Shown piece after piece: positions 1 to 64,000 of a stretch of DNA of 64,000 bases; the first letter of the stretch is position 1; every line of letters begins with the position of its first letter. Source of the DNA: Hyaloraphidium curvatum SAG 235-1 (taxonomy: Eukaryota > Fungi > Monoblepharomycota). The position numbers and the translations under genes were made by a program. Below the pieces are notes generated by a model. It was not told where the DNA came from. It saw only the letters and a program-made list of their open reading frames with translations, and ran no database searches. The stretch is from the NCBI GenBank assembly GCA_025558095.1, contig JAIVFI010000035.1, forward strand, positions 434,001 through 498,000, read 5' to 3'.

Positions 1-1661
1 TCCCCGCGAAGCCGGAACGGGGTCCGGTACGGCATCTGGTGGATCGGCTTGAGGTCGCCCGTGTCGATCCGGAAGCGATGGTTGCGCAGCTTGCCGATCC
101 AAGGACCAAACACGTCCCGGTAGCGGTCGCAGAGCTTATGGAAACGAGGTTTGTCCCCCTCGCTCAGGATCGTTTGGTCCATCTTGAGCTCGATAGCCTC
201 GACCGGAGGAGGCTCCACGCCGGGAGGCTGAGGTGGTCCAATCGATCCCGGCGAGGGCACCGCGAACAGATCGATGGTCTCCTCGACCGTGAGCGTGGAT
301 TCGGCCGGTTCGGTGTGGGGCAGCTCGGGCTCCAGCATCGAGATCTGCGCGGGAGCCAGATACGTGGGCGGTTCCGGAGCGAGAAATCCAGGAATCCGCA
401 CGCGGAAGCGGCCGAGGTGGGTGCCCGGGCCGATCGTGACCGGTGTCGTCCCGTAGTTGCGGATGAGAATCGGCAGCCGACCGTCTCTGTCGGGCGTCGC
501 CGACGGGATGATGAAGAGGCGATCGAACGGCGAAGTGTTCGGCGTCTCGATGACCCCTGTCAAGTCCATCTCCACGACGGTCGCCAAGGGAGTCGTCGGG
601 GCCAGCTCAGCGGTGATCGAGACGTCCTCGTTGGGGTAGACCGTGATGGAGGTGGTTGAATGGAGCGGGGCGACCAGGTGTGATCCGAAGAGCGGTCGCG
701 CAACAATGTGCATTGGCACGACGACCCCCTCCGGATCGTCCTTGAAATAGAGGACCGGCGTCTCCCAGTCCATCTGAACGCGTAGGGCGGAGAGCCAAGG
801 GGTGCCGAGGATCACGTCGTCCATGAGACCGTCCATGATGGCGACGTCCATGACGCAGTGTTGATTCCCGACCAGGATGTCCATCTTAGCAACTCCGCGG
901 ACCCACATGGTTCCGCCGGCCGCGGCCGTGCTGAGGGTGCCGAGTGTCCATGGTTTGATCGGTGGCGACGGGTGGATCCGGCAGAAGAAGGACGACCGAA
1001 CCGCCACCACTGAGGCACCGGAGTCGACGAGGGCCGCGGGGGTATTCACGCCGTTGACCCATGCCGAAACGCGTGCCGCCTGATAGTGGAACTGCACTTG
1101 CGAAGTCCACGTCCAGCGATCCGGCGGAGGGGCGACCGGAGCAGGTGGCCGCGGGCGAGGCCGAGGGCCAGGCAGCGGTGGTCGTGCGTAGGCGGAAGGA
1201 GGAGGGGGCCTTTCGAAAGGTCCGGGAACGGCGCGGACGGTCGGGCCCTCGTGCATAGGTGCATCCGCTGATCCCGCGTCCGCATCCTGTGCCGCCGGTT
1301 CACCGTTTCCCACGACCTCGACCGAGCCGGGCGACGCCGAATCCGCTGCCGGCGGCGGGGCCAGGGTCTCGTCGATCGGCATGAGCGCCTCCCGCTGCTG
1401 ACGAACGGCGGCCTGTCGAGCTGCCTCCGCCTCGAGGAAGAGGATGTACTCCGTGCCCCCGAAGGGCCAATGATGAACGTGGTCCTCCGCCGTCGGTTCA
1501 TCGGTCGCGGAATCCGACAACTCCGGCGATCCGCCAGGAGATGAAGGGTCCGTGCCGTCCGGCAGCGGGGAAGTTCCAGGAAGAGGTTCCACATGTGGTT
1601 CAAGAGCTTGGATCTCTGCCCCCCTATGGCCGTGCGGCACTGAGGGCAAAGCTAGTTTTTT
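1..1661 (-). CDS. pol: pol polyprotein, N-terminal part (aspartic protease, linker, RT N-terminus) in the -1 frame of gag; not in the ORF track because it runs off the window
   Basis: Manual translation shows an open frame from about 1655 to base 1. It contains ALVDSGASVV (D codon 1023-1025), DDVILGTPWL (~795-820) and LCDRYRDVFGPWIGKLRNHRFRIDTGDLKPIHQMPYRTP (<140). Confidence 0.9.
1617..1661 (-). promoter_or_regulatory. -1 programmed ribosomal frameshift signal (A AAA AAC plus downstream stem-loop)
   Basis: CCA AAA AAC TAG at the gag end forms an X XXY YYZ heptamer (1661-1655). About 6 nt downstream, TGCCCTC can pair with GGGGGCA. The -1 frame is the protease frame. Confidence 0.8.
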
Positions 1662-3307
1662 GGCATCGAAGGGGTGTTGCCGAGGCGAGACTTCCAGTTG
1701 AGTGGGCGGCGGTTGGCATTCTTCTCCAACTCCCAGCACTCGTCCTGAGCATGCCCATCCATGCCACAGAGATGGCAGTGGCGAGGCTGGAAGCGCTTCT
1801 GGTCGCGGTACTCCGAGGTGAAGGGCCGGCGATCCTGGCGCTCCTGCTGCTGGCGGGGCCGATCGATCGGAGGAGGCCTCGCGGGGGGGTTCGACCTGGT
1901 CTCCGCGGCCTGAACCTGATGGCGAGGCGACGGCAGCAGCTTGGTGATGAGCTCCTTGATCTCGACGAGGTCGCTGTTCGGCCCCGAAGGCGGCAACGGC
2001 TGGCTCCGACGAGACTGGAAGGGGACGAAACGGCGCGGAGGCCGGAACGCAGACTCCCCCGGCGGTCCACCGGTGGGCCTGCGCTCTCCCTTAGGCTCCA
2101 GCAGCTTTGTGAGAGCCTGCGTATGAGCCAGCAGCACTTCCGTCGTCGCCTTGTCGGTCGCCTTGGAGGAGCCCGAAGACGAGTGCTGGCCGACCAGAGC
2201 CGGAATCTCCGAAATCGAGTTCTGGCCCAGGAAACGGATGTCGCGCGGCTGCGCAGGGCCCGATGCTTGCATGACGGTGCGCATCTTCTCGATGACCTTG
2301 GTGACGGAAGTGCGGTTGATGAGGTGATCCCCGAGGAGCTCCAGCGCCTTCCCGCGTAGCTCCGGGCGCAGTCCGTAGAGCAGGTTCTGGCCGTACACGC
2401 TGTCTTGCACTTCCCTGGTAGGAAGCTGATCGCCGCAGTGCGAGAGGAAACGCGTCTCGGCCAGGGATACGCGGGCAACGAAGGCGTCGAGGGTCTCATC
2501 GTTGGTCATCTGAATCGTGTTGTAGTGCCGGCGATAATGCATCGATGCGTCGCGGGGCTCGAAGTGGTAGCGTAGCCAGGCAAGCACATCGTTCTGGGTC
2601 ACCGGAGGATAGGTGGCCGTCGCGGGATAGTCCGGAGGGCGGTTCTGCGGCGTGATGTTGTGCCACATTGCGCGCGGCAGAGGCCCAAGGAAGACCGGGA
2701 AGACCTTGACGAGGTTGTTGATGGAGCCGAACGCCGTGAGAACCGTAGTGAGGTCGCGGAAGAAGTCTTCCGGGTCCTGCGTAGCGGGATCGAAGGGCTG
2801 AACAGAAGCAGGCAGCAGCTGAGCCGGGAGCTTGGCGGCTCCGCCCTGGCGATCCGCCTGGGGGAGGCCGGTGCTTCCATCGTTCGGCGGCTGAGCGCCA
2901 ACGATGGCCCGTACGGCGTCGACGAACTGCTGCGGCTGGAGACCAGCGGCGGCAGCGTTGACAGCCGGGGCTTGCTCGCTCCGCTGACCCTGCTGCTGTG
3001 CGGCGAGCTGCTGGAGCTGCTGCGCTGCAAGCTGCTCGGCGGCGGCTTGCTGTTGAACTTGGGCAGCTGGCAACTGCTGAGCGGTCTGTTGCGCCACGAG
3101 CTGAGCGGCAAGCTGATCGGCGACGGCTTGCTGGGCGGCTTGCTGGGCGGCGAGTTGGGCGACGTCGTTGGCGGCGGCGCCGACTTGCTGGATCGCGGCC
3201 TGCGCAGCTTGGATAATCGCCTGGGCCTGCGGGTTGTTCTGCAAATCGTTAGCTTCCTGAGGCTGCTGAACCTCCTGCTGAGGGGCGGCTTCTTGAACGG
3301 GGTCCAT
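1652..3307 (-). CDS. gag: Gag protein (Q/A-rich N-terminus, capsid-like core, CCHC zinc knuckle)
   Basis: ORF 1652..3373 with first ATG at 3307; CHLCGMDGHAQDEC knuckle; IQMTNDETLDAFVARV and LLYGLRPELR resemble retrotransposon gag motifs. Confidence 0.9.
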   Translation of the reverse strand: MDPVQEAAPQQEVQQPQEANDLQNNPQAQAIIQAAQAAIQQVGAAANDVAQLAAQQAAQQAVADQLAAQLVAQQTAQQLPAAQVQQQAAAEQLAAQQLQQLAAQQQGQRSEQAPAVNAAAAGLQPQQFVDAVRAIVGAQPPNDGSTGLPQADRQGGAAKLPAQLLPASVQPFDPATQDPEDFFRDLTTVLTAFGSINNLVKVFPVFLGPLPRAMWHNITPQNRPPDYPATATYPPVTQNDVLAWLRYHFEPRDASMHYRRHYNTIQMTNDETLDAFVARVSLAETRFLSHCGDQLPTREVQDSVYGQNLLYGLRPELRGKALELLGDHLINRTSVTKVIEKMRTVMQASGPAQPRDIRFLGQNSISEIPALVGQHSSSGSSKATDKATTEVLLAHTQALTKLLEPKGERRPTGGPPGESAFRPPRRFVPFQSRRSQPLPPSGPNSDLVEIKELITKLLPSPRHQVQAAETRSNPPARPPPIDRPRQQQERQDRRPFTSEYRDQKRFQPRHCHLCGMDGHAQDECWELEKNANRRPLNWKSRLGNTPSMPKN

Positions 3308-3455
3308 GTTTGGCGAAGGGGAATGAACTTGGTTGACGGAATACGGTTGACAGAAAAGAGTGGCAGTCGACAAGCGCCGGTGCCAGGCGAAGTTGTTTTT
3401 GGATTATCGAAGTCGAAACTGAAGTCGAACGAGGTGTCGAAGACCCGAGAGCAGG

Positions 3456-3473
3456 ATCACGGAGGTCGGACCA
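3456..3473 (-). promoter_or_regulatory. Primer binding site (TGGTCCGACCTCCGTGAT)
   Basis: TGG-initiated sequence 1 nt inside the LTR end (..GTCGCA C TGG..), upstream of gag. The priming tRNA was not identified. Confidence 0.7.
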
Positions 3474-3474
3474 G

Positions 3475-3950
3475 TGCGACGGTCCGGGTCGGAACCGGGC
3501 CTGAAGCTCTAACCCGGCGCGCGAATCCCGCTCGGCTCTTCGGGTCGGATAGGCCCTGAATATGAATAAGCGAACAGCGCTGAAGATACTTGACTGTAGC
3601 CGGGGGAAAGAGGTTACGGGATGTCTCCCGGGGTGCGTCCCAAGGGCTCTCAGAACGAGGATCCGGCCGGGCGGGGTTCCGCACGGTGGTCGAACGACAC
3701 GGAGAGCACGTAGAGTCAACTGGCGATCAAGATTGTACTGTTACATGTCCCGCTCTTTATATATCCCAGGAGGGTGGCTGTGCCGAGTCACTTGCGAGTC
3801 GCTCGCGAGTCGCTCGCGAGTGACTCGCGAGTCACTCGCGAGTCGATCGCGAGTCGATCACGAGTCGATCGCGAGGACCGACGCCTCCACGCCTCCGAAC
3901 CGAAAATGAAAATACCCTTGTCCGAATGTCAGACGTCCTGTACCTTCGCA
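3475..3950 (-). repeat. Long terminal repeat (~476 bp) with TATA box at 3756-3763
   Basis: 5-bp inverted termini TGCGA..TCGCA, TATATAAA, and an adjacent PBS. The partner LTR is outside the window, so the boundaries are inferred. Confidence 0.72.
3784..3875. repeat. Eight tandem 11-bp near-palindromic units (CGAG-N3-CTCG) in LTR U3
   Basis: cgagtcacttg cgagtcgctcg cgagtcgctcg cgagtgactcg cgagtcactcg cgagtcgatcg cgagtcgatca cgagtcgatcg cgag. Confidence 0.95.
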
Positions 3951-4868
3951 TCCCCCCAGGCCAAGGCCGCCTCCACGTCAACCGGATCCCTGCTGCCGGC
4001 TCCTGGCTCACCGTCCTTGAATGCCTAAAACACCACCAAGCAAGTGGCAACGCCGAGTAGTGGGCTGCTCTTCTCGGCGCCGAGCTCGTCCGGATACCTC
4101 CCGGGCGCGGTCAGCCCCTCCATCTTTTGCTGTTTTGCAGTCTTCACCAGTACGCCAACTACCACTATCTACAACGTCTCACCGAGTTCCGAGGCCGTTC
4201 GCGGCAGCAGGGGAGACTTCCGACATTGACCCCGCGTCCCCCGGGGCCCCTCGGCCAAATGCCGTGCCTAGCTTGGCCGAGGGTCACACTCTGCCCACGC
4301 CGCCCCGCGGCTCCTCCCGCTTGCCGGCACCAGCGGGGGGGAAAGGGGCGGCATGCTCGGAAGTATCTCCCTCCTCGTCATCGCAGATCTTGATCGCTGA
4401 TGCCCCGGCTTCGGCCGCTTCCATGCTCTCGGCGCACCCAGGCCATCCTCCGTGGGAAACCCCAGCTGCAACCGCCGTGCCGAGCTTGCAGCTGCCGCCT
4501 GCGCCGCCCCGCACAACCCCCGGCACGCCGCCGGCACCAACGGCCGGGGGGGGGCAGAGCTCCTCGGAAGTATCCACTCCGACGCGCACCTTGCCTCCTT
4601 GGTATGCTCACACGGAGCCCGGTTCGCCGGCGCACCTCGAATGGCCAGGTTCCGAGCTCCTCGATGACGGCGGCCGTGATGCTATCGGTGACGCGTGGTC
4701 GGCGCTTGCGGCCTGGCACAGGGCGGGGGGCGACCTGACCGAGTCACAGGAGGTTTGGATGCGGACACATGCGCTCGACGATTGGGAGATCTCGTCGGAC
4801 AAGGCACCGTCCGCGGTAGCTGATCCTGGCGGCGGGACACCGGCATCGCCGCCGCCACCGTATTCGCC

Positions 4869-7800
4869 ATGAGCCGCACGCCGCTCCTGCCTTACAGCTG
4901 CCACCGCTGCGCGGCAGCTTTCGCCAACATCGGAGCTCTATCTCATCATCACCAATCTTGCATCGACGGCGATGTGCCGATGGCGGAGGCGCCTGCTGAA
5001 CCCGGCCTCCATGCGTGCCCGGTTGATGGTTGCCGCTTCCAGCCAACTCCAAACAAAAACAAACGGGACGGTCATCTTCGGGTCACACGGAGCCCGGAGC
5101 ACTGGTTGGCGATGCAGCGCCTGTCTGCCGATGCGTTGCGCGCCATGGGGCTAGCGCGGTGCGGGGGTTGCCGGCGTCCCTACGCCGCAAACGCCTCTGG
5201 TGCCGGTGTTTCTGGACAGCACACCTCGTGCAACCCGGACGCAGCTAACCCGCCACTCGGCGTCTCTTTAGCTTCGCTTCCACCCGATCTCGTCGAGTTC
5301 CTCGACCGCGTGCGTGCCGAGCGGGCGGCTGCCACGGGACGCGCGGAGGGACCGGCGTCACCAGCGGCATCGTCGGCATCTCCCCGTGCTTCGCCACCCG
5401 CGCCCGCGCTGATGGCGGCCCTTGCGGCCGCCCGGGTTGCGGCCGACGCCCCGCAGGACGGCCAGGCGCAACGGGCGGCGCTGGCGGCGGCGGCGGCGGC
5501 GGCGCGTGCCGCCCCGGACGGCGGTGATCCCCCAGGCGGCGACGGCGCGCCGGGCGGCAACGCCGCGGCTGGCGGGCACGGCAACGGCGGTGATCCGGGC
5601 GACCCGGGCGACGGTGGTCCACCCGGGGGTCCCGGGCCTGATCCGCCGCCGGGCGGGGGCGCGGGGGCGCCGCCGCCGGAGCCGCTGAAGCACCGCTACC
5701 GGACCACCACCTGGAGCACGCTCGCCTTCCGGGCCAGCGAGTCTTTCCAACGGGCCTACGAGGACCCGGCGGCACCGGAAACCGACCTGCACCGCACTCT
5801 CACCGCCTACCTTGCGTTTGGCGGCTACGTCATGTCGGGGGACTACATGTACGAGCAGAACTACTTCGCCGCCCGTCAGGTCAACCGGGGCGCGCGGCGG
5901 GACGGGCTGCGGCCGCTCAACTACCAGCTCTTCAAGTCCATCGTGCTTGCCGCCTTGAAGGGCGCTCCTGGTGCTGCGTCCGCGGCCCTCTCGGGGGAGG
6001 CCGTTCCGGCTGGCTTCACGCCCACGCTTCAGGCGGAACTGGAGGAGCTGTACCCGGGGCCGCGGGAGGGAGAGCCGCTGTGTCGGCTGTCTCTGCCCCC
6101 CAACGCGCCCGCGCCCTGCCCTGCCTACACGGACGCGGCTTTCCTGGAGGACATCTGGGCCCGGTTGCGCCGGAAGAAGGACGGCGTGGGGGCCGGCATG
6201 TCGGGTTTCAGCATGGCCAAACTTTTCATCGTGCACAACTGCGAGAACGACGCGACGCGGCGGAAGCTCCGCCCGCTGGCGGCCATGGTGCACGGCGTGT
6301 GCACTGGCCGACTCGACACCCCCATGCTCCGGCCGCTCCTCACGGATCAAATCCTCGTCCCTCTGCTCAAGCCGGAGGGGGGGCTCCGGCCGATTGGCAT
6401 TATGGAGGGCATCACGCGGCTCGCGGGCTCGTACCTGGCCGTGCGGCACAAGGCTCTTCTGAGGAAGCTCCAACAGCAGGAGGACCTGGGTCACGGGGTG
6501 GACGGGGGCGCGGAGGCGACCGCCCACGCGGTGAACGCGTGGCTGGCGGCCTTCCCCGACCACGTCGTCATGAAGGTCGACTCTAGGAACGCCTTCAATA
6601 CGCTGCGCCGCCTCTTCGCGCGCGAGGTGGTCCGCCAGGTGCCTCAGCTTATCCCGTACTACAACCTCGTTTACTCGCGCCCTTCCCACGCCTACTTCCG
6701 CGACCGGCGCTCGGCGGAGCTCCTTTTCCGGATCACCATGTACGAGGGCAACATCCAGGGCGACCCGCTGTCGTCTGCCATCTTCTCCTGCGCCATGAGC
6801 CGCATGCTGCGGCCCATCCGCTCTGGGCACCCCGACTGCCTCATCCTTGGGTACCTCGACGACCTCACCGTGGTCGGGCCGCTGGACTCGGTCATGGCCG
6901 TCCTGGGAGAGGTGCGTGACGGCCTTGCTTCCCTCGGCATGACCCACCGCCCGGACAAGAGCTACCTGCTTTCGCTCTCGACGAACCCGGCCGTGCTGGA
7001 GCGGGTGCGCGCGGCCGGTGCGGCCCACAACATCCGCGTCGCTGGCTTCCCGCCTCACGAGGCCGACCCCGAGGTGCATGCCACGGCGTCGGCCCCGGGC
7101 TCGCCTGACTTCGCTCGCTCGTGCGGCCTCAAGGTGGTAGGTGCCCCGGTCGGCACCCCTGCCTATGTGGAGTCGTTCCTCGCGGCCAAGATCGACTCCA
7201 TTGCCGCTCTTCTCGATGAAATCGAGCGCGCCGCGCTCGGCTACGCCATGCCGGCCGACATCCCCTCCCTCCAGGGCCTGTACTCCCTCCTCCGTCTCTG
7301 TGTGACCCAGCTCTTCTCGTTTTGGCTCCGCATTCTCCCCCCCTCGGTTACCCAACCCTTTGCTCGACGTCTTGACAACGCGCTTTTCACCACCTTCTTG
7401 CGCTTGCTGGGAGATCGGGCCGAGGATCTGGATCCGCTGTCGGTGGAGGGTCGGACTGTGCGGGAGCAGGTATTCTTGGGTCTGCACTACTCGGGGATGG
7501 GGCTTCTGTCATCGGAGAAGGTGGCCTCGGCGGCTTACCTGTCTTCACTCAACCTCACGGCGGGCCCCTTGGACGCCATGCTTGGTCTTCGAACCTCGGC
7601 CCGGGGTGTGGGCGTGGAGCACGTGCGGGAACTGGTTCCCGTCATCGAGGCCCTCCGCCCCGCCTTTGAGCGTGTCGAGGATGACACGGCCGCAGCGTAC
7701 GCCGAGGCTGCGCGTGCTGGGCAACCGGTGGGCGCCGCGCCCGCCCGCCGTACGCTCCCTGCGGACGCCAGTTTCTTCGCTCAGCCGGTCTGGCACGGCC

Positions 7801-8786
7801 TGCAGAGCGACCTTACGCGTCTCGAGGACCAGCGCCGCCTCGCGGCTCTGATTGCCTTGCAACCCGACACTTCCGCTGGTCTGGAGCGCCGCAAGCGGCT
7901 CGTCCAGGCGCAGGACGGCCTGTCGGCTTTCCTGACTGCCTCTCCCGCGCTGCTTGCCAACCACATTCGCAACAACTTTTTCCGCTTACTTGTACGCTTC
8001 CGGCTTTGCCTCCCGCTCCTGCACGAGGCCGACTACCCTGGTCTTTCCTTGCCCTGCCGGCGGGGCTGCAAGCGATCGGCCATGTCGCTGACGGGGGAGC
8101 ACGCGTTCTCGGGCTGCTATGGCCGGGATCTCTTCAGTCCTGGTCACGACGACATTTGCGCGGCCATCCGCGCGGCGCTTCGCTCCATCCCGCTCCTCCG
8201 CGTGCACCCCATGCCGCCAAACCTACGCATGGCTACGAGACTGTCACCCCGCCCACGCCTGCGGATGCTGGCCGCCTTGGCGACATTCTCATCACGCACC
8301 GCGAAACCCGGAAACGGTGGTTGCTCGAGATCAAGACCCTCACCTCTATGGCCCATTTGCACACGGGCCTGGTCTTCTCGGTCCCGGGCCACGCAGTCGA
8401 ACGGCGGGTCGAGGCCGCCAGGAAGGACTACTCCCGTTTCGTCTTCAACGCCAACTTCTACCCTCTGATCGTGCTTGCTTTTGATTCGTACAGCGCTGTC
8501 TCTGCCACTTTCTCGCGCTTCTCCTCGGAGATGGGGCGCATCCAGTATCCCGGGATCGTCGGCCGCGATGGGCAGCCCGTGGACCTCGATGGCCTTTACT
8601 CTCGTTTTGTGCGGCGCTTCCGCGAACGGATCGCGGTGGCCTGGGCTCTTGGCGTCGCGGCCCAACTCCAACACTGGCTTCTGCGCACTTCAGCTGTGCA
8701 CCGAAGCCGCCGCTGTCAACGCTCCGGCCCCCGGGCCGGTCGCTTTTGGTTTGAATGTAGATGAGGAGCTGATTCTTGGGGCGTAG
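4869..8786 (+). CDS. RT-RLE polyprotein, interrupted by a frameshift near 8207-8210 and a 10-bp insertion at 8681-8690
   Basis: RPIGIMEGITRL, GGAEATAH, KVDSRNAFN, QGDPLS, YLDD (6852), LKVVGAPVG, SGMGL, CRRGC..EHAFSGC..HDDI. The nuclease part (LGDILI..WLLEIKT..RKDY) lies in ORF 8006..8764. Confidence 0.85.
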
Positions 8787-9173
8787 GGGGATTTCTAAGT
8801 GTACGGTGGGATTGCTAGCTCCTCATTACACAACTGGACGATCTGACACTTTCTCGCGCTTCTCCTCGGAGATGGGGCGCATCCAGTACCCTGGGATCGT
8901 CGGCCGCGATGGGCAGCCCGTGGACCTCGATGGCCTTTACTCTCGTTTTGTGCGGCGCTTCTGCGAACGGATCGCGGTGGCCTGGGCTCTTGGCGTCACG
9001 GCCCAACTCCAACACTGGCTTCAGCTGTGCACCGAAGCCGCCGCTGTCAACGCTCCGGCCCCCGCGCCGGTCGCTTTTGGTTTGAATGTAGATGAGGAGC
9101 TGATTCTTGGGGCGTAGGGGGATTCCTAAGTGTACGGTGGGATTGCTAGCTCCTCACTACTAGAAGGACGATC
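8506..9173 (+). repeat. Tandem duplication of the retroelement 3' end (~8506-8843 and ~8847-9173)
   Basis: Near-identical copies offset by 341 bp; copy 2 lacks the 10-bp ctgcgcactt insertion. Confidence 0.95.
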
Positions 9174-10733
9174 ATGGCAGAGACGCGTCGAATCGTGGTC
9201 GGCATCGACCTCGGCACGTCCTCCGCGAAGGCTGCCGCGTTCCTGCTCTCTCGACCGGGCCCCGAGGCCCCGTCTGCGGGCCTGTCGCCCGTCGAGGGCT
9301 GCACCTGGGCGTCGGCCGCGCACTACCGCACTTCCGCGTCGCCGCCGTGGACGCAGGACTCCGAGGGATGGCTGGCGGCCGCGCGTGATGGTCTGGATGT
9401 CGTCCCAGCGCTGCTCGACGCGTCGTTGGGCTCGGGATGCTGGACGTGCACCGCCATCGCGTTGAGCGGACAGATGCAGGACGTCGCGCTGATCGACCCG
9501 GAGACGCGGACATCGCGGAGCGCAGTGCTGTACAGCGACACGGCGCTGGCTGCCAATTCCGCTGCGGGGCTGGAGGCGAGCGGCGCGGCCCGGTGGTTGG
9601 AGGAGCGGACTGGGAACTACAAAGGGCCCGGTTCGGTCGCCGCCAAGCTGGCCGCATTGGTGCAGGAGGTTCCTGCCCGCTCCGCGACACCGGTGGCCTT
9701 TTCTGCCCATGGATACGTGGCGTTTGCCCTGGCAGGCCGGCGGTGGGACGCCCTCGCGTGCGACCCGACGACGGCGTCTACGACTGGACTCGTTGACAAG
9801 CGGACATTGCGCTGGCTACCAGCACAGGAACTCGAAGCGCTCGTTGGGATCCCATCCGACGCTTTCGAATTTCCGCGCCTGCTGGATACCTCGGCGGTGA
9901 TTGTCGGCGAGCTGCACGGCGAAGCAGGCTGGACGCCTCACCCCGCCCTCGCCGGCGCTCCGGTAGTGCACGGTGCCGGGGACCTGGGCACCACGCTCCT
10001 CGGCGCCGATGCGTTGCGACCCGGAAAACCGCACGCGTACATCGGTACGAGCGGCTGGATCGCTGCCGCCGAAACGGCCTCGGACGGCTCGGCGCGGGGG
10101 TTCAGCCTCGCGCACCCGCTCGATCCCGCCAAACGGATCGCAGCTGCGCCTACCGTCAGCGCTGGGGAGAATGTTGCGGCGTGGGGCCGCGCGCTAGGGT
10201 TCGATTCGCCCGAGGCTTTCGACTCCGCCGCGGCATCCGCACCCCCGTGGGCGGGACCCCTCTACCTGCCCCACATCCGGGGCGAGCGCTTCCCGCGCAG
10301 CCTCCCCTCCGCCCGCGGCCACCTTCTCGACCTTGGCCCGTATGTATCCCGCGGGCAGATCGCGCGGGCGGTGCTCGAGGGCGTCGCGTTCCAGTTTCGG
10401 TGGATGGCGTCAGAGCTCTTCCCCATGAGGCTGGGTGACGAGCTGGTCCTCGTAGGCGGTGGGGCACGGTCCGCGGTGTGGGCAGAGATGCTGGCGACGT
10501 CACTTGGTGTCAGGGTCGCGAGGTGCGTCTCGAAGGAGCTGGACGCCGCGGTGCTCGGCGCCGCCTGCGTGGCGGTTGCGGCCATCTTCCCCGAAACGGG
10601 GGGGCGGGTCGAGCTGGGTGGATCTCTGGCATCCGTTGCGGTGTCGGAACCCGCAAGAGGCGAAGAAGCGGAGAGGATGGAGGCGCGGTTCGCGGATTGG
10701 TTGGCCGCGGTCGAAGCGATGTACGGCAAGTGA
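9174..10733 (+). CDS. FGGY-family carbohydrate kinase (xylulokinase-like), intronless
   Basis: IVVGIDLGTSSAK, ALSGQMQD, DPTTASTTG, GAGD, YIGTSGW, YLPHIRGERFP, RAVLEGVAF, LVGGGARS..W. Confidence 0.9.
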   Translation: MAETRRIVVGIDLGTSSAKAAAFLLSRPGPEAPSAGLSPVEGCTWASAAHYRTSASPPWTQDSEGWLAAARDGLDVVPALLDASLGSGCWTCTAIALSGQMQDVALIDPETRTSRSAVLYSDTALAANSAAGLEASGAARWLEERTGNYKGPGSVAAKLAALVQEVPARSATPVAFSAHGYVAFALAGRRWDALACDPTTASTTGLVDKRTLRWLPAQELEALVGIPSDAFEFPRLLDTSAVIVGELHGEAGWTPHPALAGAPVVHGAGDLGTTLLGADALRPGKPHAYIGTSGWIAAAETASDGSARGFSLAHPLDPAKRIAAAPTVSAGENVAAWGRALGFDSPEAFDSAAASAPPWAGPLYLPHIRGERFPRSLPSARGHLLDLGPYVSRGQIARAVLEGVAFQFRWMASELFPMRLGDELVLVGGGARSAVWAEMLATSLGVRVARCVSKELDAAVLGAACVAVAAIFPETGGRVELGGSLASVAVSEPARGEEAERMEARFADWLAAVEAMYGK

Positions 10734-11023
10734 CGGCCAGGCCCGTTTCGGGGAACCTCCTCCAAAATGTCGACGACACCGATGATCTCGATCGATCGAC
10801 TAGTTCCCTGGCCACGTCGTGCACTTCTCATCGGTGAGCTGTGGTGATTGGTTTGCGTGTCGTGCTGTGCCGCCGCACTCAGCCACGTCGTTTGAGACTC
10901 AAATCCCGGAGCTGCGCAGCTTGGGAACTTCCGCCTGCCGCAAGTTCACCCTACTCTCAATCGCTTCAGAAGCAAGCGCTCTCGGCTAGCGCCAATTGTC
11001 TGCCGCCCTCAGACACCGCAGAC

Positions 11024-12295
11024 ATGGCCGCCGAAGTCCCGCCCTCCGAGTCCGCGGCTCCCGCGCGCGCCTCGTTCGAGGTCGGCAGCCAGCTCGACCT
11101 CGTCTTCTGCATGGACTCGACGGGCTCCATGGGCTCCTACATCGCCGCCGCCCGCGCCTCGGTGCAGGCCGTCGTCTCGGCCATCGTGCGCTCCGAGAAG
11201 GCGGATGTCCGCTTCGCGCTGGTCGCCTACAGGGACCACCCGCCCGAGGATAACACCTTCGTCACCCGCACCTTCCCGTGGACCTCCTCGACGGTGCAGA
11301 TGGAGCGCAACCTGGCGGAGCTGAGCGCCAGCGGCGGCGGCGACGGCCCTGAGGCCGTCACCGCGGCCCTCTACGAGCTCAGCCGGCTCGACTTCCGGCC
11401 CAACGCCGTCAAGGTCTGCGTCTTCATCGCCGACGCCCCGCCGCACGGGCTCGAGCCCCACGGCGACGGGTTCCCCAACGGCGACCCGGACGGACACGAC
11501 CCGCTCGACCTCGCGCGGAAGCTCGCCGCCATGGGCGTCGCGGTGCACTCGGTGGCCTGCGAGCCCGCGCTGAGCGGCTACTCAAACGCCGTGGACTTTT
11601 TCCGCGCCCTGTCCTCCATCACGGGCGGCATGATGGTCCCTTTGACGTCGGCCTGCCTTCTCGCGGATGCCATCATCGGCGGCGCCGCAGAGCAGATCGC
11701 CCTCGAGAGGCTGCTCGCTGAACAACGGGAGGCACTGGCTTGCGACAACGAGGCCTCGGAGGAAGAACAGTCCCGCAAGCTGTACGAGCGCCTCCGCTCC
11801 AGCAAGGTCACCACCAAGCAACTCCACGTCGACGACGTCTACGTCACGTCCGAGGCGGCCGTCTCGAACCTGGCCACCCTCGAGAACGCCGCCACGCTGT
11901 CGGGAGCCAAGGCTGCGCTCAAGCCCATGGCTGTCTCGGACCGCCTCCAGGGCAAGTACTCGTCCGGGGCGGCGCCGGGCGGCTACGGGTACGGCGCCCC
12001 GCTCGCGATGGCCTCGGCTCCGATGCCCCGTGCCGCGGCCAGCAAATCCAGGGCCCGCCCCGGCGGCTTCCTCGGCGGCCTTCTCTCCTCCTTCGGCTCC
12101 TCCTCTTCGGTTGCCCCCGAAGGCGCCATGATGGACGACGGGATCGCCGGCGCCGGGGCATATGCTTACTCTGCGGCCCCAGCGGCCCCGCCGGCCCCGG
12201 CGCAGACCGTCAGCCTGAAGGAGGACGCGGAGATCTCGTACGAGCAGGTGCAGAGGCTCGTCAAGATGAACAAGAGCCGCTCGTCGGCCGCCTGA
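11024..12295 (+). CDS. von Willebrand factor A domain protein (alpha-kinase vWA-like)
   Basis: LDLVFCMDSTGSMGSYI (MIDAS DxTxS), VAYRDHPP, SASGGGDGPEAV, FIADAPPHG. Confidence 0.88.
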   Translation: MAAEVPPSESAAPARASFEVGSQLDLVFCMDSTGSMGSYIAAARASVQAVVSAIVRSEKADVRFALVAYRDHPPEDNTFVTRTFPWTSSTVQMERNLAELSASGGGDGPEAVTAALYELSRLDFRPNAVKVCVFIADAPPHGLEPHGDGFPNGDPDGHDPLDLARKLAAMGVAVHSVACEPALSGYSNAVDFFRALSSITGGMMVPLTSACLLADAIIGGAAEQIALERLLAEQREALACDNEASEEEQSRKLYERLRSSKVTTKQLHVDDVYVTSEAAVSNLATLENAATLSGAKAALKPMAVSDRLQGKYSSGAAPGGYGYGAPLAMASAPMPRAAASKSRARPGGFLGGLLSSFGSSSSVAPEGAMMDDGIAGAGAYAYSAAPAAPPAPAQTVSLKEDAEISYEQVQRLVKMNKSRSSAA

Positions 12296-12671
12296 TTGGA
12301 TTGACTTGGTTGCCGTGACGAATCTCGACCCCGAATAAGCTGTACCTCGCGCGGGCGCGGGCTTGCTATCCAATTGCTGTCGATCTGCATTATTGTATCA
12401 TGCTCCTTGCGGAATAAACATCGGTTGATGCTCAGTCAGGGGACCGCGCCTTGCTGTCCACGCGGATTGCGGAGTCTACTTAGACTGTTCACATGCGAAG
12501 ACGGCTGGCGGTGCTGATTGGAGTGGACGTGGTCCCGGAAAACCACCGCCAAAGAAAGGAGGAGGCGTGGACCCGGAAGGCCTGCGAGAAGGTAGTGCAC
12601 GTTCGCGAGCAGCGATGTCTCGGACGGTCCATGAAGCAGGTGAAACAGCAGTACACCTCGCCGCAGACCCC

Positions 12672-14777
12672 CTAGCCGATCATCACGTCGCCCGCCGGCC
12701 ACGGCACCACCCCCGCCGCGCCCAACCACCTGTTGAGCGCCTGCACCCTCGCCAGGGTCACCAAGCCAGGCCACTGCGCCTGCGGGGGGTCGGTCCACAG
12801 CCTTTCGGCGACCGCCGCCGCGCGCGGCCAGGCGACACGGTCCAGCACCGCCGCGCGAGTCAGTTCGGTCCAGATCGCGGCTTCGCCGCCGAGGAGGAAG
12901 GGGGAGTAGGGGAGGGGGGCGCGGTACATGGTCGGCATGGAGCGCGAGCCGGCGCCCTCGGTGCACCAGGAACCTGGAGGGGGAGGGGGGTCAGTCGATC
13001 CTCGTCCAAAGAGTTCCGCCCGAAACCCACCGCAATCCAGGTACCAGTGGTCCTGCAGCGAAAAGAGCGTCGGCCACTGCGCGCCCAGCAGGTAGTTCAG
13101 CGACTCCTCCCCCGTCCACGCCTGCACCACAGTCCTGTTCCTCAGGAACACGTCCGCGTGCACCACCACGTCGTCGTCCAGCCCCCAGGGGGGAACCACC
13201 GCCTCCTCCCACACCGCCATGAACTTTCTCCCCCGCCCCGGACGGCGGTGCACCGCCTCCGTCACGAACGAGTAGAAGTAGTCGAGCGCGAGGTGGAACC
13301 TGTACTCGCCGTCCCACCACTCGTTCGGCCCCTGCGCGGGCCTGAAGACGTCGGACCAGCACCACGGATGCACCTCGTCCCCGCCCGCGTGCAGCCCGGG
13401 CGCCCAAGGGAACGCCGAGTCCAGGATCCACGAGAAGAGGGAGAGGATGAAACCCGGCAGGCGCGGGTGGTACGGGTTCAGCTGGCCCGACTTGTCCGGG
13501 CCGTTGGGGGAGCAGGTGACGATGTCGGGGTTGGCCTTGGCAATGGCGTCCACGTGCGCGGGGCCCTCGGCCTCGGGGATGAGGGTGACGCCGCGCTGGA
13601 AGCCGTAGACCGACAGGGCGCGGAGGTCCGAGTCGGAGTAGGTCAGCGCGGCGCCGGCGGCGTTGCGGAAGGCGCCGGCCTGCCAGGTGCGCCCGCCGTC
13701 GCCGTTCCAGCGGAGGGGGAAGGACTCCGAGTCGTAAAGGTGCAGGTGCAGCACGTTCATCTTGACCACCTCCATCGCGTCGATGGTCCGCCGCAAGTTG
13801 GCCAGGGGGATGAACGTCCGCGCAACGTCGATCATCAGCCCGCGCCACGGCCGCGCGGGGCGGTCCGTCACGCGGGCGCACCGCACCGCGCGGGCGTTGC
13901 GGCCCCCGGCCTGGACGGGGCCGACGGCGACGAGCTGCACGAGGGTGGCGAAGGCGCGCATGGCGCCGAGCGCCGTGGTGGCGACGATCTGCACGTCGTC
14001 GTTGGCGGAGCCCGGGGCCGGCACGAGGAGCGAGTAGGACTCGTCGTGGAACAGCGCGGCGGTGTGGTCCGACCGCGGGCGGCGAATGAGCACCGAGACC
14101 ATGAGCTGCGCCGTGGAGGCTGGGCCGGGGAGCCGCACGAGACTGGCGATGCGCGAGTTGGCGCGGGCGAGGGCGCCGGTGATGAAGGGCACGGGGTTGA
14201 AGGTGTTGACGGTGTTGAAGGATGGGCCCGCGAGCGGCGGGAGGCCGCCGAAGCGGTCCTGCCGGGCCAGCAGGCGGTGCTCCGAGGCATTTCCAAGAAC
14301 AGCGTCGAAGAAGGACTCCGAGATGTCCTCTTCGGCCTCGTCGCCGTCCCCGATGACAGGCGACGGGGCATCTCGCCCGGCCAGCGCCCGCCGCTCTGCC
14401 GCCCTCCTCGCCGTCCTTTTTGGCGTGGGCCTGATGGTGCCCCACAGCGCCACCGTCCGCGTGCCCGAGGGTGCCAGCACGTTCCGGAGCTTCAGCGCGC
14501 CGAAGGTCCGGTAGCCCGCGATGTAGCTCAGCGACCGCGGGAGCGGGAACGGCGCGCCCGGCCACGTCGGCCCCGGCGCGTTGGGCGAGAGCGGGGAGGC
14601 CGATGTGCCGTTGCCGGCCGCGGCGGCCGCGGGGCGCTCGGCGGCCGATGCGGGCAGGCAGAGGAGCAGCAGGGCGGCGGCGACGCCCACCAGGAGCAGC
14701 GCCCGCCCGGCGCCCGCGGGGCCGGCCGATCCCGGCGCCGGCCCGGCACGTCGTCGTGTGCGATATCTTCGGACCAT
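12672..14777 (-). CDS. GH20 beta-N-acetylhexosaminidase with signal/anchor; in-frame intron 12974-13030
   Basis: WRGLMIDVAR, KMNVLHLHLYDSESFP, HAGGDEV catalytic pair, WYLDCG, LLGGEAAIWTE, WPRAAAVAERLW. Confidence 0.92.
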   Translation of the reverse strand: MVRRYRTRRRAGPAPGSAGPAGAGRALLLVGVAAALLLLCLPASAAERPAAAAAGNGTSASPLSPNAPGPTWPGAPFPLPRSLSYIAGYRTFGALKLRNVLAPSGTRTVALWGTIRPTPKRTARRAAERRALAGRDAPSPVIGDGDEAEEDISESFFDAVLGNASEHRLLARQDRFGGLPPLAGPSFNTVNTFNPVPFITGALARANSRIASLVRLPGPASTAQLMVSVLIRRPRSDHTAALFHDESYSLLVPAPGSANDDVQIVATTALGAMRAFATLVQLVAVGPVQAGGRNARAVRCARVTDRPARPWRGLMIDVARTFIPLANLRRTIDAMEVVKMNVLHLHLYDSESFPLRWNGDGGRTWQAGAFRNAAGAALTYSDSDLRALSVYGFQRGVTLIPEAEGPAHVDAIAKANPDIVTCSPNGPDKSGQLNPYHPRLPGFILSLFSWILDSAFPWAPGLHAGGDEVHPWCWSDVFRPAQGPNEWWDGEYRFHLALDYFYSFVTEAVHRRPGRGRKFMAVWEEAVVPPWGLDDDVVVHADVFLRNRTVVQAWTGEESLNYLLGAQWPTLFSLQDHWYLDCGGFRAELFGRGSTDPPPPPGSWCTEGAGSRSMPTMYRAPLPYSPFLLGGEAAIWTELTRAAVLDRVAWPRAAAVAERLWTDPPQAQWPGLVTLARVQALNRWLGAAGVVPWPAGDVMIG

Positions 14778-15555
14778 GGCGGCGATCAGCGCCGCAGATC
14801 CGGGTCGGAGTGGGTTTTGTTGGGCAGTCAGGAAGGGACAATGCTCCGCCTCGATGGGCTGCGGCAACGTCGGCCCAGCCGCCACGAGTCCCCTGCGTCC
14901 CAAAACCAAACAACGGCCGTGGCCTCTGACGACACCGTGCTGCGCCGCAGGCGACCGGTTCCCACATGTCTGCATGATGGGAGAAGGAACGCGGGGTCGG
15001 GCGGGGCGTCCGTGCGGGAACCAGCCGCAAGTTGTGCTTCGGGGATTGGTCAGATGCTTGGGGTTTTGGCAAGCCTTCATCCCATGCCGATGAGGTTGGT
15101 CCGGCCGAAGCCCACACTGGAGATTATCTCAGAGCCACGGCGCGATTGCGATATAGCCCTTTTGGTTCTTTGGGAAACGAATCCCCTGCAGAGGGCCGTT
15201 CGGGAAATGGCTACCGGCAACTGTCAGGCGCGTCCGCCAGGCGGGCGAGCCCATGTGCCAATGCAGAGCCTGCCAGTTGGCGGATAGATTGCCCGAATGG
15301 CGGAAACTGGTCGGCCCCGACTTGGAAAAGGTCTTTCGCTCGCCGTTCCCGGGTCCCAAGGGCGGATCCTCCAGGTCGGACACCGCATTAACGTTGGTAC
15401 CACAGCGGCCGCGACGGCCCGTCGGAAGGTGGCGTGCAGACAATCTTCGAAACATTGCCTCCACCACTGCCAATAATGCGAACACCACGCAAACGATCGA
15501 TTGTGCATCTGCAACTGGCAAAACAGTTTTCGTCGACAAAAGTTCCCTCGGACCG

Positions 15556-18500
15556 CTACTCCTCCTGCCACTCGTGCTCCATCGCCAGCCCCCCGCTCTT
15601 TTTCCTCGCGATCGTCCACGACCCCTCCCCCTCCGTGCCCGTCGTCGTCCTCCGCCGCACGTGCGCATGCAGCTCGTCCGACCCCCCGGGCGCCGCGGTC
15701 GCGTCGTGGGGCGAGAGCGGCATCGGCGCCGGGGACAGGTCCCTCTTCGGGCGGGCCGAGAACCGGGGGAGCGGGGTGTCCGGCTGCGCGTCGTGCGCCC
15801 GCGCGCGGTGCATCGTCGCGCGAGCGACGATGACGCCGCCGGCGGCCAGCACCGCGACCCCGCCCGCCGCGATCAGCGCCGCCAGGAAGGCGCGCGGGAG
15901 CGGCAGGCCGGCGTCCCCGTCCCGCACCTCGGCCTCCCTCGGCCTTGCCCGCAAGGAATCTTGGGCGACGCGCCTCGCGAGCCTGTTCTTGGGCAGCATC
16001 CCCGCGCGGTCGTGGCCCCCGTGCCCTCGGCGCCGCAGCCGCGCCGCGTTGACCGCGCGCGCGGGGCCGAGGACGGCCGAGAAGGGGTCGTCGTCCTTGT
16101 AGGGCTCGGCATCCCCCAGGCAGTCGGCGTAGGTGGTCAGCGAGTAGCCCTTTTCGCGGAGGAGGTCGATCACGGGGGCGGTGAGGTTGAAAACGGTCGA
16201 GTAGACCACTGCCATCCAGCGCCGCGGGTCAGCTCCCCATCCCTCTGGGCCGCGGCACGCGGGTGACCCACCGTCGTGCGCGAGCAGCGTCTGCCCCGAC
16301 AGCTCCTCCGGCGGCAGCCCCTCGTTCAGCCTGTTGAGCTGCGCGTCGACGTGCTGCAGCGCCGCCGTGGCGTCGAACACGCCGTTGGCGTCCGCGAACC
16401 ACCAGTCGTCCGTCGTCACCTTCCACGTCACGAGCGGGTAGCCCAGGCTCCCCATTGTACCCGCGGACCGGGTGTCCCAGTCCCCGAACGGGGGGCGGTT
16501 GTACCGCGGCCGCAGGCCGACGGCGGCGTAGACGGCCGTCTCGATCTTGCTCATCTCCTGCGCCAGCACGGTGTCGGACGAGAAGGGGATGCTGACGTGG
16601 GACCACGTGTGCAGGGCGATCTGGTGGCCCTCCTCGGCCATGCGGCGGACGGTGCCGTAGTAGTCCCCGATCTCGCAGTTCTTGGAGCCGACGAGGAAGA
16701 ACGTTGCTGGTCGTGCGAGGGTCAGCGGCGGGTCCGAGGCAAGCGGGGGAGCGGCCCACCGGTCGCGTTCTTGGCCTTGAGCACGTCCAGCAGCACCTCG
16801 GTGTAGTTGCACGGCCCGTCGTCGTACGTGATGGCCACCATGTTGTCCCTGCAGTTCGTGAACACGGGCGCCAGCGACGCCCAGAACCTCGCCCTGACGG
16901 GCACCGGCTCCACGGCGGCGCCGGCCGACTCGGTGCAGAAGGAAAAGGTGGCGTTGCCGTCGGGCCGCACGATCGCCGGGGCGCTGCTGAACGCCGCGGG
17001 GCGCACGAGCAGGTAGCGGTCGAACGAGGCCGGGATGACGCCCGCGGCGGTGACGTTTTCCGGCATCGGCCGCACAGAGTACTCGAGCAGCGGGTCCCCG
17101 GACCCGTTGACGAATGCCGTACCCTCGTCCAGCGCCAGGCGCGCCTCCCACATGCTGCTCCTGAAGGTGCGCGGGTTCGCGATCCGCGCCGCGGCCACGT
17201 GCGGCATGCTCGCGGCGTAGCACACCCTGCGGCCCTGGCGCGAAGTCTCCGCGAGGAAGACCCCGCGCGCGCCGGCGTCGCCGACGTAGGACGCGTTCTC
17301 GGGGACCGACGGGGCGCTGACGGAGAAGCACTTGCCGAAGCTCTGCACCGCGCGGGGCACCGTTAGTGCGCATCCGGGGTGACGGAAGGAGTTCAGACAC
17401 CCACGACCTGGCAGTTGCCCGGACCGCACCAATCCAGCCCCTCCGTGCCCCCGTCGTCTTGACACCACCCGGAATTGCTGCAGCATAGCCCGGGTCGGCA
17501 CCGGGTGCCGAACATGAACCCGCACCGCCCGTCTTGGCTCACAGCCAGGTCGGTGTTGGGCCCGAGCACGTAGTACGGCAGCGGGTCCGGCGCCGCGGTC
17601 GCCGTCCCCGTTGCCGACGCGGTGGCCGTCGCCGTGGCCGAGGTCGGGGTGGTGTGGTTGGTCAGGAACCCGTCGGAATCGAAGCCGAATTCGTCGCCGA
17701 AGCATTTGCCGTAGCCCCGCTGGCACCCCTGCCCGCACCACGGCAGCCCGTTGTTGAAGCCGTCGTCTGCCCAGATCGGCGTGAGCACCTCCCCCAACCC
17801 CGTCACACACCCGCAACGAACCTTGGCAGTAGCCCCAGGCGGAGCAGCAGATGTTGTCCGGGCACCTGTACCCGTTGCCCGCCCCGCACCGCCCGTTGGG
17901 GCTCACGGGCAGGTCCGCGTTGGGCCCCGCCGCGTCTGCCGGCACCGAGAAGTCCGGGCACTTGAACGGTTCGAGGTCGCCGAGGATGTGGCACACGCCG
18001 TAGCCCTTCTGGCATCCGTCGCCGCAGAACTGGTCGGCTGCGCGCGGGGGGGGGGGGTCAGTCCTGGCCAGCAGCTGCGGGGCGGTGCCGGACCCACCGT
18101 CCACGCCCGCGGACGCCTGGCACGTCCCGTTCCCCGCGCAGCACCTCCCCGCCGGGCACCTCCTCGAATGGTCGATCCCGCAGGTCCCGTCCTGCGTGGT
18201 CGGGATGTTGCCGCACGCCTTGTACACGGGGGTGCCCTGCGCGGTGGACGTCAGGGTGAAGCTGGAGAGGGTGGTGCTGCGCGTGGTGCGGGTGGTTGTG
18301 GCCGCGGGGCCGCAGAAGGCGGTGGAGGCGGGGCCCGAGACGTGGCATTTGCCGAAGCCGAGGAGGCAGCCAGCGCCGCACCAGGGGTCGCCGTCGTTGC
18401 CGCCGTCGTCTGGCACGGTCGGCCGGTCAGAGGATGCACGCGATGCCTGCACGGGGTTACCTACCCTGGCAGTACCCGTAGGCGGAGCAGCAGAACCCGT

Positions 18501-20108
18501 CCGGGCACCGCGCGTTCCCATTCCCCGGCCCGCACCGCCCGCTGCTCGTCACCTCGTACCCCTCGCACGGGTTGTACACCGGCGTCCCCAGCGACACCGT
18601 CGTCGCCTGCCACGTCCCCGTCGCCGTCGCCGTCGTTGCAGTCGGGCACGCGTAGTTCCCGGGGTCGGTCACGTTGGCCCAGCACTTGCCGTACCCGCGC
18701 TGGCACCCCACGTCGCACCAGGGGGCGCCGTCGACGCCGCCGTCGTCCTGGCAGTACGAGTTGCGGGAGCAGCACAGGCCGGGGGGGCATTTCCGGCCGC
18801 CGAAGAGCGGGCCGCACCGTCCGTTGGCCGTCTCGTCGTACGCGGCGCAGGGGACAAAGACGGGGGTGCCGCTCGAGAGGGTGATGGTGCGGGAGGGGGT
18901 GCCGGTGGGAGCATCGGTGGTCGTGGGTGCTTCGGTGGTGGTTCGAGAGCTGGTCGTTTCGACCGTCGTTGTGGTGGGCTCCGGCGCGAGCGGGCACCAT
19001 GCCGTCTCGACACCCGATTGGGCGGCCGGAGGCTGTGGGTCCAGCGGCGCGCCGCAGACCTCGATGTCGTCGATGAGGAGGCCGGGGGCGGTGAATGTGA
19101 GGGTGACCGAGTCGACCTGCGCGGACGCGGGCGGGATCCGTCAGCGTCCGCCATCCAGCTTCAGCAAGCAGATCCACGCACCTGGAACTGGGATCCGGTG
19201 AGGTTGCCGTCCGTTGACTGCTGCTCGACGAGCGAGAGCACGTTGACCCTGGTCGACACCTCGAACACGACCGAAGCGGACACCGAGTAGATCCTCTGCC
19301 CGTCCCTGGAACCCTCGACAAACACCGTGGTCGAGAACGAGGAGAAGTTGTCGGGCTTGGGCGTGCCGGGGGGGAGCAGGGCCCACTCCCGCAGCGGGGT
19401 CAGGGCGATGCGGTACAGGCCAAAGGTCCACCCGGCGGGCTGCGCGGGGCCGGCGGAGATGGTGACGAGATAGCGCTGCGGCCCGGATGCGTCCTGCGCG
19501 ACGAGGGCGAATGTCTTGTCGACGTACAGGGCGTTGGGCAGCGAGGCGGCGTAGGTGAGGTAGGCAGCCGAGGAGTTTGCGCCGCGGTACAGCACGTCCG
19601 AGCCTACTGCGTCGATCAGGCCGACGCCGAGCAGCGAGAGGCCGCGGTAGGTGCCCGGCTGGCCGGACTGCGTGCCGGGCGGGAAGGGGTAGGCGTAGCG
19701 CGGGCCGTCGGCGGGCCCAGTCGGCGCGATGAGGTTGAAGTCGTCGAGGTTCAGCAGCGGGCGGCAGGCGCCGTCCGCGCAGCCGGGCACGGGCGCCTGC
19801 GCCGGCGGCGCGATGAGCGAGCCGTTCGTCGGGGAGTCGGGCTGGTCGGGCGCGGCGGGGTCGGGCGCGGCGGGGTCGGGCTCGGCCGGCACCGACGGGT
19901 CGGCGCGGGCCGCGGCGGGCGGCGCCGGGTCGGCGGGCGGCGCGGCCCGCAGATCTTCGGCCACCGTTCGCTCGACCGCCGCGTCGAGCTTCGCCCCCAG
20001 CTGCCGCCTCCGCGGGCCGTCCCGCACCGCCCGCCCGTCAGCCGGTGCCCCCGCGCCCGCCGCCGCCCCCGCCAGCAGCAGAACCAGGAGCGCGAATATG
20101 AGCCTCAT
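15556..20108 (-). CDS. Multi-exon polysaccharide (chitin) deacetylase, CE4: signal peptide, five CBM18/hevein modules, NodB domain, C-terminal TM helix
   Basis: MRLIFALLVLLLAG; five GxCG...C..CCS..GxCQ units across 17.3-18.9 kb; AITYDDGP, ATFFLVG, HTWSH, RPPFG, LLAHD; AFLAALIAAGGVAVLAAGGVIV. Exon boundaries are approximate. Confidence 0.85.
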
Positions 20109-20932
20109 AGTGCGCGCGCTGCGATGCGCCCTCCGCCCCGGGAACGGGGCGATTGCTCGGCCGGGGGCGGTCATCGACCGTCGCTTCGGAATGGCTTTGC
20201 AACACTGCGTGGCTGGGCCGAAGGGAAAAACGCGCCCCGCCCGCAGACGAGTTCCCGCCGGCCGGGCGATCGGGGCGGAATACCGCTGGTCGGTCTCGTG
20301 GTGGTAACTTGGCGGCTGGATTACGCGGATGGACGACGGGGAAGGACGGTTGGCGGCCGTCGGTCGAAGAGGATTGGACCCTACCGCCCCCGATGCAGTG
20401 CTGTCCAGGTCCGGGGGCAACCCGCCCTCCCTAATCCATCCAAACAGGGTGAACGAGCGTCCCCGTCCACGGGGCCATGGTTTCCACAATCCGAGCCGCG
20501 CGAAGTGGGACGCGATGCCCCGGCCAGCCACGGGACCACTACGAGGTGCCGTGAGACTCTCCTCCACCCGAAAAAAGGTTCAGGGACCTACCTGATCTCG
20601 CCTGCAGCAGTTTCCTCGATCCGGTCCCGCGGCATCGCCCCGCCGGGTCCAGTGCGCCAAAGCAGGTTCCGTCGCAGCTTCACCTCAGACCCGGGCATCC
20701 GCTGTCCCGGAGTTGGCCCGGCAACCGTTTCGGCCAGTCGGTCCTGTTGCCCGCGTCAAACGCTTCACAGCATCCACCGACCATCGGCAATCCCATATCC
20801 GCCTGAGCCGGCGTTCATGCCCCGCCCCTGAACCGACGATCCGCAGGTGCACGCAGGAAAAGCCTCTATGTACAGTCCCGCGCCACACCCGCAACGCTCC
20901 GAACACCCCGCACGGAAAACAACGACGCACAC

Positions 20933-22867
20933 TCAATACGCGGCGGGGGCGGCCCACCCCCCTCCCCACCCCCTCCCCAGGCTCGCCAGGTTGGCCGCGG
21001 CCTCGAGCTCCCCCTCCGCCTTCCCCTCCCCCGCACCACCCGCCCGCTCCGCCTCCCTCTTCATCGCCGCCACCGCCGGCCTCGGCGGCGCGACGAAGCT
21101 CGGCCCCGCCTCGCGCGGCATCGCCTCCAGCATCGCCTCGAGCTCCTCCCCCATCCCCGCAACGTCCACCTCCCCCCCCGTGTCCGCACCGAAATCCTCC
21201 ACCCCGCGCTCCCGGAGCATCCTCCGCATCGCCTCCTCCCGCATCCGCGAGGACATCAGCTGCGCGCGCAGCCGCCGCTCGCGCGCCTGGATCTGCCCGA
21301 CGTACTCGCGCGTGTACACGAGGATGGCCTTGCGCGTGTCGGCGTAGCCGTCCATGCCGGGGACCGAGGCGACGAGGAGCGAGAGGTAAGATTTGAACGC
21401 GTCGCGGCGGAGCTTCTCGTCCTTCTGCGGACCGCAGCATCCGGAGGGATGGGATGGGTCAGCGGGATCGATCGGAACGAGGGGGGGCTGCGCGCGCACC
21501 TTTTTCGCGATCCGCTCGCGGATCCGCCCGCCCTTGCCGTCGTCGGGATGCTGCGCGTCCGGCCGCTGCGCTTCCACCACGGCCGCCGGCGTCGCGCGGT
21601 AGGGAAAGTCCGCCAGCGCGTCCGGGTCGACGAGGCACCCCGTGGGGTCGGGCAGCTGCGCGGCCTTCTTCTTCGCCTGGGGGCGGGGCAGCGGGAACAC
21701 GGGCGCCGCGGGGGCCGGAGGGGGGGAGGGGGTGGCGTCGGCGGAGGAGGAGCGGGAGGAGTGCGGCGTGGCGAGCGAGGGTTGGGGGGTGCCGAGCGGC
21801 GGTGCCGGGGCGGGGGAGGCGGCCGACGAAGCGCGGTAGTTGGCCCACCAGTCCTTCCAGGGGATCGCGGCGGGCGGCGGAGAGGGAGGTTCGCGCTTGA
21901 TGGCGATGGAGGGAACGATGGTGGGCGCGGCAAGGGGGGTCTGGATCGGAGGGGGGATCGGGCGGGAGGCGGCGTGCTGGGCCGGTGCGGCGGGCTGCGC
22001 GGGGGGGGCTTGCGGGGCGCGGTAGTTTCCGGCCTGCAAGCCCTGCACGCCCTGCATGCCCTGCATGCCCTGCTTCAAATGCGCGCCCTGCATCGGCTGC
22101 GCGCCCTGCGTTGCCTGTGCAGGCGGGGGCTGCTGGGCGTGCGGCGGGTACGGGTAGGCCGGGTAGTAAGGGAACGGCTGGCCGGCGGCCTGCGGGTAGT
22201 AGCCGTGCTGGGGCGCGTATGCATGCGGGTAGCCTGGGTGCGGGGCGTAGGCGGGGTACGGATGGCCCGCGGCCGGAGGGTAGCCGTGGGGCGGGTGCGG
22301 CAGGTGCTGTGCCGATGCGTCCGCGGGGGGGCCGGAAGCCCGCTGCGGCTGAGCCGTGCCGCGGGCCTGCTGCGCGGGGTACTGCTGGTACTGGAGCGAC
22401 GGGGAAGCGGCGAGCTGCGCCTGCGGGGGGTTTTGCCACGTGGGCCCGAAGTGGTTGTGCGGCGGGGGGCCTTGCGGGGGGAGCTGCCCTGCGGGGCTGC
22501 CTGCGCGGTTCGCGGGCACGCCGTTGAGGGGCGCGTAGGCGGCGTCTTGCTGTTTGTTTGTGTACCAAGCCGGCGGCGGCGGCGGCAGCAGGGACGGGCG
22601 GGGGTTGGCGTGCGGGGCGTGCGCGGGGCCGGGCGGCGCGCCGTGCGGCTCCCCCATCGCCGGGTGGCTCTGGGACGCGAGTCCCTGCGAGTCGTGCGAC
22701 GACACCGGCGAGGGGGTCCGCGGCGGGTCGGGGGCGGCGGCGGCGTGGGGCGGAGCGGCGGCGGGGCGCGCGGGCGGCGGCGGCCCGCGCGCGCTGAGCG
22801 GGCCCGCGGCGTCGGCGGCGGAGGGCGCGGCGAGCGCGGCGGCGGGCGGCGGCGGCGCGGCGGTCAT
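20933..22867 (-). CDS. Proline-rich atypical bHLH transcription factor (paralog 1); intron 21425-21499
   Basis: RERIAKK|KDEKLRRDAFKSYLSLLVASVPGMDGYADTRKAILVYTREYVGQI follows the basic-helix-loop-helix pattern (ExxRR..L..VP..KA.IL...EY). Confidence 0.7.
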   Translation of the reverse strand: MTAAPPPPAAALAAPSAADAAGPLSARGPPPPARPAAAPPHAAAAPDPPRTPSPVSSHDSQGLASQSHPAMGEPHGAPPGPAHAPHANPRPSLLPPPPPAWYTNKQQDAAYAPLNGVPANRAGSPAGQLPPQGPPPHNHFGPTWQNPPQAQLAASPSLQYQQYPAQQARGTAQPQRASGPPADASAQHLPHPPHGYPPAAGHPYPAYAPHPGYPHAYAPQHGYYPQAAGQPFPYYPAYPYPPHAQQPPPAQATQGAQPMQGAHLKQGMQGMQGVQGLQAGNYRAPQAPPAQPAAPAQHAASRPIPPPIQTPLAAPTIVPSIAIKREPPSPPPAAIPWKDWWANYRASSAASPAPAPPLGTPQPSLATPHSSRSSSADATPSPPPAPAAPVFPLPRPQAKKKAAQLPDPTGCLVDPDALADFPYRATPAAVVEAQRPDAQHPDDGKGGRIRERIAKKVRAQPPLVPIDPADPSHPSGCCGPQKDEKLRRDAFKSYLSLLVASVPGMDGYADTRKAILVYTREYVGQIQARERRLRAQLMSSRMREEAMRRMLRERGVEDFGADTGGEVDVAGMGEELEAMLEAMPREAGPSFVAPPRPAVAAMKREAERAGGAGEGKAEGELEAAANLASLGRGWGGGWAAPAAY

Positions 22868-24074
22868 CGCCGGCGGCGGGGCAGCGGCGGTGGAAGAACC
22901 CGTGGAGCTGCGCGGGGGCGGCCGGCTCCGGACCCGTGCGCCAAACCGACCCTGCGGTGCGCCAAGCTGGACCGGGACCAATCAACACAGGAATCAAGCC
23001 GAGAAACGGGCCATCACAACAAAGGACGGCGCCCGCTTCTCGAGCCGCCATCCGCCCCCCGAGTCGGGGTCTGGGGACATTCCGTAAGAAACATCGGAAG
23101 CCCCGGTCCAGACCGCCCCAGCAGACACCTTGCCCCTGGGCCACCGAAACCACCGGCCGCCCTCGGCTTCCCCCCGACCCACCGCCAGATCTTCCCCGAC
23201 CATCCCACGCCGGCCTCCCGCCCCCCGCCCGCCGTCCGCGGCCCCCGTCGGACGCCGCAGACCGGCCGCGCGCCTCGCCGCCGCGGCCGATCCCTCGATC
23301 CCCTGCCTCCACGCCCACCCCGTGCCCCGCCCCGTCCCCCGAAACGATGCGGTCTTACCGCCGCCCACGCCCCCGCGGCACCCAGGCTGCGCCCCGCAGG
23401 CGTTCTCGCCGTGCCTGCGCCAATGCGGGCGGCATCCCATTTGGGCGTGGCCGGCCAGGGCCTTGCGGTGGCAACGTTCCGACCGCCCCATCCACCGAAC
23501 CTGCAACCGACCGGACGAGGCAGACGGGCGCGGATGATGGATGCTCCCTGCGCGCTTGCCGACGCCCATACCCGCCGTGGCACCCTGGAGCGACCCAACG
23601 GGACCGCGGTCACACGGAAATCAGTCAATCAAGGAAGTCAGTCAATCAAACCGGGGCCACGTTCCCGCCAATACCGCGGGCGGGATGGGAGCTGCGTACC
23701 GCAAGAAGCGCATCGCGAGCGTCCGCGGGCGGCCCGAACGGACCGGCCGCCGGCATCGGCCAAACCGATCCGCGCCCGCTCCCAGCCGCCGGGCCGGCCG
23801 GCCGGCCGGCCCCGCCACCGGACACGGCGGCATCCACGGTCCGCGACATCGCCACGAACACCGTCCGCTTTCCCCGAAACGACCGCGTACATCCTGCGAC
23901 GAAGCACCTTTCCCAGCCCTCGCTCGTCGTCGCCCACCCAGAGTGCTGCGGCACATGTGCCCTTCCGTCCGGCCTCACGCAGCTCCGGCCCGGGTGAGCG
24001 CCCTGGCCGTGATACTTCGGACGATGGATGGTAGATAATGCCGTGACGGGATGGTCCGGCGGCGGGCCAGCAGC

Positions 24075-24378
24075 GCGGGGGACGGGACCGGCAGCCGAGC
24101 CGGGCGCCCTACCCGGAGACCATCATCTTCTCCGCGTACTCTTGGGCGCGGTCGGGGCGCCGGGTGCGACCGAAAGCCGAGGCAAACGTGGTCCCTGTCG
24201 GACTGCATTCCCGGCACGATCATGTGTCCATCAGTTCTCTACTCCCGGGGTTATTCACCCCTCCACCGCTGATCACAACGTACAACTGATCACTACACCA
24301 TCTACGTCCATCAGGTCCACCACGTCCGCAAGGGCGTCCCCGTCGTGCCGGTTCTTGGCGTCGCAAGAGCAGGGCGAG
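24075..24378 (-). pseudogene. Diverged partial copy of the neighbouring PPR-like gene (matches ~25295-25520), interrupted by an insertion
   Basis: Direct nucleotide similarity, e.g. ccgagccgggcgccct..catcttctccgcgtactc..ccgaaagccgaggcaaacg. Confidence 0.85.
24226..24314 (+). mobile_element. 71-bp insertion flanked by a 9-bp target-site duplication (gtccatcag)
   Basis: gtccatcag at 24226-24234 and 24306-24314; the insert is absent from the parental copy near 25450 and ends in a CTAC-rich tail. Confidence 0.75.
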
Positions 24379-24518
24379 GCTACGGACGATGGGAGACCCG
24401 CGGTGGGCCAGCCGCAGCGCGGCGGACGGGACAGATCAGTTGAACGAGCCCTGTTACGTTGCTTTGCACTGCGCTTTCTCTAGAGAGACGATCGAGAACG
24501 CAGCGTACCGCCTGGCCG

Positions 24519-26822
24519 CTATTCCGGGCCGTCCGTGGCGGCGGATCGTCCGATGCCGGCGCCCCCCGATCGTGCCCCGCCCCGCTTGGCGGTCCGCGGC
24601 CGGCCCGTCCCGGCGGCCGCCTGCCGCGCCGAAACCGGAAGCGCCGCATCGCACGGCCTGCTCGGAACCTCGGCCACCCGCCCGCGCAGCAGCACGTGCA
24701 TGCCGTCGAGGTCCAGCCCGGCCGCGTCGAAGCCGTCCGCGGCCAGCCGCCTCCGCGCCTTTTCCTGCAGCACCTCGCGCCGCCCGCGGCCACACCGCCG
24801 CGCGTGGTCCACGGCGATCACCAGCGGGCCCCTGTCGTCGGGGACCCCGAGCCCGGCCAGGGGCATACCGGGGTGCGCGGCCGGATCCACCGGCTTGCGG
24901 TCGAGCACCGCGGAACACAGCGCAAAGAGCTCTTCGAAACGATGCCCGCGGGCCAGCGCCTTGATGACCGTGCTCCAGATGCGCGAGGCATCCGGCCTCG
25001 AAAGCAGGTCCCGGGGGAAGCGCCCCAGCGCCGCAAACAAGCCCGGAACGTCCCCGGCGCGCCCGTACGCCTTGGCTACGAAGTGCACGGCGGTAACGCC
25101 ATGGGATCCCGCAGGCGCGATTCCCTCCAGCAGGGCCTCGACCGAACGCACGTCCCCCCGGTCGGCGAAGTGGTTCGCGACCTTTAACACGTGCCGCACA
25201 TTGGCGATGCCGACGGATTCCAGGCCCGCGAGGATCTTCTTCGCTTCCTCCAACGTCGTACGCGGTTCCAGCGCGGCATCCAGCATGGCCATCCCCGACT
25301 GGCTGCCGAGCCGGGCGCCCTCCCCGGAGGCCACCATCTTCTCCGCGTACTCCCTGGCGCGGTCGGGGCGCCCGGTGCGTCCGAAAGCCGAGGCAAACGC
25401 GGCGTACAGGTCCCTCTCGGGCTGCATTCCCAGCGCGACCATGCGGTCCGCGAGGTCCACCACCTCGGCAAGGGCGTCCCCGTCGTGCCGGTCCCTGGCG
25501 TCGCACGCGAGTAGGGCGACGTGCGCGCTCGTGGGCGGCACCAGGAAAGGCTCGGAAGTGAACAGCTTCGCCGCGGCCAAGGCCAAGCGGGGATGCTTGG
25601 CGCGGACGAAGCCCTCGAGCGCGCTGCAGAGCCCGACGCTGGTGAGCACCTGGGCCGCGGACCCGCTGCGATGGAGTCCCATGGCACACTGCAGAATCTG
25701 GAGCGTCTTCTGCACGGCCGTCACGGAGCCGGGGGGCATATCGGGAAGGCAGAGGTCCTGCAGCTTCACCCCGCCTGCTTCGCTGACCGCGTCCCGGAGC
25801 GCCGACACCGTATCGGCTTCCCGCTCCAAGGGATGCAGCTCTTCCTCCGGGAGGGTCGTCATTTGCATGCCTGTATACCTCGGTGCGGCCGCCCATCCAG
25901 GCACGGCCAGATCCGCGATGCTCAGCGGCCGCTTCGGGTACCCGCCAAGATCCTCCGAGTTGCGCAGCGAAGCGCCGGCGACGGCCTTGAGAAACGGAGT
26001 CACCGTATACTGGCCGAGTCGAAGCCCCGAATCCGCGGAAAGAGCTTCGTGCAGCAGCCTCAAGAAGGCCGAGTAGTTGCCGAAGAGGGCCAGCTCCCAA
26101 CCAAAATCGTGCAAGAGCCGCTCGTCAACAGGGACACGGCAATCGTCGCGGAGAAAGGAGATCAGAGCCGTGCTACCGGCGTAGGTCCTGCCGGGGCCCG
26201 TCAGACACGGCGTCGGTCAACACCGAACGGCGACACGTACCGAATCCGGGGTTTGTGGACCTGCGTCAGCCACACGGCGACCTTCGCGGACACCGCAAGG
26301 CCGGCATCGGCGGCATCCTTCACGACCAGGTGGGCCCGATCCGCAGCCTGGTCCAGCGCACGCTCCGCCCACCGCGGGAGCGCCCTGGATATCTCGCCCC
26401 GCACCGCGCGCTGCTGCTGCCAGATGGCCTCCCGGGTGAGCAGAAACACGAGCCGGTCCAAATCGGCCGCGTCCAGGCCACGCATCGACCCCAGGTCCAG
26501 GTAAGGCGGCCCAGGCGGCGTCCTCGACCTCGGCGTGCGGCACCGTGCCGGCGGCGAGGGGCTCGAGGGCCTTGCGGAACCGCGCGACGGCCTCGTTCCT
26601 GTTGCCAAGCGCCGCGTCGGTGGCGAGAGAGCGGGTTCCAGAGGCAGGGAGAGCGGCGGGACCGGCGAGCGCGCCTGGGCGCTCCAAAGGCGCGTGGAGT
26701 GGGGGCGAAGGGGCCCTCAGAGGGGCCGAGAGCGGCCGCAGAGCAGCGATTGGGGCCCGCAGAGGTGCCGAGAGGCGGGACCGGGCGGCACAGGCCCGTC
26801 CGGCGGCGCGGATGACCCGCAT
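24519..26822 (-). CDS. PPR-like alpha-solenoid protein with a mitochondrial-type presequence (paralog A); apparent +1 frameshift at ~26504
   Basis: MRVIRAAGRACAARSRL; PPR-like MVALGMQPERDLYAAFASAFGRTG; aligns with the genes at 52511 and 54942. Confidence 0.7.
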
Positions 26823-27121
26823 CGCGACTTGTCTTGTTTGCTTGATTGGATTCGGCTGATTGGAACACCTCTGCTGGCCCAACCTCGACCTCATGCAGCT
26901 CCATCAACGGGACATCAACGAACCGTAAAACGGGCTCCAGGCAATGAAAGATACTCTGCTTCCCATGCTATGCTGCTTGCTCGCCTGAGATGGCCAGCAC
27001 CGCGCCGCGGGCTGTCTTTGACCTCGATCGCCGATCGTCGGAGCGGGACGGACGCACCCTTGTCCCGCACTCCAATCTGCCCCCTCCCCCGCCCCTCTCC
27101 GCCCTCCTCTCCACCGCCGCG

Positions 27122-27823
27122 ATGCTCATCGGCATCCTCCAAACCGGCCACGTCCCCCCCGACCTCTCCCGCTTCGGCTCCTACCCCTCCATGTTTCAGC
27201 GCTTCCTCTCCGGCCGCGGGCTCTCCTTCCGCACCTTCGCCGTGGTGGACGGCGAGCTCCCCTCGGACCCGGCCGAGTGCGACGGGTGGCTCATCACGGG
27301 CTCGCGCCACGGGGTGTACGAAGACCACACGTGGATCCCGCCGCTGGAGGCCCTCGTCCGGCGGGCGGTGCGCGACGGCGTGCCGCTGGTGGGCGTGTGC
27401 TTCGGGCACCAGCTCGTCGCGCAGGCGCTGGGGGGCAAAGTAGGGAAGTACCCCGGCGGGTGGACGTGCGGGCCGCACGAGTACGAGTGGGACGGGAAGA
27501 GGGTGAAGCTGCTGGCGATGCACCAGGACCAGGTGCTCGCGCTGCCCCCCGGGGCGGTCGTAACGATGCGCGGGGAAACCTGCGAATACGCCGGGTTCAA
27601 CGTGGGGGAAAGGGTGATGACGGTGCAGCCGCACCCCGAGTTCGAGAAGGACTACCTCGCGGAGCTCCTGCGGGTGCGGAGGGGGGTGATTCCCCCCGAC
27701 GTGGTGGACGCGGCGGAGGGGAGGATGGGATGGGAGGTGGATCGGGAAGCGGTGGCGGAGGCGGTGGCGGGGTTCTTCCTCCGCGCGCGCAAGGAAGGGC
27801 AGGCGGCGGGGGAGACGGACTGA
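27122..27823 (+). CDS. Class I (type 1) glutamine amidotransferase, bacterial-like, intronless
   Basis: MLIGILQTGH, DGWLITGSRHGVYED, GVCFGHQL (catalytic Cys), HQDQV, QPHPEF (His-Glu). Confidence 0.92.
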   Translation: MLIGILQTGHVPPDLSRFGSYPSMFQRFLSGRGLSFRTFAVVDGELPSDPAECDGWLITGSRHGVYEDHTWIPPLEALVRRAVRDGVPLVGVCFGHQLVAQALGGKVGKYPGGWTCGPHEYEWDGKRVKLLAMHQDQVLALPPGAVVTMRGETCEYAGFNVGERVMTVQPHPEFEKDYLAELLRVRRGVIPPDVVDAAEGRMGWEVDREAVAEAVAGFFLRARKEGQAAGETD

Positions 27824-27897
27824 CGCGGCGCCGCGCGATCGGCAATAGCCCGCCCCGTCGTTAATTCACACTACACCCTGCGCTCTCCCGTGGCTTT

Positions 27898-30289
27898 TCA
27901 CTGCGGCCCCGACGGGTACCCGTAGTACGGCCTGCCCGGCCACCCCGGCGGCGGTCCCTGTCCCTGCTGCCCCGGCGGGGGCGGGCCGGGGGGGTAGTAC
28001 CATCCACCTTGCTGCTGCTGCTGCGGCGGCCGGGGGTAGCCTGCCGGTCCAGGGGGTCCAGGAGGGGTGCCCGCGGCCGCGGGGTAGGCGGGCCACCCCG
28101 GCGTCCCCATGCTATTCTCCCTCGACGCGTAGCCGGACTGAATCGCCGCCGGGCCCGAGGAGGAATGCAGCCCCGCGGGTCCGGGAGGCGGGGGCGCCGG
28201 CTGCGGCTGCGAGGGCGGCGACGCGCGGTAAGCCCCGCCCGCACCCGCCGCCGCACCCGGCCCGGTCCAGCCGGGAGCCCTCGCCGGCGCGCTCAGGCTC
28301 GCCAGGTTCTGCGCCGCCTCGAAGCTCGCGCCGGGGCTCACCCCGCCCTGCCTCTCCCCCCCCGCCGACGCCGAGGAAAGCGGCAAATACCCCGCCGCTG
28401 CCGCGATCCCCGGCCTGGGCGGCTCGTACCTCCTCCCCGGCACCTCGGGCGGCGCCATCCCCTCCAGGAGCTCCTCCAGCTCCTCCCCCATCCTCGCCAC
28501 GTCCTCCTCCCCCGCGGGCCCGGGCATCCCCGCGTCGATCTCCCCCCTGCCCACGCCCTTCCTCCCCAGCAACTCCTCGCACGCCTTCTCGCGGCGCCGC
28601 GCGGCCATCCACGCCGCGCGCAGGCGCTTCTCCCTGTCGCGGATCTGCGTGACGTACTCGCGCGCGTGCACGACGATGGCCTTGCGGGTGTCGGCGTACG
28701 CCGCCATGCCGGGGATGGCCTCGACGAGCTGGTTGAGCTGGGCCTTGAACGCGTCGCGGCGGATCTTCTCGTCGTGCTGCGCCGGGCGGAGCGGAGAACG
28801 TCAGCCGATGCGGGACGGGAAAGCGAGGAGGGGAGGGGCGGACCTTCTTGCTCGTCCGCTCCCGCTTGAGCATCCCGTCCTCCTCGTCGAACGAAGGGGG
28901 GTGGTACGCGTCCGGCCGCTGCGCTTCCACCACGACGATCGGCGTGGCCTGGTACACGAAATCCGGGAGCGCGGAGTGGCGGATGCCTGCCGGTTCCGCG
29001 GCGGGCGGAGGGGGGTCGGGGCGCTTGGCGGACGGCGTCGGGGCCGGGAACCGCGGCGCCTGCGCCGGCGGGGGGTCGTCGGGCGGTTCGGGCTTTATGC
29101 GCGGCGACGGCGCGGGGCTGGCGCCGGATTCGCGGTAGGTGGTGTACCATTCCCTCCACGGCACCCTGGCCGCGGGCTCGGTCTGCGCGGCGGGGCGGTC
29201 GGGCCATTCCGAGGGGGGGTGGGCCGGCGCCGGCGGGGGGGCGCGGTACGGCAGGTCGTCGTCGAGGCGGCGGCGCTTGCTGGGGTCCCATCCCTGCGGT
29301 GGGGGTTCGTCGTAGGGGCGGTAGGCGGGCTGCTGCCCGTACGGGGATCCGGAGGGCGGTTGCTGGGGTGGCGGCGGTTGGGAAGCGGGGGCCATTGGAG
29401 GCTGCGGGGTGTGCGCATGCGGCGGGGGCTGCGAGTAGTAATCCTGCGGAGGACGGGGAGCGGGTGGATACGGGTCGGGCGCGTACGGGTTTGCCGACGC
29501 CGGGCTGGCGGTGCGCGCATGGTGGTGCGCGTGCGCCGGGAGGTACATCACCGGTTCGGTGCGCTGCATGGGCGGGCCCTGCGAAGGTGGTTGCTGCTGC
29601 GGCGGCTGGCCCTGCTGCTGCGGGCCGCCGTACGGGTAGCCGGGGGGCGGGCCGTACCCGGGAGCCCCGCCGGGCGGCCTCTGCGCGGCGTAGGGGTCCT
29701 GCGCGGCGTACGGCCTGTCGTAGGGCGGACGCTGTGCGCCGTAGTAGCCATCGTAGGCGAGCGGCGGGGCGGATTGCTGGTGCATGGCGGGGGGTTGAGC
29801 GGGCGAGGGAGCGCCGGGCGGCGGCTGCAGCGGCACGCGGTCGCCATCGGCCCACGGCGGCCGCAGCGCGGCGCCCAACATCGCCTGCTGCGCCAGCGCA
29901 AACTGCGGGTGCGCGGCCTGCGTGTGCGGCCACGGCGGCAGCAGCGGGCCGGTGGCGGGCGCGGGCGGCCCGGGCACCGTGCCCGGCGGGGCCCCCGGCG
30001 CGCCCGACGGCGGCGTGCCCGGCCGCCCCTCGAGCGACGGCGGCGTGCGCGGGCCCGACGCGCTGCGCAGCGGCCCGCCCGGTTCGGCCGCCCTCTCGCC
30101 CCCCGACGCCGCCCGCGCGTGGGCGTTGCCGCCCGCGCCGCCGGCCGCCGCGCCGCCGCGCCCGTCGGTCTCAGCAGAGGCCGCCGCCGCCGTCCCGCCG
30201 TCGATCGGCCCCGCCGGCGGCATCGGCGGTGCGTTTCCGTTTCCGTTTCCGGCGCCCGCCGACCGCGGCCCCTCGTCGGCGTCCGTCAT
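27898..30289 (-). CDS. Proline-rich atypical bHLH transcription factor (paralog 2)
   Basis: KRERTSKK|HDEKIRRDAFKAQLNQLVEAIPGMAAYADTRKAIVVHAREYVTQI; same intron position as paralog 1. Confidence 0.7.
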
Positions 30290-31352
30290 CCTCCCCGCCC
30301 GCGGCCCGCCCTCCGCCGCGCCGTCTCGCCCCGCCGGGCTCCGCTCTCCTTTCCGCACGGCGCGCGGCCCGCGTCGACGGCCGACGCTCGGCTGCCGCGG
30401 TGCTCCCGGCACGCCACAAGGAACCTTCCGCGGAACACCGCAAAACACCACGCGCCTTGCGGGCTTCCTTCGCCCACGCCCACACACAACACGCCAAAAA
30501 AAAAGGAAGCACGGCGCGCTGGACAGCGATCGCCGCGCTCCCGCCTGCTCCCCCGCCCGCGGACCCTCGCACGCCCGCAGCCTGGGCGCCGGGCCGGCTC
30601 ACCAGCCCCCGCGACGCCAACGCTGGCTGGAGCCCCCTTGCGCCGCCCCGCACCCCCGGCAAACCGGGCCGTCCCCGGCTCCGCGCCCCAGGGATGGAGA
30701 AAATCCATGGAGCTTGTCCCGCACCCGACCGGTGCGGCAGCCGGGCGCGGCGCAAAGACGGGCCCACCCTCAGGGACCTTTGGCGCGCGCAACGCCGCAC
30801 CCCTCGTCGGCGGCTGCACCCCCCTCTCCAGTCCACCGTCCGCCGCGGCAGCGCACCTTCGGCCCTCGTGACGCTTTCCCGGCGGGCCCGTGCATCCCAA
30901 CCGGCGTCGGCAAAGCGGTCGGCCGGCCCCTTCCGTGGGCCGGAAAGTCAGTCAATCACGGACGGCACCGGTCTGAATGTGGACCCCTCGATTGCCGGCG
31001 CTCGCGATAACATCGGGATCGGTTCCTGGCCCCGAGACCGGGCGACACGGGCCGATCGGCCGTGCGGCCCTCCCGCCAACCCCATGCACCCCCTCCCCTC
31101 CCGCACCCCTGCGGAGAAATTCCGCGCCAATGCCCCCCCCGGTGCCATCCCGCCCCACACCGACCACCGGACCCCGCATCCGCGCCACAGGACCCCGCAC
31201 AACCAACCCCGCCGCGGCCGACCATCGGTTCCCGCCCCCGGGCCCAGCCTCGCGGTCGGCTGGCCGCCGGCAAGCCCGAAAAAAACGCGCGTATTAGCCG
31301 CCGGCACCGCCTTGCCGCCCATCGGATCTCTATAGCAGGCGCTGCCGATCCA

Positions 31353-34300
31353 TCAACCGTCCCCCAGCCCCGCCGGCGCATCCGGCGCGTCCGAACGGAG
31401 GTACACCTGGCTGACCTCCACCTCCCCCCCGGCCCCCTGCCCCCCCTCGTCCAGCGCCCCGCGCACCATGCCCCGCAGCGTGTCGACGATCCGCGAAGCC
31501 CACCACTCGGCCTCGGAGTGGTTCGCCGCGACCGCGTCCAGGAACTGCAGGCAAGTCCCCAGGTCGCGCTCGACTTCGGCCAGCAGCGCGGGGTCGACGG
31601 GCCCGCGCCGCGCGTGGGCGCGGTACGTCTGCAGGACGGCCAGGTGGAAGGCGCCGATCTTGAGGGGGTACAGGCCGGTGGTGATGGAGATGTAGTTGAG
31701 CGAGGGGTGGAACCGGAGCTGCGGGGTTGCGGGGGGATGAGCCTCTGCGCCGCGGGAAACCGCCCCCCGCCGCCGAACGTACCAAGCTCCTCAGCAGCCT
31801 CGTGTACACGATCGCGCTCTCCAGACAGTCCTGGAACAGGCTCCCGCGGTGCCACTCCCCCGCCAGCTTGCCCATCTCCTGGAAGCTCAGCACGCCGTAG
31901 CTCGTCCGCAGCTCCAGCCTGAACAGCCGGATCTGGCTCAGGTACAGCGCGCGCGCAAAGACCGACTTTCCGGCGTGGGGGACGCCGGCCACCTCGCGCT
32001 GGAACGCGCGGACCATCGCGTCGGCGTCACCGTCGGCCTCGGCCTCCCGCAGCGGCGCGGGCAGGTTCCGCAGGATGTCGTCGATGCACCCCTCGATCTT
32101 GCGCGCGCGCCGCCGCAGCCGCCTGACCGCCCTCGCTCTCGCCGCGGGGTCCATCCCGCTCAGCTCCCCGTCCACCCGCGGCAGCACGCTCAGGTCCTCG
32201 TCCGCCTCCCCCTCGGCGGGGTCCCCGCCGTCCCCCTGCAGATCCACGGGGCTGATCCCGGCGGCCTTGCACGCCGCGAGGAACTGGTTCGTCCGCAGCC
32301 GCAAAAAGCCGAACAGGTAGATGATCACCAGGCTCCGCCGCGCGAGGCTGCCCACGCCGAACGCCACCCCCCTGCTCCGCGCCTCGCCCGGCCCCTTGTC
32401 CATCCAGTCCACCAGCTCGTGGATCCGCGGCCGGAACTCGGTCCCCGGCGGCGGCGGCACGAACGCGGGATCCTCGCTCTCGACGTCCCACTGCGCGTCG
32501 CGCGGGGGGATCCGGTGGCCCCGCCCTTCCTTGGCCAGGTCGTCCACCTCCTTGCCCGTGATGGACGAGATGAACTCGGTCAGCGACCATATCGTCGCCC
32601 ACGCCTTGCGGCGGAGCTCCCTCCGCACGTAGGCGTCGCGGGGCGTGCGCGCGCCGTACGTCGCCACGTCCCCCGGATCCGCGTTGAGCCCGTAGGCCCG
32701 CGCCAGACGCAGGGCGAGGGCTACGGCGGACTGCTGCAGGCTCGCGTACCCGCGGCGGTAGGCCCACAGCGCGACGAAGCCCAGCGCGATGCAGTTCTCC
32801 GCCGTGTCCGCGTCGGCCTCGTCCGGCCCGGGCGGGCGGTCGGGCGTGCGCTCGATCGACGCGCGGAGCTCCCGCGTGCACCGCAGGAAGAGCGAGATCT
32901 CGATGCGGGTGCGGTGCGCGAGCACGTGGGGGTTCTTGGAGAAGCCGGTGGAGAGGAGGCAGACGGCGAAGAAGAGGTGGGGGTGGGAGAAGCACGTGCG
33001 GAGGAAGGTCTGGCGGTGCAGGATGGGGAAGGTCGGGTCTGTGGGCAACGAACGAGGATATCGGGTCAACTCCGGAAGATGACCGCCCCGCACGAGCAAC
33101 CCACGGTAATCCTCGAAAAACTCCCTCACCAGATCCCTCAGCACCTCGTCCGGCGGCAGCGCCTGGTCCCCCGGCCGCACCACCGGCCTCGCCACGGTAA
33201 AGGGCGGCGTCGGCAGTGGCGGCCACCAGCTCCCCGGCGCCCTCTCCGGCTCCAGCGACGGCGCCGGGAGCAGCCCTTCCAGCATCTCCGCATCGAAAAC
33301 GAACCCGGGGGACGTGCCGGAATTCGAGGCGTTCGAGTCCCAGAGAAGGTCCGAGATGGCCATGGGCGATTTGGGCGACCAGGGGGCGAGCTGCATCCCC
33401 GCCGCGTCCGACGGCACCCGCAAGCCGCCGTACTCGACGTCCCCGTGCTCCCCGTGCCATTCCCGCGCGGGCAGCGCGAGCGTGCCGAGGTACGCGGGGA
33501 AATCCGAGGCGGGCACCAGCGCGCCGTCCATGTCGGCCGAGCCGGGGGAATCGAGGTGGTGGATGGCGTCGCGGACGTGCTCCGCGAAGCCGGGGAGGAA
33601 GGAGGTGCGGGGGGGAGGGATCGAGGGGAGGGCCGAGGCGGAGGAAAAGTCCCCGGAAAGGACCGGGTGCGGGTCCGCCGGGAAGTGGGCCGGGGAGCGG
33701 TCGGCGAAGGGCGTGGGGGGAAGCACCGTGGGCGCGCCGAAGGGGTCGCCGGTGAAGATGGAGTTTTGGTAGATGGAGGCGGTGGGGGCAAAGGCGGGGT
33801 TGGAGAAGAAGCCGGGTGGAGGCTGGTACCCGTTGGTCGCGGGGGCGGAGGTTTGGAAGGGCGGAAACGCCGCGTACGACGTCGTGGCCGGAGAAAAGCC
33901 GGAAAATCCGCCCGCGTGCCCGTTTTGGGTGGTGTAGGCGTCGTGCTGCGAGGCGCCGAACTGTGGGGGCGGCGGCAACACTGCGGGGGCGGGATCGTCC
34001 CCTCCGACGTCCCGCTTCCGCTTGCCGGACGACGGGGCACCCGATGCCTGGAACGCCGGCTGCGTCTTGGGCAGTGACGCCGCCGGCCGGGCGTCCAGCG
34101 CCGCCGCCGGCCTCGTCGCCTCTCGTGGCCGCGCCTTGGCCTTGCCGGGCAGCTTCAGCGGCGGCGCTGAGCTCTGCCGCGCGACAAACACGCAGTCCAG
34201 GTTCCTTGGAGGCAGGGAAAAATGAGCGCAGCACGGCAGCGAACCCGGAAGACGGCCCACTTTGCCGCGCAGCGTCCGCAAGGGGACTCGCCGTCGCAAG

Positions 34301-34643
34301 CCTTCTTGCCCGACTTGCACTGTCGTCGGCCACCCCATTTGGAATATTCCCGTCAGAATGACGGCGAATTTGCGCCGGAAGGGCGGCCCACCGCCTCGCA
34401 CGCGTTCTTCTTGCCCGCCCGCCTGAGGATGTCGGGCAGGTCCTCCGGTTCCTCGTCCCCCTCCGTCAGGTACAGGCACGGCGTCCTCCGAGCCACGCAG
34501 AGAGCGCAGGAAGGTAGTGCCCGGTCGCAAAAGCGTTTCCTCTTTCGACACAATAGGCACGCGTAAGCAGCCGTGTCCGCGCCGTCGGCCAACTCCCCCG
34601 ACCCGGAGCCGGGCGAGCCGCCGCCAGGCCACGCCACGTCCAT
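31353..34643 (-). CDS. Multi-exon Zn2Cys6 transcription factor with two zinc clusters and a fungal TF middle-homology region
   Basis: CLLCRKRKRFCDRALPSCALCVARRTPC; spliced ACEA|CKSGKKACDGESPCGRCAA.|NLDC; FPILHRQTF, ARAYGLNAD, RELRRKAWATI. Confidence 0.85.
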
Positions 34644-36176
34644 TGCTGCCGAAACAAAAGGCGGCACGGGTTGCGGTGCCGGCGCCCGCTGCCCGCGGCC
34701 GGGAGGCCGATGGGGGACGGCGCGGCTTCCCGCGGGTCACTCGTGGTGGCTCGAACCACCGCCGACTGGATTGCGATCCCCTCCCCCGGCGATCGCCAGT
34801 GAAGCAACCACGGGTCCAAGATTCCCTTTGAACGGAGGAAAGTCAAGAGGGACTGGATTCATCCCGATTCGTTGCCTAAATGTGTGCGGGTCAGATTCCG
34901 TTGGCACGACACCGCAGGTGATTCGAAGCAATCGGATCAAATCCAATGATCCATCGTCTCGACATGGCAGAATGGCCTACATGGCCGGGATCACGACGGA
35001 TGTCTCCAACTCATTGCGCGCACGTGCGAGGTTGACCAAACAGTTGCTGTGCTCAGTCGGGCTCGGAGAGCTCCCGTCTGCTATTCCACCAATTGACGTA
35101 CTACCCCCGCTGCACCTACACCATCCTGGCGGATGGGTGCGTGTGTCGAACGTACTGCAACAAGGCCCTGGCATCCCAGTTCGCGGTCAAGCTCTTCCCG
35201 GACTACCGGGCGAATACCTTGGCTGATTGCATGTACGCCGCCTCGGCTGCCCAGAACCTCCGCGCCATTGAAGCGGTCTCCTCTGACATCCTCGACCCGG
35301 CACGATGCTGTTGCCTCTATGCGTGATTTTCTGGACCACCTGGGAGCCGTCCGTGGGTACCCAGTCGCGATCTTGCGGCCGCGGGGCTTGCATCGGGCGT
35401 GCCGAAACCCCGACACCCGCCTGCCGGACCTCGCCCTCGCCAACCTGCGTGCTGCCATTACTGCTGCTTGTACCAATTAGACAATGCGAGCTCCATCCAC
35501 CCCTGTGCACCGGCTTCGCACCCCGCCCTTGCCTCTGTTGAGGCGTCCGCGCCGACCCCGAATTCAGCAATATGGCCCTACCAGCCCATCCTGCACGGCC
35601 ATGACGGCGACCACTCGCCGACTGCACCCTGACAAACGCCACCGCACACCTCGCCGCCATTGCCTGTCGTCGCCGCGCCGCACACCAGCCTTTGTCGACC
35701 GCTTGCTGACGCTGCTACCGTCTACCTCATGAACTTCAACGGTTCGTCGGGGATACTAACGGCAACGGCCCTCCCTTGGGCAATTATCAGGTGAGCTTTC
35801 CCGGACGGTGGCGCAAGCTGGTGTGCGACGCGAGCTCGACGGCACGGTACGGGCTTCGTGCGTGGCTTTCTTGCTCGATCTCCCCGCCTGCTCTTGGTCT
35901 TCAGCGGCTGTGGGAACGGCCCCTGTCGCCGTCCTTCGTGTGGGGAGATCGGCACGACGTGCATGCCCCCATTGGCACGGCCTAACAGCTATTCCAATAA
36001 CATGACCTGCTCCAGGCCCTGAACGTAACTCAATGAATCCATCGTCCCAATAGCCTAGACGGCGCTGATGCGTCGTCAGCGTCCAGCGACGGAGATGGCT
36101 GCTGGTGCTGCGGGGTCTCGCAGCACGGAGGATCGAGGAGACACGGGCATGCCTTTCTCCGCCACAGAACGCGCCT

Positions 36177-37195
36177 ATGCTGCGTTGGCGCTACGCCCTT
36201 GCCGTCGCGGCCGCCCTCCTGGCAGGCTCGTCTCTTGCCGCGCCTTTTGTTTCCTCGCCGCCCCGCGAGGCCGTAGCCACGCTCGTGACTTCCCCGGGCT
36301 TCGTCGCCGGTGCCGCGGTGCTCGCGCGCACGGTGCGCCGCCATTCGCCCGGACGCGACCTGCTGGCGCTGATCCCCGCCGGGAACACGCTAGGCGCACG
36401 GCACAGGACGATGCTCGCGCAGGTCGGCTGGCGGTTGGCGGACGTCGCGGACGTGCCGTTCCCCGTGCCCGTGCACCTCCGCTGGAAGGACATGCTGGTC
36501 AAGCTGCACCTGTTCAAGCTCATTCAGTACGATGCAGTAGCATACTTGGACGCGGACGCGTACCTTGTGGGCGAGATCGACGTGCCGTTCCGAGTTCTGC
36601 GGGAGTCGGGCGCGCCGCTGGCTGCCGTGGTGGAGCCGAGCAGGTTGCCCGTGTCACCGTACAACGAGACACTCACGGGTGCTTTCAACGTGGGTTGGAT
36701 CCCGGGATCCCGGTCCAGCGCGCGCGGCCCTCGCTCACTCGGCCTTTCCTGCAGGCTGGGGTCTTTTGGATCAAACCGACCGGCGAGGACGGCTTCCGCA
36801 ACCTCGTGGACCGCGCTGGCACGTACTCTGCCGGCAAGTACGGCGACCAGCCCTTCCTAGTCCGCGAGTTCGCCTGGGTTGGCGTCTGGCTCCCCGCCGC
36901 GTACAACAGCATTTTCAAGTACCGAACGCTGTACCCGCACCCGGGCTACCCGGGGCCCCAAGGGCCGCGGGTGATCCACTTTGCGGGCAACTTCAAGCCC
37001 TGGGCCTTGTGCGTGGGGCATCCCGAGACGAAAAACGTCTGTGATCAGCAACACCCTTACATGGAGGGCTGGAACGCCGAGTTTGCCGCCGCGTTCCGGG
37101 AAATGGGGTGGACCGAGGCGGACTTTGCGGGTGAGAACGGCACAGTGATCGTGGATTTCGAGAGGGTTTTTCGGCGGCATCCGGACGCGCGATGA
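36177..37195 (+). CDS. GT8 glycosyltransferase (glycogenin/GUX-like fold), N-terminal anchor, one intron (~36689-36753); copy A1
   Basis: ATLVT..FVAGAAVL, KLHLFKLIQYDAVAYLDAD, FN|AGVF, GDQPFL, YN, IHFAGNFKPW. Confidence 0.9.
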
Positions 37196-37553
37196 TTCGT
37201 GACCAGATGACCAGACGCAATTCGCAGCATCATGAGCGGGTCTGGTGTTTGCGTCGATGGCGAGGTCCGCTGCGCCGAATGCATGAGCGGTGGACGGAAT
37301 GAGCGACTTGACTCTTTTGCTTAAACAATATACACGAAAACTTGTCTCTACCTAGCAGAGCAACATTCTTAGACATGCACGCTATTGTGTACGACGTCCA
37401 ACGCGATACGAAGCTGTGCCCCACATAAGCTACCCTTCTCTTCGTGGCGCCACCTACCCGTTGCCGCCCTTGAGCCGTTGGTTCGGGGAGGAGCCGGTGG
37501 GCCCCAAGAAACCGCAATAACGTGGGACGAAGACAGCGAAGCTGCTTCTGCTA

Positions 37554-38609
37554 ATGAGGCGGTCGCAAGCCCTCGCCACCGCGGCTGCCCTCCTGGCAAC
37601 AGGCGCGTTGTTTGCCGCGCGTGTACTGTCGCCGCCGCGCGAGGCCGTGGCCACCCTCGTGACGGCGCCTGAGTTCGTCGCGGGCGCCGCTGTTCTCGGG
37701 CGCACGCTGCAGCGATACTCGCCCGGACGCGACCGGCTGGCGCTGGTCCCACCCGGAAACATTCTCGGAGAGCGGCACAGGGCCATGCTCGCGCAGGCCG
37801 GGTGGCTCGTGGCGGACGTGGAAGCCGTTCCATTCCCCGTGGCCGTGAACGCGTACTGGAAGGACATGCTCGTCAAGCTGCACGTGTTTAAGCTGGTGCA
37901 ATACGACGCCGTGGCCTTCATGGACGCCGACGCGTACCTTGTGGGCGAGATCGACTTGCCGTTCCGAGTTCTGCGGGAGTCAGGCGCGCCGCTCGCGGCG
38001 GTGTTGGAGCCGAGCTTCAAGCCCGTGCCGCCGTACAACGAGACCCTCACGGGTGCTTTCAACGTGGGTGCAGATCCTAGTCCCGCGCCGCCGTCGCTCA
38101 CAGCTTTTTTCCTGCAGGCTGGGGTCTTTTGGATCAAACCGACCGGCGAGGACGGCTTCCGCAACCTCGTGAACCGCGCTGGCACGTACTCTGCCGGCAA
38201 GTACGGGGACCAGCCCTTCCTCGTCCGCGAATTTGCCTGGGTAGCTGTCTGGGTCCCGGCGCGCTACAACAGCATCCTCAAGTACCGAACCCTGTTCCCG
38301 CACCCGGGCTATCCCGGGCCCGAAGGGCCGCGGGTGATCCACTTTGCGGGCAACTTCAAGCCCTGGGCCTTGTGCCTTGGGCATCCCGAAACGAAGAACA
38401 TCTGTGATCAGCAGCACCCTTACATGGAGGGCTGGAACGCCGAGTTTGCCGCCGCGTTCCGGGAAATGGGGTGGACCGAAGCCGACTTTACAGGCGACAA
38501 CGGGACTGTGGTCATTGAATTCGAGAGGGTTTTTCGGGCACATCCGGAGGCGTACAGGGCAACGAGCGGATCTCGGCAAGTAAATTCGGTGAGCGCCGCG
38601 CATCCGTGA
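37554..38609 (+). CDS. GT8 glycosyltransferase copy A2 (tandem duplicate; in-frame intron ~38064-38117)
   Basis: Same motifs; highly similar to A1. Confidence 0.9.
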   Translation: MRRSQALATAAALLATGALFAARVLSPPREAVATLVTAPEFVAGAAVLGRTLQRYSPGRDRLALVPPGNILGERHRAMLAQAGWLVADVEAVPFPVAVNAYWKDMLVKLHVFKLVQYDAVAFMDADAYLVGEIDLPFRVLRESGAPLAAVLEPSFKPVPPYNETLTGAFNVGADPSPAPPSLTAFFLQAGVFWIKPTGEDGFRNLVNRAGTYSAGKYGDQPFLVREFAWVAVWVPARYNSILKYRTLFPHPGYPGPEGPRVIHFAGNFKPWALCLGHPETKNICDQQHPYMEGWNAEFAAAFREMGWTEADFTGDNGTVVIEFERVFRAHPEAYRATSGSRQVNSVSAAHP

Positions 38610-38680
38610 CCGGCATTCTTGCGAAGGCAATACAGATACGATCTTTCGTTTGCACTTCCGGCTTCCGGAGAAAATTATAC

Positions 38681-40584
38681 TTAGCTCCACCCGCTACGGG
38701 GATGCACGGCTTTCTGCGAAGCCTTCTTCCCGCGCGTTGGTCCGTGCCTGTTCACCACCATCCTCACACCCAGCGCGCCGCACACCTTCACCCTGGGCTC
38801 CAGGCACACCTCTAGCACCGTGCCCCTCGCCAGCCCCGTGACCACGCTCACCTCGTACGGCGCCGGCGGATCCCGGCCGGCGTCGACGAGCTCGTACCGC
38901 CTTTCGTGCAGCTCCTCGGTTCCGTTCTTCAGCAGTTTCACCACCAGCGCGGCGCCCGCGGCGCACCGGGCCGGCACGCTGCGTGTCTGGAGGGTGATCT
39001 TGACGGCGGCCGATTCCGTGTCCGCGTGCCACTGTCGGCACGCGGCATAGGCGAGGTCCTTCCCCCGATCGGGGATTGCAGGCCTCTGGGTGCTCCGGCG
39101 GATCGCGCACGCCTCGGCCGGGGATCCGTCCCTGTTTGGGCCGACGAACTCCTTCTCCCCCGTGCCGTCCCCGACCGGACGGGTGAAGTTGAGCAGCTTG
39201 AAGTCGGACAGCTTGCCGCCCGCCAGCTCCCGATAGCCATAGAACCAGCTCTTGAATCCCTGCGAAATCCGTCAGCATCGTCGATTACCGGATGAAGCAG
39301 CAGGCGGCGGCCACCGACCTGTTCGTCCTTGAAGTTGCCCTCGGAAGCGGCCAGCCCCATGTCCTCCACGTTGTTCTCCATCAGCGCCCGACATTTGGCT
39401 GGGTCGAACGTTTCCCCGAGCATGTCGTACGCCTGTTTCAAACCGCTCGACGGGCCGTCGTTGCAGGAAATGAGGTCGTCAAACTCGACCATCACGGATT
39501 CGACGCCGGCCCCGAAGCGCTTCCGGGAATTGACCAGGTCGTGGATTTCGCGGAACCACTCCAACTGCTGCTTCAAAAGCTTCTCCGTCCACGCGCGGTC
39601 GGAATCCTTCCACCATGCGCTGTTCATGATGTCCTTCTCGCGGTACCCAAAGACGATGGCCGTCCGAGGGAACAGCGTGGTCCAGTGATCCAGGAAAGTG
39701 ACCGACATGTTGTACTGGCACGCGTTCAGGTTGAAGAGGCGAAGCTCCTTGAATCCAGAGGTCACGTAGCCGGGCACGTGCTGGAGCACCTCGCCGACCA
39801 CGAGCCTGAGCAGCCCCTCCAGGCGCGGCATGTCGAACCGGTTGAAGTACGACGGCTTCTTGGGCAGCTTGGGCTCGCCATAGCGGGTCGCGTTCCAGGG
39901 GTGCACGTAGTGCGCCCGGAGCTTGAGCGTCGCCTCGCGGAAGGTGTCGGCCGTGAGCCGGTTCTCCATGGTCGAGGCGCCCATGAGCTTGGCGAACAAA
40001 AGGAGGTTCTCCCCGCGAATGTTGTAGCACGGGATGGTGTTGAGCAGTCGCATCAGGGTGGTCGAGCCCGAGCGGCCCTGCGCGAGGACGAGGACCATGT
40101 CGAACTTGCGCTTCTTCCGCGGGAACACCGCCGGCGCAGGGGCATCGAGGGAGGGAAGGCACGAGGTCGCCGGCGGGCCCAGATCGGCCAGCTGCCTGAT
40201 CAGCGGGCCGTAGTAGGTCCTCTCGACGTTGCCGGCGAGAAACGCGGGGTCCGCCGCGCCCGGTCCTGCCGGCGGTCCCTCCCCGCCGGCCGCTGCCGCT
40301 TTTTCCGGGCGCGCCGGCGACGCGCACGGCGGGCCGACAGGGCATTCCCGCGATCCGCAGTCGGCCGCCGAAAGATTTGCTGTTCGTGTCGCCGCGGCGT
40401 AGCGGCGACCGTCCGACGCCGTCGTGGCGTCCGGGACGCCAAGCTGCGGTTGGAGCCACAGGACAATGACGACCCCGGCGGTCGCGACGAGGAGGATAGA
40501 GGCAGGCAAGCTGCCGCTGTCGGAGCACCTCGGACGTGCCCGCGTTGGTGACATTTGCGGAACGCGATTCTCGATCGTGCGCAT
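38681..40584 (-). CDS. Type II membrane sulfotransferase (P-loop, Sulfotransfer_3/Stf0-like) with an extra C-terminal domain; intron 39260-39318
   Basis: TM ASILLVATAGVVIVLWL; AQGRSGSTTLMRLLN (5'-PAPS loop), IRGEN, GFKE. Splicing joins in frame to ORF 38681..38977. Confidence 0.8.
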
Positions 40585-41775
40585 GTCTAGAGGCGCAAGT
40601 CGAGGGCGCGCAGCGCGTCGCGCACCACCCCGGCCAGCGCGTCAATCGTGCCGGAAGGGCAGCGCACCGCGGGCGCATCCGGCCGGCGCCGCAGGGCCCG
40701 CGGAGAGCAGGCCGCGCAGCGCAGCGGCAAGCACCAGCGCGCTCACGAGCAGCCCTCGCCGCAGCATGGCCGCCTAGTCTGCGACGGCACGCGAGCCTAA
40801 CCTCCTGCACCCGGACGTGACCGTGGAGGAGGGCAACGGCCAGTGCAAAGTCTGCGAGATGTCGATGGTGTCCTCCCCCCAACACGCCTTCGCCTGCTCG
40901 GGCAGTGCCAAAGCCGCCGCCACCCGCCACAAGGCCATCAACAACGCGCTGCTCGAGATCCTCCGCGCCCTCCCCAACGTTCCCCTGCACGTCGTCAGGG
41001 AAGCCGTGCTCGCTGCCGAGGGCGTACCCCGGAGGGCAGCAGCCCCTGCTCCCCCGCAGCCGACCGCTTCTGCTTCCGCCCGATCACCATGCCACGGAGG
41101 TGGCACTCGAGCATCCCGATCGCGGGACCATCAACACGGACCATCGCTGCGATGCCTACGTATGGCTCCTCAACTCGTCTCTCCGGTGGTTCATCGACAT
41201 CTCGGTCACGTACCCGAACCCCGCGCAGCTCCCCGCAGCGGCCACCAAGGCGCTTGCGGCCGCAGAGGCGCGCTCTCTTGCTAAGATCCGGCACTACCAG
41301 CGCCACTACCTGATCGGGACCAACACTCCGACCTCTCTCGTTCCCGCAGTGATGGAATCTCCAGGGACGTTCCATCCCGAGTTCGAGCGACTTCTTCAAC
41401 AGCTCTCTCTCCTCGCCTTCCCCCGTGGCCCTGACCCTGACGGCCCCGGGGATGACATCGATGGACTGAGGGCCCTCTTCATGACTTCGGCACGCCAGCG
41501 GCTTACGGCGGCCCTGGTGCGCGGCACGGAACCCATATTCCGACGCTGGGTCAATCTTTGCGTTCGCGGCAACGGCGGTGGCTCTGCTGGAGGTTCTTCG
41601 GACGGCCAGGCTTCAGGATCGGGGTCGCTGCAGGGGGCGTCCACGGCGGCTGGGAGGGCGGCCGGTGAGGTAAGTCGTCGGGTGGAGGGCGCGGCTCAGT
41701 GGCTCTACGAGATGGAAGGGTAAATTTCGGGGGGCAGGGCTTCGCTTTTCGTGTAATTAATCAATAGCCTAACAG
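40585..41775 (+). mobile_element. 5'-truncated CRE-like non-LTR element (second family), CCHC plus RLE nuclease only
   Basis: CKVC..QHAFAC..RHKAIN..VVREA; RCDAY..FIDISVTYP..AKIRHY..LVPAVMESPG; internal frameshift. Confidence 0.82.
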
Positions 41776-41872
41776 TAGTGCGCCTTCTACCGACCACGAT
41801 ACACAAACTATTCTTCATGGATGCAGACGAGGCGGATTCGTCCGGTGCGCGGCGACGCGGCGGGCTTGCAGA

Positions 41873-42913
41873 TCATTGCCGCTGCTCCTTTCTTCCGAAG
41901 CTGTCCGGATCCGGCACCCGCTCGCGCGCCGGCCGGCCCCCCAAAAGCCCCCCCCCGCGGTTCATCAGGTCCGAAAAGAGCACCTCGCACTCCCCGGTCG
42001 AGTTCGCAAAATCCGCGGCCTCCAGGCGGAGCTCCCGCGCCGCCTCCGCAAACCCGTCCCACCACTGCTGCATCGCGGGGTGCGGTTCCACGCAGAACGG
42101 CTTCGACTCGGGAAACCCCCCGCAGGCCAGCCACGGCTTGTACTTGCCGGCAAAGTGCACGATCAGCGCGCGCGCAGGCTCGTAGTACCCCTCCACGTCG
42201 AAAAAGTTGAAGGCCATGTTGAACCACTTGGGCAGGCCCAGGTAGCGCCCGGCATACGTGCGGACGAGAAATGGCTGGTCCCCTAGCATGGTGTCCGGGT
42301 GATAGCGGGAGCGCCGGAGCAGATCCGCGTGCATGCGGGCCGAGGGGCGGAGGAACAACACGCCGGCGTTGAAGTGCCCCGAAAAAGCGTCGTTCCACGG
42401 CCCCTTGGCCTTCCGCAGCGGCGCATTCACGGCGGCCAGCTCGGCCGTGGAGGCTAGGAGCAGGCGGAGGGCCTCGCCGACGGGCCCGGCCAGGTAGGTG
42501 TCGGCGTCGAGGTAGGCCACCGCCGCATACTCCGCCATCCCCCAGGCGTGGACCTTGCCCAGCGTGTCGCGCCACTGCCGCGGCACCGGCCCCGAGAACG
42601 GCACCGCGTCCACGCCGGCCACGCGCCAGCCGGCCCGCGCGAGCGCCCCGCGCGCGCGCGCGCCCAGCTCCGCGTCGGCGGGGACCAACGCAATGCGGTC
42701 CAGCTCGGGGGCGTGGGTCGCCAACGTGCGCGCGAGGACGACGGCGCCGGCGAGGTAGCCCGGGGAGGAGACGATAGTGACGGCGGCGAGGCGGGCCGGC
42801 CGGGGCGCGGGGCCGTCCACGAGGCGGAACAGCGCCATGGTGCCGAAGAAGCCGACGGCTGGGAGTATGATCCGAGCCAGCCGTACGGACAGGGCCGGCA
42901 GGAGGCGCGCCAT
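41873..42913 (-). CDS. GT8 glycosyltransferase, divergent copy B, intronless
   Basis: YLAGAVVLART, KVHAWGMAEYAAVAYLDAD, FNAGVL, GDQPFL, VHFAGKYKPW; N-terminal TM. Confidence 0.9.
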   Translation of the reverse strand: MARLLPALSVRLARIILPAVGFFGTMALFRLVDGPAPRPARLAAVTIVSSPGYLAGAVVLARTLATHAPELDRIALVPADAELGARARGALARAGWRVAGVDAVPFSGPVPRQWRDTLGKVHAWGMAEYAAVAYLDADTYLAGPVGEALRLLLASTAELAAVNAPLRKAKGPWNDAFSGHFNAGVLFLRPSARMHADLLRRSRYHPDTMLGDQPFLVRTYAGRYLGLPKWFNMAFNFFDVEGYYEPARALIVHFAGKYKPWLACGGFPESKPFCVEPHPAMQQWWDGFAEAARELRLEAADFANSTGECEVLFSDLMNRGGGLLGGRPARERVPDPDSFGRKEQRQ

Positions 42914-43415
42914 GAGGGGTGTCAAACACGGGCACGGGAACAGCCCCCGCCGGACCCGAGCGAGTCATTGTAGGGCTGGTGTCCCCGTGTCCTTGCGCGG
43001 CGGCCTGATTTACTGCGGCTTCATCCAGAGATACAAGCATGGAAGCAATGAGCCTTGACAAAGTGCCCTCTCGGCAGGAGGCCCTCCCCGTCGATTTCCC
43101 GGCCTAGGCGGAGTTCCCGCAAAAGGCCACGCGAACGCTTCGCACCCCTCATGATCATGCGGCTCCACGCAGGTGTCCGGCGCAGCAAACAGCTCGCACG
43201 GATGCCAGGGCTTGCACCGCCCCGCAAAGTGGGTTGTCGCGGCCAGCGCAAGTAGGTACGAGGAGCCGATTCATATTCCGGCCCCCGAAGAGGGGACGTA
43301 TAGCACGGGAGGCGCCTTTGTCCAATAGCGTGGGTGACCGGAGGCGGCGCCGTCGTCCTTCGCAGAATCATTTCCACAAGGCGGTCGTTGGAGGTTCGCT
43401 CAGGTGACCCCGAGC

Positions 43416-44141
43416 TCACGGTGCCGGATGATGGCGGGTCATCACCTCCGCCCCCGGCTTGCTCGTCAGCTCGAAGGAGCACCCGAGCAGGAGACACACG
43501 TACCCAAAGTCCGACTCGGAAAATGGCGTGACCCACATGTATTCCGGCCGCACGAGGCGCTCCCGAGCCCGGTACTGGAGCAGCACTACGGACCTGCCGA
43601 ACAACGCCGTGGCGCGCAGCACGTCGACCTTGCTCAGGACGTAGTCGAACGAGCCGAGGAAGGCGAAGGCCACGCGTTCCTTGCCCGCGAGCTCCGCGAA
43701 CGGGAACTGGAGCGCGTTGAGGTCGCACACCACTGTGCCGTTGTGGCGGGATTCGATGTCCACGGGCAGGTATTCCGCCAGCGCCTCGAGACCCTCCTTT
43801 GCGAGGGCGCGCTTCAGCTCCATGTGCCCGGCGCCCATGTCGGCCACGGCGCAGCGGTCGGGGTGGCAGCCGTGCAGGAAACGCGTCTGCTTGAGCCAAA
43901 GGGCCGCGGAGCGGGCGCGCGGCGCCACGTCCATGTAGAGCGAGGAGTTGAAGAAGCGCCGGACCGGGCCCGGGGGGGGGGCGGGAGCGCCGCGCAAGCA
44001 GGGGCGGAACCGCACGGGCACGTCTACGGCGCCGGGCTCCGCCAAATCCGGGCCGGCAGAAACGAGCACCAGAGCGGCAACTGCGGCCAGCACGATCGTA
44101 ACAGCGGCGGCGGCATGCAGCGCGCCCTGTGGCGGCCGCAT
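43416..44141 (-). CDS. Membrane-anchored class I SAM-dependent methyltransferase
   Basis: TM AAVTIVLAAVAALVLV; VADMGAG (motif I), YLPVD, VCDLN, FLGSFDYV. Confidence 0.7.
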   Translation of the reverse strand: MRPPQGALHAAAAVTIVLAAVAALVLVSAGPDLAEPGAVDVPVRFRPCLRGAPAPPPGPVRRFFNSSLYMDVAPRARSAALWLKQTRFLHGCHPDRCAVADMGAGHMELKRALAKEGLEALAEYLPVDIESRHNGTVVCDLNALQFPFAELAGKERVAFAFLGSFDYVLSKVDVLRATALFGRSVVLLQYRARERLVRPEYMWVTPFSESDFGYVCLLLGCSFELTSKPGAEVMTRHHPAP

Positions 44142-44229
44142 CGTAGGCGTAGGCCGTGAAGTTTCCCGTCTCCCCTTCCTCGACCGCCCGCCGCTCCTCC
44201 TCAAAGACCACGCGGAGCCGCGTCCCCCC

Positions 44230-45100
44230 GGTCCACCCTCATCACGTGTCCGTAAAACCCCAGTGCCGCAATGTGGTCGGGACCACGATCGGCATCTCTC
44301 CGGTCAGACCGAAGACGATCGCCTCCGACACCGTCGACGGGAGGCCGAGGTAGCGCCGCAGGCTTGCGACATGGACGCCGTTGACGGAGTTCGGGGAGGC
44401 GTCGAGGAACGAGGAGGGATCTATCGGGAGTTGGACCGTGAGCGCCGCGCCGTATGTGCCAGTCCCCGTTACCACGCTCCGATAAAGCATCAAGCCGAGC
44501 TTGGTCGGGAGAACTCGGTGGTCGTTGGAGAGCCCGACGAAATCGCGCGGCGCCTGCATCAGTCGGCCATGCCGTGCCTGTAGGTCAGTTAGCGTCGTGT
44601 CGTGTTCGCGGGTTAGCTTCCCCAGGTGACTCTATTCCGTCACCTCGGGTACCTCCTCTTCCAGGAGCGTCAGCCGCCTCGTCTCCCCCGCGGGCTTGTT
44701 GAAGACCTGGCGCCGCGGTCTTCCGTGGACCAACGTTGGGCTTGATCCCGTTGGCCACGCTGTACGAGCCGGCCGTCAAGTGCCCGTTGCGCATCGGCGT
44801 GCCCGAAGCACGGTATCGCCGCATCGTCGGCGTAGAGCACGGCCGTGATGGCCAGCACGAGCTCCGCGCCGTCCTCCCCCAACTGTTCGGCCCCCACCCG
44901 AAAGCCCTCCACTCCTCCAGCCCGAAGGTATCGTGCCAGCTCCGCGAGGTCGAGGTTGAACTCGCCGCAGGAGTCAGCGTTCCCCTGCGGGAGCCCGCAG
45001 AACGTGATCTCCGGAGACCACACTTACCGAATCGTACGCTTTCTCCCAGTCAACGAACAGGACATACAGTACTTCACCGGACTTCCGAGCTCGTCGAATG
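44230..45100 (-). mobile_element. Decayed LINE-type reverse transcriptase fragment
   Basis: ITAVLYADDAA, GIKPNVGPRKT and LYRSVVTGTGTYGA, spread over several frames with stops. Confidence 0.65.
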
Positions 45101-45304
45101 GGAGCTTGAACTAGGTAAATGGCGTCCATGGGCGAGCGCTAGGGCACGAATCCGACTTGTGTAGGATCCAGAATCTTGTTTGCCGCAAAGAACTTGGCGT
45201 TGCGAATGCGGAGCGCTTGGGAGAACACGCACCTTGCGAGCCGTTGACGACTTCATGAGCATCCTAAGGGCGTCGGTGCGGGGGCAGGGGACACCACCCA
45301 CCCG

Positions 45305-45875
45305 AGTCAGCATTGACACATTCCACTCTTACTGCCTCACCCTCTCCCTCCGCCAGCCCGCACCTGCACGGGCGTCCCCCGCGCCAATCATCGCCGCCAA
45401 CACCTCCTCCTCTTTACGACACGGCCGGCATCGCCTCGCTCATCCCGGCGCACCTGCAACCGGGGTCGTCTGGATCGACCAGGAGGTCCCCGAGCGCGAT
45501 TTCAAGACCTTCGAGAGCACCTGGCGGTACCGTGCCGCCGCCGAGGCCCGCATCACCCTCTTGGCTTCGGCTGGGGCCGTCATCACCTCCCGCCTGCACG
45601 TCCTCCTCCCCTCCATCGCCCTCAGCGTCCCGCCATCTACTACTCTCCCCCGAAACGGGCCGGCGACCCGCGGCTGGCCGGCTTCCTGGATGACCCGGAG
45701 GACCTCCCCGCTACGTGGGAGCCGGCGCAGCTGGAGGGCTTTAACTGGGTGAACCCCGCACGGACCGGCAGGGTGCTGAGGATGCTGGCGGCGGGAGTGC
45801 TGGCGGGGCTGTTGGCGCAGCATCCGGAGCTGGCGAGGGCGGCGGGGATGATGGGGACGGTGCCGGATGCCGGAG
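45305..45875 (+). pseudogene. Inverted, frameshifted 3' copy of the polysaccharide pyruvyltransferase
   Basis: FHSYCLTLSLR, VITSRLHVLLPSIAL and LLAQHPELARAAGMMGTVPDAG match 47470-48045 reverse-complemented. Confidence 0.9.
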
Positions 45876-46231
45876 ACTGCGTGGGAGAGTGGGAGTGTCT
45901 GAGGTACACCGCCACCAGTGAATGGCGCTACTATATGGATAGTAGCGCCTTGATTTTAGCTCCTATTCAACCGGCAAACTGATCTACTCACCCTACTACA
46001 ACAACCTAATCAGACCGACGCGGAAGGCATCGGTCAAATTCCATTGCCGTCGGTAAAGAGAGCACGAACACAGCCCGCCGCAACGGTTTTGCCAAGCCGT
46101 TTCGAGGCATACAGCCACCCGTCGTTCATGATCACTACAAGTCCGTTCCCAAGTCAGCAGCAACTTCGTGAGCTTCTTAGACAGTGACCGACGATGCAAA
46201 AGCAAATAAGGTTGTTCATGGCCTGCGCTGT

Positions 46232-47254
46232 CTACCCCCCAGAGTGTGCCCGGCGAGGAGATACTGCATCATCTCCCGAGGTAGAGGAACCCAGCATCCA
46301 ATCCATCACCAAGGGGCAGCACCGCACCACCCTGTCCCGCAGGTACGTGCAGCTCGCGGTTGCCGCATCTCGCAGCTTCCTATAATCCCCGAGCGACCGC
46401 GGCTTATACTGCTGATCTGGAGCGCCGATCTTGGCCAGTGCCTCGGCGGTGGATTTGTAGATGTAGTGGTATAGGGCCGCCGGCCCGCCGTGGGAGGGGT
46501 TGGTAAGCCACGCCCGCATGCGGGGGACGTACTCCGCCGGCGCCCCCTCGGCGTTCACCACCGTCGCCCCCGGCGTCAGCAGAGGCTGGTGGGCGTTGTG
46601 CATGCCGAGCAGGTCGCGGCAGCGCGCAAAGGTTTTCGCTGTCCGCGACGTGTTATACGACGTCGGCAAGCAGTTGGAGTAGCTCGCAAGCGTGCCCCCT
46701 CCCGGCCGTGTCTCGTGCTCCTTCCCGACCATGACGATCCAGTTCAGGTGCACCCCCGACGCATTCGGAAAGCCGTCCAGGAACGTGGGCAGCCAGGGCC
46801 GCTCCTTCCTGAGGACGACGAACTCGTCGACGTCCACGAACCCCATCCAGCCGCCCGCGGGGCAGCGCGACGCGCATCTCGCGTAGGCGCGGTGTTGCGG
46901 CGAATCGGGAAACGCGACGTTGCCGCGCGGGCCTGGCGGAACCGGCCGCACGTCGACGTCTGCGGACGCGTGCGGGAACGGCGGGCTCGAGCCGTCGTCG
47001 TAGACCAAGAACTGCGAGACGCCTATGGAGCGGTGGTAGTCGAGCCATTCGGCCGCGTCCTCGTTGGCGTTGCGGACGAGGAGGCACATCCATACCGGCG
47101 GGCCCGCGGGGTGTGCTGCTGCAGCCAAAGTTCCCGATGGCGCCGAAAGCGACTGGGGCCACAGCGCCGGGAGACCGCGGGCACGAAAAGCCAATTGAAC
47201 ACCAAAAATCCCGATGAACGCGGCGAGTCCAAGCAGGAGCTGGCGGTTTCGCAT
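46232..47254 (-). CDS. GT92/DUF23-type (GT-A) glycosyltransferase, type II membrane
   Basis: TM LLLGLAAFIGIF; EWLDYHRSIGVSQFLVYDDGS, QHRAYARC, WMGFVDVDEF, NW, LYHYIYKS. Confidence 0.85.
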   Translation of the reverse strand: MRNRQLLLGLAAFIGIFGVQLAFRARGLPALWPQSLSAPSGTLAAAAHPAGPPVWMCLLVRNANEDAAEWLDYHRSIGVSQFLVYDDGSSPPFPHASADVDVRPVPPGPRGNVAFPDSPQHRAYARCASRCPAGGWMGFVDVDEFVVLRKERPWLPTFLDGFPNASGVHLNWIVMVGKEHETRPGGGTLASYSNCLPTSYNTSRTAKTFARCRDLLGMHNAHQPLLTPGATVVNAEGAPAEYVPRMRAWLTNPSHGGPAALYHYIYKSTAEALAKIGAPDQQYKPRSLGDYRKLRDAATASCTYLRDRVVRCCPLVMDWMLGSSTSGDDAVSPRRAHSGG

Positions 47255-47456
47255 GGGCCGGGCGAGAGCCCAGCGCTCTCACGTGCAGATGAGACACGCC
47301 GCGCCGACAACGGCGCGGCCAAAAGCGTGTCTTACAGGACCTCAGCAATTCAGCTAATCCACTTTGATGCAATGCCCGTGGATTCTCCGTGAGACCAATA
47401 TGACCGTAGCAAAACTTAACATACACGACCCAAAGGTGCACGACCCCTCAGTCCCC

Positions 47457-49502
47457 TCAGTCGGTCGCGCGCAACCCTCCCGCATCCGGCACCGTCCCCA
47501 TCATCCCCGCCGCCCTCGCCAGCTCCGGATGTTGAGCCAAAAGCCCCGTCAGCACCCCCGCCGCCCGCGTCCTCAGCGCCCTCCCGGTCCGCGGCGGGTC
47601 CTCCCAGTCGAACCCGGCCAGCTTCGCCGGCTCCCAGGCAACGGGAAGGTCCTCCGGGTCGTCCAGAAATCCGGCCAGGCGAGGATCGCCGGCCTGCGAG
47701 GGCAGCTGGTAGTAGATCGCAGGGACGCCGAGGGCGATGGAGGGGAGGAGGACGTGCAGGCGGGAGGTGACGACGGCCCTGGCCGAGGCGAGGAGGGCGA
47801 GGCGCGCTTCGGCGGCGGGGAAGTACTGCCACGGCTTCGTAAAGCCTCCGAATGTTCGCCCCGGGAGGTCCTGCGCCACCCAGACGACCAGCGGGTGCAG
47901 GTGCGTGGGGATGAGCGAGGCGATCCCAGCCGTGTCGTGGCGGAAGGAGGTGTTGGCCGCAACGATGGGTGCGGGAAAGGCGCGGTGGAGGTGCGGTCGG
48001 CGAAGGGAGAGGGTGAGGCAGTACGAGTGGAAAGCATCGAGGCCCGCCGAAGACAGGCGCTCGGCGGAGGTGCGGTCGCGGGTAGGGACGGAGTGCGAGC
48101 CCCGGAAGCTGGAAACGAGCGGTTCGGTGGGGATGGTGTTCGACAGATGGGCGGCGATCCAGAAGGGGCGCCAGTTCGGGGGCAGAGGCCATGGTACGAC
48201 TTCCGGGCCTGTGCAGGGGATCCGCTTGCCGTTCTCATCGTGGCAGAGGTGGACCAGCTTGCCCGAGCGGGCGTCGACATATTGCCGCGGCTTCCAGAAA
48301 GCGTTTCCGACGAAGTTGATCTCGGTCGCGTTCGTGATGGGCGCCAGGAGAGCCGGGTGTGGGAGCACCTCGTGGTTGTCGCGCTCGGCAAAGGCGTCGA
48401 CGCGGGGCAGAAAGGCCGCGGCCGTGAGGGATTGCACCTCATCTCCAAGGTTGCTCGTCCTGTAGGCCAGAACGGCCCATACCCTGGCGCGGCCGCCCAT
48501 CCACCCCGGCAGCACGCGGCAGGAGCGGAAAGCCGGCACGTCGTCGGCCGGGGGTGTGCCGGAGCGCAAGTCACCGGTGTGGGTCCGGAGTATGTCCGCG
48601 AGCTGCGATCCGGGCTGGATGGCTCCGAAAAGGGAGATGCGGCGGCAGTCTACCGTCGAGACCCCCGCCGAAGGCGGATCGACCGGAGCTGACGAGTTGC
48701 GGCACACATCACCGACAGCCACGGGTGCATCAAGCATGCAGATGGAATTGCAGAGCTGATTCGCGGAGGCCGAGGCGCAGCCCGCTTCGGTCCACCAATT
48801 GGCGAGGAGGTCGCCCGCTGTTTCCATGCACAGTCCCTCGTTCATCATGCACGCGTGCAGCGCCGCGGCCATGTGTTCCATGATTGCCCAGACTGCCTTG
48901 GAGCGGGGCTTGGACGCGATCAGCACCGCCGGGTGAGGGGTACGCTTCGGCGCCCCGAGCCGGTGCGGCACGGCCAGCTCCCATCCGGCCTGACAACGGC
49001 CCGTCAAGGCGTTGAGATCGAGTCCGTGTCGCCACAAGGTGCCAGCCTGGGCCGCCGTGCCGCCCGAGGTCCACACCGAGGCCAGCTGTGCGGCGAGCTC
49101 CAGCTGTTGTGGGAACAGGGGCCCGGCCGCCACGCGCCACAGGGAGCCGGATCGCGCCGTGGCAATCATCGGCGTGCCGTGCAGCACATGGAGCGCCGCA
49201 AAATCGCGGAAATGCAGCGGGGCGGCGCCGGCAAGCGAGCGTGTCGCGGCCGACGCCGGGGCAGGGGAGAGCAGAACGGCGGGGCCGCGAACCGCCCGTG
49301 CCAGAGACGCAGCCGCCGCCACGTCCACGCAGCCCAGTTCGTCCACTGCCGCGCGCACCGCGATGGAGGCCCCGATCCCCGGGGACAGCCCCTCGCCGCT
49401 TGCCGCCGCGCCGCCCGCACGCCGCGCCGCCCCGAAGCCGGCGGCACCCGCTGCCAGCGCGACGGCGACCAGCCGCAGGAACGACGCCATGCCGCGCGCC
49501 AT
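47457..49502 (-). CDS. Polysaccharide pyruvyltransferase with an additional ~330-aa N-terminal domain and signal/anchor
   Basis: SNLGDEVQS, TRDRTSAERL, SYCLTL, VVTSRLHVLLPSIALGVP. Confidence 0.85.
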   Translation of the reverse strand: MARGMASFLRLVAVALAAGAAGFGAARRAGGAAASGEGLSPGIGASIAVRAAVDELGCVDVAAAASLARAVRGPAVLLSPAPASAATRSLAGAAPLHFRDFAALHVLHGTPMIATARSGSLWRVAAGPLFPQQLELAAQLASVWTSGGTAAQAGTLWRHGLDLNALTGRCQAGWELAVPHRLGAPKRTPHPAVLIASKPRSKAVWAIMEHMAAALHACMMNEGLCMETAGDLLANWWTEAGCASASANQLCNSICMLDAPVAVGDVCRNSSAPVDPPSAGVSTVDCRRISLFGAIQPGSQLADILRTHTGDLRSGTPPADDVPAFRSCRVLPGWMGGRARVWAVLAYRTSNLGDEVQSLTAAAFLPRVDAFAERDNHEVLPHPALLAPITNATEINFVGNAFWKPRQYVDARSGKLVHLCHDENGKRIPCTGPEVVPWPLPPNWRPFWIAAHLSNTIPTEPLVSSFRGSHSVPTRDRTSAERLSSAGLDAFHSYCLTLSLRRPHLHRAFPAPIVAANTSFRHDTAGIASLIPTHLHPLVVWVAQDLPGRTFGGFTKPWQYFPAAEARLALLASARAVVTSRLHVLLPSIALGVPAIYYQLPSQAGDPRLAGFLDDPEDLPVAWEPAKLAGFDWEDPPRTGRALRTRAAGVLTGLLAQHPELARAAGMMGTVPDAGGLRATD

Positions 49503-50206
49503 CGCGACGGCCGGCCCGATTATCCCGCTGCTGCGGATTAAGGGACTTTGGTCCCGGATCCGACTGGGGACTGCCCGGCGCCGCGTCAGCCTTCCTCCTC
49601 GCCGTGGCTGCGGTCTTTTCCTTGTCGGGTTTTGCCACTATGCCGCCGCCCGCGGTGGGCTGGCGGGCGGGCGCTTCCCGGGTCGGGGGGCAAGGATGGG
49701 GACGCAGGCTTCAAACCCCTCTTCTCCGGGGACGCCCTAAGTGCTGCGAACGTTCATCGCGGTTTGAAGTGCCTCCTCAACGCCGCGATGCACCGCGCAG
49801 CCTTGGAGGGGCGTCCGCTGCGTCTGGGCGTCGAGGGCGGCTCGCTCGTCGCCCCGTCCCCAGATGGGTTCCCCGCACTGCTCGCGTGGATGCTGTGTGA
49901 CAGGCCCGGAACCCCGTTGCACCTTCCGCACCCGTAGCCTGAGCTTGTGGTCCGACAGCGCGTCGTGCAGCTGCCGAGGGGGGGGGATGGATGGCCACGC
50001 ACTGCTGAACCTGACCACCAGCGGCATCGGCGTGGAGATCGCGGGGACGGCAGCGTTTGCGCTGCCGCGGCCCGACCGCGGATCGGCGGATGCTGGTGTC
50101 GCCGGGTAGTCTGTGGCTCTCGTTTGGTTGGCGGATTGTCCACGAGTTGTTGTGGGAGAGAGAAGGAAAGAGTCTGTTTTGCTCTTCCCTGTCCACGCAA
50201 ACAGCC

Positions 50207-51228
50207 TCAAACGGGTCCGGGAGAGCGCGCGTCCGGATGCCGCCGAAAGACCCTCTCGAACTCGACCACCTCCGTCCCGTTCCCGCCGCCAAAGTCCGCC
50301 TCGGTCCACCCCATCTCGCGGAACGCCGCTGCGAATTCGGCGTTCCACGCCTCCATCAGAGGGTCCTGTACCCCGCAAAAGTCCCGCGACTCGGAATGGG
50401 GCGCGCAGGGTCCCCACGGCTTGAAGTTGCCCGCAAAATGGACCACCCTGGGCCCGCCCGGCCCGGGGTAGCCCGGCAGGTTGCGGAGCTTGAAGATGTA
50501 GTTGTAGGGCGAGGGTACCCACACGCCCGCGAAGGAAAACTCGCGCACGAGGAAGGGCTGGTCGCCCATGTCGAGGGCGGGGTAGGACGCCGCACGTTCC
50601 AGCAGGGAACGGAAGCCGTCCTCGCCCGTCGGCGTGATCCAAAAGACGCCGGCCTGTGGGGGGTACCCCGTGAGCGGGGGACGTGAGCGGGGGACGCGCA
50701 GGAAACCGAAACGGCAAACCGGCCCACATTGAAATGCCCCGTCAGGCTCTCGTTGTACGGCGGCACGGGTGTTTTGCTCGGCGCGAGCACGGCAGCGAGC
50801 GGCGCGCCCGATGCCCGCAGCACGCGGAACGGCACATCGATCTCGCCCATCAGGAACGCGTCGGCATCCATGTACGCCACGGCGGCGTACTGCTGCAGCT
50901 TCCATATGTGCAGCTTGACCAGCATGTCTTTCCAGCGCGGGTGGACGCGCTGCGGGAACGGCACCGCGGACACGTCCGCCGCGCGCCAGCCGGCCTGCGC
51001 GAGCATCGCCCTGTGCCGCTCGCTCAGAGTGTTCCCGGGGGGAACCAGGGCCAGCCGGTCGCGCCCGGGCGAGTGCCGCCGCAGCGTCCGCGCGAGGACC
51101 GCCGCCCCGGCGACGAAACCGGGCGAGGTCACCAGGGTCGCCACGGCCTCGCGCGGCGGCGTGACCACGTACGGGGCGAGCCAGGCGCCCGTCAGAAGGG
51201 CCGCCGCCGCGGCGAGGGCGCGCTTCAT
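50207..51228 (-). CDS. GT8 glycosyltransferase copy A3 (one intron, inverted relative to A1/A2)
   Basis: Same motifs and the same FN|AGVF intron position as A1/A2. Confidence 0.9.
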
Positions 51229-51589
51229 GGACCCCTTGTGAGGATTCGTTGCACGGGCTCGACAAAGCAACTTCGACCCCTGCGTCTGGAGCCTGTTGCC
51301 ACCAATCGCGACGTACAAAACAAGATACGGGATGATGTGAAAAGCCAGGAATCACGATGGTCGCCTTGCCGATAGCGGATAGTGACCTTGTTGTGGGGTT
51401 CGTAGTGGGGGCCGAGGATGATGACTGCGGCACGGGTGACAGCCGACTTGAATGCCGCGTTGGCCGAAGTGCGGGCTTCGGGGCTGGATGCTTCGGAGCT
51501 GGAGACGTAGTTGCCCTCGAGCGCACTGGCGCTATGGCAGGATGCCAGGTTGGGCCATGCCGGGGGCCAGAGCCGTCGGCTCTCTCGCG

Positions 51590-52099
51590 CGCGGAGGCGC
51601 GGAGCTCGCGTCGATCTCTTCACCGCCAGGTCGAGCTGCTGCTCCGGAAAGACAGCCAGGCGCGGGCCATCTGGCTGAGCGTCAAGGCAGCGGAAGCCGG
51701 TGCTGCCTTGGATTCTTCATCCTCGACAAGGACATGTCAATGGACAACGACACAACTCGGGACGAGATGTCGTATCGGCTGGGGCTGCCGCCCGCCTGGT
51801 GGGTGGCTCTCGTGGCCGCTGGATCGTTCAAGTGCCCCGTGTGGGGCGCTACAAGCCCTGGCTTCCCTGCGGGCTGTTTGCCAAGTCGGAACCCTTCTGT
51901 GCGGAGCCGCATCCGGCGATGCGGCGGTGGTGGGACCCGTTCGCGTCGGCGCGCGCGCGAGCTGCGCCTGGAGCCCGCGGATTTCGCCGATTCGACGGGG
52001 GAGTGCCAGGTGCTGTTTTTGGACCTGATGAACGGTGGTGGGGGGCTGCTCGGAGGCAGGCCGGGGGCGGAAAAGGCGCGGGATGCGGGCCGGCGGTAG
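51590..52099 (+). pseudogene. Degenerate inverted copy of the GT8-B 3' end
   Basis: RYKPWLPCG..EPFCAEPHPAMRRWWD..ELRLEPADFADSTGECQVLF matches the 41873 gene; frameshifted, 5' part eroded. Confidence 0.8.
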
Positions 52100-52510
52100 C
52101 ACGGCCCTCGGTGCTGCACAACCACTCGCGCACCGCCGGCGCCGATAGGGAGCGGCGGCGGCGGCTGTGGGTGAGTGGTTCCGGGTGGGACGGACCCTGT
52201 TTCCCTCGTTGCCGTCCCTGTAGGAGGCGCATCCCCAGGACATACTGCAGCCCATTCGTGCCCAGTTGCTGCGCGCCCTTGTCGAAATGCAAGACGATCG
52301 ATGCACCGTGCCAGGAAAGGGACGAAGGGCGGCCGGACCTCTCTGTGCCACCTCGGCTTCCAACCATGATTCCCATAGACTATGTGTGTGTCTACCAGAC
52401 ATCCATCAGGCACTTGAGTCTCGGTTAGTCAAAAGGTAAAGAGCGCTCGAGGTCAGTGCGTCAGAGCTAGCGCTGGCCCGCGAGGACCCGACGCTCGCCT
52501 TTTGCTCCAG

Positions 52511-54784
52511 ATGCGAGCCGTTCGGGGCGCCCGTGGGGCCCTTTCCACCCTCAGCGGGCCTCGCCATTGCGTAGAATCACCCCGTACCTCGGTTTTGCGT
52601 CCCGCGGCCGGCTTGCGGGCGCGCGATGGCGGCCGAAAAGGCGCGCCGGCCGCGGCCGGAGCACGCGGATCTTCACCCGCTCCCGGGCCGTCCCGCGTCC
52701 TGTCGCACCGGGAATTCTCCAAGCTCACCGATGCGGCACGTGCCGAAGGCTTGGCGCGGTTCGCGGTGGTATTGGAACGCGCGGGGAGGGCCAAAGTCCG
52801 CGGGCCGCAGACCGCAGACGCTGTCTGGGACGCGTACTCGGCGCTCGGGTCCGCTCGTGGCCTGGCAGCAGCGCAGATCGACGACGCAGTGCACTTCCTG
52901 ACGGTACACGCCAATCACGTGGAGTCGCAGGCCCGCAGGAGCCGGCTCCGAGACGCCGAAGCGGACGCGAACACGGCCGCGCTCCTGGAGGAGGCGGCGT
53001 GGAGAACGAGGACGCTGCTTGCCGATGCCGCGCAGGCGGGGCTTGCGGTCTCGGAGACGGCGCTGCTGCGGCTCGTCCAGACCAGCGCTCCCACCCTGAC
53101 GTGGGTTTCTCGAGGCCAGCCGTTGCACCTTGTCTGAGCGCTCGTCGCCCGTTCCAGCACCTTTTCAGCCTGTCTCTCCCTCTCCCATTTCATCCGGACC
53201 GAGTGCGGGGCGCCCCTCACCGTGCCCATCGTAAACAGGCTCCTGCACGCCCCGGCACACGCCGGCAACTACACCGCCTTCCTTCGCCTCCTGCACGGCG
53301 CCTTCTCCGCCGATGGCGCCCTTCCTCCCACACACGTCACCCTCAACGTCTTTCTGAGCGCCGTTGCCGAGGCATCCGAGGCCAAATCGGAGGACCTGAA
53401 GGGCTACCGCCGCGGCGCTCACGACGCCGCGGACCTGGCGATCCCCGCCTGGTCCGTGGGCAAGGACCGCGCGCAGTTCCGGTTCCAGAACCCGGACACG
53501 CACATACCTGACCGGTTCGAGACGGACGCCGACCCCGCCGGCTCCCTGCGCGAGTACCTGGCCGCGCAGAAGGCGCCGATCCCGTTCTTGGAGCTGTGCC
53601 GGCCCTGGATGCAGCGAGGGAGGTTCACCCCCGCGCGGAAAGCCCTCCGCATCCTCGCGTACGCGGTTGGGCAGCACCGGGAAGGCAGGACGGACGCGCT
53701 CAGCCCCGGGATGCTGACGTCTCTCGTGCGGGCGCTGGCCATGTGGGGACACCCTCGGCTCGCCCGCGCCGCCGTCGACGTCCTGACCGCCGAACCTTAT
53801 TCCATCATGCCGGACGTGGCGACAGTGGAGGTCCTGCTGCGCGACGCCGGGCTTCGCCGGAACGCGGACGACGCCGCCTCGGTCGCCGAGCTCGCCCGCC
53901 GGCTGGGCTTCCCCCCGACCGCCGCCTTCCTCAACTCGGTCATCCACGCCTACAGCGCCGCCGGCCGGATCGAGAAGGTGATGGGCGCCATCGAGGAGTT
54001 TGCCAAGGCCGGGATCAGGCCCGACGAGGCCACGGGGATGGGCCTCATCGAGGCGACGTTCGCGGCCAACCCTGCGCTGTCGGCCGAGGGAGCGGAAAAG
54101 GCGCTGCTGGCGATGCGGGAATCGCTGACCGTCACCGTGCGGCACTGGAACAAGGCGATGAGCCTGCTCGCGCAGAAAGGGGACCTGGCGGAGGTGGTGG
54201 CGATGCGGCGGAGGATGCCGCCCGACTTGGCGCCCACGGATGTCACCCTGGACATCCTCTTAGGGGCACATGCTAAAGCTGGCGACACCACTGGGTGCTT
54301 GGAAGCCATGAAGGAGCACCCTGAGGAGCTCTTGGGGCTGAAAGACACCTGGTTCGCCGCTCTGGAGGGGCTAGCCAAAGGCTTGGACAAGGCTGCGGGC
54401 GTTGGGGATGCCTTTTACGCCCTGGCTCGCGCCGTGCTCGACCGGAAGGTCATCAACACCGCCGATCTGCCCGAATCCGCAGCCGACGTGCCCTTTGCGG
54501 GCCTTCGACCCCCGCCTCTGGACGACGCCCTCCTCGCCAAGATCCTGGACTGGGCGCGAGGCTTCCTCCCCGACGACCCGCGCAAATACTCGCTGGAGGA
54601 CCGGGGCAGGGAGCTCCTCGCGCGGCGCGGCGTCGATCCGGAGGGGCTGGACGGGCAGGGGCTGTACAGGGCCGCGAAGAGGCTGGCGGTGCTGGGGCCG
54701 CCGCGGGGCGAGCGGCGGCGCGGCAGGGCGGGGGAAAGGGCGGAGCCGCGGGAGATGTGGCAGAAGGCCCGTCCTCGCTATTGA
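52511..54784 (+). CDS. PPR-like protein paralog B (intron ~53101-53157)
   Basis: Presequence MRAVRGARGALS; LGFPPTAAFLNSVIHAYSAAG, GIRPDEAT, LAPTDVTLDILLGAHAKAG. Confidence 0.8.
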
Positions 54785-54941
54785 TCTTGGCCGATCGGTG
54801 TAGGTAACGGTCCGTGAATCGACTTGATCAGCTTGACTTACGATTGCTTTGTTGACTTGTCCGTCCGCCTCCGACCTCCCTCTCTCCTCATGGTTCATGC
54901 CCGCCGCGTGGACGGTACGATGGGCATTCCGCCGCCGGACA

Positions 54942-56564
54942 ATGCTATTTGCCATGCTGGACGGGCCTGCGGCCCCTCCGCGGACCCCCTGCCGTGCCGT
55001 TTGGTCGCCGCCGCCGCGATCCTTTGCCGGCCTGGCGCCGCGGCGCGGTCCCATCTCGGGGGCGATTTCCCCTCCTTTGACGGGCTATCGGGTCGAAATG
55101 ATTGGAGGACGTGTTCGGAACCTCTCTCTGGCGGTGGAGCTCGCCGATTCCGGCTCCCATCCCCCGGCCGAGCGCACGGACGCCGTCGCGGACCTCGCCG
55201 CCGCCCTCCTGCGAGCCAACGAATCCGTGCGGACGACGCAGGCGCTCGCCGACGAATGCTGGGACCTCTTTCTCCGCGCCGGGACCACGCGGGAACTGAC
55301 CGACGCCGAGGCGCACGACCTCGCGTACGTCCAGGCGTGGCCGGTGCTGGGGCTCAAGGAGACCAGGAAAGAGGCCAGGGAGCGGGGCGAGGCGACGCAT
55401 TTGGTCGTGGAGCGCGCGTGGAGGGCGGACACGGCGGCGTGGGAGGAGGCGGCGGGACGGTTGAGGAGGCTGATAAGGGACATGGCGGCGGTGGGGCATC
55501 CGGTGCTGGGGCAGGTGACCATGTGGTTCGTGCAGCTCAGCGAGCCGACCGTCACGTGAGTCTCCGCGTTCGATCCTCAATGGTGAGTCGCCTGACCCGG
55601 CTTCCCGCGCAGCACCTACGCCAGGTCGCGCGAGCTGGTCTACTTCCTCTCCTCTGAGTGCCGCCTCTACCTCGACGCCTTCAACGTCACCGCCCTGATC
55701 CGGAAGCACGCCCAGCTGGGTAACTACCCCGCCGCCGCGTGCCTGCTCCACGACATGATCCTCAAGAACCCGGGGATGGAGCCCAACGAGGGGCTTGTGG
55801 CGACGCTGCTCAAGGCGGTCTGGTCCGCCAAGGTCGAGGCGTCGGAGGATTTGCCGCACTATCCCGTCGCCGTGGACCGGGCCGGCGATTTGCTTTTGGC
55901 ACCACGGACGAAGCTGGGGAAGGGGCTCGCGGCCGTGCTGGTGCCCCAGGCCCGGGCGGCGGCGGCCCTGGAGGCCGCCTATTTGCGGTCCTGTCCGCTC
56001 CCCCGCGGCCGGGAACCGGACTTCTTTCTCGAACCTGACGTTGCGCGACTCGTTGCCGACATTGAGGCGAACCCAGACGAGGGCCCGGCGATCGTCAAGC
56101 GTTTCCTGGACTCGCTGAACGCCGTCTCGTTGTTGGACCTCGTCGCGCACGATTCCGAGCCCGTGTCGCGGGTGAAGAAGACCCTCGAAATCTACGCCGT
56201 CGCCGTGCGCGCCGAGACCGGCTTCGTCGGCCTGGCGCAGGGCAAGTTCGCCGCCGAGATCGCCACGCGCCACAGGCCGCTGGCGGTGGCCGCGCTCTCG
56301 GCCGCCTTCGAGCTGGGCGTCGAGCCGGACGCGGCTAGCGTGGAGAGGGTGGTCCGCGCCGACGGACGGTGTTCGGCCCCGCTGATGCGGGCCATTTTGA
56401 AGGGCGGCATGCCGCCGCCGCCGGGGGTGTGCGAGGTGCTCCTGCCACAGCTGGTGAAACATGGACATGATGGGCTGGCGGGGGAGGCGGCGAGAGTGAT
56501 GGTGGCGGCCGGCATGGAGGTACCGGCCACCGTCAAGAACCGGCTTTGGAGCGGCGGGAAGTAG
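54942..56564 (+). CDS. PPR-like protein paralog C (intron ~55556-55612)
   Basis: TYARSRELVYFLSSECRL..GNYPAAACLLHDMILKNPGMEPNE aligns with paralogs A and B at the same intron; start codon uncertain. Confidence 0.65.
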
Positions 56565-56801
56565 CTGATCTGGTCCTCATGTACGAGGAAGGGAAATGCC
56601 GGTTCGACAATGATCCTTCGCGTTTGACGGCCTTAGACACACTTCCTGACGCCGTTCCAGGCCAATGGCCGTAGACCACTATGACGGTCGGAGACCGACT
56701 GCATTTACGTAGACCAAAGCTTCCCTTTCGGTGAGTAAAAGTAACCGGCCTCCTTCCCTCTGAGACGGCCCCACGACTTTCCGAGTTCCCCCGGCGCAGA
56801 G

Positions 56802-57781
56802 ATGAGCTGGTAGGCAGTCGAGTGGCCTTTCGAATGCCTCTGTATCTGTCTCAAACGCGCGGCTCCCGCCAGGTCCGGCTTCGTCAAGGTAGCTTCGCCC
56901 TGGTCCGACTACGACGCGCTGACCGTTCCCGGCAGGCCGTCAACCGCACGACGGCCACGCTGCTGCAGACCACCGGCGCGATCGACAAGACCGTCGACGC
57001 GTCGTTCGACGCCGAGGCCGCGCGGCTCGCCACCCTCCGCGCGCGGCTGGACCGCCTCCTCCGCGACGCGCGCGCCCTTTTGGACGCCCTCGCGGCGCTC
57101 TCTGCGGCGCACGTCCGCGCGGCCGAGGCGCTCGAGCCGTTCTACGCCGACGTGGCGTTCCCCGCCGACGCGCTGCCCGCCGGCCCGGCGCTGGCCGCCG
57201 CGCTGCGCCGCCTCGAGTTCGAGCGCGCAGAGGCCGACCGCGAGGTGCGCGCCGCGCTGGTGGCGCCGCTCGAGGGGCTCGGGTCGCTGCTGTCGGACCT
57301 GGAGGCGGGCGTGGACAAGCGGGGGAGGAAGCTGCTGGACTTCGACGCAGCCAGGACGCGCGCGAGGAAGGCGCTCGAGAAGGAGGGGCTCTCCGAGGCC
57401 GCGGCCGCCGAGGCCGTCGACGCTTTCCTGCAGGAGGGCGGCACGGGGTCGCCGCTCGCGAGCCCGCCGCCTTCGCCCGTCCCGGGCAGCCCGCCGCCGC
57501 CGCCGTCGGCCGGGAAGCTGAGCAAAACGCAGGCGCAGCTGGCGCAGGCGTTCCAGGCCTACGCCAAGTGGAACGGCCTGCTGCTGGCCGAGCTGCCCAG
57601 GATCTTTGCGCTGCGGGCGCCCTACGCGGATCCGGGGCTGGGAGCGGCGGTCGAAGCCGTGAGGCTGTTTGCCGCCGCGTCGGCGGCCGTGCTGCAGCGG
57701 GTTGCGGACGGCGAACAGGACGACTTTGCGGCCATCGAGGCCGAGATGGGCGACCTGGCCATCTGCGCCGGCAAGCCGTGA
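56802..57781 (+). CDS. RVS161: BAR-domain amphiphysin-like protein; exons 56802-56809, 56873-56888, 56936-57781
   Basis: Spliced N-terminus MSWSGFVKAVNRTTATLLQTTGAIDKTVD matches the Rvs161/Hob3 pattern; KRGRKLLDFDAAR; no SH3 domain. Confidence 0.8.
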
Positions 57782-58134
57782 CCAACGTGCCTCGACAGCT
57801 TTTTCGATTCGGCAGGAAGCCAGAACACGCCCCCCCCCGCTCAGATCTTGGACTTGCCCACCGCGGCCACAACCATGATCTTACCATCGTTGTCTGAATG
57901 GGCCTTGATTGCCACGGCGCGTCGTCGGGTCTGCATCACGTCCCAGCCACGTTGATGGCGACGCCGCTGGGGAGGAGGAGGCCGAGTTGGCATTGGCGGT
58001 CGAGGGAAAGCGTCACTAGAGCGTGATGAGAGTACATTCGTGAACGATACATTACAGTTTATCTCCGATACCCCGTCTATAGCCAACCAAGTCCCAAGTC
58101 CAACCGTGTTTCAGAGCCAGACGAAGCCGCATAA

Positions 58135-60275
58135 TCACTCGGTGCGCTGGCGCTTGGCGGCTGGGCGGGGCCATGTCGTCAGCACTGGGAGGTCGAATGA
58201 GCCGGGAAGCTCACCTCGCATCGCCTCGGCCTGCTTCGTCTTGTTGGCCAGGCCGGTCATCCACTTCAAGTTCGACGCCTCGTTGTTGTGGCAGTTGTTA
58301 TCGCGGTGGTCAACGTCGAGGTACTCGAAGGGGACGTCGGCGACGGAGCCGGTGCGCGGGACGAAGGCGCGAGCGACAATGCGGGGGGCAACAACGGAGA
58401 CCGAATGGACGTCACCGTCCCTGTCGACGACCTGGAAGCCGACGTTGTGCCTTTGGTTTGCGTCCAGGGCCGTCTGCTTTCCCCCAAAGCTCCTGGGGGT
58501 GCCGTCACCGAGTTCCTGAAAGGATACGAAGTCAACTCGACGGTCCATGTCCGTTGCGGTTCCGCAGAACCACCGTCATGAAGTTCCCGAGGGAAGAAAC
58601 CCAGGCTGTGGTGTTGAGGCCGACGGCAGCCCTGGCGAGCCGGCGAAACTTCCGATCATCCTCGCCCGGCTCGGCGCGGAGGCAGTCGACGAGGATGTCA
58701 AGGGTCACCAGGACGTATTCCTCCCCAGGCTCGAATGAGGCCGTTGGTGCGTAACTGATGGTTCCGAAAACCTGCTTGCCGTTGTTGAGGACATAGCATC
58801 GGTTCGAGTACGTGGTCCTCGTCTTGCTGGCGTGGTTTGGCACGGACAGCTCGTCCAGATGCTCGCGCCGATTGATAAACCTCTTGCTACCCTTGAACAG
58901 AGCTTTGGCGGCCTCCCTGCGGTTGGGGAAGCGGATGAATCCCTTGTCGGGCATGTCGGGCTGCGGTACGTCGGGGTGGAAATCGTAGGCAATGCTGTTG
59001 GCGCTGGGAGCCTTGGTACCGGGCGGGAGAAGGCCGAAGTCGTAGCGGGCCTGCGGAAGGGTCAGGACGACCCAAGGAGAGCGATCGCGGCAAACAGCAC
59101 CCTGTTCAAATTGTTGAAAGTGTCGTCCACGAGCCGAAGGTTCTCGACACGATTGTTCTGTGGATAACACAGTCAGTTGGGGCAACAACGAAGCGCGAGC
59201 CTCGACTCACGAAACCATCGCGGTCAATGTGGTCGATGGCGGCGCGCTTGCCGGAGCCGGTGTTGAGGTGCGAGTCGATGCGGTTCTTGTCGGCGTTGGG
59301 GACAAAGGTCCAAAAGACGAGGAGGTGGATGGAGGCACACGACAGGGATTTTCCGTCCGCATCCCAGAGGACAACGGACGGATAGTTGCCGGAGGCGCCG
59401 CGGTCGTCGAAGATGCTGATCGTGAAGCCCTGCGCCTTGGCCGCGTCGGTAAGCTTGACCTGCACCGAAATAGTGAGCCAGTGACCATCTCCAGCGAGCA
59501 CCTGGCCTACCTGGCCCCGATTCGAGATGCTGATCCTGCCGACCAGGTGCTTGTTGATCCTGGAGGCGAATTCCGGGTGCTGCTGGAGGGTGCGCCAGGT
59601 GTGGACTGCCGACGTCTCTCCGTGCTTCATCTTGTCGCCCCACTCCTTGAGACAGGCGGTGCAGTTGCGAAAAACCCTTTTGCCGACGATGATCGAGTCG
59701 AACGAGTTGTCGCAGACGTTGCACACGGTGCGGAAGGGTTTCAAAGTACCGGGAAAAGTGACGCCAGGAGCGATCCTGCGGTGGGCTTTGTCGAGGCGAC
59801 GGGCGACCTCGTCGGCGGAGAGTCGACGGGAAGGCTGGGGGGAGAAGTTAGCAACGGACCGCCACGCGCCTGGCGTACACACATTGCCCGTGATGGCCGC
59901 GGCGACGGCGAGCACAGTCCCAACGGCGGCAGTTCCAGCGGCGACGGCACCGACGGCGATGGGGCCGACCGAAGAAGGAGCGACGACGTCGGTCTTGCGA
60001 ACGAGCCACTTGTCCAGGGAGGCAAACGAAGGCACGACGAGGGTGGCGATGACGGCGAGGCAGACGAGGATCGACAGGAGGAGGTTGGGAGCCTAGGTGC
60101 TCGAATGGTCAGAAAAAGGCTGCAGATCGTAGAATGCGATGTAACCTACCGGGACACGAGATGACGAGGACTTGAAGAAGAAGGTCCGCCCGATCTTCCC
60201 CTTCACGCGCTTGATCTTGGGGGTCAGAGGAAAGAAAAAGCGCTTCTTGCGGCCACGTGTGCCTGAATCATGGTG
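58135..60275 (-). CDS. Intron-containing double HNH endonuclease (NUMOD4/HNH-like); 5' exons and start unresolved
   Basis: Phase-0 introns 60093-60149, 59158-59210, 59051-59100 and 58516-58573 join the ORFs in frame, giving IDHIDRDGF|NNRVENLRLV..NNLN and VDHRDNNCHNNEASNLKWMT. Confidence 0.8.
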
Positions 60276-62073
60276 GGGTCATGATCATGGTCGTCGCAAG
60301 CCATCTGGAGAAGAGTCGGTCAGCGACAGATATGAACCGGCCTGGGTGAGCGGCACCTTCGCCCGCGAGACCTGCGGCGGACGATCGGAGGTGAGATCCG
60401 GGCAAACTACGAGCTCCGCGCGCGGCACGCACTCGAATGAAACTGCTAGACCACTTCCGATGTACCCCGCGTTACCTTGTTTGTGCCGGCGCGAGGAGAT
60501 CCTGGCGGTGCGAGGTGAGCGGTTCAGCACCAGGATCGCGAGATTCGAGCACCAGCGCGTACTAGCCACTAGCAGACGATCCGAAAAGGAAGGGGAGAGG
60601 GCCTGCGGATGTCCTTTCCCGGCGCCGAGGGCGAGAGACGGTCCGAGGTGGCCCGCGCCTCGCGTTCTCGCGCGGAGGCGGACGGCACGCCCAAGGGCCT
60701 GCGCGCGTCGCAACGCGAGCGTACGCGGACTAGCTGGTGTACAGGAGCCGTGCGCACGCGCGGAGGAGGCCGTGACGGTGGAAGTGTCCTGCGGTTCTGG
60801 TCGCGCCCGTTTCCGTTTTGAAGGCGCGAGCCACGATCGACGTCGCGCGAAGCCATCGCGAACACGCGTCCAATTGCCGAATCAACAGCTCGTCCCGAGA
60901 GAACGACAGCGTTTGAACGTCCCCGAAAGACCTGTGCGTTGTACAAAAAGGTGTCGCGCTGGTTACACGAGGCCGAAGATGTAGGTGCGAGCACCCATTG
61001 TGTGACACAACGGGCACGCGCTGCAGGATGAGCTCCGCAATCCAGCCCAAGAGTAGATCTTTCGCTGGCGCGGAGTTGAGCGAGCTTCCCGTATCTCGTC
61101 CAGTGGGCCGCCGAATCCAATTTGCCCCCGGAAGCACAGGGGAACCGGACGCCCCCATCGTGGCATCTCTTTTGAGCTCCGCCTGTCTCTCGGGAATTGA
61201 ACTCGCCGATTGAGGAGAGACCGCCTCCCGCGCACGCCATCCGCCCACGGCGGGGTCAGCACCGCGACTAATCTGGCACCACTTCCACCGTGCTTCCCGC
61301 CCTCACATCGTTACTCCCTCATGTAACATCATTTCTTCTTTATAGCCGCGCCGCCCGATGGAATCGAACGCCACTTCGAAGCAGTCAAGTGTCCTCCGCG
61401 GGTAGCCAACTTCGAGCCATAGAACGGAGCCAATGTCGTCTTCCACCGCGCGGAGAGCTTCCAGGAAATCGAAGTGCATCAGCGAGGAAGGTGGAAAACA
61501 ACTTGCAGGCGGTGAAACGCCTGTTGAGCTCGTATACCGTGTTCTCAGGCCTGACGCCACTTTCAGGGTCTGCTTCTCCAGGGTCCCCCGCTTCTGCGGC
61601 GGTTGTGTAGCATCAAGGGCCATGCTACCCGAACCCGATTTGTCGCATCGCATGCGGGTCCAGTGACAGCGGCATCCCCTATGCCGGGGCACCCCGAAAG
61701 CAGAAAGGTCGGATGCCGTGAGACGCCGATGTCGCCGATGGTCCGCGCCGCGTGCCGTGCCGCCGTGCCAGGTCCCGAACAAGAGGCTCACCTGAGTAGA
61801 CATGATCCAGTATCCTTCTTTGCGCGCTATGCTGCGCTACATCCACCTACGAACCAAACGGAATTCCCAGTCGTCTCGGAGACGAGGAACTTGTTTGAGA
61901 CATCCACTCGTCCTACTTTTCAACTATTCCCTCTCGTACCGCGCTTCCTGCGGAAACTGAACAGTCCTCCGTCACTGGAACCGGCTGTACTTCCATGCCG
62001 GAGGACATACATCGGCGGGCCCATGTCACGCGTCCGACCTCGCGCCACGCGATTACCCAACCGGGCGGATCTG

Positions 62074-62694
62074 TTATGCGGGCGAGGAGACGACAGCCAC
62101 GGCCATGATCTCCACGAGGATCCCCGGCGCCGCCAGCTTGGCCTCGATGGTCGCCCTCGCGGGCGGGTTGGCCTTGTCGACCCAGCCGTCGTAGGCCTTG
62201 TTCATGGCGGCAAAGTCGGCGATGTCCTTGAGGAAGATCTGCATCTGCAGGATGTGCGACTTGTCGGAGCCGTTGGCGCCGAGGATCTGGGGTTCCGAGC
62301 GGGGCGGTCAGCGCGACGGGGGGTGGAGGGGCTGGGGGGCTAGACCTCGTCGATCTGCTTGAGGATGTCGGCGGTCTGCTCCTCGACGGTCGTGATCTTG
62401 TTCCAGTCGGAGGGCACGGTGCCCGAGACGCTGCGGTGGGGTCAGTCCCGAGGGCCGACGAGTTGCGGCGGCGCGGAACGCACTAGACGATTCCGTTGTA
62501 GACGACTGGCGCGGCATGGCGATTTTATGGAACGGATGCGAAGATTCCGGGGCGCGAAACGGGAAAAGCAAGGCGATGCGCGTGTCCGGCGCGCGTCGGA
62601 AGCGTTGAGCGACTTCCCGCGGGAGGCATCCGGGGCACCCACCGGCGGCCGACAGACGCGGGCCGGGCTTGTAGCGCACAATTCCGTCTGCCAT
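62074..62694 (-). CDS. Rid (YjgF/YER057c/UK114) family protein, YoaB-like, three introns
   Basis: Spliced MADGIVRYKPGPRLSAAVVYNGIVYVSGTVP..EQTADILKQIDE..IFLKDIADFAAMNKAYDGWV..PPARATIEA..LVEI. Confidence 0.85.
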
Positions 62695-63150
62695 TTTCGG
62701 AGGAGGAGGAGGGATGGCGGGGCGGAGGAGCGGGGAGGTTGCGCGGGAAGCAAGAAGTTGTCAAGCGGTCGAGCGGCTAAGCGCGGATCCGCCGGGAGAC
62801 CCACGCTTCTTCCCCGTCCCGTCGATGTTGTCCGCCGCCAAACCGACGACAACTTTCTGATCGATAGCAATGTTCGCGATTCCGAGCGCGGCTTCAGGTT
62901 CCGATGCGGCATGTCCAGCTGGACGTGCGAAGCACGCGTCCGGGAGGACGCATAAGGCCGCGACGGCCGCGAGGAGCAAAGTGAGAGCCAATGGAATCCT
63001 CTGCGAAGCCATTTTGTTGCAAACAAGTCAGAGTTTGGCCTCGGGGTGCTCTGCAGCTCGTCGCTCGAGGGAAGGTCGCGAGCAGACGCGCGCCGCGCTC
63101 GAATCTGAAAAACCGACACCGAATCTCCTCCGCCCCTCCGCGCCGGCGCC

Positions 63151-63912
63151 ATGCTCTCCGCGCTGCCGCGCACGCCCTCGCCGTTGCCGCCGCTGTGCGA
63201 CCCCGCGCCGGCGCGCCCGCATCCCCCCGCTGCGGATCCGCCCGCCGCGCCGCCCTCGCCGGACCCGACCTCCGCCGCGCGCACCGCCGCCAACTCGGCC
63301 GCCGCCTCCCCGCCCCCGCCCGGCCCGCCGCGCGACAGGGCGCAGATCGCGCTGCTGCGGCGGGATGCGGCCAAACGGCACCGCGTGGTGCTGCTCGCGC
63401 CGGACTGCAGGGACAAGGTGCTGGTGGCCATCGTGCGCGCGCTCATGCTCTCGGGGAACACGCCGGCGACACCAAAGGAGCTCGTGGGGATGATGCTGGC
63501 CTGGGGGCTCATCAACATGGGGTGCGTGGGCCGGAAGCTCGTCCCCCGCCCATGCTCGATGCTCACACCTTCCCTCCGACCCATCAGCGGCGAAACACCC
63601 CAGACCGTCGTCTCCTCCCGCATCTCCCAGCACTTTCGCCGCTGTGCCGAGTCGGAACCCCCCCGCAAGCCCGTCCTGGGCGCCTGGACCGGCCTCGGCG
63701 TGCGCAAGCTGAGGTACTTCGTCGACGCGCCGGGGATCCCGGTGCCCGAGGTGCCCAAGTGGCGGCTCGAGCTCACGGTCAGGCTGAGGGAGGAGGGGGA
63801 CGAGGGGAAGCCGAGGCCGAAAAAAGCGAAGGGGGAGGCGGGGGCGAAGGCGGCCAAGGCCGCGAAGCTCGATGCCGACTACAGCTTTTGGGGCATGGTC
63901 ACGGCCGGGTAG
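63151..63912 (+). CDS. Winged-helix protein (GDS1/HARE-HTH-like); probable intron ~63523-63588
   Basis: DKVLVAIVRAL..GNTPATPKEL..MG|GETPQTVVSSRISQHFRR. Confidence 0.55.
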   Translation: MLSALPRTPSPLPPLCDPAPARPHPPAADPPAAPPSPDPTSAARTAANSAAASPPPPGPPRDRAQIALLRRDAAKRHRVVLLAPDCRDKVLVAIVRALMLSGNTPATPKELVGMMLAWGLINMGCVGRKLVPRPCSMLTPSLRPISGETPQTVVSSRISQHFRRCAESEPPRKPVLGAWTGLGVRKLRYFVDAPGIPVPEVPKWRLELTVRLREEGDEGKPRPKKAKGEAGAKAAKAAKLDADYSFWGMVTAG

Positions 63913-64000
63913 TGAGCCGGGGAAGGTGCAAGAAGATGATGGACATTTAGGACTTCAATCGTGGGCTCTTGTTGGAGAGCACGGCGTCGGCGCGCCAGGT

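What the first reader, a model, noticed from the sequence alone, without database searches (positions are those of the whole stretch)
36177..52099. Candidate fungal gene cluster for a sulfated, pyruvylated, methylated glycan
Seen: in ~16 kb every recognisable host gene is a membrane-anchored transferase, namely four GT8, one GT92, a sulfotransferase, a SAM methyltransferase and a polysaccharide pyruvyltransferase. Relic copies and retroelement debris fill the gaps. Known: GT92 members are beta-galactosyltransferases or galactan synthases, pyruvyl-galactose is made by S. pombe Pvg1, and sulfated-pyruvylated galactans are typical of algae. Eukaryotic Golgi glycan genes are normally dispersed. 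Inference: this is a capsule-locus-like cluster that builds and decorates an anionic wall, mucilage or adhesive polymer. I know of no described fungal equivalent.
Basis: partly seen in the sequence, partly recalled or inferred. Interest (0 to 1): 0.88.

Follow-up and report, generated by a model that had tools for sequence, protein, structure and literature searches.

The report
Fungal cluster of glycan-decorating transferase genes
In the aquatic fungus Hyaloraphidium curvatum, eight intact genes for membrane-anchored sugar-adding and sugar-modifying enzymes (sulfate, pyruvate and probably methyl) sit side by side far more tightly than chance allows, which gives testable candidate genes for an acidic surface glycan of a kind so far known chemically mainly from algae.

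Summary
Window 36177-51228 carries eight intact genes and no other recognisable host gene: four glycogenin-like GT8, a Sulfotransfer_3, an MTase-fold protein, a GT92/GT2_4-like GT-A and a PS_pyruv_trans. Each has one N-terminal hydrophobic anchor. Broken copies and a dispersed repeat fill the gaps.

A tool result names the organism, Hyaloraphidium curvatum.

**Clustering:** the five families have about 44 independent loci in 31.9 Mb. Random placement put all five within 16 kb in 0 of 200,000 trials.

**Functional genes:** the GT8 paralogues show dN/dS of 0.12-0.31. Three of them share one intron position. Contigs of one probable RNA run cover the MTase, GT92-like and pyruvyltransferase genes.

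**New here:**
- The "methyltransferase" has no Pfam hit. Its relatives, fold and motif support the call, and some relatives are fused to pyruvyltransferase or glycosyltransferase domains.
- GT8-sulfotransferase-GT8 recurs on contig C30.
- GT92-like genes sit beside unrelated pyruvyltransferases in a second glycan island on C2.
- A Zn2Cys6 regulator flanks the cluster.

**Not supported:** a capsule-like pathway that builds a polymer. There is no backbone synthase, sugar-nucleotide gene, transporter or exporter. Decoration of glycoprotein or glycolipid glycans is more likely.

**Untested:** product, co-regulation and synteny. The scan's earlier notes hold no such cluster on other DNA.

The parts
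31330..34740 (-). Flanking Zn2Cys6 / Fungal_trans transcription factor, divergent from GT8-A. It is a candidate cluster regulator, not shown to act on the cluster.
   Evidence: Fungal_trans E=4.7e-9. A Zn2Cys6 motif (CX2CX6C...CX2CX6C) lies at about 34559 on the minus strand. The genome holds at least 70 such regulators. Four of 37 glycan islands have one within 5 kb, against 0.98 expected.
36177..37195 (+). GT8-A: glycogenin-like family 8 glycosyltransferase, 317 aa. Exons 36177-36689 and 36755-37195, with a 65-nt GT..AG intron.
   Evidence: Exon 2 scores GT8 21.2 bits. 82% protein identity to GT8-B, dN/dS 0.27. Removing the intron restores the frame and gives 'FNAGVFW', as in intronless GT8-C. 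DAD motif, HFAGNFKPW motif and N-terminal anchor are present.
37554..38609 (+). GT8-B: 333 aa. Exons 37554-38063 and 38118-38609. The 54-nt intron is in frame and has no stop codon.
   Evidence: Pfam GT8 31.2 bits. Intron at the same position as in A and D. N-terminal anchor. A copy with 83-87% identity (91% over the spliced alignment) lies on C30.
38938..40584 (-). Golgi-type sulfotransferase (Sulfotransfer_3), 548 aa, with a transmembrane anchor near residues 26-44 and a 'GRSGST' PAPS-loop-like motif.
   Evidence: Pfam 29.5 bits against a cut-off of 27. At least ten paralogous loci in the genome, at 34-74% identity. The nearest Atlas clusters are eukaryotic (diatom and cnidarian) sulfotransferases, including TPST-like ones. 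No relative with a solved structure at E<=0.1.
41873..42913 (-). GT8-C: intronless, divergent GT8, 346 aa.
   Evidence: Pfam GT8 41 bits. Glycogenin-1 structures at E=1.4e-8 over residues 42-290. The database gene model P0053 is identical. 39-43% identical to A, B and D.
43013..43270 (-). Relic GT8 fragment ('HFAGRCKPW...').
   Evidence: Six-frame reading. blastn match of 43157-43226 to 51840-51912.
43416..44141 (-). Membrane-anchored class I SAM-methyltransferase-fold protein, 241 aa, single copy in the genome.
   Evidence: No Pfam hit. Single copy. 52 relatives in 1.84 billion representatives, and 10 of 33 aligned relatives hit Methyltransf_23. AlphaFold pLDDT 84.2. Foldseek top hits are all SAM methyltransferases, including the sugar C3'-methyltransferases TcaB9 and KijD1. 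Relatives are fused to PS_pyruv_trans, GT4 or GT9 domains. A run X1 contig covers it.
44205..44800 (.). Dispersed repeat (mobile-element fragment), transcribed. It holds a 50-nt GT..AG splice joint at 44437/44488.
   Evidence: 90-95% identical copies on C23 and C45. Joint seen in run X1. Weak RVT_1 match at 44673-45023 (E=0.12).
45321..45875 (+). Inverted relic of the pyruvyltransferase 3' third.
   Evidence: 81% DNA identity to 47477-48032. 52-80% protein identity to residues 462-675.
46232..47254 (-). GT92 / Glyco_tranf_2_4-like GT-A glycosyltransferase, 340 aa, with an N-terminal anchor and a 'DVDEF' motif.
   Evidence: Pfam PF13704 42 bits and PF01697 28.9 bits. Paralogues on C2, C10 and C28. 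A run X1 contig of 1309 nt spans 46007-47289.
47457..49502 (-). Pyruvyltransferase, 681-aa ORF. It has an N-terminal anchor, a conserved Cys-rich domain of unknown function (about residues 106-340) and a PS_pyruv_trans domain (about residues 340-681).
   Evidence: Pfam 31.1 bits, matching profile positions 123-275 only. 100% identical over 505 residues to NCBI 'hypothetical protein DFJ74DRAFT_392999 [Hyaloraphidium curvatum]'. The metagenome relative P0055 aligns over residues 106-674 at 37% identity. Run X1 contigs are unspliced over 47502-49277. No similarity to solved Pvg1 or CsaB chains at E<=0.1.
50207..51228 (-). GT8-D: 315 aa. Exons 51228-50728 and 50653-50207, with a 74-nt GT..AG intron at the same position as in A and B.
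   Evidence: dN/dS of 0.22-0.29 against A and B.
51850..52084 (+). Inverted relic of the GT8-C 3' end. It marks the right edge of the duplicated region.
   Evidence: 80.5% DNA identity to 41929-42142. tblastn match to GT8-C residues 260-339.

Best explanation
This is a genuine, lineage-specific cluster of eight type-II-anchored, secretory-pathway (Golgi-type) transferases in Hyaloraphidium curvatum. They most likely act together to extend and cap one class of cell-surface glycan.

Proposed roles:
- The four glycogenin-like GT8 enzymes add alpha-linked sugars.
- The GT92/GT2_4-like enzyme adds a beta-linked sugar, probably galactose.
- The adjacent pyruvyltransferase, the sulfotransferase and the methyltransferase-fold protein then decorate the chain with pyruvate ketal, sulfate and O-methyl groups.

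The product would be an anionic glycan on glycoproteins, glycolipids or wall or mucilage material.

The cluster grew by local tandem and inverted duplication (GT8-A, B and D, plus the relics). Parts of it were copied elsewhere in the genome. The divergently placed Zn2Cys6 regulator may control it.

Shown here: family and fold assignments, intact genes under constraint, non-random clustering, and probable transcription of three genes.

Inferred: Golgi location, joint action on one substrate, the sugars involved and the role of the regulator.
For: **Families and anchors:**

**Clustering beyond chance:** 0 of 200,000 random placements put the five families within 16 kb.

**Eukaryotic, functional genes:**
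- GT8-A, B and D share an intron position with GT..AG ends. Removing the intron restores the frame.
- dN/dS is 0.12-0.31 among GT8 paralogues at dS 0.43-0.77.
- In run X1, word depth is 240, 119 and 62 over the methyltransferase, GT92-like and pyruvyltransferase genes. It is 2.4 in the spacer at 47310-47509, and one GT..AG joint is present. That pattern fits RNA.

**Functional links from outside the cluster:**
- Relatives of the methyltransferase-fold protein occur as natural fusions with PS_pyruv_trans (P0015, P0027, P0040). They also occur with GT4 plus a sugar-transfer ATP-grasp (P0050) and with GT9 (P0044). P0015, P0027 and P0040 lie on metagenome contigs; that of P0027 is the one that looks eukaryotic by its genes.
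- The block GT8-B / sulfotransferase / GT8-C recurs in the same order and orientation on C30.
- GT92-like genes lie next to pyruvyltransferases twice more on C2. One of these GT92-likes is 69% identical to the window's, yet its neighbouring pyruvyltransferase shows no detectable similarity to the window's. The pairing is therefore not one copied block.

**Regulator:** a Zn2Cys6/Fungal_trans gene flanks the cluster.

**Chemistry is plausible:** red-algal galactans that are pyruvylated, sulfated and methylated are known, and S. pombe caps N-glycans with pyruvylated galactose (PMC6801904).
Against: - No product is known.
- No co-expression data exist. Only one run was found, its RNA nature is a guess, and contig depth is not a measure of expression.
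- Synteny in other Monoblepharidomycetes could not be examined.
- Much of the density comes from duplication. Four of the eight genes are GT8 paralogues, so only five independent families are linked.
- The genome has other glycan islands. Regional clustering may partly reflect how this genome duplicates and retains such genes rather than pathway selection.
- The fusion evidence is at family level only. The pyruvyltransferase domains of the fusions are not detectably similar to the window's.
- Pfam scores for the sulfotransferase, GT92-like and pyruvyltransferase genes are only a few bits above their cut-offs.
- Sulfotransfer_3 also includes protein-tyrosine sulfotransferases.
- Acceptor and donor specificities cannot be read from GT8 or GT92 membership.
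Confidence: 0.55

Rival explanations
1. This is a duplication hot-spot rather than a pathway. Glycan-transferase genes of this genome sit in duplication-prone, repeat-rich regions. This neighbourhood arose by successive local and segmental duplications without selection for co-function. The enzymes serve different glycans or proteins.
For: Four of the eight genes are GT8 paralogues. Relic fragments of GT8 and pyruvyltransferase genes and a dispersed repeat lie between the genes. Parts of the cluster are copied to C30, where the copy looks decayed, with an in-frame stop in the sulfotransferase and an internal gap in the GT8-C-like gene. A second heterogeneous glycan island lies on C2.
Against: Duplication explains paralogues, not the meeting of five unrelated families, one of them single-copy. 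The genes are intact and constrained. GT92-like/pyruvyltransferase adjacency recurs with non-homologous pyruvyltransferases. Methyltransferase-pyruvyltransferase fusions exist elsewhere.
Confidence: 0.25
2. This is a complete capsule or exopolysaccharide locus. The cluster alone builds and exports an anionic wall, mucilage or adhesive polymer in the manner of bacterial capsule loci.
For: The gene content resembles the decorating part of bacterial capsule or exopolysaccharide loci (glycosyltransferases, pyruvyltransferase, sulfotransferase, methyltransferase). The Atlas neighbours of the pyruvyltransferase are bacterial capsule-synthesis fusion proteins (a lead only).
Against: No initiating transferase, processive synthase, flippase or polymerase, exporter, sugar-nucleotide enzyme or transporter was found among the ORFs of 36-52 kb. 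The genes carry spliceosomal introns and type-II anchors typical of Golgi enzymes. The flanks encode a transcription factor and a PPR protein.
Confidence: 0.1
3. The block was acquired horizontally. The cluster, or most of it, came as a unit from an alga or a bacterium.
For: The relatives of the methyltransferase-fold protein traced so far lie in a green-algal assembly (GCA_003203535.1) and in metagenome contigs, some of them marine or eukaryote-like by their genes. Pyruvyltransferases are mainly bacterial (PMC6801904). The nearest feature-space neighbours of the sulfotransferase are from diatoms and cnidarians.
Against: The affinities point to different groups for different genes. GC content matches the rest of the window. 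Introns are present. The sulfotransferase, GT92-like, GT8 and pyruvyltransferase families each have many paralogues spread over the genome. No donor-like syntenic locus was found.
Confidence: 0.07

Closest known systems
Galactosaminogalactan (GAG) five-gene cluster of Aspergillus and Metarhizium (uge3, sph3, ega3, agd3, gtb3)
   Same: A fungal chromosomal cluster of genes for a surface or extracellular glycan, described as a co-regulated cluster (PMC8224951, PMC7229062).
   Different: The GAG cluster holds a sugar epimerase, a large membrane synthase, hydrolases and a deacetylase, and makes a cationic polymer. The cluster here has only Golgi-type terminal transferases and anionic or methyl decorating enzymes. 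It has no synthase, and its product is unknown.
S. pombe Pvg1 pathway (pyruvylated galactose caps on N-glycans)
   Same: A eukaryotic, Golgi-located PS_pyruv_trans enzyme that caps beta-galactose and confers negative surface charge (PMC4872226, PMC6801904). Here too a galactosyltransferase-like gene sits next to the pyruvyltransferase.
   Different: As far as I know the pvg genes are not reported as a cluster in S. pombe (my own knowledge, not checked here). The window enzyme shows no sequence match to solved pyruvyltransferase chains at E<=0.1. It also carries an extra conserved Cys-rich N-terminal domain.
Bacterial capsule and exopolysaccharide loci with pyruvyl-, sulfo- and methyltransferases
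   Same: Glycosyltransferases sit together with a pyruvyltransferase, a sulfotransferase and a methyltransferase in one locus (for example the Cobetia marina sulfated capsule locus, PMC11766843, listed but not read in detail).
   Different: The genes here are eukaryotic, with introns, type-II anchors and separate transcription units, and the locus has no Wzx/Wzy, ABC or synthase machinery.
Sulfated, pyruvylated and methylated galactans of red and green algae
   Same: The same three decorations are predicted here (pyruvate ketal, sulfate ester, O-methyl). [quoted passage not shown] Relatives of the methyltransferase-fold protein occur in a green-algal assembly.
   Different: That is a chemical analogy only. 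As far as I know, no enzymes for these algal decorations have been assigned, and no such polymer has been reported from Hyaloraphidium.

Membership tests
CAZy GT8 / Pfam PF01501 (glycogenin-like clade) | Profile match above the gathering score | tested here: met
   GT8-B 31.2 bits and GT8-C 41.0 bits against a cut-off of 24.3. A (exon 2 alone 21.2 bits) and D qualify through 72-82% identity to B.
CAZy GT8 / Pfam PF01501 (glycogenin-like clade) | DxD metal/nucleotide motif, the C-terminal HxxGxxKPW motif, and similarity to solved GT8 enzymes | tested here: met
   D-A-D ('MDADAY' or 'LDADTY') and 'HFAGxxKPW' are present in all four. Glycogenin-1 at E=1.4e-8 over residues 42-290 of GT8-C.
CAZy GT8 / Pfam PF01501 (glycogenin-like clade) | Retaining alpha-glycosyl transfer with a defined donor and acceptor | not testable with these tools
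   Needs an enzyme assay.
Sulfotransfer_3 (PF13469) carbohydrate sulfotransferase | Profile match above the cut-off and a PAPS 5'-phosphosulfate-binding loop | tested here: met
   29.5 bits against 27, covering profile positions 2-215 of 216. A 'GRSGST' loop is read.
Sulfotransfer_3 (PF13469) carbohydrate sulfotransferase | The acceptor is a carbohydrate rather than protein tyrosine or a small molecule | tested here: inconclusive
   Atlas neighbours include clusters named protein-tyrosine sulfotransferase as well as unnamed diatom sulfotransferases. No solved relative.
CAZy GT92 (PF01697) | Profile match above the cut-off, and GT92 as the best-matching family | tested here: inconclusive
   PF01697 scores 28.9 bits against 23, but PF13704 (Glyco_tranf_2_4, the same GT-A clan) scores higher at 42 bits on an overlapping stretch. 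The genome-wide PF01697 scan did not list this gene.
CAZy GT92 (PF01697) | Beta-1,4-galactosyltransferase activity | not testable with these tools
   Needs an assay. No solved relative at E<=0.1.
PS_pyruv_trans (PF04230) ketal pyruvyltransferase | Profile match above the cut-off | tested here: met
   31.1 bits against 25.3, matching profile positions 123-275 only. The database copy P0054 and the relative P0055 also carry PF04230.
PS_pyruv_trans (PF04230) ketal pyruvyltransferase | Close relationship to the characterised enzymes Pvg1 or CsaB | tested here: not met
   No PDB chain matched at E<=0.1, although Pvg1 has a crystal structure (PMC4872226). Membership is at superfamily level only.
Class I SAM-dependent methyltransferase | Rossmann-like methyltransferase fold with a glycine-rich motif I and acidic motif II | tested here: met
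   The model has pLDDT 84.2. All top Foldseek hits are SAM methyltransferases, with E down to 2.7e-6 and TM about 0.5. D101, G103, G105 and D128 are 90-100% conserved in the family alignment. Ten of 33 relatives hit Methyltransf_23. The protein itself has no Pfam hit.
Class I SAM-dependent methyltransferase | The substrate is a sugar hydroxyl | tested here: inconclusive
   Relatives fused to pyruvyltransferase, GT4 or GT9 domains point to glycans. There is no direct evidence.
Fungal biosynthetic gene cluster (co-regulated pathway cluster) | Physical linkage of unrelated pathway genes beyond chance | tested here: met
   0 of 200,000 random placements.
Fungal biosynthetic gene cluster (co-regulated pathway cluster) | Co-regulation, a cluster-specific regulator, and conserved linkage in relatives | not testable with these tools
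   Only one run of uncertain kind was found. A Zn2Cys6 factor is adjacent, but its role is untested. No related fungal genome was reachable.
Bacterial-type capsule or exopolysaccharide locus | Initiating transferase plus polymerisation and export machinery in the locus | tested here: not met
   None found among the ORFs of 34-54 kb that were scanned against Pfam.

The most novel reading that the evidence does not exclude
Hyaloraphidium curvatum organises Golgi glycan decoration in several regulator-flanked gene clusters: this one, the C2:289-352 kb island and the C30 block. This cluster encodes the first genetically defined eukaryotic pathway for a glycan that is at once sulfated, pyruvylated and O-methylated. 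That would include a new family of membrane-anchored glycan methyltransferases, which other eukaryotes fuse to pyruvyltransferases. It would supply the missing enzyme candidates for the analogous algal galactans.
Probability: 0.25. Interest if true: 0.85.

Novelty: new variant of a known kind. Interest (0 to 1): 0.62.

Why it matters
**Why clustering is unusual.** Genes for eukaryotic Golgi glycosylation are usually scattered, so pathways must be pieced together gene by gene. A physically clustered set of transferases gives a ready hypothesis for a whole decoration pathway. The set here has a single-copy methyltransferase-fold gene and a neighbouring Zn2Cys6 regulator.

**Gaps it could fill.**
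- Sulfated polysaccharides of fungi are barely studied (PMC11625862).
- Ketal pyruvylation in eukaryotes is genetically defined essentially only for S. pombe Pvg1 (PMC6801904).
- To my knowledge, the enzymes that pyruvylate, sulfate and methylate algal galactans are unassigned.

**What follows if it holds.** The methyltransferase-fold family was unannotated and has no Pfam hit. It recurs fused to pyruvyltransferase and glycosyltransferase domains. If the cluster acts as proposed, this family and the pyruvyltransferase with its extra Cys-rich domain become testable candidates for those reactions. Hyaloraphidium would then be a fungus with an alga-like anionic surface glycan, which bears on how this non-motile planktonic fungus stays suspended, adheres or resists grazers.

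Tried and rejected
- **Bacterial origin of the window.** I suspected this at first from 65-75% GC and long ORFs. I rejected it because the genome is 31.9 Mb, Fungal_trans domains and spliceosomal introns are present, and NCBI names the organism.
- **Word-indexed protein searches.** The searches with the methyltransferase and GT8-C returned only the window's own proteins, probably because Ala/Gly-rich words saturate the candidate list. This says nothing about relatives. The exhaustive HMMER search did find 52 relatives of the methyltransferase.
- **Single-sequence fold of the methyltransferase.** It failed (pLDDT 38). Only the alignment-based model was used.
- **Metagenome scan with the pyruvyltransferase.** It gave only 23-25% identical, uninformative loci. 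The contig of the closest relative, P0055, holds one neighbour with a sub-threshold TPT match (E=0.01). That gives no synteny evidence.
- **Methyltransferase relatives P0002, P0003 and P0012.** Their contigs were too short for context.
- **GT32/Caps_synth-like N-terminal half of the pyruvyltransferase.** The Atlas suggested this.
- **Fusion pyruvyltransferase domains.** They are not similar to the window's pyruvyltransferase by BLASTP. The fusion argument is therefore kept at family level.
Only weak EamA matches were reproduced, and no GT8.
- **rRNA, tRNA and Rfam scans of the window.** All were empty.
- **Spliced GT8 models.** I used them only inside scripts, for the anchor scan and dN/dS. 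All searches were run by reference on single exons or ORFs.

Full report
**Where the window lies**

The window is contig C35:434001-498000 of a 31.9-Mb, 55-contig genome with 61-77% GC (2-kb windows). I first suspected a high-GC bacterium, but the genome is fungal. It has at least 70 Fungal_trans regulators and spliceosomal introns. The pyruvyltransferase ORF is 100% identical over 505 residues to NCBI 'hypothetical protein DFJ74DRAFT_392999 [Hyaloraphidium curvatum]', which lies on a contig of the same length as C35. Earlier scan notes named the same organism. The window has no tRNA or Rfam matches.

**What is there**

In map order:
- GT8-A: 36177-36689 and 36755-37195, + strand.
- GT8-B: 37554-38063 and 38118-38609, + strand.
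- Sulfotransferase: 38938-40584, - strand.
- GT8-C: 41873-42913, - strand.
- A GT8 relic: 43013-43270, - strand.
- A methyltransferase-fold gene: 43416-44141, - strand.
- A dispersed repeat: 44205-44800.
- An inverted pyruvyltransferase relic: 45321-45875, + strand.
- A GT92/GT2_4-like gene: 46232-47254, - strand.
- The pyruvyltransferase: 47457-49502, - strand.
- GT8-D: 50207-50653 and 50728-51228, - strand.
- An inverted GT8-C relic: 51850-52084, + strand.

Pfam supports GT8, Sulfotransfer_3, GT92 together with Glyco_tranf_2_4, and PS_pyruv_trans, all above their gathering scores. No other ORF of 34-54 kb that was scanned gave a family, apart from the flanking genes. The flanks are a Zn2Cys6/Fungal_trans regulator (31330-34740, - strand) and a PPR protein (53138-54499, + strand). 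The regulator is divergent from GT8-A, and its Zn2Cys6 motif lies at about 34559.

All eight proteins have a single N-terminal hydrophobic segment. That is the usual topology of Golgi transferases, but the location is inferred, not shown.

**The GT8 genes**

GT8-A, B and D are 72-82% identical in protein. GT8-C is 39-43% identical to them. A, B and D share one intron position, with lengths of 65, 54 and 74 nt, GTGGG. donors and CAG acceptors. Removing the intron restores the frame in A and D. It also gives 'FNAGVFW', matching the uninterrupted 'FNAGVLF' of intronless GT8-C. In B the intron happens to be in frame and free of stop codons.

All four carry a D-A-D motif and 'HFAGxxKPW'. GT8-C matches glycogenin-1 structures at E=1.4e-8. 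dN/dS among A, B, D and the C30 copy is 0.12-0.31 at dS 0.43-0.77, so the copies have been kept under purifying selection. The spliced models were used only inside scripts.

**The 'methyltransferase'**

This was the least certain part of the observation. The ORF has no Pfam hit even at E=1, and it is single-copy in the genome. An exhaustive HMMER search of 1.84 billion representatives found 52 relatives. Ten of 33 aligned relatives hit Methyltransf_23.

The family conserves D101-x-G103-x-G105, D128 and further positions. An AlphaFold model built with that alignment reached pLDDT 84.2. It matched only SAM-dependent methyltransferases in the PDB, among them the sugar C3'-methyltransferases TcaB9 and KijD1, with TM about 0.5. 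The fold call is therefore sound, but the substrate is not known.

Several longer relatives are natural fusions:
- P0015, P0027 and P0040 join this domain to a PS_pyruv_trans domain.
- P0050 joins it to a sugar-transfer ATP-grasp and a GT4.
- P0044 joins it to TPR repeats and a GT9.

The three pyruvyltransferase fusions lie on metagenome contigs, one of them from a TARA sample. The P0027 contig looks eukaryotic, carrying SET, bestrophin, Got1 and a GT47 exostosin gene. Another relative lies in assembly GCA_003203535.1, which I recall to be the green alga Raphidocelis; I did not check that name.

This ties the family to glycan modification, and specifically to pyruvylation. The tie is at family level only. 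The pyruvyltransferase domains of the fusions are not detectably similar to the window's enzyme.

**The pyruvyltransferase**

The 681-aa ORF has three parts: an N-terminal anchor, a Cys-rich region (about residues 106-340) and the PS_pyruv_trans domain. A metagenome protein, P0055, aligns over residues 106-674 at 37% identity. Both the extra domain and the C-terminus are therefore conserved.

The NCBI model (524 aa) starts at M112 and leaves the ORF after residue 616. Run X1 contigs are continuous across that point. No solved pyruvyltransferase matched at E<=0.1, so the enzyme is not close to Pvg1 or CsaB.

An Atlas hint that the N-terminal half resembles bacterial Caps_synth/GT32-pyruvyltransferase fusions found no support in Pfam. 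It remains open.

**Is the density more than chance?**

Genome-wide scans gave these counts:

| Family | Hits in the genome |
|---|---|
| PS_pyruv_trans | 11 |
| GT8 | 9 |
| Sulfotransferase | 18 |
| GT92-like | 14 |
| Methyltransferase-fold | 1 |

After same-family hits within 20 kb were merged, this leaves 10, 5, 16, 12 and 1 independent loci. Placing these 44 loci at random on 31.9 Mb never put five families within 16 kb in 200,000 trials. Four families occurred 3 times and three families 697 times. The counts are lower bounds, but even a several-fold increase would not change the conclusion.

**Recurring modules elsewhere in the genome**

- **C30:130-136 kb.** It repeats GT8-B-like / sulfotransferase / GT8-C-like in the same order and relative orientation as the window, at 83-87%, 63-65% and 82% protein identity. 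The sulfotransferase there has an in-frame stop, and the GT8-C-like copy lacks its middle.
- **C2:289-352 kb.** This is a second and larger glycan island. It holds three or four pyruvyltransferases, two GT14 'Branch' genes, up to four GT92-like matches (one with an EGF domain, and the weakest seen only by the paralogue scan), a GT61-like gene, a CTP_transf_3 cytidylyltransferase and a Fungal_trans regulator.
- **An independent pairing.** A GT92-like gene there is 69% identical to the window's and sits about 1.2 kb from a 622-aa pyruvyltransferase ORF. That ORF shows no phmmer similarity to the window's pyruvyltransferase. GT92-like/pyruvyltransferase adjacency has therefore arisen or been kept with different partners, which argues for a functional pairing rather than one copied block.
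- **Regulators.** Fungal_trans regulators lie within 5 kb of 4 of 37 glycan islands, against 0.98 expected (Poisson P about 0.02). This test was post hoc, so it is a lead only.

**Expression**

Only one public run holds the region, and its kind is a guess. When it was laid on 43510-49509:
- Contigs end near gene ends. A 1309-nt contig covers 46007-47289 around the GT92-like gene.
- Word depth is 240 over the methyltransferase gene, 119 over the GT92-like gene and 62 over the pyruvyltransferase gene. It is 2.4 in the spacer at 47310-47509.
- One 50-nt GT..AG joint is present at 44437/44488, inside the dispersed repeat.

This pattern fits RNA rather than DNA, so these three genes are probably transcribed. 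It cannot show co-regulation, and contig depth is not a measure of expression. GT8-A, B, C and D and the sulfotransferase were not covered by the single call allowed.

**Interpretation**

The best reading is a set of co-functional Golgi-type enzymes that extend and decorate a surface glycan. The GT8 enzymes would add alpha-linked sugars and the GT92-like enzyme a beta-linked sugar, probably galactose. Pyruvate ketal, sulfate and methyl groups would follow.

A capsule-like locus that builds a polymer would need a backbone synthase, an initiating enzyme, sugar-nucleotide genes, a transporter or export genes, and none is present. Decoration of N- or O-glycans, glycolipids or a polymer made elsewhere is more likely. 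It would also parallel the pyruvylated-galactose caps of S. pombe (PMC4872226, PMC6801904).

The acceptor of the sulfotransferase is uncertain, because Sulfotransfer_3 also includes protein-tyrosine sulfotransferases.

The triple decoration has a chemical precedent. [quoted passage not shown]

**Comparison with what is known, and novelty**

A fungal exopolysaccharide cluster is already known: the five-gene galactosaminogalactan cluster (PMC8224951). 'No fungal equivalent' is therefore true only for this enzyme set and chemistry.

My paper searches found no report of clustered Golgi transferases with sulfo-, pyruvyl- and methyltransferases in a fungus, and nothing on Hyaloraphidium surface glycans. 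Fungal sulfated polysaccharides are described as little studied (PMC11625862).

I rate this a new variant of a known kind. It is a eukaryotic glycan gene cluster whose content resembles the decorating half of bacterial capsule loci but is built from eukaryotic Golgi-type genes. It also contains an unannotated methyltransferase-fold family.

**Limits**

No related fungal genome was reachable, so synteny is untested. Co-expression and the product are untested. Several Pfam scores are only a few bits above their thresholds. The fusion and adjacency arguments are at family level.

Noticed in passing
G000:C2:289000-352000 (loci L003-L006, L013): A second and larger glycan-gene island. It holds three or four PS_pyruv_trans genes, two GT14 'Branch' genes, up to four GT92/GT2_4-like matches (one with an EGF domain, the weakest seen only by the paralogue scan), a GT61-like 1273-aa ORF, a CTP_transf_3 cytidylyltransferase (a CMP-sugar-synthetase type) and a Fungal_trans regulator.
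   Followed up: partly
G000:C30:130400-136500 (loci L011, L012): A segmental copy of the GT8-B / sulfotransferase / GT8-C block in the same order and orientation. The sulfotransferase has an in-frame TGA, and the GT8-C-like copy lacks its middle part. The GT8-B-like copy keeps the intron (59 nt) and has dN/dS of 0.12 against GT8-B.
   Followed up: partly
window 31330-34740 (-); also C35:380187, C2:321140, C1:303505: Zn2Cys6/Fungal_trans regulators lie next to several glycan-gene loci. Four of 37 islands have one within 5 kb, against 0.98 expected (post-hoc P about 0.02).
   Followed up: partly
window 47457-49502 (-): The NCBI gene model for the pyruvyltransferase (524 aa) omits the N-terminal anchor and replaces the conserved C-terminal 65 residues. 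A metagenome homologue and unspliced contigs favour the full ORF. Residues 106-340 form a conserved Cys-rich domain with no family assignment.
   Followed up: partly
loci L022 (155-2740), L023 (9718-11910), L024, L025: Natural fusion proteins of the new methyltransferase-fold family with PS_pyruv_trans, on metagenome contigs (one from a TARA sample). On L022 and L023 they sit near Methyltransf_21 genes, and on L023, which looks eukaryotic by its genes, also near a GT47 exostosin gene.
   Followed up: partly
window 44205-44800: A dispersed repeat with 90-95% identical copies on C23 and C45. It is transcribed on the + strand and has a 50-nt GT..AG intron (44438-44487). Its identity is unknown, and the only reverse-transcriptase signal nearby is weak.
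   Followed up: partly
window 38064-38117: The GT8-B intron is 54 nt, in frame and free of stop codons. Retaining it would insert 18 residues beside the conserved 'FNAG' motif without breaking the protein.
   Followed up: no
window 1541-8468: An LTR-retroelement-like region with a 1199-aa ORF carrying RVT_1 (4869-8468, +). An ATG ORF at 4021-4872 overlaps its start by 4 bases.
   Followed up: no
G000:C35:419400-427800 (L007 5403-8234 +, L008 782-3769 -): An inverted pair of ORFs of about 950-1000 aa with weak EamA-transporter matches (28.1 and 20.1 bits against a cut-off of 28.2). An earlier scan note calls them EamA-GT8 fusions, but Pfam showed no GT8 part here.
   Followed up: partly
G000:C15:609898-618281: A sulfotransferase fragment, 88% identical to residues 203-283 of the window enzyme, lies about 8 kb from a strong PS_pyruv_trans gene (77 bits). 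This is another sulfotransferase/pyruvyltransferase neighbourhood.
   Followed up: no
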